From NCBI GenBank assembly GCA_010093995.1, contig ML992514.1:159437-223436 (forward strand): a stretch of 64,000 nucleotides of DNA, read 5' to 3'. Both the position numbers and the translations under genes were made by a program. Shown here one piece after another: positions 1 through 64,000 of this stretch. The DNA is from Elsinoe ampelina. Lineage: Eukaryota. Numbering within the stretch: position 1 is the stretch's first letter; each line of letters starts with the position of its first letter. The notes under the pieces are model-generated. The model ran no database searches, had not been told where the DNA came from, and saw only the letters and a program-made list of their open reading frames with translations.

Positions 1-839
1 TAGTACTAAAGAACTAGTACTAATGAGTCAGCGCACGCCTAGTAGATAAATCGGTCATTGTAACTCTCTGAATGAAACACACGTCTCTCGATCCGATTTG
101 CCAGTTACAACAGGTTGAGCCCTTCGGTTGTTGCCGAAGAGGCGTCGAATCACGGAGGGAGATTCTGCCGGAGTGGGGGGACCTCGAGGGAGGGTTGATT
201 CTGATTCTGCCACTGCTGTTACCTGCTGCTGAAACACGACAGCAATCTGGTGATGATGGGAAGACAAAAAACGAGGTGTGAGAAGCATTGAGCACCCGGA
301 AGGATGCAGTGACACGACGAAAAGAAAGAGCAGAGATCGTACATGCATCGACGACGGGAATCTCTACGGTCTTTCAACACGTCCATGGCCTGCGTCGGAC
401 TTCGGACAGACACCACAGACGAACAAACGAGACAAGCCCACCCCTCGGCCTCGTCCAGCAGCTCAGCTCCAGCTCATTGCTCTTTCGCATGACTGCTTTT
501 CTGTCGTTTCCCAAATGACCAAGTCCGATGCCGAGCGCGCGACCTGTCCGTCCGTTCCCGTGCGCTCACTGGACGGAGAATGGGTGCGGAGCCGAAAGTG
601 CTTCCACCATCCCGCCGCGGGTTCAGGTCTATGGGTGATTACTTGCGGACTTGCAGGCTCGTGGTGATGTAGGTCTGTCGGAGAATTATTGAGTTGCATA
701 GGTAATGGGTTTGTATAAAGATGTTGGTGGCAGCATGAGGTGGGTTCAACATCATCCCGCCTTTGCAGCAGACCTTCACAAGCACTTCGCATACCAAGCA
801 CCGATTCGATTTCTGATACCTAAGACTCACTCACATACA

Positions 840-1693
840 ATGTCTGCTCCCCAAGCACTTTCCACCTCCCGCCTTGATGGCAAGGTCGCCCTCGTCACCG
901 GCTCTGGTAAGTCCTCTCCCCGACTCCCCATCACACAACCCCTAATCCCTTCCCAGGTCGTGGCATCGGCGCCGCCATCGCCACAGAGCTCGCTTCCCGC
1001 GGCGCCTCGGTCGTCGTAAACTACGCCAACGCCGTCGACGCCGCCCAATCCGTCGTCGACGACATCAAAAAAGCCGGCGGCGACGCCATCGCCCTCAAAG
1101 CCGACGTATCCGACGTCTCGCAAACCATCAAACTCTTCGACGACGCCGTGGCGCACTTCGGCCAACTCGACATCGCCGTGTCCAACTCGGGCGTCGTCTC
1201 CTTCGGCCACCTCAAGGACGTCACCGAAGAAGAATTCGACCGCGTCTTCCGCATCAACACCCGGGGCCAATTCTTCGTCGCGCGCGAAGCCTACAAACAC
1301 CTCTCCGTCGGCGGCCGCATCATCCTCATGGGCAGCATCACGGGCCAAGCCAAGGGCGTCCCCAAGCACACCGTGTACTCGGGCACCAAGGGGGCGATCG
1401 AGACGTTCGTGCGCTGCATGGCCATCGACTGCGGGGACAAGCGTATCACGGTCAATTGTGTCGCGCCTGGCGGCATCAAGACGGATATGTACCACGCTGT
1501 TTGCAAGGAGTATATCCCGAACGGAGAGAACTTGACGAACGAGCAGGTGGATGAGTATGCGGCTACGTGGAGTCCGTTGAATAGGGTGGGACAGCCGATT
1601 GATGTTGCGCGGGTTTGTGGGTTTTTGGCGAGTCAGGATGGGGAGTGGATTAATGGGAAGGTGTTGGGGATTGATGGGGCGGCTTGTATGTAG
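840..1693 (+). CDS. THR1: 1,3,8-trihydroxynaphthalene reductase (3HNR, SDR family; DHN-melanin pathway)
   Basis: ATG 840, intron 907-956 (GTAAGT..CTAAT..CAG). Spliced protein has [42 protein letters not shown] catalytic motif and the C-terminus [15 protein letters not shown] typical of Thr1/Brn1/Brm2. Confidence 0.93.
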
Positions 1694-2282
1694 AGGGTTG
1701 GGCAGTGTGATGAATGAGAGGTTTTCATGTTTTTTACCTACCGCTGATGAATTTGGTGAACGGAGGTCCTGCACCCCGATGATATAACCATGGTTCGTTA
1801 AACGTTTAACAAGATCAGCCGAAGGTTGCGGGCTGATCCCCCGTGTCTGGTTCAACGGTTTGTCCGAAACTTTCATCACTTACTTTTTGACATCACAACT
1901 CGAATATGCTATAACATCATCTTGTACATATACCTTCTAGCGTGATCGACTTGGTGCTAACAGCAACAACATGCTTGGCCACCGTCGCAGGACAGAATGC
2001 TGACACCCCTTGGACGCCTAGCCAATCCGTGAGGCTGACATGGCAAAGCACGGGCAATCCGCCATTGCCATCAACAAGCTGAGTATTCTTCACATCCTCT
2101 CCTTTCAAACCCAGATCAACGAGTCCTATGCCGGCGATAAACCATGCCCAAGGCATCAAGCGTGACCCAGTGACGAGCGCACCACCACACCGGCCCCTCC
2201 CACCTTCCGACCCAGGGCATCACCCCGTCAAAGCGCAGCCCGCCCTCCGCCCCCACCACCACTCACCTCTCCTCGACCCAGC

Positions 2283-4101
2283 ATGGCCACATCCCTCACC
2301 CCCCTCCCCTCCCCCTCATCAACCCTAACCCTCACCCGCGCCCCCCTCTCCCCCACCTCCCTCAGCATAACCTACTCCCCCCCCTTCACCTCCCCCACCA
2401 CGCTCTCCACCTCGCAAACCCTCTCCCTCACCACCCTCTGGTCCTCCCGCCCCCCTTCCGCCCTCCCCACCGTCGCGGTCCGATGGGTGAACTCCACTAC
2501 GCTCTACGTTGGGTTGCCGCCTACGTGCGGGGGCTACTTCATGGGAGGGAGAGAGGTGGGGGCCGAGCCGGATGTTTCGGGGTTGGGAGTGGTGGTGGCG
2601 TTTATGGTGTCTGCGTGGGCGGTTTGGGGGGTTGTGGTGGGGGGTTTCCTCGGGGAGAAAGGGAGGGGAGGGGGATGGTTGGGTTGGGGCGAGAAGCAGA
2701 GGGGGGAGAAGGGGGGGAGGGGCGGTGGGGAGGTGAGAGGGGGAAGTCGGGAGGGGGGGAAGGTGGGGAGAGAAGAGGGGATGGGAGAAGGAGGTGGAGG
2801 GGCGATGTTTAGGAGGGCCGTGTTGGTGTTGAGTGATCAGCAGCTTGTCACGGGGGTGGCGATATTGGTGGCTGCGTTTGCGAATTTGGAGGACGTGTCG
2901 GTGTTTCATTATACGTTTGCTGTGCAGTTGGCTTGGGTGAGTTGTTTGTACAACCGTGTGGTGTGAAATGGATGCTGATTCGAGACAGTTGTCAAGTAAC
3001 GTACATCTATCGACGATGCTGTTCTTGCGAGGATATCTACGGGCTCACCCTCGCTATCTCTGGTTCAGGATTTCTGGCATGGTGGTACTGTTCCTCATGC
3101 TCATGGTCGCTCTTATCCCGACACACATGTCCGCTCTCTCGCTTATGAACGAGGACGTCTCGAGGTTTAGAGACATGAGACCAGCGAATGGGATCCCAGC
3201 TGGGTGTCTCTGGAAAGTGCTCGGCAATTGGACACCTCCTCAGGAACAGCTGGGTCAGTTTAGGTCGCCAGCACAAAGATACTTCCCGAAAGGCAATATC
3301 CCAGTCGACGGTCAAGCTGTCCTCTCCACCATCATCTTGTTCTTCACCTTCGTCTGGCGATTGATGAGCATGTTCGATATCTCCAGGGACAGATTCCAGC
3401 ACATGTTCCGGGACCGACCTTCCCTTTTCTTGGACAGGAAAATACAGAGATACATGGGCTCTGCTGGGAGTCTCGTTCGACGGTTCCTGCGGTGGTCGCT
3501 ACGGGTGACACTGATCATACTATACTTGATCCACACCCTCCTATGGGACGCTCTCGATTCATACGCCGGCAGCATCTGGCTTATCACGATCAACTTGTCC
3601 GTCGGAACAGGCCAGCTGATCCAGATTCGCTCACAATTACCACCCACAATAAGAGAGGAAGAAGCAACCTGGACATTTGGCCAGATCATGCCCCTCGCCC
3701 TCCTGGCTCTCCCCATCATCGCCGTAGCAGAAGACATGCTCACCAAGCCGCCAACCCCTCAGTCCTCACGAACAGACTCCAGCATCTCCACCTCCTCTCC
3801 CCCCGGCAACAACCACGCCAGCACCATCACCAACGACACCAAATACCCTGCCACGCAATACACCCCCCTCCCACCCCCCAACACCCGCACCAACTCCCCC
3901 AGCGCTCCCCTCCCCATCCAAACCCACCTCCTCGCCTCCAAACTCTACACCCTTCTCTTCTGGGAAACCCACGCCATGCTGGCCTTCACCGCCATCTGGC
4001 TCCCCATCTCCCGCATCTCGTTCGGCAAGGGGGAGAATTTCTGGTTGAACTACATGTTTATCCCCATGACGATTGGGTGCTCGGGGGGACGGTTGTGGTG
4101 A
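2283..4101 (+). CDS. Multi-pass membrane protein of a fungal uncharacterised family
   Basis: Two ORFs joined by intron 2937-2988 (GTGAGT..CTGAT..CAG). Motifs PDVSGLGVVVAF, LSDQQLVTGVAIL, AWLSSNVHLSTM and WTFGQIMPLALLALP, with several hydrophobic helices. Start and 3' end are uncertain. Confidence 0.7.
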
Positions 4102-4524
4102 TTGGGCCTTTTTAGTGGGGTGTTCAGGAGGAGCAGGATCATGGCGGCCATGGGAGAGGGAGATTGGAGTGATGGTCGGCTGGGGGGGGAAGTGAGGGGG
4201 GAGAAAGGGAGAGTGCTGGAGGAGGGAGAGGTGGAAGGGATTGGGAGGGAGAGTGCGGAGGACAGGAGAGGAGGAGATGGGGATGGAGTATGAGGGTGTG
4301 AGAGGGATTGGGAGGGGGAGGGGGGATGTGAGAGGGGATTGATGGTGGGGTGGCGCTTCGTGGCTGTAGCTCTGATAGGTAGTCGTTATGCATTGCTCTA
4401 TACCATGAGAAATATCGTTGGGAACTATGTACACTGGGGTTTGACTCTTCTTCGTATCCAACGAGCTCTACACTCTACACTGTTCGATTTGCACTGTCTA
4501 CCCCGACCACCACATCACTGTCTC

Positions 4525-6328
4525 CTACCCTCCCATACCATAACTCTTCACCCGACTGAAGTAGAACGCCCTGTCATTCTTCAACCCAAACTCCCCCCAA
4601 TCATCCGTCAACCTATTGTAGCTCCAGTACCCCTTCCAGCCCAACCTCATCCCTCTGCTCCCCTTCTTACCGCCCCCGGTCTGCCCTGCCTGGGTCGCCG
4701 TCGTGGCACTCGAGCTCGCACTCCCCGAACCGATGGCGAACTGCATCTTGTACGTATAGCGAGGTACCACGCCTTCAGTCTCGACGTGCAGATCACCTTC
4801 AGCTTCTTGCGCGTGATCTGAGCTTGGATTGGCTGGGGCGGGAGGAAAAGCTCCGTCACCGGGACCGGATAGGCGCCAGCGACCACGCAAGGCATCTTTC
4901 ATGATTTGACTGGTGGGAAGGGCAGGGGTGTGTTCGGTCTTCTGGGCTTGAGTGTGGGCGTGGGCGTGACTGGATCCGGCTTTGTCGAGGCTGGTGGGAG
5001 GAGGTCTACTCTGGGCCTGGGCGACCGTGTGTGCATTGCGGCGGATCTGGCGAGGGTCGGAAGTTTGTTCCGTGAGGTTCTCTTTGCCGATAACGTGGAC
5101 CACATCGATAGGCTCGGCGGTAGTGAGGAGGGAGATGCACGTTCCGTCACGGTAGAAGCGGAGGTAGCGGTAGTAAGTCACCACATGCACCGGAGTGGAC
5201 CAAGTGTTGATGGTAGGAGAGGCGCCGCCCGGTCGAGTGTAATTGACGGTGGAGATGTAGACACCATGAAAGCGGACACGAGGACGGGCTCTGAACATCT
5301 GGCGCCAGGAAGATGCATAGGCCGAGACAAGGAGATGGTTCGAAATATCCAGGAAGGACGGGGTTGAGATAGGCTCCGGTATAGTCTCATCCGTACTCGA
5401 GGTCTCTGAGGTTCCGAGAGTATGCTCGGACTCTTTGAGCTTTGGCTTGCCGAACACGTCGCATGCGAAAGTATAATGCATGCTACCGAAGCCTTGGTTC
5501 TTGCTAAGAACTACAGCTTTCCAGATCTGCTCTTCAGTCATGACAAGGTACGCAAACTTCTTGCACACGACGGCGAGACGTCCGAATGCGCCAATGTTGG
5601 ACCTGCCGACATGGTACAAGATCTGCGTGATGATCTCTTGTGGCAGCTCGGAAATGGGACATGGCGGAGTGGGCGAAGCATCGGTGGGAGGTTCTGCACC
5701 TGGGATGGACAGAGATGCGAATTCCTCTACGAGTTGGTTTATAGTAGGCGGGAGACCATGTAGCGAGTGGTGTGCAGGATTGGGTACAGTGGCGGAAGCG
5801 TTTGATGGGTTGATCTGCGAGGGCTTGAAGGCGGAAGCTGATGGTGGGAAGTGTTTGTTCTTATACTTTTCGTGAACATTATCGTCAAGCTGAACGTGTC
5901 AGCGCGAAGAGATGATCTTGGAGTGATACACGTACCCTGAATGCTCTCCGATACAGCTTCAAGCTCTCTCCGAGCTTTCCTGCCGTCTCATGCTCGACGG
6001 CCTTCTCATAATGCTCAAGTGCTGTGACCGGCTCTGTCGAAGGACCGGGGCATACCAAGCCTTTCTCTGATGCTCCAAGTTTCAATGCTTCCTCCTTGTC
6101 AGGTAGATCATGGAACGTAGGGCCAGCAGTATCGTCATTCACTTGTGGCAATTTGCCACTTGCCGTAGGCGCATTTGATATCGCGGATTTTCGCTTGTCT
6201 AACGATCCCGTCGTTTCTTGTGTCTTTGCTCCGGACGAGGGACCGGCTCTACTCCGTGTAGATACCTCTGCCTTCCATTGCTGCCGGAACTTTTCAAGTT
6301 CGGCTTCCGTGTTTGAGGGGTCGGACAT
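4525..6328 (-). CDS. HRT3: F-box protein Hrt3/Pof7 (FBXO9-like)
   Basis: N-terminal ELEKFRQQWKAEV, ALEHYEKAVEHETAGKLGESLKLYRRAFR, intron 5890-5935, F-box region, then RPRVRFHGVYISTVNY, VTYYRYLRFYRDG and FYFSRVKSY. Confidence 0.85.
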
Positions 6329-6949
6329 TTGTGGTCTTTCCAGCACACTCACATATAAAATGTGACAAACAAACTCACTCGTAGCGGCCTGTCGTGCCTG
6401 ATCGATTCTGACTGGGTTATCCTATGTGCAGCCCAATACTGATATCAGGAGCCGCTCGCCCTGGTCAGATAGTGACGTCGGCCGGATTGCGGGGTGATGC
6501 ACAAAGAGCACGAAAAGGAGGAGTACCTTGCTGGATAGCTCCTGCGAACTCTACCAAGTCGAAAGTCTGATTAATGGTTGGGAGCACTTGGGTCAGAGAT
6601 AGCATCACATGTGTGGTCGTCGTCGTCGCATCGAAGCCAGATCTGGATTAGATAAGCAATCGCCATACCAGATCTCGGCCGATGCCGGGGTCCACGTTTG
6701 TTTCAAGGGCCAAATCGGCAAACTGCGGCGAAAGGGCCATGGACAAAAAACCAAAAAGTTCTGGTCGCGTCGAAGCTCCGTCATCGACACCGACGAAAGC
6801 CAAAGCTTTTTGGGTGACTGCATCTGTTCCCACCTCCACGATCTTCACTCCACAAGTTCCTCCACAATGCTCATCAGGTTCACGAGTTTACGGTAGCACA
6901 TTAGCAAGTTTCGTTGCACAGCATCTGCGGCTCTTGTAGTCCGCGAGAG

Positions 6950-8310
6950 ATGGCTAACACCGAGTCGTCGGAGCAATCGGCGACAGACAACCTTTCACAC
7001 ATGCCCGAGGGTCAGCGACATGACAGAATACCTTCGACTCTCGATTCTACATCCTCTCAGCCCGTTGACACATCCTTATCGCAGAAGATGCTGTCAGCGG
7101 TATCGGGCAGTATTCTCACATCTCTTCTCGGTATGCATGCTCCACATGACACTTTTCTCACTACAATTGACCAACTACAGTCACTCCTCTCGATGTAGTA
7201 CGAGTTCGCCTTCAGTCACAATCCAGTCCGTCCCCTTCTCCTAGCTCCTCTCTTCCCGCGGGAGACTTTGTCCGACTTCCTCCCAATCTCGGCATCTCTA
7301 CATGCTGCCGCGAAGTTTTCTGGGTTCAAAATCAGTCCCAGTTTTGCGTCGCCACAGCACCTTCAGTCTCCAGTGTAGCAGAAGAGCTGACGCAGTCATG
7401 CGCAGCAGAAGAGACGCAGCGTCGGACATTCAACAGCACACTTGACGGGCTAAGAAAGATTGCAAGGAACGAGGGAATATGGACACTGTGGCGGGGTCTC
7501 AGTCCGACACTGATGATGGCTGTGCCTGGAAATGTGATTTACTTCGCTGGCTACGACTGGTTGCGAATGAACAAGTTGTCACCGATTCGAGGACGGGTAA
7601 GCGATGCGTACGCACCACTGGTAGCAGGGAGCTTCTCACGGGTGCTCGCTGCACTGTTCGTGAGTCCGATTGAGATGTTGAGGACGAGGATGCAGGCTTC
7701 TCAATCTTCCGGCACTGAATCGGTTATGCGGCAAACCGTGCAAGGATTGAAAGAGATGGTGGGAGTGAATGGATATTTGAGCCTGTGGAGAGGACTGGGG
7801 TTGACGCTGTGGAGAGATGTGCCGTTCAGTGCCTTCTACTGGTGGGGATACGAGTACGGAAGGGAAGCGCTTCATGAGGCTCGAGAACGTGGCAGGCAAA
7901 GCGAGCGAGGCACATCTGGTTTACGAGGGCGATCACGAGACCATGAGCTCGACCACAAGACTGTGCTCATCGACAGCTTCATCGCAGGTGCTGGATCTGG
8001 AGCCATCGCAGCTTTGGTCACGACTCCCTTCGACGTGGGCAAGACAAGACAGCAGATCGCGCGACATGCTCAAGAGGGTGCAAGCCTAGATAGCGCAAGA
8101 GGATCGATACCGGCCGTCAGACCTGAGGACAGATCGATGCCTCGGTTCATCTGGCATATATTCAAGACAGAAGGCACGGCGGGATTGTTCAAGGGCTGGG
8201 CCGCGAGGTGTATGAAGGTAGCTCCGGCCTGTGCCATCATGATTAGCAGTTATGAGATTGGAAAGAAGATGGCCGTGGGCGTGAATGAGAAGAGGGACTC
8301 GACGAGATGA
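6950..8310 (+). CDS. MTM1: Mitochondrial carrier protein, Mtm1/SLC25A39-40 type
   Basis: ATG 6950, intron 7131-7180. Three carrier signatures (PLDVVRVR, PIEMLRTR, PFDVGKTR), plus LWRDVPFSAFYW and KVAPACAIMISSYE. Confidence 0.88.
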
Positions 8311-9054
8311 GGCTGAGGGACTCTCTCCGGCAGGCAAAATGTGCTTCTTGGTAGCGATGGTAAAAATTCTGGGCATAGCGAGGTGTTTTTGTGTAGCTTA
8401 GGTAGACAAGGCGGCATGATTCCACTTTGCAATATCACAACAATTATTTGGCACTTTTGATCGTAGACCACATCACTGCTATCGTTGTGCTTATCAAACA
8501 ACACTTTTTCAGCGACTATGGCCTATGCAGCCATGTGCCGAAGCCACGATGAGATGGCCCAGCACGTCACATGTCCGGCATAGAGACTAACACAGGGCGG
8601 CAGACCCAACATGGAAACAAAAAGAATGTATCTCATCATCACATGGTATCTACAAAACAAAACAAAAAGAGCGTGCTCCTGTCTCACCCCCACACCAGCC
8701 AGCCGAGCGACAGGTATGCAAGATCCGACAGACACCACTCCCCGAGCCACACGTTCGCAGCAAGCCGCTGCAAGACCAGTTGCGCAGAAACAAGACGGCA
8801 AAGACCAGCAATGAACCAGCATTGACGCGAGTTCTCGAGAAGCATGACATCCGAGCAGACAGAGACAGGAGAGATTGAGAGAGGAAATCAAGCTTCTGCG
8901 GAGACAACGGGTGATTAGCCTCAGGCCCACGACCTAGCGCGCGAAACGGGCAGGCAGGGCAAAAGCCACACCGAGAGATACGGAAAAACGGTAGGGCTGG
9001 ACTTACCCTTTCGTGTTCGGCAACGGTGCTTCCTCTCGTCAACAACCTCCCTCT

Positions 9055-9393
9055 CTAGATGATGGCCTGCCATTGGGGACGCTTGCAGTGTTCCGTCTGG
9101 ACACCCGCGGAATAGCACATGATGCAGGTCATGCAGACGCGTTTGCGGCCCGAGGAATCCGAGTTGGAGAAGATGCTCGAGACGCGTCGGCGGATGCTGG
9201 AGGTTGTGGACTTGAGCGACGCGGACATGCTGGCCATGGATGAGGTGCGACTGTCTCGCCATTGACGCTTGGCTGATCGAGGGGGTTGGATGAAGGAGAT
9301 GCTCGACATGGAGGCCGAGTCGGATGCGTCGTCCCGTGCTTCCTCCTCGAAGGGATTCATGGATAGGGCCATGGCGCGTGGTTGGGACCGCAT
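9055..9393 (-). CDS. Small hypothetical Ser/Arg-rich protein (112 aa) with C-terminal Cys cluster
   Basis: ACCATG start after a C/A-rich leader. A clean minus-strand intron at 8896-9006 just downstream of the stop supports transcription on this strand. No family recognised. Confidence 0.5.
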   Translation of the reverse strand: MRSQPRAMALSMNPFEEEARDDASDSASMSSISFIQPPRSAKRQWRDSRTSSMASMSASLKSTTSSIRRRVSSIFSNSDSSGRKRVCMTCIMCYSAGVQTEHCKRPQWQAII

Positions 9394-10915
9394 GGTGGGT
9401 GGTGATGAGGCTCAGGGTTGTCGACGGTGAGCGTTGCGGGGGCGGGGCGGGTGGAGCGGTGCGGCGACAACGGCTACGGTTGCTGCTCGGGAGGGATCGA
9501 CCGGAGGCTGGTAAGGATGACTGCGACTCAGCGCTGAAGCCTCTCGATGTCGATTTGGGTGATGGTAATTTCCCGAAGGTTTTCCGGCTGTAGGCTTGGC
9601 CCACAGTTGGTATGCTTTGGCTTTGCTAGTGCCTCTTGCTCAGCAGTAGGTGGTCTTTTGTGTCTTTATGGATATAAGAAATGGTGGCGATGAGCAACGA
9701 CGACAGAGGCGCGATACACAGTATGCGGCTGGAGGGACAGAGATCGAAAACAGACCATGGACACGGTACTTTTGTACAAAACCCCAGGCGTTCATCGTGT
9801 TGAGCTGCACTACCAGATCTGCTGATTGTTCTCGGTGACCGAAGCATTGGAAGAGCCTGAATGCGAGCGACACAGCGATGCAGCGAGTGGACGATAGAGT
9901 AGCAGTAGAGAGAAGCGGGCAAGCATGCGACACTAGGGACGATCCGCCACGTTCCAAGGACAGGGTGACGAATGGGAGACGAATAATCGACGGCCGGCTC
10001 TTGGTCGCAATTTGGGGTTCAGCTTGGGCCAGCGAAGACTTTCAAGGAAATGTGATGGCGGAAAGTAAACGCTCTTTGCGCCGTTGTAACATTTTGATTA
10101 CGCCCACCCTTTCCCGTTTCCTGGGCCTCATCAACATCTCGTCCTTGCATAGTGTCTGCGAAATAACATGGCGAGGAGAAGCAGTTCGACTGTTGCATTT
10201 TGCATCATGGACGATACACACGGTGAACACTGTTACCCCTTGTCGATAGTCTCGTGTTTCCAAAACTGTCTCACGAGCAGCAGCCACAGTCGTCTATATC
10301 TTGGGACCATGGCTCAATTTTAATAAAGTCTACCCCACCGTGCTCTCTGGGCCTTTTGCCGCGTTCGCAGGAAAGGATCGCCCTTGCTTCATTCGCTTTG
10401 TTGCTGTGCCTGCGTTGCGTGCCAGACCACTGCCCGGGCCACACACCTCAATTCCACATTCCTTTCCCTCCCACACTCCAACCACCACCACGCTCTTTAT
10501 CCCACGCCCTCCCCGGTCGTGCGTCCATTCCTTTTTCGAGCCTTGCGCGCAGGACACCACCGGGTGCGAGACCGCCCTACAGCCAGGTCCCACGTCTCTA
10601 CACTGTACGTTTCATGCCTGCGACTCCTCGCTTGGGCGCCAGCTGGACACAAAGGGTCTCTTTCAAGTGCGACCGCATTCCCCGAAACTGAGGTCGAAGG
10701 ATTTGCGCTTTTGCATATTGAAGAGACTGTTGAGGATCCTGCTTGGTCAATAGCAATCGAAGATCCAGGTGCTGGTGCTGGGCATCGCATCTCAAACTTC
10801 GAAACAAGCTGCCCTTGCCCTGACGGGACGAGGTCACCGATTGTTGACACCAACCGTGCTGACAATTGCTTTTTCACAGAGGCCGAGCCATTCTTTTCAA
10901 CACCATTCTCACGTC

Positions 10916-12261
10916 ATGAGATCGATATCCGTCCTTGTCGGCCTGTCCGCTCTCGGATTCGTCGCTGCTCAACCGAGTAAACACCGTAAGGGATCTGCAG
11001 GTACATGGTTGGCACTCGTCACTGACACTCAACAGGCGGACATGCGCACCTTCACCTCGCCGTCGACAAGCGTGACGAGGGCCCTGTCATTGTTACCAAG
11101 TACGAGTATGTAATCGAGAAAGTGCCTAGCGTGACCGTCTACGTCGACGACACCGGAAGCATTCTCTACTCCAACGTTCGCCCAACCGTCCCTGCGACAT
11201 CATCTGTTGCACCATCTTCTAGCAAGGCTAGTACTAAGGAACCATCTAAGCCAGCGCCTTCGACGACACTGGCTACGTCAACAAGCGCTGCTGCTCCTCC
11301 TCCGTCATCAGCAGCCCCGAGCTCCAGCTCAAGCGAAGCTCCTCCGCCTCCACCGCCATCCTCTTCTGCTGAACCCGCACCAGCCCCACCAGCATACACT
11401 ACTCCTGCCCCTGCACCAGCTCCGGCCCCCGCGCCATCATCGCCTCCGGCCAACAACAACGACCCCACCAACTTCAGGGGTGTCGCGTACTCGCCATACA
11501 AGGGTACCTATGGACAAAATGTCAACTGCAAGTCTGCGGACGATGTCAAGAACGACTTCAACATGATCGATGCCAGCAAGTGGGATGTTGTCCGTATCTA
11601 CGGTACCGACTGCAATCAGGTCGCCAATGTTGTCGCTGCTGCTCAGCCCAAGGGCATCAGAGTTTACGCTGGTGTTTACGATGTCAACAACTGGAAGGCC
11701 GAGATTGACATCATGGCTACCACTCTCAAGGGCAACTGGGGTGCCGTCCACACCATCTCTATCGGCAACGAATCTGTCCACAAGGGCGCGAGCATGGATG
11801 ATGTCCTTTCTGCCCTCCGCCAGGCTAGGGAGTACCTCAGATCCCTCGGCTACAATGGCTGGGTCGTGGCCGTCGATACCTTCATGGTTGCCAAATCTGA
11901 TCCTCGTCTTTGCAAAGAGTCTGATTACGCCGCTGTCAACATGCACCCATACTGGGACTACAACACTGCCTCTGGCGATGCCGGTACCTTCATGCAGGAC
12001 CAGATCAAGATTCTCAAGGGTAGCGACCTTTGCGGCGACCGCCCTCTTGTCATTTCCGAGACTGGCTGGCCTTCCAGTGGTGCCACCAAGGGCAAGGCTG
12101 TCTGCTCGCCGGAAGATCAGTCAAAGGCTATTGGCAGCATTACAGGTGCTCTTGGACAGGGCTATGTCCTCCTCGCCGCTTTTGACGACTGGTGGAAGAA
12201 CCCCGGCCCTGATGGCGTTGAGCAGATGTTTGGTCTCATGGGTACTGCCCCATCTGGCTAG
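10916..12261 (+). CDS. Secreted GH17 beta-1,3-glucanase/transglycosylase (Scw4/Scw10/Scw11-like)
   Basis: Signal peptide MRSISVLVGLSALGFVAA, intron 10986-11035, KR site, Ser/Pro-rich linker, GH17 motifs VRIYGTDCNQV, ISIGNE, VNMHPYWD and ISETGWPS. Confidence 0.9.
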
Positions 12262-13017
12262 ACGTCTTACCAGCCATCCTCTTCTTCATCATCGCCTCGA
12301 AAGAGCACCTGTTCATCACTACATCTTTTAGTCGCAGCATTCACGCAGCGCCCACCCTTATGCATGCATGACATTGATCTTCAGCTTCAATGTTGAATGT
12401 TTTTTTGGCCTGGAGTCTTGAGCGTACGATCTTGTACACGATATCCCCAGCCTTTTATGGCTTTTTAGTTGACGAGTTGCTTTCGTGTTTATTTACACCT
12501 ACCTTCATCTTCACAATGATTTGGAATCTATTTTTGAGGAGTAGAGACTGCTGGAGCAGATATTGGCGAGCTTGCTTGCCTGATCTTTTCTTGATGTGAG
12601 CGACTGGCTCGAGCCGGCAGGAGGGAGGATACATTTCTTGTAGATATACCCGAGAGAATTGATGGTGTGCAACTTTATCAAGTATCGGGGTCGACTCCGT
12701 GAAGACGTGCTTGTGTTGATGTCGATGTCTTTGATGAATCGCTGACGTGGTGGCGACCCCACATGCCCCTCTCCTTGTGTACAGCATCTGCTTGTAGCAA
12801 CACCGTTCGATAAGACCAAATCAAGTTTGCCACGACTCCATTTCCCCACCAAGAGGATTAGGAGCGTACAGTCGCATACGAACAAGTACGAGTATAGCGA
12901 TAACATACCGATCACACGCCCACAACCACCAAACTGTCGACCGCAACGCCATTGCTGAGGTCAGTCGGAGGGATTCAGTCACGAACGAGTAGCAGACGCT
13001 CCACGAGAACATTCACC

Positions 13018-13836
13018 ATGGCCTGGCGATGTTCCGGCAAGACCAACACCGAGCTTGTTCAGAACATGTTCAACGCTGGACTCATCACCTCTGAACGAGT
13101 CAAGGAAGCCATGCTAAAGGTACATTTCACTTCCAAAATACTCATTTCGCATGCGAGACCTCATCGCACATAACCTCCCAAACACATAGTTCCCCAGTCA
13201 ATATCTATATTCTAGCAAAATGTATTAACCCTCAACCCCCCTCAGGTCGACAGAGCGCACTACACCCCCCTCTCGCCGTACTCCGACTCCCCGCAACCCA
13301 TCGGCCACCGCGCCACCATCTCCGCGCCCCACATGCACGCCGCAGCCTGCGAATCACTCCTCCCTTACCTCCACCCGGGCGCTAGAGTCCTCGACATAGG
13401 TTCCGGATCGGGCTACCTCACGCATGTCCTCGCCGAGCTGGTCCAGCCCGGCGGTAAGGTAGTGGGGGTGGAGCACATTCCTGCGCTGGTGGAGCTGGCG
13501 AGGGGGAACACGGGGAAGTCGGAGGGGGGAAGGGGGTTGTTGGGGAGTGGAGGGGTGAGGTACGTGAGGGGGGATGGGAGGGTGGGGTGGCGGGACGATG
13601 GGGGGGAGGGGATGGGGTGGGATGCGATTCATGTGGGCGCCGCGGCGGCGGGGGGGTTGGAGGGGGTGAGGAGGTTGGAGGAGCAGTTGGGGAGGCCGGG
13701 GAGGATGTTTGTCCCTGTGGAGGAGGAGGGGGGGGAGCAGTGGGTTTGGGTGGTGAGTAGGGATGAGAAGGGGGAGGTGAGGAGGGAGAGGGGGGTGGGG
13801 GTTAGGTATGTGCCGTTGACGGATGCGCCGGAGTAG
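13018..13836 (+). CDS. PCMT1: Protein-L-isoaspartate O-methyltransferase (PIMT)
   Basis: MAWRCSGKTNTELVQNM, intron 13120-13245, TISAPHMHA, VLDIGSGSGY, DAIHVGAAA and VRYVPLTD. Confidence 0.93.
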
Positions 13837-14929
13837 ATTGGGTAAATTGGTGATCTTCTCGTAATGTTCGTACAGTCTGGTGTGGATATGTCACATCGTG
13901 TTCTGGTGGTGCTTGAGCGCTGGGTTCTCAAGATGCTTTCGAGTCATGCTGAGCTCGGTCCGATGTCTGCTTGACTCTTGTCGGATGTGGTGCCCTGGGG
14001 CAAGCCGAATCGCTGGCACCAACTCCGGGCTGCAAACTCGCACCACCTGCAACCTTATCTGGGCGGCTCAAGCTTCAAGCTTCTGATGCCTGCAGGCGGG
14101 AAAGCGTCATGACCAGACGATCAAGTCACGGTCAATAATCTCCAGCTAGCTTCGCTGCTCAAAACAGGTCTTTACCTCAAATACAGGGACACGTCAACAT
14201 GCAGCAGCACAATTAGGGCCTGAGCTCGTTCCTTGAACGACAGTGGGTTTTGGAACTGCGGTGAGCTCCGTTTTTGTGTTCAAGATCTCGGCGACGTGTC
14301 TCGCACAGATCTTTAGATCTCGAGATCGATGGACGGATGCAGATTCGTTCATCGCTTGCCAAATTCTGACCAGCACTCGAGGCGCGAGCAACACACCCTC
14401 TTTTTCACGCTCCAACTGACCACGTGTGGATTGTGCTTCTTTGACGGCGGAAATTCTCGTCGAGCGGCAGGAATAATTGGATCATTACTTCGCAATTATT
14501 ATCGTTAAACCTTCGTTTGTCATTTTGGCTCTTTACGATCTTCACCGCGGCGGAGTTCGCACATGCAAACCTGTATCGATCGAAGATTTGCCAGATTCGC
14601 ATCGTCGCAACCCCTTCCCGTCGGTCTGGCCCCGCAAAACTCTAAGCGATTCTTTCCCAGCACCGGAAATCCTGCGCCCTCGCTGTCATCGGGCCCTTTT
14701 GGCAGAAACTTCAACGTCGACCTGGACACCTTCTTGACCCTGGTGACGTAGGAATTTCTCTGACCAACGCAACCCTTCTCTCCTACGCCTCACCTCTCTC
14801 AGTCCCGGTGAGCCCCGGTATAGAGTCTTGTGAAGCATTCTCCGGGCTGCCTTCGGACTTTTCTTCCGGAACATATCCTCGACTCCGCGGGTGCCTAGGT
14901 CAGAAGACGCATGAGGCACGACATTGGTC

Positions 14930-17279
14930 ATGCCTCGCGAACACAAGAAGCGAGGCAAGAGGGGAGGCAAGAAGCGCAAGCTCGAAGAAGATGGTGAAGA
15001 CCTGCCCGAGTCGTCGAAACGAACGAGATTAGAAAATGGGGAGGAAGATGGGCACAAGAATGGGATATCCGGAGATACAGACGGCTTGGCTGAGAACAAC
15101 GACTATCAACCGCTTGAGCAAAATGGAGTGCAGCAAGAACCATATGCGGGTGATGCGAATGAGAAGATCTTCTTCGGGATGCTGGACGAGGATGAGCAGG
15201 AGTTCTTCAAGAAGGCAGACGAGAGGCTGGAGCTAGACGACTTCGAGGGACCTGAGGATAAGGCGCAGTTCCTTGAGGGAGTGTACAGGGAAGCGGACGG
15301 AAAAGAGTTGAAGCTCGCCTGCAGTCAGAGCTGTTCGAGGGTGTTGGAGAGGTTGATTCAGCTATCCTCTTCGCAACAACTCAGCAAGCTGTTTCAGAAG
15401 TTCAACGGACAGTGAGTTACGTACGGCACCAGGTTGGACAACAGCTGACAGTCATAGTTTCTTGCCGCTTGTACAACATCGCTTCGCCTCGCATTGCTGC
15501 GAGAAGCTCTTCATCAAAGCGGCCCCGATCGTGACAGAAGAGTTGCTGCACAAGGGCGGCGACAAGTTCCAAGGTCTGTCCGATGACGACGTCTGTGTCT
15601 CCATGGAGGATCTTTTCCTGCATACAGTTGCGGAACTCGAGAGCAACATCGGTTTCCTCATCACGGACCGATTTGGCTCTCATGCTCTTCGAGTCTTGCT
15701 CCTCGTCCTGGCCGGAGAACCCCTCACGAGCCCGTCGCAGAAGTCGTTACTTTCTAGCAAGAAGAAAGAGCATGTCGCTCGGGAGAAGTCAAATGACGAA
15801 ACCGAGATTAGGCTGGATCGCAAGCGAACGGTCCCAAAAGCATTCGCACAAGCGCTAGAGAAGATCCTGCATGACTGCGCCACTGGACTTCATACAGCTG
15901 GTCTACGAACGCTTGCGACACATCAGCTCGGTAGTCCAATCCTACAAGTCCTGGTTCGACTAGAATTGATCCACTTTGGCAAGGCACGAGCAAAAGAGGA
16001 GGGCTCGATCATCCGCACACTGTTCCCTGAGGATCCTGTCACGCAAGAGACGGAGAGCGCAAGCTTCATAAATGGGCTCAACTATGACCCGGTTGGCTCG
16101 CATCTTCTGGAAGCTGTGATTGAGAATGCCCCAGGCAAGATGTTCAAGCACTTGTACAAGGAGTTTTGGAAGGACCGAATGGCTTCACTGTCACGCAACG
16201 AGGTCGCCGTCTACATTGTCTGCAAGATATTGGAGCGCTTGGGACGAGATGATCTTATTGATGCTCATGAGCTGATAGTCGGTGTGCTCCCCGATTTGCT
16301 CGACCGGAACAGGATATCAGTCATCAAGACTTTAATCCAGCGGTGTGCAGTCCGCAACGTGGACACACAAGCCATTGCGGTGGCCCTCAATGCATACTAC
16401 TCAGAAGAGGACGACGAGTTTGATCTACTCAAGCTTCTCCGCCTTGACAAAGGAGAACTGGAGGATGCATATAAGCGACGACCACGAGTACAGCCACCTC
16501 CGGAAGGTGCCTTGACTGCAAGGCAGACCGTGTCAGTCGAGCCGTCCTCAGCGCCACCGCCAGTCACTCGCACGAGACCACCTTCAAGCTCAGATCCGGC
16601 CAGAGTGCAAGGGTCAGTCTTGGCTCAGGCCATGATCCTAGTCCCCGGCCCGCTTTCTGGCCTCATCTTCGACTCCATGTCTCGACTGCCGCCACAAGTT
16701 CTGATTGCCATGGCTATTGATCCCGTGGCTTCTCGGACGGTGCAAGCAACCATGAGAAGCACAAACGCCTCGATCATTCCCAGGCGGAAACTAGTCCAGC
16801 AGTTCTACGGTCACATTGGTGAAATGTCGTTGGATGTATCGGCTTCGCACGTGGTTGATGCTATCTGGGAAGGGACACATGGGCTTGCATTCATCCGTGA
16901 GCGCATTGCAGAGGAGCTGGCCGAGAATGAGGGTCAACTACGAGAGTCACCATATGGTCGAGCTGTGTGGAAGAACTGGAAGATGGATCTATACAAGAGA
17001 CGCAGGCCAGAATGGGTCATGCAGAGCAGGAACAAAGCCAGCAATGATGGCTTTCAGAGTTTTGAAGAGCTGGATCTCAACAAGAAGAAGATGGATACTG
17101 ATATGAATGGCAAGAAAGCAGAGGGTATACCTGCGCCAGGCGAAGTGAAGGAGAAATCTGCGCTCGAGAAGGCCAGGGATCGGCATTTCGCCCGCAAGCA
17201 GAAAGGTCGAGAGAGCAAGAGCCAAAGCAGCGGGAGGAGTGAAGGAGGACCTGCGGGTGCAAGCACCACTGCTGTATAG
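14930..17279 (+). CDS. NOP9: Nucleolar protein 9 (PUF-like 40S biogenesis factor)
   Basis: MPREHKKRGKRG, FFGMLDEDEQEFF, KELKLACSQSCSRVLERL, intron 15412-15457, HRFASHCCEKL and GRAVWKNWKMDLYKRR. Confidence 0.92.
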
Positions 17280-17843
17280 AGGTCGGAGATCCAGAATCGG
17301 GCGGCGACGAGATCACGAGAAGTGGCAATCAGAAGAATCACAAAAGAAGATGGATCAGATGGCGTTCGCATAGCACGATAATCTCTTGCTACTTGATGGG
17401 CTGTAAAATAATTCCATATATGCATACGACTGGCAAGTCAGATGGGCTGGATAGTAGGTGGGAAATTCACTTTGTCTGAGACATACTCCGTCCTACGCTC
17501 CCGTTCACCTGTCAGACTGTTCTATGCCACAAGTGGTCACAATTGCATCCCTAGCGCCAGATCTCATCCAGATCTCACCACGGCTGATCTGCAAGATGGT
17601 GTGCCATGTCGTCATCTCCGATTGGACGATGATGTCCACTTTCGACCAGAAATTTTGTCGTTCATGGCATTTGACGACGACGAGTGATCCGATGGTCTCT
17701 TTGACACTTGCAGCTACATACTAGTATTTTGATATAGTAACTCACTATATCATAGACTTCGCGTAGCCTGCACCGTTTAGACTACTTGATCACGCCATCG
17801 CCTCCTGCATCCTCATCCCCCACAGCTTAAAGCAGCCGCAAGC

Positions 17844-19498
17844 ATGGCCGCCAACCACACCTCACTCCCATCCCGCCCAGCAGCAGAGGACACTCCCAAC
17901 CGAGCCGCCGAACTCGAAGACGTAAGCCCCTCCCTCGCATATCCCTCCATCACCACCCCCTTACCCCCTTCCAGCTCCTCCACTCCATCCTCCCTCTCCT
18001 CACCACCCACATCTCCACCGCCGACGCCGCCACCCCCTCCAAATCCACCGGCCACGGCCTCCAAACCCCCGGCTCCGGCCCCCGCACCGCCCTCACCGAA
18101 CACCACCCCCCACCCAAACTCACCTCCCTCCTCTCCCTCACCCTCCCCTCCGCGGCAGGCGGCAAAGACGCCCTCATCCCCCTCGTGCAACGCCTGCTCC
18201 AATACAGCGTCAACACATGGGACCAAGGCTTCCTGGACAAACTCTACGGCAGCACCAACCCCATCGGCGTGGCGAGCGAGCTCATCCTCGCGGTGCTCAA
18301 CACAAACGTGCACGTCTTCTCCGTCTCCCCCGCCCTCACCGTCGTGGAGAAAACAGTCACGCGCGAACTCGCGCGCATGTTCGGCTTCGGCGGGGCGCAC
18401 GCGGGGGGCGTGAGCCAGCCCGGGGGCTCGGCGGGCAACGGGCTGAGTATGGTCGTCGCGCGCAACAAATTATTCCCTGACACGAAGACCGGGGGCCTCG
18501 GGGGCAGGAAGTTTGTCCTGTTCACGAGTGCCCACGGGCATTATAGTCTCGAGAAGGCGGCGCAGATGTATGGTTTTGGCAGCGAGAACGTGAGAGGGGT
18601 GCCGGTGGATGGGAGGGGGAGGATGAAGGCTGAGGAGTTGGGGAGGTTGGTCGCGGAGGCGAGGGGGAGGGGGGAGACGCCGTTTTATGTGAATGCCACG
18701 GCGGGCACGACGGTGTTGGGGAGTTATGATCCTTTCAGGGAGGTGGCGGAGGTTTGTGAGAGGGAGGGGTTGTGGTTGCATGTTGATGCGAGTTGGGGTG
18801 GGCCGGTGGTGTTTAGTGGGATGCAGAGGGGAAAGTTGGAGGGCGTGGAGAGGGCGGATTCGGTGGCGTTTACGCCGCATAAGATGTTGGGGGTGCCGTT
18901 GACGTGTAGCTTTTTGATTGTCAAGGATGTGAGGGTGTTGCAGAAGTCGATGACGTTGCCGGCTGGGTATTTGTTTCATGGGGATGAGGAGGATGAGTCG
19001 GTGGTGGATGGCACGGTGCCGGTGGATGGGGTTGTCAAGGTGCCGGTCGAGGAAAAGCAAGAGGAGTTTTGGGATCTGGCGGATCTGACGCCGCAATGTG
19101 GAAGAAAGGGTGAGGCGTTGAAGCTGGCGTTGGGATGGGTGTACTATGGTACGGAAGGATATGAGGAGCTGGTGGATGATGCGTTCGACACGGCGGCATA
19201 CATGGCTCAACAGGTGCAGGAGAAGGAAGCCTTCACACTCATCTCGGAGAACCCACCACCTTGCCTACAGGTCTGTTTCTACTACGGCAAGAAGACTGGT
19301 GAAGGAGCAAAGGCGAAGAACAGCAAAATCACAGCCACAGTTGCGAAGAAGCTGGTACCACGAGGCTTCATGATCGATTACGCACCGGGTGAAGAAGGAC
19401 AGTTTTTCAGAGTTGTGGTCAATGGTCAGACGACAAAGGGCACTATAGATGGCATTCTCAAGGCGATAGAGGATATCGGCAAGGATGTTGCTGTATAG
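17844..19498 (+). CDS. Group II PLP-dependent decarboxylase (GAD/CSAD/aspartate decarboxylase-like)
   Basis: ATG 17844, intron 17922-17974 gives one continuous frame. Motifs YSVNTWDQGFLDKLY, TAGTTVLGSYDP, LHVDASWGG and the PLP lysine motif TPHKMLGVP. Confidence 0.88.
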
Positions 19499-19974
19499 AG
19501 AAATAGGGGGCTGGAATTCACGCACGTGGTCCACTTTGCGTCGAGCTTAAATTTGTTCCCACTTTGCGCTGTCCTCTTCTCTTCTACTACAACTTTCAAT
19601 TTACCAACGCTGAATTTCTGCTCATATGATGAGCCTGATGCGCATTTGAGTATTCCTGAGCGACTTGAGATGATGATATTGCACAACGAGACTCGATGGA
19701 CATTTGTTCGAGCAACTTGGCCGACTTCCAGCCACCGGCTTCTGAAGCCCACCCTTTGTCTCCACCCTCCCTCCTATATCGCTCTCTATACTTGCTCACC
19801 ATACACCGTACCTGTCCGCTAGTACAAATCAGCAAGATCACGACTGGTATGATGCAAATCACTGCAACAGAATAGGTAGGCTCCACAGTGTGTGATCTCC
19901 CGGGCGCGGCGCTGGGTATACCTATGGCCTGTCCCCAGGCATTCTCCCTTTCCTTCTCTCATAACAACTTTCAG

Positions 19975-22320
19975 AACATTTTGTTAAAGTAATACTTTAA
20001 CAATTATTTTAACAATTTTTAAAACTCTTCCTCCTCTCCCCCCTCCCCCTCCTCACCATGGTGGTAAGTGGCCTTTCTCTTGTGATGTTTCCTGGTTTTC
20101 TCTTTTCCCTCTTCCTTTGACTGTATGTCTTGCAAGATGCTGCCTTGATTGGCAGCCTGTCTCTTCTCCTGGTCTTTTTACATCTCGCTCGATCAGAGCT
20201 TCTGGTAGTTTCTCCCGACTCAAGTGCTGACTTTTGGCAGAGGTTGACTTGCCCACCCCGGCACGGGTGGTAGTGCCTCCTGAAGCGGGAGGTGTTCTGG
20301 TGGAAGGTCCGGCTGGGCCTCCGCCACCCCATGTCTGTAAGTTGACAACCTTCCCTGATCAGGCATGCAGGCCCTGGTAGTTTGTCTGCTGGTGTTACTA
20401 CCAGATCCTGGCTCTTTTCTGGCAATCTAGCCACATGGAAGAGTTGTCTGGTAGTACCTTTGCAGCTGCCTACCAGGTCCTGCAGGAATCTGGCAGCTTG
20501 CCATACTCCGAATTTTGGCCCCCTGGTAGTACCTGCTAACACGTGATAGCACCCCAAGTACTCTCCCCCTCGGGAGCTCTCTCCTCGTAAGTCTTGCCCA
20601 ACTTTTATACTACCAGAGCATGACTGACTCTGGTAGTATGGGACACATCCGAAGAGGGGCATGACCCCTGGGAACATCCCATGTTCCCGGGGTGGCCACC
20701 CCGAAACCCGCCGAAGCTCCCGGCGAAAGTAAGTGAAACTACCACACTGCCGGTGTTCTGGTAGTACCAACAGCAGGATGTGGTGCTGACGGGCCTGCAG
20801 TTTTAGTCCGCATCTTGGACGGACGACCTTCTCTGGTACGACCCACACTCATTTAACAACCACAATCACCAACCACGCACCACACTCATTTACAACGCAC
20901 CACACTCACTTAACCACCAAAAAACACAAAAAAAAACCAAAAAAAGCACCCGCAATCACTTCTGGCCTTCGCTGGCCGCGGTCTACATTGAGGCTGTCTT
21001 TCTAGCAGGGATCACTGGACAACGACAACATTCGCTGGCGACGGTCTACATCACGTCCTTCTTTTCTGGATATCACGCTTCATGACGAATGGCCTCGAGA
21101 GACATGGGCAGCAGGCTCAGAGGCTTGAAAATTTTCAATTCCTGCTCATCCACGGTCCTTTCTGACAGGGATCTCACTCCCCACCAACATTCACTAACTA
21201 AATGGCAACGACAGCGACTACTACCCACCAAAAAAACCGGCAAAACTGGCTACGGATCACCTCAGCGGGCAGAGAACACAATTCCCACATTTCAAGCCGA
21301 AATCGACCCACCACGTCTTGGTCCAACGATGATGTCTACCAGAGCCTTTACCCTCTTAGGTACCTCATCAGCGGAGCCAAGACTTAAGCAACCATTACCC
21401 TCAACGCCTACTCCAACGATGTGGTCGGCCGGAGACTTTACTCTCCAGGTGCCCATCGGTAGTGCGAATCGGCATATCAAACCTCTCCCAAAGAACCCGC
21501 CTGCAATGAGAAGAGAATCCCGAAGCCTGAGCCACCAAACATCCTCGCCTGTCAGCCATCGTGAATCAAACGACCTCAACCCAGCATGGCGCAGTTGCAA
21601 CATACATAGCAGCTGCCGCCTGTTCGACGATATCACCCACAACGTCGACACCGCAAACAGTCAGAACTCTGGTACCGTCGAGTCAGCGTATACAGACTCC
21701 GGAACCCTGCTCTCTACGGATCGAGCAGAACAAATGGCCTGCAAATATCACATCACAACAAGCAAAGGTCGCCTGGCCCGACCGAACGTGTCAGTACTTG
21801 AGCATGATATCCGGACCTGGACCTAGACTTGTCAGACCGCGGGTGCTTACTGGTTTCCTGAGTGTGGTGCTCAATGCGTCATTGAGTGTGGTCTTACTGG
21901 ATCTACTGGACTGGACCAACAAGACATCGTACACGACCTTCTATAGAGAGCTTGCGAGAGGGGAGAGAGAGACATCCACCAGAACACTTCCTGCACTGAC
22001 TACCGCCGGGTGAGGAGGGGGGAGGGGAGGAGAGAAGGCTTGGAAGCATCACGACTACAATCATCACCTACGACAACAGGGCTGGTAGTTTTACCGCCCC
22101 AGTTACTACCAAACGCCATCGTCACTACCCTCGAATCCGCACAACCCGTCGCCCACGACAACTGGGCTGGTAGTGGTGATCCCAATTACTACCACCCGCC
22201 ATCACTACTACCGAAACATATCACGACCAGCTACGCCGCCATCCTCACTGCTATCATTACTACCAGCCATCACCACGACATTCCCACCACGCCCACTTCA
22301 TCATTGCCAGGGAAAATACA
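19975..22320. other. Gene-free island: candidate decayed mobile element or pseudogene relic
   Basis: AT-rich left edge with an inverted repeat, 20 copies of GGTAGT/ACTACC, intron-like signals on + with stop-ridden frames, an A-rich tract at 20919-20945 and short imperfect direct repeats. No transposase or RT motif was recognised. Confidence 0.35.
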
Positions 22321-23024
22321 GCGGAGGACAAAAGGGTCCCATCAGGTCAGCATTGTCGGGGATCTTGTACAGTCAGAATCATGGAATGACCTTGCTGCTG
22401 ATGGAGGGATTGAACAGAGTCGTCGTCAAGGACGGGAGGAGGGAGGAGGATACCATATATGCCCACGAAGGCACAGCCCATGAAGGCTTTAATGAGATCA
22501 CGATTCTGACGCCCCCCAATTGCTCTCTCTCTTCTGCATTGTGCCGACATCGTGACTTTGTGTTTGATGTACCTGGTCTTCCGCATATATATCTGAAGGC
22601 CGCTTTGGTAACTCACCGCTCGTGACTTCTTGACGCCGCTGCCGCCAACGATTTCGCACCTCATTTGTCACAGGCGCTTAAGAATTCGTCGTTCTGAAAG
22701 GCACACCCCAATCTTTCCAAATGCGATGCGGGCGCTTGACGTGGTTTCAGACTGGCGGCTGTCAGAATTCCCCGCTACAGTAGTGAAGTGGTTAACACCA
22801 AATTGCAGTGAATCGATACCATTTGACAGCGTCTCTGCCCGACACCGAAACAGCCATCCCCGCTTCCGCCACCCAGCTCATCCCGTAGCAACCCACGTGC
22901 CTCGTTCGTGGGGGAAACTTCCCTGTAGCTTCTTGCTGGCGGCTCCAGTGGGTTTGAGTGTCCCCGTACGCCCTCCAGAAATTGCCCTCGTAAGTCACGA
23001 TCTGCCTGAGTCGAGTAGAACAAT

Positions 23025-23465
23025 ATGCCACCCCAACAGCGCCGCTTCGTCTATCTTCTCATCGCGAGCATCGGCTTCACCATGACGGTGATGGGCTACA
23101 TCTACCAGCATAGATCAGAAGACGCAGTGCCTACGCCACTCGCCCGTTCTTCATTTGCAAAGGACTGCACCAGTGAGCAGCAGTGGGTACTGCGCGCTGA
23201 GTCGACTCCATCCATCACGGCCTCCACATTCAGCATCAGCAGTGAACTTGTCAATACGAGATCGTATCACGAAGAAGTGGCGACGACACCATCGGTGACG
23301 ATCACTATCGCGACCAAGAGTATATCTCCTTGGGATTATATTACGCACTCGCCACCTGTCTTCGATCGAGATGGTCGCTACAGCTATTGCGTTGATGTAA
23401 TGGGCGACTGGAACACAGAAGGGATGCGTGAGACCATCAGATCGTTCTGCGTGGAGAAAGAATGA
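23025..23465 (+). CDS. Small hypothetical protein with N-terminal membrane anchor
   Basis: ATG-initiated 146-aa ORF: RRFVYLLIASIGFTMTVMGYIY hydrophobic helix, Thr/Ser-rich stalk and a Cys pair near the C-terminus. No family recognised. Confidence 0.45.
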   Translation: MPPQQRRFVYLLIASIGFTMTVMGYIYQHRSEDAVPTPLARSSFAKDCTSEQQWVLRAESTPSITASTFSISSELVNTRSYHEEVATTPSVTITIATKSISPWDYITHSPPVFDRDGRYSYCVDVMGDWNTEGMRETIRSFCVEKE

Positions 23466-23902
23466 TCATTCATGTACATTATGTTCTTCATCAATGTCTT
23501 GGATGTACGGCGGATTCGGTCCGAATGGGAAGAGGCCGACTGATCACCAAATTTGGCGTGAACCGCCGCCAGATCTGAGCGTGGGTTTCAGAGGTCCTCC
23601 GACGTCAGCACGATCGTTACATTCCTTGATACATTAACGATAGCTGTCACACGTTGCAATCAACTGCAAGCGCGCGGCGACTGGTGCTCTTGTACCCTCA
23701 TCATATCGTCACCATATTCTGCCATCAACCTGTCCAGCTTCGATATTCCTTTCGCCCATCACAACCAGCGAGAAAACAGGCTCCGCTTCTCCCCGCATCC
23801 CCCAAAGCGTTCGCATCGAATTCCGATAGCCGAGGGCCTGGACTCTCAATAGCCTGAGCTCCTTCGAAGCTTTGCCAGGAAGCTTGGAGTTATAGCTGCA
23901 GC

Positions 23903-25234
23903 ATGGCTACCACCATGTCGAACACATCTGTGACCATGACGAAGGAAAGACGCAGCTCCAGCCTGCCATGGATCAAAGTTCCAAGACTGGCGCTTAGAGG
24001 AGCTGCAAAGAGGAAGCAGAGCGACGCTGTCCTTCCCATCAACGCCACGAAAAGTCCATTGTTGGACCTACCGAATGAACTCGTGATCAACATCGTTTCC
24101 AGTATAGAGCTAGTCGACCTTTTGTCGTTAAGAGGCACTAACAGAGCGCTCAACTCTCTCATAACTTCGCAAGACTCGGACATTGCTCGATATTGGGCTC
24201 GCTACCAACTGGAACACATCCCAAAACTCCTCGGCCAGAAGCCTGAAGATGGCCAGCACTGGCAGTACATCCTTCGACAAAGCCGGCGTTGGCAAATGGC
24301 TTCAAACTTTGCAGATGTGATCAAGGATTATATCCAGTACAAAACCTTTTTGTACGTCTTTGCATCGTATGAAGAGAGGATTCTTACTGATTTGTTCAGA
24401 CATGCTAACGCTCAGCGCAACTTACGATTCGCCCCAGTGGCTCGCCAAATACGTCGACGAATGATTCCATTACTCTTCACACTCTCGACCTACCTTTCAC
24501 AAGCCAAGTCAATGGTACTGGATCTGGCTGACACGGACAACGTCTCTGTCGATTGCGAAGCACACATGGACGCCATGACTAGCGCCATGTTCGAGGGAGT
24601 AGACCTGGCAGATCTCAAAGAGGTACACTACATGTGGCTCTTCATCCTCTGGCTCCTCAACTCGATACTTTCCGTCCCAACCTATGCAGGAACTTTAGAG
24701 CGCACAGTTCGAGGTTGGACCGCAGATCCTCTTGATCGATGCTCTTTGGCCAAGCTACTAGTTCTTGGAAACCTGCCTGCCATCCAGAAGCTAGTCAAGC
24801 TTCGAGACTACAAAGAACGACGACGGTGGGCAGAGGGTTTTCTGTCGTCGCTCAATCCCGATGTGACGTCCAAATGGGCGGAGCGGTGGAAGGACTTGGA
24901 TGTTGGGCTTGATCCACTTCCCCTCAATGTTCAGGCCAAGAAGGCAATGAAGATGGAGATCAACATGCAGTGCCTATGGATGCAGGGCGCTGACATGGTA
25001 TTCGAAAAAGCTGGCGGCGATCACGCTCTCATGGATGATGAGAAGCATCCTTCTGCAACGACGACTGTGAGATTGTTGGCTGAATTGGCTGGGTATGACT
25101 TGTTCCATGCGCCGGTACCGCACGATTATGGAGAGGAAAACAGCTCGTCTTCATCGTCGTCGTCGGCCCGGGAAGGCAGCGTGAGGCGTGATCAGGAGGG
25201 GCAGGATGGCGACGAAGGGTATGAGCAGGCCTAG
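23903..25234 (+). CDS. F-box domain protein
   Basis: F-box motif LLDLPNELVINIVSSIELVDLLSLRGTNRAL. Probable in-frame 48-nt intron at 24352-24399. Confidence 0.75.
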   Translation: MATTMSNTSVTMTKERRSSSLPWIKVPRLALRGAAKRKQSDAVLPINATKSPLLDLPNELVINIVSSIELVDLLSLRGTNRALNSLITSQDSDIARYWARYQLEHIPKLLGQKPEDGQHWQYILRQSRRWQMASNFADVIKDYIQYKTFLYVFASYEERILTDLFRHANAQRNLRFAPVARQIRRRMIPLLFTLSTYLSQAKSMVLDLADTDNVSVDCEAHMDAMTSAMFEGVDLADLKEVHYMWLFILWLLNSILSVPTYAGTLERTVRGWTADPLDRCSLAKLLVLGNLPAIQKLVKLRDYKERRRWAEGFLSSLNPDVTSKWAERWKDLDVGLDPLPLNVQAKKAMKMEINMQCLWMQGADMVFEKAGGDHALMDDEKHPSATTTVRLLAELAGYDLFHAPVPHDYGEENSSSSSSSSAREGSVRRDQEGQDGDEGYEQA

Positions 25235-25370
25235 ATACTGTTGAGTGACTTGTTAGCAGCTTGAGTCTGTATCATCAACAATGTAAAAGGAGAGCAATCA
25301 CTATCTATAGCAGTGATTTGTTTGCTGCCATAAATGACTGTCTCCATCGCGGAAAGCTTCCGCTTCTTTG

Positions 25371-25385
25371 ACGCGTTTCACGCGT
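25371..25385. promoter_or_regulatory. Tandem MCB (ACGCGT) elements upstream of SMC6
   Basis: ACGCGT at 25371-25376 and 25380-25385, about 110-125 nt before the SMC6 ATG. Confidence 0.55.
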
Positions 25386-25496
25386 GCTCCCCTCTGGTTC
25401 ACCCTTGTACTCGCAAAAATTCCACAAATCAAGCATTCGGCATTCACTGGTATTACAGAAGATTTGAGCCGCCTCTGAGGCCGCACAGGTGCATCA

Positions 25497-28400
25497 ATGG
25501 CACCGAACAAGCGCCGCAGGACAGTGGAGGACGATGGTGAAACTGAGAGATCAGGCAGCGAAAGTGAAGCATCGGCAACCCAGCAAGCGCGTGCACCACG
25601 CAACAACGCAAAGGTATGCCAATCGGCGCATTGGCATTTGGTGATACTGATCATACCCAGAGGAAGAAATCCCGCACCGCCCGGGCAGCTGAGAATGGAG
25701 GCTCTGCAGTTTCCGACGAGGACTCCAACCAAGACGTCACCGACGACCCCGAGGAGACCGAGCTGTCCAGCGTTGACGAGGATGAAGAGACTCTCAGGAC
25801 AAAGGTCCTTCGGCAGATGCTTGAGGATACGGGTGGCGAAGACCTACTGAACAGCGGCCAGATCAATCAGGCCGCAGACCACGGTGTGATTGAGGAGGTC
25901 TACTGTCAGAACTTCATGTGTCACTCCAAGCTGAGGATCAAGCTGGGACCGCTCATCAACTTCATTATCGGGCACAACGGGAGCGGCAAGAGTGCGGTAC
26001 TCACTGCCCTGACACTGTGCTTGGGAGCAAAAGCGTCGGTCACGAATCGTGGTGGCAGCTTGAAACATTTTATAAAGGAAGGGACGGATGCATGTATGGT
26101 CAGCGTCAAGATCAAGAACAGAGGAGAGGGTGCCTTCCAGCATGACCTTTATGGCGACACGATCACGGTGGAGAGACACTTCAAGCGTGCTGGCGGCAGT
26201 GGTTTCAAGCTTCGGAATGAGGACGGTCGGATCATTTCGACCAAGAAGGCAGATTTGGAGGACATGCTGGACTTCCTTGGCTTACAGCTGGACAACCCAA
26301 TGAACGTGTTATCGCAAGACATGGCAAGACAATTCCTCAACAACTCGTCGCCACACGACAAGTACAAGTTCTTTCTGAAAGGCACACAACTGGAACAGCT
26401 GGATCGTGATTACCGCACCATGAACGAGTATGTCGATCAGATCGAGATTCAGCTTGAGAATCGATACAGAGACATTGCACATCTTCGTAAACGATTGCAG
26501 GATGCCGAGAACAAGAAGAAGCAGGCAGATCAGGCCGAAACAATCACCGACAAGATTAAGGAGTATGATCGCATGCATGCCTGGGCACAAGTCAAGGAGC
26601 AGGAGGACGAGCTCGCAAAAGCTATAGAGGAAGTCGCCACACTTGAAGAAAAGCTAGCCCAACGAGAGCAGGACGCCAGAGAGAAATCAGAACGCTTCGA
26701 CCAGGCAAATACATCCTTCGAAAGTGCCAAAGACCTCAAGACCCAGTTTGAAACAGATCTTCAACCGGCCGAAGAGGAGAAAAGTCGGGTGAAGGACGAG
26801 TTTGACACGAACAAGAAGAAGTTGCTCGAGATGCAGTCTACCCAGCGTAACATCAAGTCGGACCTGAAAGCTGCTCAAAACCGGGTCAAACAAGCTGAGG
26901 AGAGTGTCCGCAAAGAGCAAGACCGCATTCAGCAAGCCAGCGGTCCCGCTCAGGCACAGAAGTTCGAAGAACTTCGCGAGGCTGAGGAAGAGGTCGAACA
27001 GAGGAAGCGCGATGAGGAAGGGCAAGGCGACAAGAGGGCTTTGGAGGATAGCAGAAATGAAATTTTAGCAAAGAAGACCGCCGAGGAGAGCGCCATCGAA
27101 ACTGCCACGGCCAAGGCAAGTGAAGACAAGTCGACGGCAGAACGAGCGTTGCAGGAACTTCGAAACGAGCAGCGACCACGCACTAGGGCCTATCACGAAT
27201 CACTGCAGCGGCTTTTGCAAGCTATTCAGAGAGAGCGAGGTTTCAGGGAGAAGCCGATCGGACCTCTTGGATATCACGTCAAGCTGAAGAACCCAGACTG
27301 GAGCTCGGTCATCGAATCTGTCTTCGGGGGCGTGCTCAATGCTTTTGTTGTCACCAACGCTCATGATCAAGGGATCATGCGCAAATTGACCAACAATGTG
27401 GGTTATCATGGTGACATTTACATTGGCAATCCCCGACCATTGGACGTCACCAACAACAAGGCGGACACGAAATATGATACACTACTGGATGTCCTTGAGA
27501 TCGACCACGACATCATTCGCAATTTGTTCATCATTAATCAGTCGGCCGAGAAGACGGTGCTAATTCAAGCTCGTAATGAGGCTTCCGACTTCATCTCCAA
27601 GAGGCCACGCAACGTCGTGATTGCCCTTGCTATGGACATGAACAGACGCGGTGCGGGCCATCGCTTCTCTTATACGGCGAACGGGTCACGTATGGACCCA
27701 GTCGCGGCTTGGAGAGGACTAGCCAGGATGCAGACAAATGTTGAAGCCCAAATTGCAGCCCAGCAGAGCAACATTGCGGACGCCGAACGGAGAATGAAGA
27801 GCGACACCCAGAAGCTTCAACGACTTAATCAAGAGCTGGCAGAGGTCAATCGGTCCATCAACTCATTCAACCATCGTGGTCGTGAACTTCGCGTTGCCAG
27901 ACAAGAAGCAGAAGCTAATGTGGAGAGAATCAAGCAAGAACTGGATGAGTTCACGATCGATGCGGGCACACTCGACGCTCACAAGTCTGCCCTCGAAGAA
28001 GCCACAGGCGATGTCCAGCTAGCAGAACGCTCCTTCGAGGACAGCGTCAACGAGAAGGACGTTCTCAATGAGCAACAGCGACTACTCAAGGCGGAACTGG
28101 ACAAGGCGCAGGCAGTCGTTACCGAGTTCAGAACCAAGATTGACAAAATTGATGAAGCTATTCGGAAGAAGCAAGCTCTGCGCGCCACCGCTCTGTCAGA
28201 GAAGAATCAGGCTATGGACAAGGTCCAGGACACTAAAGAGGACAAGGTCAAAGCTGAGGAGCAACGGGATGTACTGGATGCGCGAGTGAAAGAATGGATC
28301 CGCGAGGCAGAGAATGTCTGCGAGCGTCGCGAGATTGAGCCCGGCATGACCCCAGAGAAGATCGAGAAGAAGATTCAGGCATTGGAGAAACAGAGGCATG

Positions 28401-29316
28401 ATCGTGAGAGGCAGTGAGTAGATTAGGTTCTTGTAAGGTCGACTTGACTGACACTGGGCAGACTTGGGGGTACACGGGAGCAGATTGTCCAGCAATGGGT
28501 GGCTGCGAATGAAGCTTGGGACGTTGCAAGGAAGGAACACAATTCTTTGAAGGGTGTCGCAAAGGTTGGCCTTATCATCCAATGACCCAACAAATCTGTA
28601 GTCGCTGACGGCCCATAGCTCCTCAAAGACACCTACATCAACCGCATCAAAGCTTGGAGGAAGTTCCGTCACCACATCATGGTCAGAGCAAAGATCATGT
28701 TCAGTCTTCTACTTGATCAGCGCAAGTTCAAGGGCAGATTGCTTGCTGATCATCAGACACGCTCGCTGGACATTTCGGTACGCACGTGCCTCACGACATA
28801 GTTTCATCCTTGACTGATGATGCTTCCAGGTCCAGCCAGACGCTACAGAAGCGAGTGATGAGGGAAGGCAGGCGAAGACACTCTCTGGTGGTGAGAAGTC
28901 TTTCTCGACCATTTGTCTGCTGCTGTCCATCTGGGAATCGATGGGTTCGCCAATCCGCTGCTTGGATGAGTTGTGAGTATGCTTTGACCCACAGAAGTTC
29001 AATGCGCTGATGAAGTCACAGTGATGTGTTCATGGACAACGTCAATCGTGACACGAGTATGAGGATGATGGTGCCATCTATCCTCCCTAGCTATGCTTCG
29101 ACCTTGCTAACACACTCGAGATTCAAGCTGCCCGCTCAGCTGTGGGCAAGCAGTACATCCTCATCACGCCTCAGGCAATGAACAACATCCCCATTCAGGA
29201 GGACATGAGGATTATCAAGTATGTCCTGCGTCCAGCTCTTTCGTGCTCAATGCTAATGACGACACAGAATGAGCGACCCCGAGCGTGGCCAGACCACCAT
29301 CACCCTCCAGACCTGA
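25497..29316 (+). CDS. SMC6: Structural maintenance of chromosomes protein 6
   Basis: Walker [20 protein letters not shown], long coiled coil, signature LSGGEKSF, Walker B/D-loop LDEFDVFMD and ILITPQ. Introns 25614-25660, 28414-28461, 28565-28618, 28778-28829, 28973-29021, 29071-29120 and 29219-29267. Confidence 0.95.
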
Positions 29317-29406
29317 TCTCTTTTCCGAGCCGCAGCTCCCTGCGCCCTGCCCTTCTGTATATATACATAGCAGCATCTCTTCATGATACCCCAGCTTCTT
29401 ACCCCT

Positions 29407-30183
29407 TCACTTGCCCTCCCGCTGTATCTCCTCCCTCCTCTCCAACACTTTATCCACAATCCCAAACTCCAACGCCTCCTTGGCCCCCATGAAATAATCC
29501 CTCTCCATGTACTTCTCAATCTCCTCCAAACTATGCTCTTTCGTCAAATGCCTCCTGTAAATCTCATTCAACTGACTCCGTATCCTCAAAATCTCCTTTG
29601 CGTGTATCGCGATATCACTCGCCTGCCCACTGAACCCTCCAGACACCTGATGGACCATAATCCTGCTATGCGGCAAACAAAACCTATTCCCCTTCGCGCC
29701 GCCACACAGCAGCAAAGACCCCATGCTCGCGGCCTCACCCACGCAAATGGTCGTCACGGGCGAGCGGATATACGTCATGGTATCGTAGATGGCGAGACCG
29801 GCCGTCACGCTGCCGCCCGGCGAGTTTATGTAGAGCGAAATCGGCTTGTGGGGGGCGTCGGCTTCGAGGAAGAGGAGTTGCGCCACGATCGAGGCCGAGA
29901 GCGTGTCGTCCACGGGCCCGTTGAGGCAGATGATGCGTTCGCGCAGGAGCCGCGAGAAGATGTCGTATGTGTGCCATCCGCCGCCGATGGTTTCGGTTAC
30001 GAAGGGCATGGGGAGGGAGGAGGTTGGGGTCGGGGAGGGGGAGGCGTGGTTGAGAGTTGGGGGGCTGGTGGTGGTGGTGGTGGGTTGGCGGGAGGGCGGG
30101 AAGGGGGGGACGGTGGTGAATGGTCGGAGGAGGGTGGGGGGAGTTCGGGGCGCGAGAAGGCGCGGGAGGGGGAGGCGTGGCAT
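29407..30183 (-). CDS. clpP: Mitochondrial ATP-dependent Clp protease proteolytic subunit
   Basis: Arg/Leu-rich presequence from ATG 30183, then [41 protein letters not shown] and RIMVHQ. Intronless. Confidence 0.95.
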
Positions 30184-30322
30184 GTTGTTGGTTGCTGGAG
30201 AGAAGTGGGTGAGGTATATGGAGATGGAGCTGGTGCTGGAGGGAAAGTTTGGATGGACGCGAGTCATGGGTGAGGTCATTTTGCATGCTCGAGGTTTGCG
30301 GATTTTGCATTTCACATACAAC

Positions 30323-32215
30323 ATGGAATCTGGATCTGGATCTGGAGATGGAGATGGAGATGGAATTGGAATTGGAGGGACTGGTTTGAATGCTGATGTG
30401 TTCTCGAAGAGGTTGCCGGATGATTGCGTCGAGTATCTGATCTTGGTGCTTGATGAAAAGATCAAGTCGGAGTTTGAGCTGCGGGAGAGTTTGAAGAAGA
30501 TTCAGAATGCCGTGAAGGAGTTGGAGAAGAAGTATTTGAAAGACTACATCTGGCAGAGAGAGGCGTTCAGTCTGTCCCTCGAGCGTGCTCAACCTGGTCA
30601 GAATGGTATCTCGAAACCAGCGGACACCCCTCCTTCGCCACTCTCCTACACTCTCCACGGCACTACCAACTTTGGCGACTCGATAGCTGACGAATGGGTC
30701 ATCGTCTACCTCCTCCGTGAACTCAGCCTGCAGTTCCCCACAGCCTGGATCCGCCTCACCGACACCGACGGCGAGTTCCTCCTCATCGAAGCCGCCAATG
30801 CCCTCCCCAAATGGCTCAACCCCGAGATCGCCGACAACCGCGTCTGGCTCAACGACGGCAAGCTCAAGATCATCCCGCTCCCCGCCGACTCACCATCGCC
30901 CTCGAGTAACCTCACCCTCACCTCTGCCATCTCCCACCTCTCCACCCCGTCCCCTACTCTCCTGATCGACCCATCTATCCAAACCGAAGCCTTTTTCCGC
31001 GTCCGCCACCACCCTTCGGCCATCACAACCAACATCCACCACGCCCTGCTCCGCATCCCCCGCCGTCTAGCATTCATCGTCCACGCACTCCCCTCCGCCT
31101 GCTCCCCCGCCATCGAAGCCTTCTACCTCCGCGACCCGATCGCCCTCAAACCCCTCGCGACAAAAGACACCGGCACCCTGCTCTTCCCGCCCGAAGACTT
31201 CGTCACTGTCTCTGTGCGCTTCAACCGTGCAGGCTATGCGCAGTTGAAAAGCCAGGAGTTTGCGCCGCCTCCGAGCTGGACGGGGGTGATCCCGCATCTT
31301 GGCAGGGAGGAGGTGAGGATGGGGATGAAGTTGACGTGTGGGATGGAGATGTTGGTGAGGGATGAGGCGGAGAAGGATCGGAGGGTGGTGAGGGAGGTGA
31401 AGCTTTTGTTGGAGGATGTGGAAGGGGGAGAAGCGTTGCCGGTCGATGAGGAGATCAAGGCTTGGAAGGACGTGGAGAGGCAGGATGATGAGGGGTGGTT
31501 GGATATTAAGTTTGGGGACTTGGAGAAGGAATTGGATGGGAAGGGTAAGGAGGGTAAGGGCAGGTTTGGTGATCAGGAGGCGCAGGAGAATTTGCGGAGG
31601 ATGGTGGGGAGGTTCGAGGAGTTTATGAAGGATGAGAAGGCGGGGATGGACGGGGTGGATTTGAGTGACGGCGAGAGTACGGGGAGTAGCGAGGTTGATA
31701 GTGATGGGGAGGACAAGGATGGGAGCTTTGATGAGGAAGAATTTGAGAAGGCGATGAGGGAGATGATGGGATTACCGCAGGAGGAGAAGGAGAAGAATGG
31801 GCTTGTGGAGGAGGCGAGAAAGTTGGCGCTGGAGATGGAGGATGAGGAGGAAATGCAGAGGGACGATGACGAGGAGGCAAGGAAGATTATGGAAATGATG
31901 GAGCGGGAGCTGAAGGGTAAAGGGGCATTGGACATCGGCGACCTCAAGAAGAGGGCGGAAAGTGGTGAGCAACGAAGCTTGATGAAGGGTAAAGCACCAG
32001 AGAGAATTGAAGAGCTCGATGAGCTGAGCAGCGACGATGATATGGAAGAGAACGAGGTTGATGTGGAACTGCTCAGGAATGTGCTAGAGAGCTTCAAGGG
32101 TCAAGCAGGCCTGACTGGCCCAGCGAGCAGCATGTTGGCGTCCATGGGAATACAGCTACCTCGGGATGAGAGCAACGTCAAGGGCAAGGGGAAAGGAAAA
32201 GCAAGGCAAAAGTGA
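30323..32215 (+). CDS. Ecdysoneless/SGT1-domain protein
   Basis: [59 protein letters not shown], acidic tail and [20 protein letters not shown]. The listed ORF upstream of 30323 is antisense to clpP and is not part of the gene. Confidence 0.88.
30328..30376 (+). repeat. Degenerate hexamer tandem repeat (ATCTGG/AGATGG/AATTGG) encoding GS/GD/GI
   Basis: ATCTGG x3, AGATGG x3 and AATTGG x2, read directly from the sequence. Confidence 0.85.
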
Positions 32216-32279
32216 TGGGCAGGCGCTACATAACTGATTTGAGATACCCCATAGACTGCCCAAGCATAATGACATGACT

Positions 32280-32780
32280 CTACAACCGCTTCTGCTTGCC
32301 ATGGAACTTCTGCAACAGCAGGTAAAGCCCCAATGCTCCGGCAGTGAACGACATGCCTGCTCTCACATAGTTCTGAGCAGTCCAGCCCTGCAACAACTTC
32401 ACTATCCGGCCGGCATCAGCGCTGGCCTTCTCTGCACTACCTGCCTCGTAGCTAAGCAGAGTTTGGATCCCAGGGAACATGTAGAGCCGTGTGTAGATCA
32501 TCGGAGCCACAGCGATGGCAGTAGCGATAGACAGGGGGACCCGCTGTTCCGGATCACGGTATGCAGCTGCTCCTGTGACGAGAGCTGTGATGCCGCCGAA
32601 AGGAACGACGAAGAGGCCGCCGCTGTTGAATATGTACTTGAACAAGGGAAGGCTGCTAGACGGCGGGAGATCATATGCTTTTGGCAACACCATCCAGGAG
32701 ACGCCGAAGGAGAAGCCAGCTTGGATGAAGGCGGCGGAGAGACCAATGGCTTGGAGGGAGGTGGTGGTGCCGTCTGACAT
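32280..32780 (-). CDS. DUF1772 / anthrone-oxygenase-like small membrane protein
   Basis: About 166 aa with four hydrophobic segments, YTRLYMFPGIQTLL and the terminal LLQGWTAQNYVRAGM pattern. Confidence 0.7.
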   Translation of the reverse strand: MSDGTTTSLQAIGLSAAFIQAGFSFGVSWMVLPKAYDLPPSSSLPLFKYIFNSGGLFVVPFGGITALVTGAAAYRDPEQRVPLSIATAIAVAPMIYTRLYMFPGIQTLLSYEAGSAEKASADAGRIVKLLQGWTAQNYVRAGMSFTAGALGLYLLLQKFHGKQKRL

Positions 32781-33190
32781 AGCTGTTGGTAGAAATGTCT
32801 TCTTTCTCCGGCTCAATAGGTCCCAAATGTGTGATGTGTTGCTGTCTACGAAGGTCGTCAACGTGGCGGCGTTTCAGTGACCGAGAAGCTGAGATGGAGT
32901 GGATTTGGAAGGGGAGAGCGTGTATCGACCTCAGCAATATACTTCCAGCGTGCAGTCCATCTAATGGAGCTTACCTGAAACGGCACTTCAGCTCCCCATA
33001 CTGTACGCGTGTTTCGTGTTGAACGGCTGAGGCGTGCGTTGTCGTCCCAAATGGACCTGACCTTGCGAAGTAAGCCACAAAGTAAGCAAGCTTGCACGTG
33101 ATCTGTCGGCATCGGGCACAAATTTTGCCGATGCATCAAAAAAAAAGTTTGTGGCGACGGCGAGGTGTGATTATTCGAACAACATTAAAT

Positions 33191-34523
33191 ATGGCAAACT
33201 ATGATAGCGACTCCTCGGCTGGTGAGGATGACTATACCGAGACGTCAGTCTTACTAGGATACGCTTCTAAAGAAGCAACTGACGATGCCATCAGCCATCT
33301 CGGTGGCCATCCAGTAGGTTTACTCTGAGCATTCTCCAATTCTCGAAGGGCAGATCTGACCATATACACAGGCATGGCTGGATGGAAAGACTGCTCCATC
33401 AGGTGATCTAGCCAAATGCAAAGTCTGCAACAATCTTCTGAGTCTGCTTCTGGAACTCAATGGCGACTTACCGGAACGATTTCCCAATCACGAAAGACGA
33501 CTATATCTACTCGGCTGCCGGCAGAAAGCATGCAGACGGAAGGAAGGATGCATCAGAGGCTTTAGAGCTGTAAGACCGAGTAAGCTGTCCAAGCAGCCTG
33601 CTGTATCGACACCAGCATCTGCACCCCCAGAGCCACCCAAACCAAAAGCAGACCTAGGCTCCTCCATCTTCGGCTCGAAACCCAGCTCCTCTTCATCCTC
33701 ATCAAACCCTTTCGCCTCGCCTGGCTCTTCCAACTCAACATCAAATCCCTTCGCCAACGCCTCCTCCTTAGCCGCCAAACCCCCTCAACGTCCCGAACCC
33801 TTCCCACAACCAGACATGGACACCCTCCCCGCCACCTTCGCCGACAAAGCGCGCATCTCCCCCTCGCCCACCTTCTCCCCCTCTCCCACCCCTCACGGCC
33901 CCGCACCACCCTGGCCCCCCCTCTCCTCCTTCCCCCCACCCTACCCCACCTTCTCCCTCGACGCAGACTACGAAGCCCTCTCCGCCCCCTCCCCCACCAT
34001 CCCCGCCCAAACCCGCGTCGACATGGACATCGACGACCCCGCCCCCACCACCAACGGCGGCAGCTCCTCCTCCTCCTCCAAGGACGCCAACCAAGAAATC
34101 TTCGAATCAACCATGGACAAAACCTTCCAACGCTTCGCCGACCGCGTCGCGCAGAACCCGGAGCAAGTCCTGCGTTACGAGTTCGGCGGCCATCCACTGC
34201 TGTACTCGCGCGACGACGCAGTGGGACGCGTCCTCGCGCCTGCCGTGGGGGAGGTGAGCGCGAGGGCCGGAGGGGCGGGGAGGAGTAGAGTCCCGCGATG
34301 TGAGCGGTGTGGCGGGGAGAGGACGTTTGAGGTGCAGCTTATGCCGAATGCGATCATGGAGTTGGAGGCCGAGGAGCAGGGGACGGATGGCATGGATTGG
34401 GGGACGATTGTGTTGGAGGTTTGCAAGGGAAATTGTGTGCCGCAGGGCGTGGGGGAGGGGGAGGTGGGGTATGTGGAGGAGTGGGTGGGGGTGCAGTGGG
34501 AGGAGGTGGTGAAGAGGAGGTAG
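33191..34523 (+). CDS. TSR4: Tsr4/PDCD2L (PDCD2_C domain; uS5 chaperone)
   Basis: TSVLLGYA, SHLGGHPAWL (intron 33314-33371), CKVC, RVAQNPEQVLRYEFGG, FEVQLMP, MDWGTI and YVEEWVGVQWEE. Confidence 0.9.
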
Positions 34524-34876
34524 GTCGAGAGAGCTGGAGGGACTGAAGGGATAGGGAGATGGTGGTGGTGGAGGGGAATGAGATGGGTGGAAATGCAGCT
34601 TTTGAATTCGTAAGCATGATCTATTCGAAGCCGCATTGGCGGCAAGCTTTAAGCGTGGAGCCCAAGTTTTTGGTGCAGGATGCATGATGCTCGCTGCACA
34701 GCTTGCACACGTGATGTGACCTCAGCAGGGGAGAGGTCTCCCGAATCGTCCGTCATGTGACCTTGAAACCCTGGTGACATGGTGATGCCAGTCACGTCCA
34801 TCACATCTCCTTCATGCCGCCCCGGCGTCATCTGCAAAGCCCTGTTCCGACGTGCGATATCATCCCTCATAGCCTT

Positions 34877-35816
34877 CTAAGCTGGCTGCTCGAAAGCCCT
34901 CTTGACCGTCCTGCCAAACTGCTCAAACTTGACACTCTCCCTGACCACCGTGCTCCTTGCCTCGTTCTCCTTGTTCAATGGTATCTCCACCTTGTCACCC
35001 TCGATCTTCCACCCGCAGACATCCTTGACGAACTTGTCGAATTTGTCTCCGCTCAAGTTGAGCCATCCCTCGAGTATGCTCCGGTCCACGCTCTGCATGC
35101 ATTGACTGATCACGACCGCCATCCGCACACGCATAAGCTCTTCGAATCCTTGCACATCGGCGATGAGGTCTGAGTAGAGGTCGTCGCCGTCGATTGAAGA
35201 CCAGAAGTTCTCGTATTGTGCATTGTTGAGTTGTGAGTGTAGCTGGTTCAGCTTTTGAACTGCTTGTGCGATGGACCCTTCTGGAGGATTTGAGGCGCCA
35301 TTGGTGCCGTTTGAGGAAGGGCTGACGAGTGTGTGGGTGGGTAGAAGGGAGAGGCAGAGGCTGAAGTCGGGTGAGGGGAATACGGTTAGAGCCTTGACCA
35401 GGATGTTGGTGACGGTCTCGTCGCGGGAGAGGTGTGGGTTAAATTGGTATCTGAGAGATTCATGTCAGTCGAGGAGTCTTTCCGGGACATGAGCAAGAAA
35501 TTGTGCGTGTCGGTGGGGGTTCAGATAGAGCTAATAAAAACGCTGCATTGCGCGCCGGGTTCATTCGGCATGCTCAGGTAATAGGAAACGTTGTGGTTGT
35601 TTGTTCATCTTGTATAGACTTCCAGTAAGAATGATGAGGGACGTACAGCTTGAGTAATGCGAGGTTCGCGTAGCAGTCATATGTCTGGTTGTCGCATTGC
35701 TGCTGAACGTAGTCCTGGAAAGTCCCTGTGGTCTCAGGATTGTATCGATCGAGGCCGTTCAGGATCGCGTCGATGTGTTCGGGCCTCTCAGGCACAGAGT
35801 CGAAAGCGTTGCCCAT
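34877..35816 (-). CDS. eIF3k: Translation initiation factor eIF3 subunit K
   Basis: [30 protein letters not shown] across intron 35451-35646, [10 protein letters not shown], and C-terminal [20 protein letters not shown]. Confidence 0.93.
35516..35613 (-). ncRNA. Probable intronic box C/D snoRNA guiding 18S rRNA 2'-O-methylation (site equivalent to human Am166/SNORD44)
   Basis: Within the 196-nt eIF3k intron: C-like box ATGAACA (35608-35602), D' CTGA (35577-35574), C'-like ATGAACC and D CTGA (35524-35521). The D box is preceded by TATTAGCTCTA, complementary to the conserved 18S segment UAGAGCUAAUA. Confidence 0.72.
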
Positions 35817-36757
35817 GTCTGCGGTAGTGGGAGGGATATCAAAAGAAGTCTGGCGTTGTGAAGGAAATGTTGTGTGAGGTTCGACAGCAAATATTCTGAC
35901 CAATCAGATTGAGGCATCAAGGGTTTAGAGTATCACAACGTGAACTTCATCCAATATCTTTCCACCTTTTAATCACAGACTGCAACACAGTGACATCGTC
36001 TGGATGAATTGCAACTATTACTCGTCACATGTTATCTGCTGCAATGTACTCTGGAGCGTGGATCTGCCCCAAAGGTTTACACCATCAGAGGTCAAACAGT
36101 TGACTCCTCTATGGATCACGACGAGTAGAAAAGTTGAGTATCTTGGACGAAGGTAAGTCTACGATGTTGTACAGTATCTCATTTCTACTGAAATCTGTCG
36201 TTGGCGACAGTCTGAGCTGCAAAATGGAAAACATAGATGTGACGACAAGCACATTACCCTCCCTCTTTCCTGACCAGGCATCAAGCATTAGTCGACGACG
36301 GGATTCGATTTGGCAGTGGGACGAGACCGACCCTATACATCACTTGACGTATGTATGAAAGAAATGATGGGCATTTCTCCAGGTCTTCGTCGTACGGTTG
36401 TCCATACCGCAAAATCTACGTGACCTATCACGTCGCGGATTTCCAGACTGCGCTTTGTAAGCTCGCCTCTCTATTTCTTACTTTGACTTCCCGCACTTCG
36501 TGATCTTCTGTTTGCGGACTGGTGTGATCTGAGAAGCGTGATCTTGTGCCCGACTTCGGAGAATACGACCGGCCATAAAATGAGCACTTCCCACGCCTGC
36601 TGCGCACTTTTTCTTCTTGGTATCGACACCACGACCAGCAGTGAGTCCCTCTGCTCCTCCCCATCTCATCATTTGTGCACCTCGCTGACTCTCCTCCCAG
36701 ACACTTCAGCAACCAAATCACCAACCAAATCACCAACAAACACGCCAAACAACAACC

Positions 36758-36814
36758 ATGGTTTACTGCTCCGAAGCATACATGGCCACACCCACCCGCA
36801 ACTGGCTCCTGTAG
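36758..36814 (+). CDS. Putative 18-aa micropeptide MVYCSEAYMATPTRNWLL
   Basis: CATAAAA at 36574, 5'UTR intron 36641-36700, C/A-rich leader, ACAACCATGG start context, mostly C-ending codons, possible second intron 36814-36985 and a T-rich trailer. Confidence 0.5.
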   Translation: MVYCSEAYMATPTRNWLL

Positions 36815-37695
36815 TACGGACCAGATTGTCAAGGCTTCACCAACAAACACGCCCTCTGCGTCGCGCAGAAACACGAAGGCATTTGCCGAACATGCGGTCC
36901 CGCCCCGCCGAAACGACATGGAACCTGGTGTCGACTCAAGTGGTTCATCATCGACCTGATCAGGAACTGATCTTTGCATCTACAGGCGTTTTGGGTTTTG
37001 TTTTTGTCTCATTTGTCTTTCTTTTGTCTTTCCTTTGTCGCCCTGCTGATTGGAGAGGCCTTCTCGTGGCGCAGGGTGTTAGTAGTCACTGACTGATCTC
37101 GACCTCATGGTCGTTGGTCGTCTTTGGACGAAGCTAGCGTCTCCAAGTAGATACTCGTCGACTGCAACGCATCTTGATTGATACTTCCATTCCATCCATT
37201 GTCTGTACTCCATGCTGCATTGTCCGTCATACCTTGTTGCTGCTGAGCACCCTTACGTCTTGACATGATTTGCTGCGTCAGGTGAACCAACTTGCAGACC
37301 CGACTCAGCTTCGCTGCCTTCTCAATTTTTCCGAGATCTTGCCATCGTGTGCTTGTCCATTCAAGAATCTGTATGAGCATGACGTTCAAGCAACAATCAA
37401 GCTGTTGCTATTCCCCCTAGCCATACTTCAGCAGTACCAACGGTGTTTTCTCCATGCTTCCTCATGGTCTCTGACACCTACCGTTCCCTCCGACCTTGAA
37501 TAATAAATCACACTTGCCTGACTGCGTCACAGCACACCGATCTCACTCGACCAGAGTATGAGACACATGGGGCACGTTCGCAACATTGACACATTTAGAA
37601 CAATCAAAGAGAGTCATCAATTCCCCTCCCCCAGAACACCACGCTACAAGCGAAAGCCCCAAGCCCAATATCATAATCTCATTTTCCCCTCCCCC

Positions 37696-40600
37696 TCACC
37701 CCCTCTGCATCCCCCTCAACTTCCTCACCAACGCCTCCTGCACCCTCTTCTCCCCCGCCCACGCCTCCCTCATCTTCTTCATCCTCACCATCGCCACAAC
37801 CGCATGCCCCGCCGCCTTGAGCGACGGTCTCTTCTCCCTCACCGCAACATCAGGCGTGATGCCCATCTCCTCCAACATCTTCAGGTCGGCTTGGTTACTG
37901 AGCCATCGTCAGCCTACCCTCACACGGACGCAAGCGACGTAAAGGAAAGTGAAGGGGAAATAAGAGATGGGAAGAGGAGAGGACGACGTACCAAGCACCA
38001 TACATCTCCACCTGCAACAGAAACCACTTCTTCACAAACACCAAGTCCCGCCTGAACCCTTCTTCCCGGGAGCACTTGGCCCTGAGGAATTGGATCTGCT
38101 TCGACAACCCCCTGAGCTCTTTCTCGTGCGTCTTCTCAAGCGCGTGCATCTCCTCCGACCCCACGGCTTCGGCTTGCGTGCGGAGTTCAGAGCGCATGCC
38201 CTTCAATCTCACCTTTAGCTCCGCCTCTCGCTTTACGCTGGCTTGGAGCTTGCGTTCCCGGTCGCGCAGCTGAGTCTGCAGTGTCTGGAGATTCGTCTCT
38301 GCGTCTTCGAGTTGAGCATGGAGGTCCATTTCGACGAAGCCGCTCTGGTCGGCCGTCTGCTTGGACTTCTTGAGGCGGTCGCGGAGCTGGAGCTCTTTGG
38401 CACGGACGGATTGGAGGAGATCGTCTTGTTCGCGGACTTGGACCCGCAGATCGTCGATTTCCCCTTTCGCGGTGCGCAGCTCGGTGCGGAGTTCTGCTTC
38501 ACGGCGGGCGTGGGTGGAGCTGCTGCCTTTGCGTTCGCCGAGTTGGAGCTCGACATCTTGGAGATGTTGGCGGGCTTCTCGGAGTTCGAGGACTTGGTTG
38601 CGGAGCTCTTTCTCTTTGGTCATGAGGGAAGTGATACGGGCGTCTCGTTCGGCGAGCTCGACGGCGTTGTCGTCGCGGTCGCCTCGGATCTGGGCGAGCT
38701 GGGCTCTGGTCTCTCCGTCTTTTCTCATGAGAGCTGCGACACGGGAGTCCTTCTCTTGCATTTGCGCTTGCAGCTCCTCAATCTCGATCTGAGCGTCGCG
38801 AAGCATGTTATGTAAGTCGAGGCGCTCACCTGAGATTGTCTGGTCCTTGAGTCGTCGGGTGTCTGACTCTAGCTCTGAGACCCGGGATTCGAGACGAGCG
38901 ACCTTTGCCTCGGACTCGGCGAGTTTTGATCGAAGCTCGGTCCTTTCTCGAGCAGGTGTGGCCGCAGTCGTCTGACTCTTCCATGCTCGGTCAAGCTCAG
39001 ATTCTAGGAGGTTGACTTGCTGCTTGTAGTCGTCAGCCTGCTTTTCAACCACTCGCAAGCGCAGTCGCAATTCGTTTCGCTCCCTGACGGGCGTGCCGTT
39101 CTCGGATCTTGATTGAGATGTGAGCAAGTCCTTCTGCAGATTGGCGACCATCTTCTCGAGGGAGAGCTTCTCGTTCTGTGCTTCTTCCAGACTGGTCTCC
39201 AGCAAGACAATCTCGTCGTCCATGGCCTCTTTGTCGGCTTTCGCTACTTCAAGCTCGGTCTGTAGAGCCTTCAGTTGCGCGTCGCCCTTTGTCGGACTGG
39301 CGGCCACCTTTGCCATTCTCGACTTGTATGACTCCAGCTCTCCCTCCACGGTAGCCAGTTGTCTCTCCAGCTCTTCTAGCTCCGCCTCCTTCTCATCCAC
39401 AACGGACCTCATCTTCTCCTCCAACTCCTTGACCTTGGCGGCTTGCTCGTTGATGAGGCGATCCTTCTTCGTCGGTGATCCACCCGCGATCAGCCGCTCC
39501 TGCAATCTGCCGACTTCGCCTCTCGCCTCCTCCAATTCCTTCCTTACCTTCTGGATCTCTGCATTCTTTTTATCAATGTGGAAATCCAGCTCGCTGTTGG
39601 CGGTCCTCAACTTCTCCTGCAACTCATAGATTTGCACGTTCTTGGCCACGCTCTGCTTCTCCACTTGTGCTGCTCCCTCCTTCTTCTCCGCCTCCCATTT
39701 CTCCAATCTCTGCCGCAGATCCTGTACAGCATCCTCTTTCTCGTCCACCAATCGTGCCTTCTCCCTCAATTGGGCATCGCGTTCTTGAATGATGCTGTCC
39801 TTCTCCTGCAGTCTCGCGTCTGTCTGCTGAGCTTCAGCATCCCAGCTGCCACGAGCAGTCTGTAGTCTTTCGGTCAGCGCTGCAATCTCCCCATCCTTGT
39901 CCTCTAGCAGCCGATCCTTGTCGCGGATCTCTGCTGCCTTTGCCTGGACTTCTGAAGCGGCGCGACTTTCTGCTGTTTGCAATCGCTTTTGTAGTCCACG
40001 TAGCTCCTCGTGCTTCTCGTCGATGACCTCGTTCTTCTCCCGTAACTCGGCTTCGAGCATATCCACATCACCCCTGAGTTTCTTGGTGGATTTCTCACGG
40101 TCCAGAGTCGAACGCATTTGCGATTTGATCGAAGCAATTTCTTCGTCGCGAGAAGACAGGGCGGCGTCCTTCTCCTCGAGCTCGGCCTCGAGACTGGCAA
40201 TGTCCGATTGCAGGGCGGCAATGTCTTCTTCCTGAGTCGACGTCGACTTGAGCTTCTCCTGTAGCGACTCTAGCTCCTCGTCTTTGGCATCGAGCTCCTG
40301 ATCTTTTGCACGCAGCTCCTGTTCGAGATCCGCAATATCATCACGCAGGTCCTGCACCTTCTCCCCGCCACCTTGCTCAGCAAGATCCAGGCGCTTTCGC
40401 AGTTCGTCCATCTCCTCTTCACGCTGGTCTGCAAGTGCTTGATTATCCTCTGCCAGCTTACGAAGCCGCTCCATCTCCTCTTTCATGATCTCGTCTGTGT
40501 GCCGGCGCTTGACCTTCTCGGCGTACTCGCGCAGCTGCAGGCGGTACTCTTCAAGCTCCTTCTCGGCGCGTACGAGAGCCTTTTGCTGCTGTTTGAGCTC

Positions 40601-41401
40601 GTAGGTCATGGTAGTCTTGTCCATCTTGAGTTCGGTATTCTCTTTGATCATGCCTTGTTGATACTCGGTTCCGGATCGCTTGAGCGCCTCGTCCAGGAAG
40701 TGGATTTTGAGCTTGAGGTTGAAGTTCTCCTTGTCGAGTTTGGCAAGTTTCTAGCACAGTCAATAGCTTGAAAGACAACACAGATGGAGCAAACGTACGG
40801 CTTCTTGCTCGCGGAGAGTCAAGACATTACCCTGATCTGCGCGGCCCTCATTCGCTTTCGACGGAATTGCAGGAATGGGCGTGCTCATCAGTGTGCTGCT
40901 CGAGATGGCAGGGACCGGGCCGGGTGTCTTTCCTCCTGTCAGAGAGCTTCGTGACAAGTCCATCATACTGCTGTCTACAGGCAATCCCGGTGTCCGTCCA
41001 GTTTCCTTGTATCCAGTCTTGAGGTATGCAGGTGTCTGTGGTGCGCCATTGACTGATTGGGCGAGCATGCTGTTGACAAGCTCGTCGGCTATATTCTCTT
41101 TGCCGCCCGTCTTTCGTGGACTACGCGTGCTGGGCCGGAATTTGTTCGCTGCCGCACTCTTTAGAAGAGGTGTAAACTCATTCTTGCTGCCGGCTCGAAG
41201 ACTCGCGAGGGCGCTTCGAGCTCGAGGTGTCTTGAGTGCTTGGCCGCCATGACGCGTTCGCATCTGTCCCATGAGGTTGTTGTTCGGATCCTTTGACGGC
41301 GATGGGTACCCTTGTACCTCGCTGAAAGATATGTTGCCGGCGGTGAGGTGGGTGCGCTCGCCCGCCTCGGTGCGAGGAGTATCGATGTAATTGTACGCCA
41401 T
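37696..41401 (-). CDS. PCP1: Spindle pole body protein Pcp1/Spc110 (pericentrin-like)
   Basis: N-terminal LTLREQEA..LDKENFNLKLKIHFL (CM1 motif), long coiled coil and C-terminal PACT region KQIQFLRAKCSREEGFRRDL..VAMVRMKKM. Introns 40751-40798 and 37898-37991. Confidence 0.9.
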
Positions 41402-42024
41402 GGCTGAGTAGGGCGTGAACTGGTCCAGAGATATGTTAGTATGGCCTTGCCAGGCCTGTCTGTCAATCGAAGCTCATGCGAAACAATAATTTCTGACAAC
41501 CTTGAATCTTCAATCTTGAATCTTCAATGTCGCGAAGTCGATGTTTGGCTTTGTCAACAATGCTCCCAATGGGGTTAGCGTGGATGTGGACAGCACAAGC
41601 TTTCTTTTTTCTTTGGCTGCAGCACTCTCTCTCCAGTCTAATCGTCGCTCTCTGCCCTATCTTCTCTTCTCTGCATCCTCAACATCAGCCATAGTTTCAT
41701 GCTTACGTTCGGCATTGAAAGATTGTGTCTTCTCTGGACATCGGGCTCCCCAGATTTCCACTTACCTTTGATCTCGCCATACGATCTTGTCCCTCGTCTT
41801 CCCCAGACCCCGGAAACGATCTACCGGAAGAATCGGCAGAAACCCCTCTGAAGAAGCTGCGGACATGCTCCAAATGATGGCGCTTCTCCTCAAATCTTGC
41901 GTGAAGCCGACGGAGAAACCAGTGACCACTATATGAATTCTTCCGTGACTTGTAGACAGTATATAATGCTAAGTTACGCCCTTGGCGAAGGTGAGCTACC
42001 GCTTTTCAACTTGACGGATCTACA

Positions 42025-43683
42025 ATGCTTACAAGCAGTCTTCTCACCTCGGCTTTGCTCATAGCAGCAGCACAAGGTCAAGCGCCCACGGTACAGATCA
42101 AGAATGGTACGATTCAGGGTCGCTTTTCGGAGCCGTGGAATCAGGAGCAGTATCTAGGTATTCCATACGCTCAGCCACCCCTAGGCAGTCTGCGCTTCAG
42201 ACACCCACAACCAATCAATACCAGCTTCGATCGAGTTCTTGATGCGACCAAGTATGGATTCAGCTGCTACCAATTTGGATCGAATTTCAATCTGAGTGAG
42301 GACTGTCTGACCTTGAACGTGGTCCGACCAGCAGGATATGAGAACCAGACTCTACCAGTTCTTGTCTGGATCTACGGCGGTGGCTTGACTGTTGGGAGCA
42401 CTGCAGATCAGCAGTACAATATTTCGGGAATTGTCAACACATCTACTACCACCAGTAATCCATTCATTGGGGTGTCCATCAATTATCGACTTGGTGTCTG
42501 GGGCTTTCTGGCCGCGCCAACTGTGCTCGCCGAAGGTAATTCAAATGCAGGACTTCTAGATCAGCGTCTCGCGCTTCAGTGGGTTCAAGAGAATATTGGT
42601 GCTTTCGGAGGCGACCCAGCACGTGTCACTATCTGGGGCGAGTCTGCCGGTGCGCAGAGCATCGGATTGCACCTCCACTCGTTTGGCGGACGAGACGACA
42701 AACTGTACAGTGCTGCTATCCTCGAGTCGGGTGGACCCGTGGGGACAAATCTCAGCCCATTGCCGTTCTACAATGTGGCTTATGAGAACTTGACCAGGAC
42801 GGTAGGCTGTCCTACCACGTGGACCTCACAAGCGTCTCTAGACTGTCTCCGAAGCCTCACTTCCGAGCAGCTGTTCAACTCCCGCTACACAGTCGTGTGG
42901 AACCCGATCGTCGATGGCGAATTCTTGACCGATTATCCAAGCAATCTCGGACGTGCGGGGCAATTCGTCAAGGTCCCCATCCTGACAGGTGCCAATACAG
43001 ACGAAGGCATCAGTTTCAATATCCGTGGCATCACCACCGACCAACAACTGTTCGGTAACCTCACATTCTGGAGAAATTATGCTCTCACGCCTCCAACTAT
43101 TCGCAGAATTCTGGAGCTCTACCCCAATATCCCTTCCATTGGTGTCCCTTACCGAGATACCACCAACACGACTTTTCCGAACCTTGGACTGCAATACCGA
43201 CGTAGTGCCTCTATCGGTGGAGACATTGTCATCATCGCCCAGAGCCGCAAGACAGCGGAGCAATTCGTCAACAATTCGGTTACCGACGTCTACAGATATC
43301 GCTTTGACGTGCCTCTGTGGAACGCGACATCCCCTATTGGATCGAAGCATTTTGACAATGTCGTCTTCAGCTTCCAGAATATCTCTGGTGCACTCGGTCC
43401 ACTCCCCAAATATCAAAGCTACAAGGATCTGAGCCTCAGCATCGGCAAAGCCTACGCCAATTTTGTTGGGACTTACAGTCCGAACGGTCGAGCTGTTGGA
43501 GGTGGAGGCTACGGTAATGCCACATCGACAAATTCGACAGGACTGCCTGAATGGCCTGCGTTCACCATTGAGGATCCGAGAGACATGGTGCTCAACTCAA
43601 ATGGCAGCTTCGTGGAGCCAGATACATTCAGGAAGGAGGGAATAGCTTTCATCAATAGTATCAGCCGCGAGCTACTCGCATAG
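42025..43683 (+). CDS. Secreted type-B carboxylesterase/lipase
   Basis: Signal peptide, YLGIPYAQPP, SEDCLTLNV, WIYGGG, FGGDPARVTIWGESAG and many N-glycosylation sequons. Intronless, with a TATA-like TATATAA near 41960. Confidence 0.93.
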   Translation: MLTSSLLTSALLIAAAQGQAPTVQIKNGTIQGRFSEPWNQEQYLGIPYAQPPLGSLRFRHPQPINTSFDRVLDATKYGFSCYQFGSNFNLSEDCLTLNVVRPAGYENQTLPVLVWIYGGGLTVGSTADQQYNISGIVNTSTTTSNPFIGVSINYRLGVWGFLAAPTVLAEGNSNAGLLDQRLALQWVQENIGAFGGDPARVTIWGESAGAQSIGLHLHSFGGRDDKLYSAAILESGGPVGTNLSPLPFYNVAYENLTRTVGCPTTWTSQASLDCLRSLTSEQLFNSRYTVVWNPIVDGEFLTDYPSNLGRAGQFVKVPILTGANTDEGISFNIRGITTDQQLFGNLTFWRNYALTPPTIRRILELYPNIPSIGVPYRDTTNTTFPNLGLQYRRSASIGGDIVIIAQSRKTAEQFVNNSVTDVYRYRFDVPLWNATSPIGSKHFDNVVFSFQNISGALGPLPKYQSYKDLSLSIGKAYANFVGTYSPNGRAVGGGGYGNATSTNSTGLPEWPAFTIEDPRDMVLNSNGSFVEPDTFRKEGIAFINSISRELLA

Positions 43684-43820
43684 ATAGATAAATGAATACA
43701 GTTCTCTCCTGTCGTTTTGTAGATGGATTATGCCATGAACTTGTCTGCCAAGCTTTGATATTTAACATGCAACACTTCGACCCGCAGCCACGCCCACCAA
43801 CATCATCACACGTGCGTGCT

Positions 43821-45669
43821 ATGAAACGAGCCACATGTCCATGGCTCGGTCAGACAGCTCGAAAGACATGCCATCGCGCAATCTCGACAACTCAGGTTCG
43901 GCTTGACGATGATGGCCCTCGCCGCCGTCCCGGCAAGGAAGACAACACTGTCTGGAGCGGCGAGACCTTTAAGGACATATTCGACAGTTTTGACCCGGGA
44001 AATGCGTCCAAGAAGTCATCATTAGAGGATTTGCGAGAAACTGCAGCGGCAAGGGACGAATCTGGCCATGCTCAAAAACTACCCCCGCGAGGTAGACAGT
44101 CCCCGCCTCGCGTTCGAATATCAAGATCCCGACAAGTACCGGTAGTGCGACAGTCTGAGGAACGAAACCCACACGATGTATTTCTCGACAATTCTCAGCC
44201 TTCCGAAGATGAAAGGCGTACAGTCAGAGCAAGAATCTCCGGCGACAAGGCACTACCTTTGCCACCCTTCATGGACCCAAGAGTGCAAGAAGCAAGGAAC
44301 AAGCACCGAGAGCTTAAGCCCCTTCAGAGCAAGGACGATTTGACGCCTCTCCAGAGGGACATTGCCAATAATCCATACGGTAAGCTGCTCTCATTTGATC
44401 TCCAGTGATCAAGTCTAAGACTCTCCAGCTGCCATCTTCCTCACACACATGCGTCAAGACACCCTAACCAACCTCATCCTACCACGCTTCTTCCTCCAAT
44501 CCTTCTCCACCGTCTTCCCTCCTCCCAAGGACACACCAACGGGATCCACCCGACAATCTCCACCCATCCCTGCACCACCAACAGACCCCTTCCCCTCACT
44601 CCCAACAGAGCACCCTTCTCTCTTCCCCTCTTCCCCTTCCCTCCTCCCCCCTGACCCTTCCTCCTCCCCTTCCTCCCCCCCTTCCTCCTCCCCTCCCTCT
44701 CCCTCCTCTCCCCCTCCCTCTCCCTCCTCCCCCCCTCCCCCCCCTCCAGCAGCACCAACCCCCAAACCCACCCTCCACCCCACGCTCCTCTCCTCCCGCT
44801 CCTCCGGCCCAAAATCCTACACCCACCTCCCCCTCCTCTCCCTCCTCTCCCTCCACGAGTCCAAACGCTGGAAAAACCTCCCCAACCAAGCCATGGAGCG
44901 CCACTTCAACCTCCACCGGCACCACTGGGGCTTCAGCGTCAAAGAAGCGCGGTTCCACTCGGAACGCCTCGCGAGGGAGGAAGCGAGACGGACGCTCGGG
45001 GGCGCCGGGTGGGGGGGGAATCTCGCGCGCGTCACGGTGGAGGAAGCGAGGGCGGTTTGGGATGGTGCTGGGCTGGGGGGGTCGGGACGAGGGGAGGGGG
45101 GGCAAGGAGTCGAGGGGGGGAAGGCGCTGGTCATTTTCGCTCCGCCTCCGGAGGGTGTGGGGACGCGGGCGTGGATCGATGCGTTGGCTGCGACGGTGCG
45201 GGGCGGGGTGGACAGGGAGTGGATCTTTTTTCTGCCGGCGCTTATGGGGCTGGAGAGGGGAGCGGGGAAGAGGATGGAGAGGTTCAAGTCGGGGGTGGAG
45301 AGGAAGATGGAGAGTGATGTGCGGGATCGTCGTGTTTCCTACGCTAAAGAGGATGGTGAGAGCCAGGATGGTGTGCAGCGGGAAGGGGATTGGACGGGGG
45401 ACGTAGCTGGGGATACGGCATGGGAGGGCCGAGGAGTGGCACCGAGATCGGACACGGAGGGGTTGCTGGGTGTGGTGTTCAAGGTGCAAGGGAAGACGAT
45501 GGAGTCGTTGCTTTTTTTGATGAGGCTGGAGATGCTCTATGCTGAAGGGGCAAAGTGGGATGTGCAGGAGAAGGAGCAGATATGGAGGCGCTGGGAGGAG
45601 GAGGGGAGACAGCATTTTCACAAAGAGGGCAGGAAGGAGTCGAGGCCTCGAGTCAATCAGCGAATGTGA
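43821..45669 (+). CDS. Conserved fungal hypothetical protein, likely mitochondrial (Rrg8-like NNPY..MR..LPR motif)
   Basis: Arg-rich presequence-like N-terminus. Intron 44380-44428 joins NNPYAAIFLTHMRQDTLTNLILPRFFLQSF. The family assignment is from memory of the motif only. Confidence 0.6.
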
Positions 45670-45828
45670 CGTCGGCTTGTGAAGACAAGACCATGACATG
45701 GTAGTAAACGTCGATATCTCTGTTCATGAACTGTCCAAAATCCTGTCTAGTCCTACATACACATTGAAAGTAGAAATTTTCGGGCTTGGTGGTGGTATGC
45801 GTTGATGAAACGGAATAGTAGTCGGTCA

Positions 45829-45862
45829 TGTGTGTGTGTGTGTGTGGTGTGGTGTGTGGTGT
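45829..45862 (+). repeat. (GT)n/(GGTGT)n microsatellite
   Basis: TGTGTGTGTGTGTGTGTGGTGTGGTGTGTGGTGT, between convergent genes. Confidence 0.9.
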
Positions 45863-46195
45863 TGTCAAGTACTTTCACGAATTCCTGCCCGTCTCTGACC
45901 GCGCGTGTGGAACCCGACCTTGGTCTGGTCCCGGGAACAGTGATTCTCCTATCCTGCTAACCTTCAGACTCCTGTACTCAGCCCCTCCTTCCCTACTCTT
46001 GCATTTCTTCCCTGACACATCGTTCGTGCCGCATCCCCTCCCAGTCTATCCAGGCGTCAATCAAAGTGGCGCCGTCATATAATGTAGAATCAAAATGGTG
46101 AACAAGAAGAGTATGGAAGGCTGGCAACGCAAATTTGTGTGTTGGTATCGTCAAGGTCATGTAGCATGTGCGTATCAAGTCGATGAACGCAACGA

Positions 46196-47158
46196 CTAGT
46201 TGTATCGACCATCAGGGTTGGTCACCTGAGAGCTGGTCAGTATTGGTCATAAATTTGTATTTGCCGAGGGAACGTACCTTGAGAATCCTCCTCGAGTAGT
46301 CCTCGTTGTCTGCAATACTTCCATCGCTCAACCGTCGGTGAGCCATGGCCTCAGCGTCGAATCGAGAGTCCGGACCCGAAGGCTTCCTGGATGGAATGGT
46401 GCTCTTGCTGCTACTGCCAGCCATGAAGTCGGCGACTTGGTGCTGCTTGTATTCTTCCTCGGCCTGTTGTTGTCTTCGGCGCCGAAGGAAGAAAAACGCA
46501 CCTAGTGCCAGGCCGAGTGCAACCACAACACCGACGACTACACCTGCGACAATAGGAGTCGTGTTGGTCTTGCCAGCGTTGGGGTCGGCAGAAGGGCTGG
46601 CCTCAGCATTGGCGCTTTGTGTAACCACCACAGTCCGTCCAGGAGCGATGCTGGTGATGACTGAGGGCGCGCTGTTGACGGTACTGCTCGGTGCTGTCTT
46701 GCCGCTGCCTGTTGTAGTACCACCACCAACGGCAGACACGTTGTCTTCGGTACCAGTGAGGTAGACTGAGTAGAAGCCGGAGCCACCGCCTACGACATTA
46801 TTAGTACATTGCAGCCATCATGGACGATTCTGCTTCACTTACACATGTGTTGACCGTATCCAGTGCATGGAGAATTGCAGCTCGAGTCATCGACCTTGTC
46901 GTTGTTGTTCGGTGTTTGTGAACCGCACAGGCAGGTGTCTCCATTCGTGAGACCAAGGACTGCTTGCTTTCCGTTGTCGACGCAGATGCCCTGGCAGTGA
47001 CCATCACTTTGGAATTGATATGTGTCGCCATCCCCAAGTGTTCCCTTGTTCTTGAAGCATCCAACGTATGTGAGGGCGTTCAGTTGTGCCATGGCAGGTG
47101 TCGCGAGGAGTGCAAGCGCCGTAGCGACATGCACGAGGGATGGTTTCGATGCAATCAT
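46196..47158 (-). CDS. WSC1: WSC-domain cell wall integrity sensor (Wsc1/Slg1-like)
   Basis: Signal peptide, WSC cysteines (YVGCF..CQGIC..CLCG..CNSPCTGY..CGG), Ser/Thr stalk, TM helix followed by RRRR, and tail DNEDYSRRILKVTNPD. Introns 46790-46842 and 46226-46277, plus a probable 5'UTR intron 47201-47268. Confidence 0.88.
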
Positions 47159-47808
47159 TTTGGATGTGAGGGCGGGAGACCGGTTTTGATCAAATCGTTA
47201 CTGTTGACGGTCAGCAGGTGGCCAAAGTATTTCCACATCAAGGCTTTGATCATGACCGTTGAACCTACCCAAAAGTGCTTCGGCTAAACAGGTGATTAAA
47301 TGTCGAGACTGACCAGCAGTCGCGAAGATGTGATTATAGCCTCGAGGATATCTCGAGGCCGGGTAAAGTGATTGTAAGTGATGACAAGGTCGATGAAGTG
47401 TCTTGTCTCGCTCTTGTATTTGGGTCTCCTGGGAGAGGCCGATTGCAAACCGTTCGGCTTCGGACGGTGGAGTGGAAGTGAGTCGCAGAGTCACTGGTCG
47501 AAGAGGCGAGAAGAAAGAGGAGATCTGGACAATGTTTCACCCCGAAAAGACCAGAGTTTGGTGTTTGTGTGAGGCTCAAAGAGTGCAGTGCCGTAGCTGA
47601 TTAGGTGGAAACCGAAGAGCACAAGGGGTGTCTCTTTGGCTGTTGTTTTGGACCGTTGTCGATGGTAAAATCCAGCTGAGAGCGAATGTCGTGTCGTGAA
47701 AAAGACCGTGATGGTAGGGGATGTCGATGATGACCAGACTGGCGAAAGAGAGTCGAATGTCGAGAGGACGGGAATGTTGTGTGGGCGAGGGTCGAGAAAG
47801 AGACGGCC

Positions 47809-47852
47809 GGGCGTGAGGTGAGGGCGTGAGGGCGTGAGGGCGTGAGGGCTGA
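47809..47852 (+). repeat. Tandem 8-mer (GGGCGTGA) x4 upstream of the WSC gene
   Basis: Copies at 47809, 47822, 47830 and 47838. Confidence 0.85.
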
Positions 47853-48556
47853 AAGGCAGAGAGGCAGAGACAGGGAGCGCCGAAACACCCGACGGCCGCC
47901 AGACAGAGCCAGACAACAGCGCCAGACGCAGCGTGCGACCGGAGCCAAGTGCTGAAATGAGCGGCCAATACCGATTAGGACTAGTGCCGTGCTACTCTGT
48001 GGTGCGGGCTGCCGCACGCGAGTCAAGAGAGTGTGTGTGCTCGACTTTTCAAGGATTTGTCTCCTCAACAATTGATGATGATATATTCTACAGTATTCAA
48101 GAAAAGAGAACATGGACTGTTATTCTACTCTTGAAGTAATACTGCTATCAATATCGACGTTTCGACACTCGTCTCCATCATCCACGATGCGACCAGTCTT
48201 TGTCGATCCGTCCAGTCTCGCTGGTCTCGCTCGCCAAAATGCAAAACAGGAACGGGCAATCGCGATGGGGCCCTGCAAACTCTAATTGGCCGACTCCGTC
48301 TTTCCTTCACTTCATTCGTTTTGCTCCACATATCATGGTTCGCCATATTGACAGGAGCCCTACCCTCGTTCGTGCACATCCACGCTGATCCGAGTACGAG
48401 AGCAGCACGATAAACCAGTGCCAGTGACACGCGGATGCTTGGCTCAATCCAATCCTGCCTGAGCCATTGCTTGCTGGTTACGGTAGGGTAGTTTTCATCC
48501 ATGTCCACACTTCGCTTTTTTTGGAGTGCTCGCTCCCCTTGCTTCCATCTTCTAAC

Positions 48557-49566
48557 TTACGTGTCGGAAGAGCTGACCACGATTTTGCCTCGAGCTCGAC
48601 CAGTCTTGAGCTTCTCAAAAGCCTTGGGAGCATCCTCAAAGGAGAAGACAGTATCCACCATGGTCTTGAGCTCACCCTTCGCAGCCCACTCCGCCAACCT
48701 ATCCATATCCTCCCTACTATTCTTCGCCACAACCATCCCCACGGCGTCTTTGGCCCACCCAACGCCGCCGGCAGCAACGCACTCTTCGCAAACTCCACCA
48801 CCGACCCCCATCCAATCTCCGCCCCAACCTGAACATACCTCCCCTTCACCCTCCCATCACAAGCCTTATGCAACCCCCTCGGCATCCCAACATTATCAAC
48901 CACCAGATCCCACTCCCCCTTCTTCACCGCCTCCCTCACATCCACCGTCTTGTAATCCACCACCTCCCCAACCCCCAACTCCCTCACCATCTGCACATTC
49001 GCCCCACTACACGTCCCCACCACCTCCCCCGCCCCCAACAACCGCGCCACCTGCACCGTATAACTCCCCACACCCCCACTCGCCCCATTCACAAACACGC
49101 TCCCTCCCCGCTCCAACCCCCTCAGGCTCTGCAACGCCGTCTGCCCCGCGGTCCCAAGACACGCGCCGTCCACCCACCCCACACCATCCGGCAACCTCGC
49201 CACATCCCCCGCCTCGACTGCGACCCACTCCGCCAGCGCCCCACGCCTCGCGGGTCCATCGAACCGTCCGAAAACCCTCGTGCCGGGCCGAAACTCGGCA
49301 TCGGCACCGGCGCATCTCACCTCGCCTGAGAAATCCAGGCAGGGCGTCGCGGGTCGGCGGGGGAAGAGCGACGAGAGGATGGGGAGTTCGGCGAGTTTGT
49401 AGTCTGCTGGGTTGAGGGCGGTGGCGTGGACGCGGACGAGGAGGGTGGAGCCGCGGGGTGGGGGGAAGTGGAAGGGGGCGCTGGAGAGGTGTAGGGTGTG
49501 TTCGATGCCGGAGGGGGAGGAGGTGGTGGGGAGGGACCAGTGTTGGTAGGTTTGGGGGAGGGACAT
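48557..49566 (-). CDS. MDR-family quinone-oxidoreductase-like protein (Yim1/RTN4IP1 type) with a 1-nt frameshift
   Basis: VRVHATALNPADYK, LDFSGEV and VFVNGASGGVGSYTVQVA. The conserved C-terminus VDTVFSFEDAPKAFEKLKTGRARGKIVV lies in another frame after the G4 run at 48737-48740. Confidence 0.82.
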
Positions 49567-50225
49567 GGTTGGATGGGAAGCGGGGAGGAGGAGGTGGGTG
49601 TGGTAGGGGAGGGGATGGTGAGAGGTTGGGGTGATGTATTGATTTTACCCTCTAACGTGAAGTTTCTGTTGGAGCGAGCTCCTGGTGATAGGTGTTGAAG
49701 TGACCTTGTGATCCTGGGTTGGTAAAGTCGATCTGCCGGCTCTCTCAAGTGGTTTGTCCTGACTGTGTCGCCGAGCTCTACAATGTACTTCCTGACATTC
49801 ACATTACCCGATCTCTAGTCTTGAATTGCTGTTCCCTCGTAAGGCGTGCTGGACACTAAATATTGATTGTCAGTTCAGAGAGTGGAGTACTTGACCATGT
49901 CGTCACGACAGGTCCACAGTCGATCACATGCCAAGTCCGGCCACGACTTCCGTGAAGATCTACAGGTACAGCCCCTCATGTATCCGGTCGATCCCAATTA
50001 TTCTTTCTCGACAAATCAGCTTCTGTCAAATCGTCAAATTTCAGCGTCTGTGCCTTTATCATAATCTGGAGAAAGCACATGGGAATCATGTGCTGATCGT
50101 GATGGCAAAATCGGCAGGGTACACACTCGGGAACACATCAGTCTCAAAGGAGGGTTCTCAGATATCGACTCGTCGGCAGAAATCGATTGGGTGCCTGATG
50201 GGCAGGGTGATGACCCGTGCCGTTG

Positions 50226-52765
50226 TCAACTACCAATTTCCACGCGCCTCTTCAGCACTTCCCGCGCTTCGCTCTCACTTAACAGTTCTATTCCCAGATC
50301 ATCGAGGACTTCTCGGGCAGCCTCATTGCTTGCAAACAACCTTCTCTCTACCTCCCACAGGCCGAGACTGGGTGCTCTGAGACTGTCGCTGTTCCCATCC
50401 ACGGAGAGATCGACGGGGATTTCTCCTTTGACGGGAAGAGCAAGCAATTTGACCCCATCAACCAATTTCTGCGTGCTTGTCGCTCCTTGCCTGGTACCTG
50501 CATGTCTGTCGATCACTAACCAAATGCCTTTGATATCAGAACCCAACTGGGCTGCTCCGGCAGTCGAAAAGTTGTGTCGGAGGATGACATTGTCGTAGAT
50601 ATATGTCTGAGCACTATTGCCAACTTGTCGAACGATCCGCCGCAATGGTGTTTTGCCCATTGATTTCGCAAGGAAAGCCAAGTACTCATCCAGCATGCGA
50701 ATAAAGCCATCCAGCTCGGCGGTCTGACTTGACCCTCCACCAGTGCTCGACATGGAGGCCCAAGTGTTGACTCTTGAGTAGGGGCGGAGAGCGTTGCGAA
50801 GATCATAATTGACTGTGTCGACAATCACCTGTTCACTCTTAGTTCGCAGCCTTCGGTATGAAGCAGCTGTCTCGTCAAAGAGTGCTCCTTGCACTTCGCC
50901 GAATTCGTTCTGAGCTGCCGTGGCACTGGTTTTCGCAGTGATCTCCCCCATGCTCAGATCACCCTTTATCTGGTCTTTGTTCTGTGAGCGATATTGTAAT
51001 TCCTCCCATAGATCCAGAAAGAAGACATCTTCACTCCAGTCTCGCATCGCTTTTTCGAGATATTCAGCAGAGCCATACACCCGACAGAGGCGATCGAGTC
51101 CTTTGGTGCCCGAGAGATCTGCATTGTCCCCTTGACCAACACCGTGTACTGTCCGTCCGACCGTGGAGGTTCTCGTCAGATAGGCCTCAAGACCCTCAGA
51201 AAGTCGGCTGTGGAAACGATCGAAGATGGCGATCTGGATGTCGATGAGAAACTTCATCTTCTGATGGAAAGAAGCCAGGGGTCTGTAGCGATCCGTGATC
51301 GTCTCGAGCAGGTCGTTAACCCTGATAGCGGCCTTGGTCGGTTTGGTCGCGGTACTGTCCACACCTTCAAAGTCTAGGTAGCCTGTAGAACGGTCGGAGA
51401 TGATGGCTTCATAGCGAGCAAGTGCAAAATCTCGCTCGATCGCGAACCAAGCTGGAAAATATCCTAATGTAGATAAAATGTGATGAGAAAGGCCCCTGAA
51501 GGGAGACGCAGTGGATAGAGGTGCATAATTCCAGTCCTCCAGCAGCTTAGTATCGAAAGCCATGACTTCATGAATGAGATTGCTAAACAGGCTGGGTTGT
51601 TTGACAACTTGCTGCAGGACGTTCTGTAGCTTTATCTTCAAGATGGGCATGAGCGCATTGATCCATGCAGACGTGGCGTCAACATATGCTGGTGTAAAGC
51701 CGAGCTCGGTTGATCCAAAGAACTTCAAGAGAAGGCGTTGCAAGTTCTCTTGAGCGAATCCCGAGTACTCATCAATCAGATCTAGCACATGGTTGAGAAA
51801 GTATTCCGGTTTGTCCAGCCTGTTCGTCATTCTGTCTCCAGAAAAGTGATACTGAAATCGTAAAGCCAAGGGTCGCGCAAGGACTTCCAAGGGTGCAAGA
51901 ACCTCAGGCTCGTCCTTGGAGATTCTTCTTGTATTGTCACCTGTAATCTGCAGGAGACTGGGCTTTTGTAAGAGAAGAAGGCGTCCAACTTGATCATCCC
52001 ACTCAGTACGAAGAGCTGGGATCAGTGTCGCTGATGCTTTCGGCCAAGTGATTTGCTTGAGAATAGATTCTAAGCTTGCAGCGAGCGAGTTGTGTATGCT
52101 CGTCCATGCATTGCTCGAAGTCCCGACCGCGAAATCTACAAGATGTGGTGCAGCGCCTTCTGCTGTGTCCTGCAGCGTGAGCAAATTTTGTGCAAGTCGA
52201 TTGAGCTGTCCCTGCAGCTCTATTGCTTGATCGATGTTGCTTTCAAGACTTGCCAAACAGCGCTTACTGCATGACCGATCAGTATCGCAATAAAACTAAA
52301 TGCCTAGGGGTCAATGTGATACTTGATATCATCAATCTGCTTCACCAGCTCAACATAAGAGGTAGCGACCTCGAGCCTGTGCAGATTCGACATAACATCC
52401 TGGAAGCGGGCAACGGCTTCTTCTGTAGAATCCGATTGTGTCACAATCATCAGAGTACGGTCAATATTGGCTTGTTGCTTCTGAAATGCAGTGGCTCGTT
52501 CACGGAGCTGTCCCGCATGTTGTTGAGACTGCTGTGCCGCTGTGATGTGGTCTTCTTTCGCCTCATCAAGCTGTCACGATCAGACTCGGGTCATACAATG
52601 TTCTCGTCCGTGTGATACCTGAGATCGCAGCAAGCCTTGCTGCCGCCTCACGTTCTCCAGCAGAGAATCCAGTGACTCCAAATCAGCAGCAGTCTGTAAT
52701 CGGTCGTCAAGGTAGTCCTGGACCCTGACGTCCCCTTGAGTACCACCATTTGATTCCACTGCCAT
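50226..52765 (-). CDS. TIP20: Tip20/RINT-1 family (Dsl1 tethering complex)
   Basis: DVRVQDYLDDRLQT, LRFQYHFSGDRMTNRLDKPEYF, TDRYRPLASFHQKMKFLIDIQI and HNFSTAGAAQL. Introns 52571-52618 and 52267-52322. Confidence 0.92.
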
Positions 52766-52888
52766 GCTCACACGAAATGAATGGCGATAATGGCAAGAAT
52801 CAAGTGCGGATGTGGACGTGGCCATCACATGTTGAAGCTTTTCTGAAGATATGGCCAACTGTAGTTGATTGGCGCCGCTTGCCACTTT

Positions 52889-52907
52889 ACGCGTCGTCGA
52901 AGCGCGT
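52889..52907. promoter_or_regulatory. MCB element(s) in the TIP20/ASF1 divergent promoter
   Basis: ACGCGT at 52889-52894 and GCGCGT at 52902-52907. Confidence 0.5.
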
Positions 52908-53020
52908 CGCACTTTCTCCCTCAAACAAATGCATTTAAGATTCTCTACTTCTCAACCACTTGCTGCAGACAATAACATCGACTCAATCCTATCAGCATAG
53001 AAACATATCCGAAAATCATA

Positions 53021-53933
53021 ATGGCAGCCGTATCTCTTCTCAATGTCTCCGTCCGCAACAACCCGGCAGCATTCGATGCTCCCTACGAGTTCGAGATCAC
53101 ATTCGAGTGTCTCGAGAGCTTGTCAAAAGACCTCGAATGGAAGCTTACCTATGTCGGATCAGCTACTTCGTAGGTCTACAAGACTATCCTATCAGAAGCC
53201 CTGCTAATACCGAGATAGATCAGAGCATGATCAAGAGCTCGACTCGCTTCTGGTAGGACCTATCCCTGTCGGCGTCAACAAATTCGTCTTCGAAGCCGAC
53301 CCTCCCGACCTTTCACGCATCCCGAATACGGAGATTCTGGGCGTGACAGTCATCCTTCTCACATGCAGCTACGACAGTCGCGAATTCGTTCGGGTCGGCT
53401 ATTATGTCAACAATGAATACACCGACGAAGCACTTGCCGCCGAGCCCCCTCAGAAGCCAGTCATCGAGAAGGTGCAACGAAACATTCTAGCCGAGAAACC
53501 ACGTGTCACTCGCTTTGCCATCAAGTGGGATTCGGAAGAAAGCGCACCCGCCGAATACCCTCCTGATCAACCCGAAGCAGACACTGTGGAAGACGATGCT
53601 GAGCAGTATGGCGCTGAAGAGGAAGAGGATGAAGCGGAGGAGGTTGTGACAGAAGAGGCAGCCAAAGTCCAGGGCGAAGACACAGAGATGGCTGAGGCAG
53701 AAGGCACGAACGGCGAAACGAAGGTCGAAGATGACGATGCGGCATCAGATGCTGGTAGTGAAGACTTGGAGGCGGAGAGTAGCGGCAGTGAGGAGGAGGA
53801 GGAAGAAGAGGAAGAAGGCGAGGAAGGTCAGGAGGCACCTGCCGACGCGCAGATGGGCAATGATCAGGATGCGTCCCACGCTACCAGTAACCAGGCGATG
53901 CCCGTCGAGAGCAAGCAGCAGATCGCGGTCTAG
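53021..53933 (+). CDS. ASF1: Histone H3-H4 chaperone Asf1
   Basis: [23 protein letters not shown], intron 53170-53218, [25 protein letters not shown] and an acidic tail. Confidence 0.97.
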
Positions 53934-54420
53934 CCTCCGGGGGGGGACAGAATACAACCAGCGGGTGGGACAGTGTGGTAGGACTTTTCTGACCTTTTTG
54001 ACGATACCTCGGATGGAGTCAGCATTCATGAAGCGTGCATCTTTCTCATTTTTGTGGTCAAGGCTCTACACAGGCCATTTTAGAGTTATGAATACCAGAA
54101 CGACGTGAGTGTCAAGCCGATGACCATCAGTACTTGTAAATGCCTGCAATGTGCGGCTCGTGCCAACTTCATCCCGCCGCCAAGCGACGACATCATATAT
54201 ACCAACCGCCTTTGAGGACTTGATGCTTACTCTCAAATTGATCATCGATCAGAGCAAAGAGCAGTCAGCATACTGCTTCTGAAATACCGCACATCTCCGA
54301 GCTTCAACAGATTCAGCATTGTGGAAACCCTCATCGCTCGACGTTGCGACAGCCACGCGGCCCCTTCACCTTCGCCCGCTGATCATCACTGTACGAGCAA
54401 TGAGATGCTAGGAGACTATC

Positions 54421-57400
54421 ATGTCGCATCTCCTTCGAGGCAAGCAAGCTGGCATCCAGAATGATCTCTCGGCTGGAATCACGCCAGACATATTCGCTGT
54501 CGATGATCTCGCTCGCTTCGGCGTGAACTCGCAGATATGCGCTTTAGCGTACGACCCAGTCCAGTCCCTCCTGGCTGTAGGGACTAGAGATTCGAAATTC
54601 GGTCGAGGCCAGATCTACGTTTTTGGACGAGACCGCATCGATGTCACCTTTTCCCTCCCTAGCAGAGCATCGGCGACGACGCTGCAGTTCGTGGCGGACA
54701 AGCTGGTCTGCCTAGACTCCAAGCATGAACTGTCCATGTATTCGTTGGATCTGAAGCGGATGATAGCTTCCCATTCACCTCCGGGATTCGCATCTGCATT
54801 AGCGACAGATCCTATGCTCGATTACGCGTTGATCGGGATGCAGACGGGAGACATCTTGTGCTATGATATGGACAGAGAAGGTGTGGCACCACTGAGAATA
54901 CCAAATCTGTGGGCAGAATATCAACCCAAAGCTCGCGTCTCTCCGATTGTGTCACTCCAGTTCCACCCCAGGGACATAGGGACGCTCCTGATTGGGTATA
55001 CTCATGGCGCAGCGATCTACTCTTTCAAGCTCAACAAAGCTGTAAAGTTCTTTGCGTATGAGGTTCCAGTCGGTGCAGCTGGCGGCGATGCCAATCCGGC
55101 TACGATCAACACCATACGTCGGCCATCTTTGACGCACGCCGTCTATCATCCCACAGGTACATTCGTGTTGACGGCTCACCAAGACGGCACTCTGGTTTTT
55201 TGGGATGCTACAATCGGGAAGGACTCTCGTATCATACAGGCCAGAACACTTGCAGACACAAATGTGAACAAACCAGGAGGCGCTCGAGGCGGCGTAAGTG
55301 ATCCAGGACCCAAGGAGCCCATCAGCCGAATTTCTTGGTGCGCCAATCAAGATCCTGATGATACTGCACTTTTGATCGCTGGCGGTACTCAGATTGACCT
55401 TCCCACCAAAGGACTTACTCTATTTGAGCTTGGAAGAACACCAGTCTACAATACCACCGGCTGGGAAGCGCTTTCGGCGCATTTCGAAAATCCAAAACGA
55501 CAACGCATCTTACCCACACCGCCGAATGCGCATGTCACGGATTACTGCGTCATACCGCGGGCCTCGCCACACTTCTCAGGCTGCCAAGATCCAATTGCTG
55601 TTGTATCCATCACGAGTTCAGGAGAAGTGCTCTCACTAAGTTTCCCATCAGGCATCCCGATATCTCCCACAGACCAACTACCAGTGTCTCTACAGTTCGT
55701 CCACCCATTCGTAAACTACGTCAATGTCTCTCCTGGTGACCGCACACGTTGGCTGGGCATGACGGAACGAAGAAATCATGGTCCTCAATTCTTAAAAGGT
55801 GGTCTTGAGGGCAATCATCCATTACGACGATACGAGAACCGCAACATTATCCAGACCGCGCATGCAGACGGCACTGTCCGTCTGTGGGACGTTGGCCATG
55901 GTGATGAAATCGAAAATGACAAGGTCATCCAGGTCGACGTCAATCGGGCTCTCGGTCGCTTTGACCAGGTGGACGTCTGCAAGACCTCTTTCTCGGGAGC
56001 TAGTGGTGAGCTTGCAGTTGGCACACGATCCGGAGAGGTGGTCGTGTTTCGTTGGGGGCATAATCGCAACCACGGCAAGGAACCACCTGCTCTGAACAAC
56101 CCCGACAAGCCTGGTGTGCTGGCAAATCCGGTAGAGCGTTGTGATCCAGCTCTGAGCGAGGGACTGATGCCATCCACTCTGCTACCCACAAACAATGGAC
56201 CGATCACGGCAGTCAAAATGAGCGACGTGGGTTTCGTAGCAGCAGGAACGGAAGGTGGCAATCTGGCTGTTATCGATCTTCGTGGACCAGCTATAATTTT
56301 CCAGGAGAATTTGTCGAATATCCTCAGTGTTGGTGGACGACCTGGAGGTACTTTCCGCCGCCGAAGTACACAGAGCAATGCCCGACCTGACTTCGTTGTA
56401 AGCGTCGAGTTCTCTGTCATGACTCTGGAAGGAGACAACTACTCGAGTATTGCTCTACATGCTGGTACCCACCTAGGACAGGTCTTGACCTTCAGAGTCA
56501 TCCCTGAGCCAAGTGGGCGGTACGGAGTACAGTTTGCTGGTACGAATCAACTCGAGGGTAGGGTCATTCACCTGGCCCCCATCGAGGTCAATACAGGGAA
56601 AGCAGCATATGCGACTCAACAGGCTGTCGGCAGTCTTCGGACAGGCTTCAAACAAGAGGGAGCCTTGATCGCAGTGACGACTTCAGAAATCAGAATCTTC
56701 AGACCGCCCACGCAAAAGGGTGCTCATAAGTCTTTCGACAGTGTTTTCTGCGACGGAGCTGCGGTAGCCCGTTTCCAAGATCAAGGATATGCACTGATTG
56801 GACTGTTTGGAGATGGAGGTGCAAAAGCATTCTCCCTGCCGTCATTAAGAGAGATCGGAGCCGCACGTCTGGACCATATATTCGATGTGCGAAGGTTTGC
56901 TGATGCCACGATTACTTCCTCCGGCGATGTTATCGGGTGGATAGGACCGTCTGAGCTGGGACTGGTGACTGTGTTTGGCACGGGCCAGCCACTGTGAGTA
57001 CGATGCTTCGATGCGATTGACGACTTGCTAATCATAGACAGACCTCGATCCAACGATAAGCTCTTCAATCCTGATGCTATCATTCCACCAAGGCCCACGG
57101 TCTCAAACTTTCAGTGGGTTACTGGCACACAATACGTGACGCCCGCAGATATGGATCTTCTGAGTACGTCCACAAACATGGTCTGTATTAGACATTGCTA
57201 ACACCGCACAGTCGGAGGACCTGATCGCCCGCCATCGAAGCGACAAATGGCTCAGGCCAGAGCGGATGCTCAAACAGCGACTCTGGCACAAAAGGGCCGG
57301 ACACCCACTGGCGGGTCAGCAGCATCTGCAGCACAGGGACAGGATGAAACTTACTGGGCTTACATGCAGCGACAGATGGAAGAACGGACGAAGAATATCA

Positions 57401-57531
57401 ACATCATGGGTGATGGCATGAACAACTTGCAGGAGTCAAGTCAAGCTTGGGCGGATGATGTTGGCAAGTTTGTGAACAAGCAGAAGCGCAACATGATCTT
57501 CGGCGCAGCAAAAGGGAAATTTGGGTTGTAG
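54421..57531 (+). CDS. SRO7: Sro7/Sro77 (Lgl/tomosyn family WD40 exocytosis regulator)
   Basis: ALAYDPVQSLLAVGT, FHPRDIGTLLIGY, SDVGFVAAG..VIDLRGPAII, IPPRPTVSNFQW and a C-terminal SNARE-like helix. Introns 56994-57041 and 57164-57211. Confidence 0.92.
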
Positions 57532-57646
57532 AAGGCATTGATCTCAATCAGCATATCTCTCTAGCACCACAACCGGTAGCTTTCCAATGCATGGGTATCA
57601 TAACCTTCACTCCGCCAATCCCAGCTATTCCCCATGTCTCCATCAA

Positions 57647-58225
57647 TCAAGCATCCCCCATCTCCACCTCCCCCTCCCCCTTCTCCCTCCTCACCGCATC
57701 CTCCACCAACCCCTTCGCCTCCCCCAACACCTCCCCCTCCTTCTCCAACCCCCCCTTCCCCACCCTCGAATTCAACCACGCAACATCCAACCCCCCCAAC
57801 CCACCATTCGTCAACCTCTCCTCCTCCGTCTGCGTCTTCTGCCCCATCGGTCCTCCCTGCGCTCTATTCCTCTCCGCCGGCCCGCTGGACGCAGACGCCA
57901 AGATCGGCGCTTCGGCGGAGATGATGCCCGCTTCTTCGAGCGCGTAGGCTTGGCGGCGCAGGCGGGCCATGACGGATTGCAGGGTAGTGAAGTAGGTTTT
58001 TGCGTTGGTTGCGAAGGCTTGTTTCGCGGCGTCGAGGGATTGGGGTTCGTGGGTGGTTGGTGGGGAGGAGGTGTTGTCTGGTGAGGACGAGGAAGGGGAC
58101 GCTTCGCCTGTTAGTGCGAGGAGGGCGGCGCTGGCGGAGGAGAGGAGCGTGGGGACGTCGGCGTTGATGGACGAGAGGTCGCGGATGCGGTCGGTGGAGG
58201 AGATGGTGGGTTGTGAAGCTGGCAT
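57647..58225 (-). CDS. MED11: Mediator subunit 11
   Basis: DRIRDLSSINADV, YFTTLQSVMARLRRQAYALEEAGII and NGGLGGLDVAWLNSR, matching the Pezizomycotina Med11 pattern. Confidence 0.82.
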   Translation of the reverse strand: MPASQPTISSTDRIRDLSSINADVPTLLSSASAALLALTGEASPSSSSPDNTSSPPTTHEPQSLDAAKQAFATNAKTYFTTLQSVMARLRRQAYALEEAGIISAEAPILASASSGPAERNRAQGGPMGQKTQTEEERLTNGGLGGLDVAWLNSRVGKGGLEKEGEVLGEAKGLVEDAVRREKGEGEVEMGDA

Positions 58226-58465
58226 TGTGTCTGAAGCACGCGGTGGTGCGAGTGGTTTTATCTCAACCCATTGATGGTGATGGGGAGGTGAGGTGTAGTT
58301 GGCGGTGGTTGTGGATGTGGATATCAGGTCTTGGCATGCGCGGGTGAGAGTTGCGGCTCTGCGTGTCATGTCGCGAACCTGGACTTTCTTCTTCACTTCA
58401 ACATCACATTGATATGGAATTTTGTTTCATCAAATCATGATCGCATAACGATATCGAACGCCAAA

Positions 58466-60991
58466 ATGTCGGGACAACAGCCTCCGCCGTCGCGGACGGC
58501 CTCTGTTGGTCCACAGAGCGCGGGCTTGCCTCCGCAGCAGCAGGTTGCGCCTCAGCAGCCGCAGAGCCAGCAGAATTTGAATCAAATTGTACGTATTGAC
58601 TTTCCAAACATCTTCTCTCCCGCACGGAACGTGTTCGTGGATGGGCGGGAACATGTGGACGAAGTGGCGATGGACGACGGCGACGACCACTCGTGCAACT
58701 GTGCGATGAGCGCAAGTGTGGAAGCAACGACTATTTGAAAAGGACGGTGTGACTACTTCGATACAGAAGAAACCCATCAATCTGCGAACTCCATCATTTG
58801 CGTGTCCACTCTATCATCCATCGCACATAGGAATCATCATCATGAGCATGCGGTCTAACTATTTGGATTTACAGGTGCTGGAGTATCTCAGTAAAAAAGG
58901 CTACAATCGCACGGAGGCGATGCTTCGGAAGGAGTCCTCGAGACAAGATGCAGAGGGACGACCAATTCCCTCACGTGCCGAGGAGGCTGGCGGCGACATG
59001 TACGTCAGAGCCTTCGACCTCATCATGCGATGGACCGAGACAGTCCTCGACATCTACAAAGTCGAGCTCAAGCGTCTTCTCTGGCCTCTCTTTGTCTACT
59101 CCTTCACCAATCTTGCCTCCGACTACTATCCAAAGGAGGCCGAGAAGTTCTTCAATCTATACAAGGACAGATTTGAGAAGGAATTCGAGGACGACCTTCG
59201 CGCCATGTCCAACATTCGCCTACCAGAACACGTTCAGAGCAATGAGACTGCGAAGCTTTATCGCGAAAATAAATATCGGCTTACTCTATCGACGGCCGCA
59301 TATTCGCTGCTGATTCAATACCTGGAGTCCAAGGAGACAGATGGTGGAAGCGTCATTAACACACTTCTCTCGAACTACTTTAATTTGCAAACTGTCGACC
59401 GGGTCGCTGCAGGACAAGAGCGAAGTCTAGCCCGCTTACTAGCGAGCAGATTCGAGGACAAGGACGTTCCAGCCGAAGACGAAGGCATTCCAGGACACAA
59501 TCCAGGATCTGCCAACACGAGCAAAGATGCTCCACCAGTCTTGACGAAGCTTAGCCTTGCACCACTGCCAATGGAGCAGGATTTGATGGAAGATGTCAAG
59601 GCCGAGCTGGAAGACCACGACTCCTCACATCCTCCAGGTGTAGGCAAGAATACGCTTGTGGAGGAATTCGAGAAGCGTATCAAGCAAGAACCATTGGACG
59701 ATGCACCCTCACGAGACGCCATACCGTACCCTCCATCGTTAGCCAGAGATGTCGCCATGGAAGTGCAGAGGATCAAGGAGAACAGGGATCGCTTCAAGAT
59801 CGAAGGCCGAACGGGAGGTGTTGGTCCTGGTGTCAGTGTGACCATGTTCACCTTTCACAACACTTACGACAGGTAAAGAAAGGTCGTTGCTTGTTGGAAG
59901 ATCAGCACTAATGATGACGCAGCCTCAACTGCATCGAGTTCTCAGGAGATAATACTCTGGTCGCTGTCGGAACTTCCGAATCATACATCCGCGTCTGGTC
60001 ACTGGAGAACAAACCGCTGGTGTCCCCACTCGACCCTCCAGATTATCATGCCTCGCAATCACGTCGTCTCATAGGACATTCAGGTCCAGTATATGCTCTC
60101 TCCTTCTCCCCATCGATACACGTTCCAGATACCACTCCTACTACAAATGGCACCAATGGCACAGCATCGTCACATCCTTACCCCGCCGGAGCACCTCGCT
60201 ATCTACTATCTTCGTCCGCCGATGCCACTATCCGCCTATGGGACCTTTCCTCCTTCTCCCAACTCGTCATCTACCGCTCCCACTCCGGTCCAGTCTGGGA
60301 TGTTCGCTTCTCCCCCTTCGGTCACTACTTTCTCTCCTCCTCCACAGACCGCACCGCCCGCATGTGGTCGACCTCCCACATCTCCCCTCACCGCCTCTTC
60401 GTAGGCCACGACGCCGGCGTCGATGTCGTCGCCTGGCACCCCAACTCAGCCTACGTCTTCACCGGCTCCGGCTCTCCCGACCGCACAGTCCGCATGTGGG
60501 ACGTCCAACGCGGCAGCGCAGTCCGCATGTTCACCGGCCACACAGGCAACATCACTGCTCTGGCTGCGAGTCCTAGTGGGAAGATGCTCGCGTCTGCAGA
60601 CGACAGGGGCGAGGTCATTGTGTGGGATCTGGCAGCCGGTCGTCTCCTCAAGCGCATGCGCGGACACGCCAGAGGCGGCGTCTGGTCCCTCGACTGGTCC
60701 GTCGAAAGCACGGTGCTGGTATCTGGCGGCGCAGATGCGACTGTCCGTGTATGGGACGTGCAGCCCATCAGCTCGGCAGTAGGGGAGACGCGGTCGGGAG
60801 AAGCAGGGCAGGGCAAGACGGACGGCGCGGCTGCTGCTGCGGGCGTGTCGGGCAAGAAAGGTAAGGTGAAGGATGTGGTGGTTTCGCCGGAGCAGATCAG
60901 TGCGTTCCCGACCAAGAAGAGTCCGGTGTACAAGGTCAGGTTCACGCAGATGAATCTTGTGCTGGCCGGGGGTGCGTATTTGCCGCAGTAG
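58466..60991 (+). CDS. TAF5: TFIID subunit 5
   Basis: LisH-like QIVLEYLSKKGYNRTE across intron 58589-58874, NTD2 LWPLFVY, intron 59873-59922, WD40 repeats and C-terminal FPTKKSPVYKVRFT. Confidence 0.95.
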
Positions 60992-61186
60992 GAGTCCCCG
61001 TACAAGGCTGAAACACGGGAGGCATGACTGCTGATACCTGGGGAGGGAAGCCGGCGTTCTGGGCGCGGAAAAAGGGGCAGCGTCTCGAGACAGCTCACAA
61101 TTGATCTAGTTACAAGTCTACCCAAGCCTTCCACACCTCTCCCCGTTCCTGCAGCAGCCCTCCCCTCAACCACCAATGAGACAGTC

Positions 61187-63490
61187 TCACGCCTTCCCAT
61201 CCAGTCCCCTCGCCCCCTTCCCCAGCACTAGTTCCTCCATGACACCCTCCTTGAGATGCCCCCTCTTCTGCGCCCGATGCAACAACTCGATCAACTTCCT
61301 GATCCTCAAATCTTTCGAGTTCCTCTTCCCCCCGGGCTGTCCATCGTCAGGCGCATGCGTCTGGCCCCCGCGGATGGCCATTTGCACGCGGTCGGGCCCG
61401 TAGTCTTGGAGTTCGCGGATCCAGCGGTCGTTCACCCAGCGGCCTTTGGGGTAGGAGTCGTATGCGAGGAAGCTGGTGAGGGTTTGGCGGAGGAAGAGGG
61501 GGGAGGTGGGGGGGATGCGGCGGGGTGAGGTGGGGGGAGAGGGGAGGGTTGGGTGGGAGGGCGAGAAGAGCGGAGAGGAAGAGGAGGAGGAGGAGGAGGG
61601 GGAGGAGGAGGAGGAGGAGGAGGAGGAGGAAGAGGGAGGGGGGCAGGTGCTGTACAGGCGTCGCAGGCTGGGGAGGGTGATGGTTGAGAATGGCCGCGTC
61701 AGGTATGGGCTCTTCGAGAGAGGGGAGCCGGTGGTCGGGGGAGCTGGACGAGAGGAGTGGGACGATGAGGCGGGTTCATCGGTGAAAGCTCTTGCCTCTT
61801 CTTCGGAAAGGCACTGGTCCAGCAAGGCGTCTGTTTGCGCTTTAATGTGGTCATAGGAGTGACGCTGCTCGGGCGCTTCCTTCGTGGTCTCTGAGACCTG
61901 GCGTTGGTTTGTCGGCTTTGCTGAAGCAGCGTCTTCTTCCTTAACAGATCTTCCAGGCTTCAAGTAGGACGGCGACCGGAGAACGCCGTATGCTTGATTC
62001 GCGTACGCAAGTGATGTCCGCTGGAGTGGCTCAGTCACTTCTTGCCATGGTTCATTGGCATCTGTGGTACGCCTTGACAACTTGACAACCTCGCAGAACA
62101 TCACTTTGTGGTCTCCAATCTTGACGGACTTGCCCTGTATCAGCCGACATCTGAGATGTGCCAGTACACCTGGAGAGTCGATATACACAGCACCTTCGGG
62201 GTCAATATCGATTCTGGTATGTTCGAGGCTATCCACTTTCCGGAAGGGTTCGAGCAGGCTCATGCCCTTGTGAGCCGCAAATGGCTTCGCAATCTGCACG
62301 CCCGCGGCGTTGGCACCGAGTAGATGCACGTCACAGTATCCGACCTGGTCGATCTTCTGAGCTGTTCGACTGTCGGCAAGCAAATTGAATGACACGACTG
62401 GGGCAGGTCGAACAGCAACGCTTGCCAGTGAAGACACCGTGGATCCTCGACAACCCAAGAAGCGCTCCTCGGACGTGGATGCTTCATTTGGTAGTCGTGT
62501 CGTGAGCACTGCCACGGGGTTGACGACCGAGCGCATGACATGACGAAAAGAAGCCTCGACAGTCGAGTCTTGAAGCTCTACGTTGGTGGTCTTGGGGCCA
62601 AGTGACTTCCATGTACCACCAATTTGCAATTTCTGGATCCTGTTGACCATGTTCTCTACCTGCTTCGGATCGCCTGTGATTCGTAGCGGTAGCATCGGAG
62701 GCCTCCCATTCACTACGAGCCGCGTGACACTCCTCGGGGCTTGCGCGCTTTTCCGACTAATAAGCCCTGCCGCAGACGAGATTGCTGCTTCTTCCATAGG
62801 AAAAAGCATGGCAATCTCCCGTGGTACATCGACCGTCGTGGTCACCTCCACGACCTTGTAGTCCTTCAAAGCTGCTTGATGTGATCCAGTGCTCCAATTG
62901 TTCAACCCTGCAACGTGGTCATGCAAAAGGCTTCCGCTTCGCAATCCAGCCGTGGCTTTCCGAGTCACTTCCACACTCGGTGCATCAGCGTTTCCATCTG
63001 GACGATCTCCGTCAGCTACTCGTGTGGTATGCCTTTTCTCAGCCACACCATCTGCACCCAGGCTGCGAGACAAGGACTGCATGGCGACTCTGACATCGCC
63101 AGCGCTGCCAGACAAGTACAAGACTGTGCCAGAGTCACATGGAGAGCCCAACTCGATGTCGCACCCTGTCAAAACCTGCAGCTCTTTCAACGTCTGGTGG
63201 TCTTTCAGTTGTTGAAGCTGATCTGTGGACAAGCTGACTTTTGCGGTAGTGGTTGGCTGAGATCCCGCCTTGGGATTCTGGTTCGTGTCGACACTCGAGC
63301 CATTGTCAGGCAGTGTTCTCGCGGTGAGATTACTTCTCGCGTTCCTGCGAGTTGTCGAGGACAAATGTCGTGATAGCGTCCGAGCATGGCAGGTCTGCCG
63401 CGGGAGACTGGTGTGGGAAAGTAGCGAATATTCGAATAAGGCGCAGAAGAACCTGGTTGAGGCGCGCCCTCCCCCTGGTAAGTCAAGCAT
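61187..63490 (-). CDS. Flavin-reductase-like domain protein, probably mitochondrial
   Basis: FRHVMRSVVNPVAVLTT, GSTVSSLASV, VVSFNL, VHLL and GDHKVMFCEV form the Flavin_Reduct pattern. Arg/Ser-rich N-terminus. Start codon uncertain. Confidence 0.75.
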   Translation of the reverse strand: MLDLPGGGRASTRFFCALFEYSLLSHTSLPRQTCHARTLSRHLSSTTRRNARSNLTARTLPDNGSSVDTNQNPKAGSQPTTTAKVSLSTDQLQQLKDHQTLKELQVLTGCDIELGSPCDSGTVLYLSGSAGDVRVAMQSLSRSLGADGVAEKRHTTRVADGDRPDGNADAPSVEVTRKATAGLRSGSLLHDHVAGLNNWSTGSHQAALKDYKVVEVTTTVDVPREIAMLFPMEEAAISSAAGLISRKSAQAPRSVTRLVVNGRPPMLPLRITGDPKQVENMVNRIQKLQIGGTWKSLGPKTTNVELQDSTVEASFRHVMRSVVNPVAVLTTRLPNEASTSEERFLGCRGSTVSSLASVAVRPAPVVSFNLLADSRTAQKIDQVGYCDVHLLGANAAGVQIAKPFAAHKGMSLLEPFRKVDSLEHTRIDIDPEGAVYIDSPGVLAHLRCRLIQGKSVKIGDHKVMFCEVVKLSRRTTDANEPWQEVTEPLQRTSLAYANQAYGVLRSPSYLKPGRSVKEEDAASAKPTNQRQVSETTKEAPEQRHSYDHIKAQTDALLDQCLSEEEARAFTDEPASSSHSSRPAPPTTGSPLSKSPYLTRPFSTITLPSLRRLYSTCPPPSSSSSSSSSSSPSSSSSSSSPLFSPSHPTLPSPPTSPRRIPPTSPLFLRQTLTSFLAYDSYPKGRWVNDRWIRELQDYGPDRVQMAIRGGQTHAPDDGQPGGKRNSKDLRIRKLIELLHRAQKRGHLKEGVMEELVLGKGARGLDGKA
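61572..61641 (+). repeat. (GAG)n trinucleotide tract encoding poly-Ser on the minus strand
   Basis: About 20 near-perfect GAG/GAA units, read directly from the sequence. Confidence 0.9.
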
Positions 63491-64000
63491 TTGTTGCAAT
63501 AATCAGCCTGCAAAGACACGAGGAATGGCATCCTCGAGACTGAATTTCTTCATGACTCGCCAAATGCTGATACATGACTCGCTCATTGCCCTTCTCTTGG
63601 ATATTGAAAGCTTCCTTGAACCGATGACATCCGACTTTGTGCAACCACCCCACCACGAACACCATTCACGACGATCTGTTCTTGCGCCATCACTTGAAAT
63701 CTGATTCGACGGAAAGATAGCACTGCTCCGCGGCAGCAATGACACGATCAAGGTGGGCTGTGTACCAGGCTTCCTATGCGCCCACATTCCCAGGCCTACA
63801 CAAAGGCAACCCTGATCGGTCTGGCTTGTACATCGGTTAACGCTGTGGAATGAAGCACTTCATACAGGCCCGTCGCAATGTCGTACATGTGCCGGTCCTT
63901 GCACTGCCACTTGATCGCACTGCAAACCGATCTACATCAGGTAAGGCGTGCCAGCGCAACAAGGCAAATTTGTTGTCAAGGACTTCAGACTGGGATGATC

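Follow-up and report, generated by a model that had tools for sequence, protein, structure and literature searches.

What produces the recurrent blocks in this part of the Elsinoe ampelina genome (GenBank assembly GCA_010093995.1, contig ML992514.1, positions 159,437 to 223,436), in which the forward strand is first extremely C-rich and then extremely G-rich? A preliminary description of the window, by which we mean the whole stretch of 64,000 nucleotides analyzed, had taken each crossing point to mark a fixed site, with a replication origin and a meiotic double-strand-break (DSB) hotspot as candidates, and had suggested that a map of such sites could be read directly from sequence.

The paired blocks were found both by a three-state hidden Markov model (HMM) and by a simple threshold scan, with segments about 0.2 to 0.8 kb long and GC skews of roughly -0.45 to -0.78 where C-rich and +0.5 to +0.77 where G-rich. 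With a minimum segment length of 150 bp, the HMM returned 17 C-rich and 17 G-rich segments, 34 in all, with a combined length of 11,773 bp, or 18% of the window. When triplets were permuted within 3-kb blocks and passed through the same HMM (10 runs), skewed states covered 0 to 704 bp, compared with 12,741 bp in the real window. The blocks are thus real. Neighboring segments no more than 400 bp apart were arranged C then G in 11 cases and G then C in 2 (label permutation, p = 5e-5). Altogether, 15 bipolar domains were called in the 64 kb, with arms of 93 to 766 bp. Fifteen of the 16 flip points proposed earlier lie within 173 bp of HMM centers, 14 of them within 68 bp; the one at 38.25 kb was not called, the HMM finding no G arm there but only a C-rich segment (37615..38067, with a 61-bp G interruption) in the 3' end region of a centrosomin-like gene on the minus strand.

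Domain centers are located in exons, and their GC content is 0.53 to 0.69. As a function of distance, GC is 0.65 at the center, 0.63 to 0.66 within 250 bp of it, and 0.52 outside the domains; such a central peak is also expected of a process based at the center. The CpG-rich core reported earlier holds as a density (10.5 CpG per 100 bp versus about 6) but not as a specific enrichment: the observed/expected CpG ratio is 1.05 at the centers and 0.89 outside, and GpC is equally enriched, rising to 9.5 per 100 bp. The core is therefore compositional, as in any crossing between C-rich and G-rich sequence, and carries no CpG-island signature. GC skew and TA skew are uncorrelated inside the domains (r = 0.01).

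The following domains, all called by the HMM, overlie conserved genes on both strands; Pfam matches are given in parentheses. Proteins encoded in the window match E. ampelina proteins at 100%. At the left end of the window, a weak domain covers a short-chain dehydrogenase gene on the plus strand (745..1721; adh_short_C2), where a C arm (745-954) and a G arm (1541-1721) are separated by a long, GC-rich, neutral middle; third-position skew runs from -0.84 to +0.75, and the G arm extends 28 nt beyond the stop codon. The plus-strand gene that starts at 2283 has two domains, in agreement with the two flips previously placed in 2283-4101. One comprises its 5' UTR and first exon (2180..2903; C arm, 2180-2471; G arm, 2543-2903), with a skew of -0.62 in the 5' UTR piece (2180-2282). 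The other is at its 3' end (3691..4353), with the C arm (3691-4023) in coding sequence and the G arm (4024-4353) mostly in the 3' UTR (stop at 4101); the piece past the stop (4102-4353) has a skew of +0.83. A weak domain follows at the 3' end of an F-box gene on the minus strand (4498..5004; FBO_C/F-box-like), with its edge 27 nt past the stop. In the protein-L-isoaspartate O-methyltransferase gene (plus strand; PCMT), the last exon holds a domain (13159..13852) that starts within the preceding intron (intron piece skew, -0.67) and has third-position skews of -0.64 to +0.95. The domain of a PLP-dependent decarboxylase gene (17791..19181, plus strand; identified by Pfam and orthologues) takes in the 5' UTR, the first intron, and the initial 1.3 kb of a gene whose coding sequence is 17844-17921 and 17975-19498; its third-position skew goes from -1.00 to +0.89, and its intron has a skew of -0.76.

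Farther along, a domain lies in a ClpP protease gene on the minus strand (29289..30275; CLP_protease), beyond which a weaker G skew continues to 30624 and reaches the 5' coding sequence of the divergent SGT1 gene. This SGT1/ecdysoneless-like gene (plus strand; SGT1; ATG at about 30322, stop at 32215) contains the least edge-anchored domain of the set (30625..32066). The 3' 0.9 kb of a PDCD2-like gene (33610..34590, plus strand; PDCD2_C) has a 3' UTR piece with a skew of +0.85, and a weak domain in a CSN8/PSMD8-family gene (34877..35438, minus strand; Pfam), called by the HMM and the threshold scan, has its edge at the stop codon. In a gene on the plus strand that encodes a 617-aa Elsinoe-specific protein (matching a named E. 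ampelina protein at 100% and E. batatas at 68%), the domain occupies the last exon (44421..45608) and begins where the last intron ends. The domain of a zinc-type (MDR) dehydrogenase gene on the minus strand (48671..49636; ADH_N/ADH_zinc_N) extends 70 nt upstream of the ATG at 49566, with a skew of +0.96 in the 5' UTR piece and third-position skews of -0.90 to +1.00. The remaining domains are in the Med11 gene (57604..58356, minus strand; Med11), in the last (WD40) exon of TAF5 (60096..60881, plus strand; TFIID_NTD2, WD40), a gene whose first 1.4 kb is neutral, and in the final 0.6 kb and the 3' UTR of a gene for a 767-aa protein with a flavin reductase domain (61118..61774, minus strand; Pfam and orthologues). 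In the last of these, the sense C arm encodes a Ser/Pro-rich linker and the sense G arm a conserved C-terminal module.

The skew is strongest at third codon positions, where it runs from about -0.9 to +0.9 and reaches -1.00 and +1.00 in single genes. Four-fold degenerate sites are 63% C and 7% G in C arms, 67% G and 10% C in G arms, and 33% C and 22% G in controls, and their GC content is 0.70 to 0.77 in domains versus 0.55 in controls. At two-fold sites of C arms, C replaces T and A replaces G, with the complement in G arms, so that purine/pyrimidine content is shifted too. Among 12 noncoding pieces measured, the 11 UTR and intron pieces inside domains have skews of -0.45 to -0.76 or +0.83 to +0.96; the remaining piece, which is the final intron of the gene with its end at 45669, is just outside its domain and has a skew of -0.18. 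Because the skew is as strong in UTRs and introns, it does not reflect selection on proteins, and its persistence at synonymous, UTR, and intron sites supports the earlier proposal of a strand-asymmetric process acting on DNA. The proteins are nonetheless affected: Pro, Ser, Thr, and His are more frequent in C arms and Gly, Glu, Val, and Trp in G arms, and in conserved enzymes the skew overrides the preferred amino acids. Amino acid changes polarized against Elsinoe relatives were few (1 to 10 per arm) and showed no direction, and they therefore lend no support to an ongoing drive.

Two sets of observations relate the domains to genes. One is orientation. Followed along the sense strand, each of the 15 domains passes from C-rich to G-rich, judged by Pfam strands and by skews per 50 codons, whichever strand the gene is on. 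A coding-strand bias toward C at the 5' side and G at the 3' side has been reported in more than 60 fungi, with Dothideomycetes among the species listed (McLean & Tirosh 2011, BMC Genomics 12:638); there it was described from genome-wide averages with a three-line model (5' ramp, flat middle, and 3' ramp), its cause was left unexplained and thought to be linked to transcription, and an adaptive CTP/Pol II-spacing hypothesis was proposed. A rule stated on the coding strand yields C-then-G order on the plus strand for genes on either strand. The other is position. In 11 of 14 genes, no more than 125 nt separate the stop codon from the outer edge of the sense G arm (binomial P about 8e-8), and in 8 of the 14 the arm ends 0 to 252 nt past the stop. 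C arms start 53 nt (decarboxylase), 103 nt (2283 gene), and 70 nt (MDR gene) upstream of the ATG and, in Med11, 13 nt inside the start codon. By eye, TATA-like words are present about 30 to 45 nt upstream of two C-arm starts. Around the stop codons of 23 open reading frames (ORFs) in the window, the averaged sense skew climbs to +0.43.

A simple scaled 5'/3' gradient does not describe the pattern. By our arithmetic, the flip is not at a constant fractional position but at anywhere from about 0.1 to 0.95 of the gene. In the TAF5, flavin reductase, and F-box genes, the C arm is remote from the 5' end and immediately followed by the 3' G arm; the decarboxylase G arm ends 317 nt before the stop; and in SGT1 the first 300 nt from the ATG, which are G-skewed, precede the domain. 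Many genes in the window are without a domain by the HMM, following no obvious rule, and the long ones have either nothing or a compact C-plus-G module at one end. Long neutral HMM runs cover SMC6, NOP9, TIP20, SRO7, and the esterase gene, as had been noted.

The same modules occur in other ascomycetes. An independent fungal sample of 80 metagenome loci (877 kb of unrelated ascomycete contigs) holds 27 distinct C-then-G modules, and sense skew peaks at +0.26 just before the stops of 166 long ORFs. Pfam searches of 25 ORFs from 11 of the 27 modules assigned a family to 9, and on the NOP9, TIP20, NAD-binding, MDR, and GFA genes module boundaries are 2 to 50 nt from the ORF ends. NOP9 and TIP20 thus have a module in other ascomycetes and none in this window. 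Conversely, the decarboxylase gene has the full module only in Elsinoe and relatives, and its orthologue in some other fungi has a three-part profile of 5' ramp, flat middle, and 3' ramp. The anchoring at gene ends, the published coding-strand rule, and the same modules elsewhere leave the view that each center is a fixed site unsupported; since the blocks follow gene ends and match the published fungal pattern, they do not provide a readable map of origins or hotspots.

We consider it probable that the domains are a local, unusually strong form of the known gene-linked GC skew of fungi, which may stem from a substitution bias that is neutral, strand-asymmetric, and coupled to transcription by Pol II. 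On the coding strand of a transcription unit, the first few hundred bases would be C-rich and G-poor, and the last few hundred, to about the poly(A) site, G-rich and C-poor. Where the two zones abut, in short genes or terminal pieces of 0.6 to 1.4 kb, a GC-rich island with a skew flip midway results. We speculate that the strand left single-stranded during transcription is damaged and acquires C>T, C>G, and A>G substitutions; the exposed strand would be the nontemplate one toward the 3' end of the sense RNA and the opposite one near the 5' end, where antisense or early-elongation events may dominate. G-rich RNA favors R-loops, and the bias could thus reinforce itself. A model with sense R-loops only predicts a G-rich 5' end, as in mammals, and the 5' C arm requires an extra assumption. 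The departures from a scaled gradient, the many genes without a domain, the central GC peak, and the undirected amino acid changes also speak against the reading we favor. GC-skewed R-loop promoters have reportedly been described by Ginno et al.

It is possible, though we regard it as doubtful, that the modules go beyond averaged gene-end ramps and are discrete "skew islands", heritable and produced by a strand-asymmetric process that reinforces itself. A candidate would be R-loops, favored by G-rich RNA, in which the exposed strand undergoes C>T, C>G, and A>G substitutions that make the RNA still richer in G, with sense RNA acting at 3' ends and antisense RNA at the other arm. If so, such islands would be gained and would decay gene by gene in different lineages, as the NOP9, TIP20, and decarboxylase genes would illustrate, pushing conserved enzymes toward Pro/Ser or Gly/Glu codons and seeding low-complexity expansions.

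Bacterial origins are C-rich to the left and G-rich to the right, and the polarity here is the same. That the centers are replication origins, with arms reflecting leading- and lagging-strand asymmetry, is nevertheless extremely improbable: 15 centers in 64 kb are not sparse, the arms stop at 93 to 766 bp rather than running to a terminus, and the centers are GC-rich exons, not intergenic DNA, with edges at gene ends. Intragenic meiotic hotspots, at which GC-biased, strand-asymmetric heteroduplex repair would leave C to the left and G to the right, are unlikely; in their favor are the GC-rich island centered on the flip with its elevated four-fold GC, the rough symmetry of the arms, and the presence of domains by gene and lineage (the NOP9 and TIP20 modules being found elsewhere only). 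The polarity could also fit if repair favored purine-containing and G:T mismatches of the invading strand over C:C and pyrimidine ones, a possibility suggested by yeast genetics. In another Dothideomycete genus, 1435 of 2578 linkage disequilibrium (LD) hotspots are exonic. However, a break-centered process need not respect stop and start codons, where the edges lie, and the centers are exonic and not in nucleosome-free intergenic DNA. At human hotspots, as described by Hinch et al. 2023, the forward strand is single-stranded to the left of the break and incurs C>N and A>N changes; this damage signature predicts a G-rich left and C-rich right side, the opposite of what we observed. GC-biased conversion was reported to be extremely weak or absent in Zymoseptoria, and the coding-strand rule gives the same polarity without any hotspot.

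Selection on the skew at the RNA or transcription level, whether through CTP-limited avoidance of C late in the transcript, G-rich 3' termination, or avoidance of RNA structure, would agree with the CTP/Pol II-spacing hypothesis of McLean & Tirosh 2011 and with a skew that covers UTRs and introns, which are parts of the primary transcript. We judge it rather improbable, as complementarity between arms is no higher than in composition-matched shuffles (mean z, -0.27), preferred amino acids are overridden in conserved enzymes while many genes have no skew, and nothing in the sequence requires it. Another possibility is that each center acts within its gene as a bidirectional promoter, in the manner of mammalian CpG islands, and that transcription diverging from it would expose the nontemplate strand on each side; the polarity is that of human CpG islands, which have been reported as origins of bidirectional strand asymmetry, and the centers are GC-rich and CpG-dense. 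This is quite improbable given that the centers are midway in conserved coding exons, that their CpG ratio shows no island signature, that the outer edges match the host gene's own ends, and that the fungal coding strand downstream of start sites is reported to be C-biased and not G-biased. Finally, we give almost no credence to the domains being GRINS-like gene-conversion repeats or mobile-element copies. GRINS, as described in 2021, likewise have an intense skew that is strongest at third positions and reshapes amino acid use, but they are duplicated, with >80% identity over >500 bp, and their GC and TA skews are correlated. Here, BLASTN among the 15 domains gave 0 non-self hits under the low-complexity filter; with the filter off, all matches were of low complexity. 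The two skews are uncorrelated.

Comparison with known systems shows which features are shared. With GRINS, the domains have in common an abrupt, intense skew at third positions and the recoding of functional proteins, and they differ in the lack of duplication among the 15 domains and of a GC/TA correlation. With human hotspots (Hinch et al. 2023), they share a kilobase-scale, two-sided asymmetry that switches at a center, and C>N and A>G changes would fit the arms, whereas the polarity around the center is reversed if the human signature applies. Human CpG islands (Polak & Arndt 2009) are also reported to be C-rich to the left and G-rich to the right, and a neutral, transcription-linked origin was proposed for them; there, however, the start site forms the center and G enrichment of the coding strand follows downstream, whereas here the center is midgene, the coding strand is C-rich first, and the observed/expected CpG contrast is missing. 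An excess of C over G at plant and fungal transcription start sites (Fujimori et al. 2005, BMC Genomics 6:26) resembles the coding-strand C excess near the start, with C arms beginning 53 to 103 nt before three ATGs, but that start-site peak is reportedly described there without the G-rich partner and 3' anchoring found here. The gene-linked skew of McLean & Tirosh 2011 is shared in its 5' C and 3' G on the coding strand of genes in either orientation, in its reach into UTRs (there also promoters), four-fold sites, and amino acid usage, in its small effect on A and T, and in its restriction to a subset of genes. In contrast to those averages, third-position skews of single genes in the window extend from -0.9 to +1.0, C and G zones adjoin each other in compact, GC-rich modules, and in several long genes both zones lie together at one end.

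The window has a G+C content of 54% and no overall skew; along a 400-bp profile, windows with skew below -0.5 are followed by windows above +0.5. A three-state HMM, with a minimum segment length of 150 bp, identified 34 skewed segments (17 C rich and 17 G rich) covering 11,773 bp. Neighboring segments lying within 400 bp of each other ran C then G in 11 cases versus G then C in 2 (permutation p = 5e-5), and when triplets were shuffled within 3-kb blocks, the HMM called 0 to 704 bp skewed, compared with 12,741 bp in the observed sequence. We defined 15 bipolar domains, each made of a C arm and a G arm meeting at a central flip, and the DNA itself reads as long C/T tracts and then G/A tracts. 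The preliminary description had listed 16 flip points from the sequence alone; 15 of them fall within 173 bp of our domain centers, and the one at 38.25 kb is absent from the HMM-based centers. When domains were aligned on their centers, skew followed a sigmoid across ~200 bp, with a GC maximum of 0.65. When they were aligned on their outer edges, skew stepped from -0.08 to -0.65 inside 50 bp, a sharpness owed in part to the HMM itself, which defines those edges.

Other kinds of asymmetry also occur in the window. An unpaired AT-rich segment with C in strong excess over G (positions 20842 to 20962; GC of 0.42, skew of -0.84) lies upstream of an ORF starting at 21086 and differs in composition from the GC-rich domain arms. 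Strong A/T skew without G/C skew covers SMC6 on the + strand (26400 to 28400; about +0.25 to +0.45) and a centrosomin-like gene on the - strand (38400 to 41200; -0.26 to -0.42); both genes encode coiled-coil proteins, and the coding strand is A rich in each.

Pfam scans of the 276 stop-to-stop ORFs of the window located the domains over conserved genes, some on each strand: on the + strand, genes for a short-chain dehydrogenase, an isoaspartate methyltransferase, a PLP decarboxylase, SGT1, PDCD2, and TAF5; on the - strand, those for ClpP, CSN8, an MDR dehydrogenase, Med11, an F-box protein, and a flavin-reductase-domain protein. In every case, the sense strand passes from C rich to G rich. The earlier statement that flips always run C then G and read the same on both strands thus holds as a pattern and is explained by this sense-strand polarity, since a C-then-G pattern is its own reverse complement.

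The domains are anchored at gene ends. In 11 of 14 genes, no more than 125 nt separate the stop codon from the outer edge of the sense G arm, a result with a P value of ~1e-9 to 8e-8 given a null probability of 0.09 to 0.14 per edge. The C arm starts upstream of the start codon in the decarboxylase gene (53 nt), the + strand gene starting at 2283 (103 nt), and the MDR gene (70 nt), and it starts 13 nt inside the Med11 gene; by eye, two C-arm starts have TATA-like words ~30 to 45 nt upstream. Short genes are covered entirely by their domain. Longer genes carry a compact C-plus-G module at the 3' end (TAF5, flavin reductase, F-box, PDCD2, and an Elsinoe-specific 617-amino-acid gene) or at the 5' end (the decarboxylase gene and the first exon of the 2283 gene). 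The two flips previously noted within the 2283 gene are indeed there, one belonging to a 5' module and the other to a 3' module. The flip has no constant position along the gene, its fractional position ranging from ~0.1 to 0.95, in keeping with the earlier remark that flips lie near the 5' end of some genes and the 3' end of others.

The fit to gene ends is imperfect in places. The decarboxylase G arm stops 317 nt short of the stop codon, and the SGT1 domain begins 300 nt past the ATG. The first 300 nt of SGT1 are G skewed, apparently as an extension of the arm belonging to ClpP, the divergent gene. At 30321 to 30400, a single CATG supplies both the start codon of SGT1 and the earliest in-frame ATG of the ClpP ORF, and these genes may overlap at their 5' ends; the SGT1 coding sequence opens with a short Gly-Ser/Gly-Asp/Gly-Ile codon repeat. 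In the MDR dehydrogenase gene, the stretch encoding the C-terminal region (ADH_zinc_N_2; 48560 to 48860) is out of frame with the remaining gene, which points to an intron or a frameshift at around 48.85 kb.

Inside single genes, skew at third codon positions swings from about -0.9 to +0.9 or +1.0 (for example, -1.00 to +0.89 in the decarboxylase gene and -0.90 to +1.00 in the MDR gene), and GC3 is 0.75 to 0.9 in skewed genes versus about 0.45 to 0.65 elsewhere. To describe the base exchanges, we sorted 30-codon windows into arm classes by their own skew, so that the sign of the difference is circular and the exchanges are still informative. At 4-fold sites, C makes up 63% in C arms, 10% in G arms, and 33% in controls, and G makes up 7, 67, and 22%, respectively. 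The fraction of C at 2-fold pyrimidine sites is 0.83, 0.25, and 0.60 in the same order, and that of G at 2-fold purine sites is 0.28, 0.85, and 0.61. Amino acid usage is altered as well, with Pro, Ser, Thr, and His raised in C arms and Gly, Glu, Val, and Trp raised in G arms. Within domains, GC skew and TA skew are uncorrelated (r = 0.01).

Noncoding sequence is affected to the same extent. Among 12 noncoding pieces measured, the 11 lying inside domains (5' and 3' untranslated regions [UTRs], the decarboxylase intron of the gene model, and a portion of the methyltransferase intron) have skews of -0.45 to -0.76 or +0.83 to +0.96, equaling those of coding sequence; the 12th, which is the final intron of the gene that ends at 45669, lies just outside a domain and has a skew of -0.18. 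Because UTRs and introns match the coding sequence, the bias acts on DNA or the primary transcript rather than through selection on protein or codons. The strand-asymmetric, DNA-level process proposed in the preliminary description is therefore supported at 4-fold, UTR, and intron sites alike.

Two Ser/Pro-rich tracts inside sense C arms are longer here than in the Elsinoe batatas orthologues, namely, a Ser run in the flavin-reductase gene (~61450 to 61770) and a Pro/Ser tract in the 617-amino-acid gene (44600 to 44750), and low-complexity expansion appears to accompany the skewed composition. ORFs of 150 to 400 codons are open on both strands in the domains (e.g., 44449 to 45669 on the + strand and 44596 to 45699 on the - strand), since DNA that is poor in either G or C has few stop codons.

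The CpG-rich core reported at the flips is real as a density, with 10.5 CpG per 100 bp at centers versus ~6 elsewhere, and it does not hold up as a special element. Observed/expected CpG is 1.05 at centers versus 0.89 outside, which led us to reject a CpG island, and GpC also rises, up to 9.5 per 100 bp. The core is the product of two crossing compositions. Pairing between the two arms was not above that in composition-matched shuffles (mean z of -0.27), and a hairpin was rejected on this ground.

We lean toward a neutral substitution asymmetry linked to the transcription unit as the cause of the skew. Exposure of single strands may underlie such an asymmetry, and R-loops may contribute to it. 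Biased conversion centered on breaks at the flips was also considered, and it seems unlikely. Zymoseptoria recombination hotspots do fall in exons, as this reading would have it; however, the accessible part of that literature reports GC-biased conversion there as weak or absent. Moreover, according to the accessible portion of Hinch 2023, the forward strand is single stranded left of a break and flanks show C>N and A>N changes, a signature that would leave the left side of a central break G rich, the reverse of the polarity needed. As far as that source goes, reversed break polarity, together with gene-end anchoring, argues against the earlier proposal that the flips form a readable map of origins or hotspots. 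Breaks at gene-flanking gaps would give the right polarity under the human damage signature but are not favored, because complementary skew is missing beyond most domain edges, where the outside profile reaches only +0.10 to +0.14.

Three domains start at a last intron, which suggested conversion by spliced cDNA; two cases contradict this, as the decarboxylase domain contains a C-rich intron and the flavin-reductase gene is intronless. With low complexity masked, the 15 domains gave no matches to one another, and a repeat, a mobile element, or GRINS (gene-conversion repeats with intense skew) was rejected for want of mutual similarity. Internal promoters, selection, origins, and repeats receive still smaller weights than break-centered conversion.

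Two proteins of the window match database entries at 100% identity, both encoded on a single contig and one of them annotated as E. ampelina. The closest relatives by protein are E. batatas, E. fawcettii, E. australis, Sphaceloma murrayae, and Myriangium, with 68 to 81% identity to the closest named orthologue for the three window proteins compared. The decarboxylase alignment was used to retrieve 80 fungal loci, totaling 877 kb, from metagenome contigs. Where these loci were 10 kb or longer, their HMM-skewed fraction was 0 to 15%, versus 18% in the window. All loci together had 37 C-then-G versus 18 G-then-C neighbors, the former collapsing to 27 distinct C-then-G modules. Toward the stop codon, the sense skew of 166 long fungal ORFs rose from ~-0.1 to +0.26 and returned to zero by +100; that of 23 ORFs in the window reached +0.43. 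Skew at the 3' ends of long ORFs was unimodal, with no bimodality in either set (mean of 0.23 in the window versus 0.21 in other fungi).

Of the 27 modules, 11 supplied a total of 25 ORFs for Pfam searches, which assigned a family to 9 ORFs. These modules lie 3' in NOP9 (two loci) and TIP20 orthologues or span whole short genes (NAD-binding, MDR, and GFA), with edges 2 to 50 nt from ORF ends. NOP9 and TIP20 lack a domain in the window, as noted at the outset, and decarboxylase orthologues elsewhere mostly have just a G-rich 3' tip; the set of module-carrying genes therefore varies between lineages. The decarboxylase amino acid skew index is -0.37/+0.35 in E. ampelina, -0.16 to -0.27/+0.26 to +0.31 in three Elsinoaceae and Myriangium, and averages -0.01/+0.13 across 116 other fungi. 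Polarized amino acid changes along the E. ampelina branch were few (1 to 10 per arm) and without direction. The PLP decarboxylase gene lies next to NOP9 in the window (14915 to 19498) and in two unrelated fungal metagenome contigs (L010, 7120 to 11530; L016, 6273 to 11554), in tandem in the former and divergent on opposite strands in the latter two.

The window displays the pattern near saturation in single conserved genes. With sequenced relatives at hand, this makes E. ampelina well suited to separating mutation bias from fixation bias, and also to probing links with transcript ends, antisense RNA, or R-loops. Three cautions follow for similar regions: both strands can stay open for hundreds of codons, so that coding cannot be argued from the length of an ORF; base composition drives amino acid composition and low-complexity tracts; and skew flips should not be taken for origins or hotspots.

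The searched literature yielded nothing relevant on GC skew in Elsinoe and no accepted cause for a 5' C/3' G skew in fungi. The skew itself has been described: the accessible part of Fujimori 2005 (BMC Genomics 6:26) reports that C is in excess at the start sites of plants and fungi, and in more than 60 fungi, Dothideomycetes among them, the coding strand is C biased at the 5' end and G biased at the 3' end (McLean & Tirosh 2011, BMC Genomics 12:638). According to the latter study, the bias reaches promoters and UTRs, is present at 4-fold sites, alters amino acid usage with little change in A/T, is significant in only part of the genes, and correlates only weakly with expression, its cause not being established. 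The domains of the window are real and striking, and they are an instance of this known gene-anchored skew. They differ from GRINS, which, in the part of their description accessible to us, require duplication and correlated TA skew, neither of which the domains have. The sequence features listed by McLean & Tirosh 2011 all recur in the window, which differs from their description in the amplitude reached within single genes and in its compact two-arm modules.
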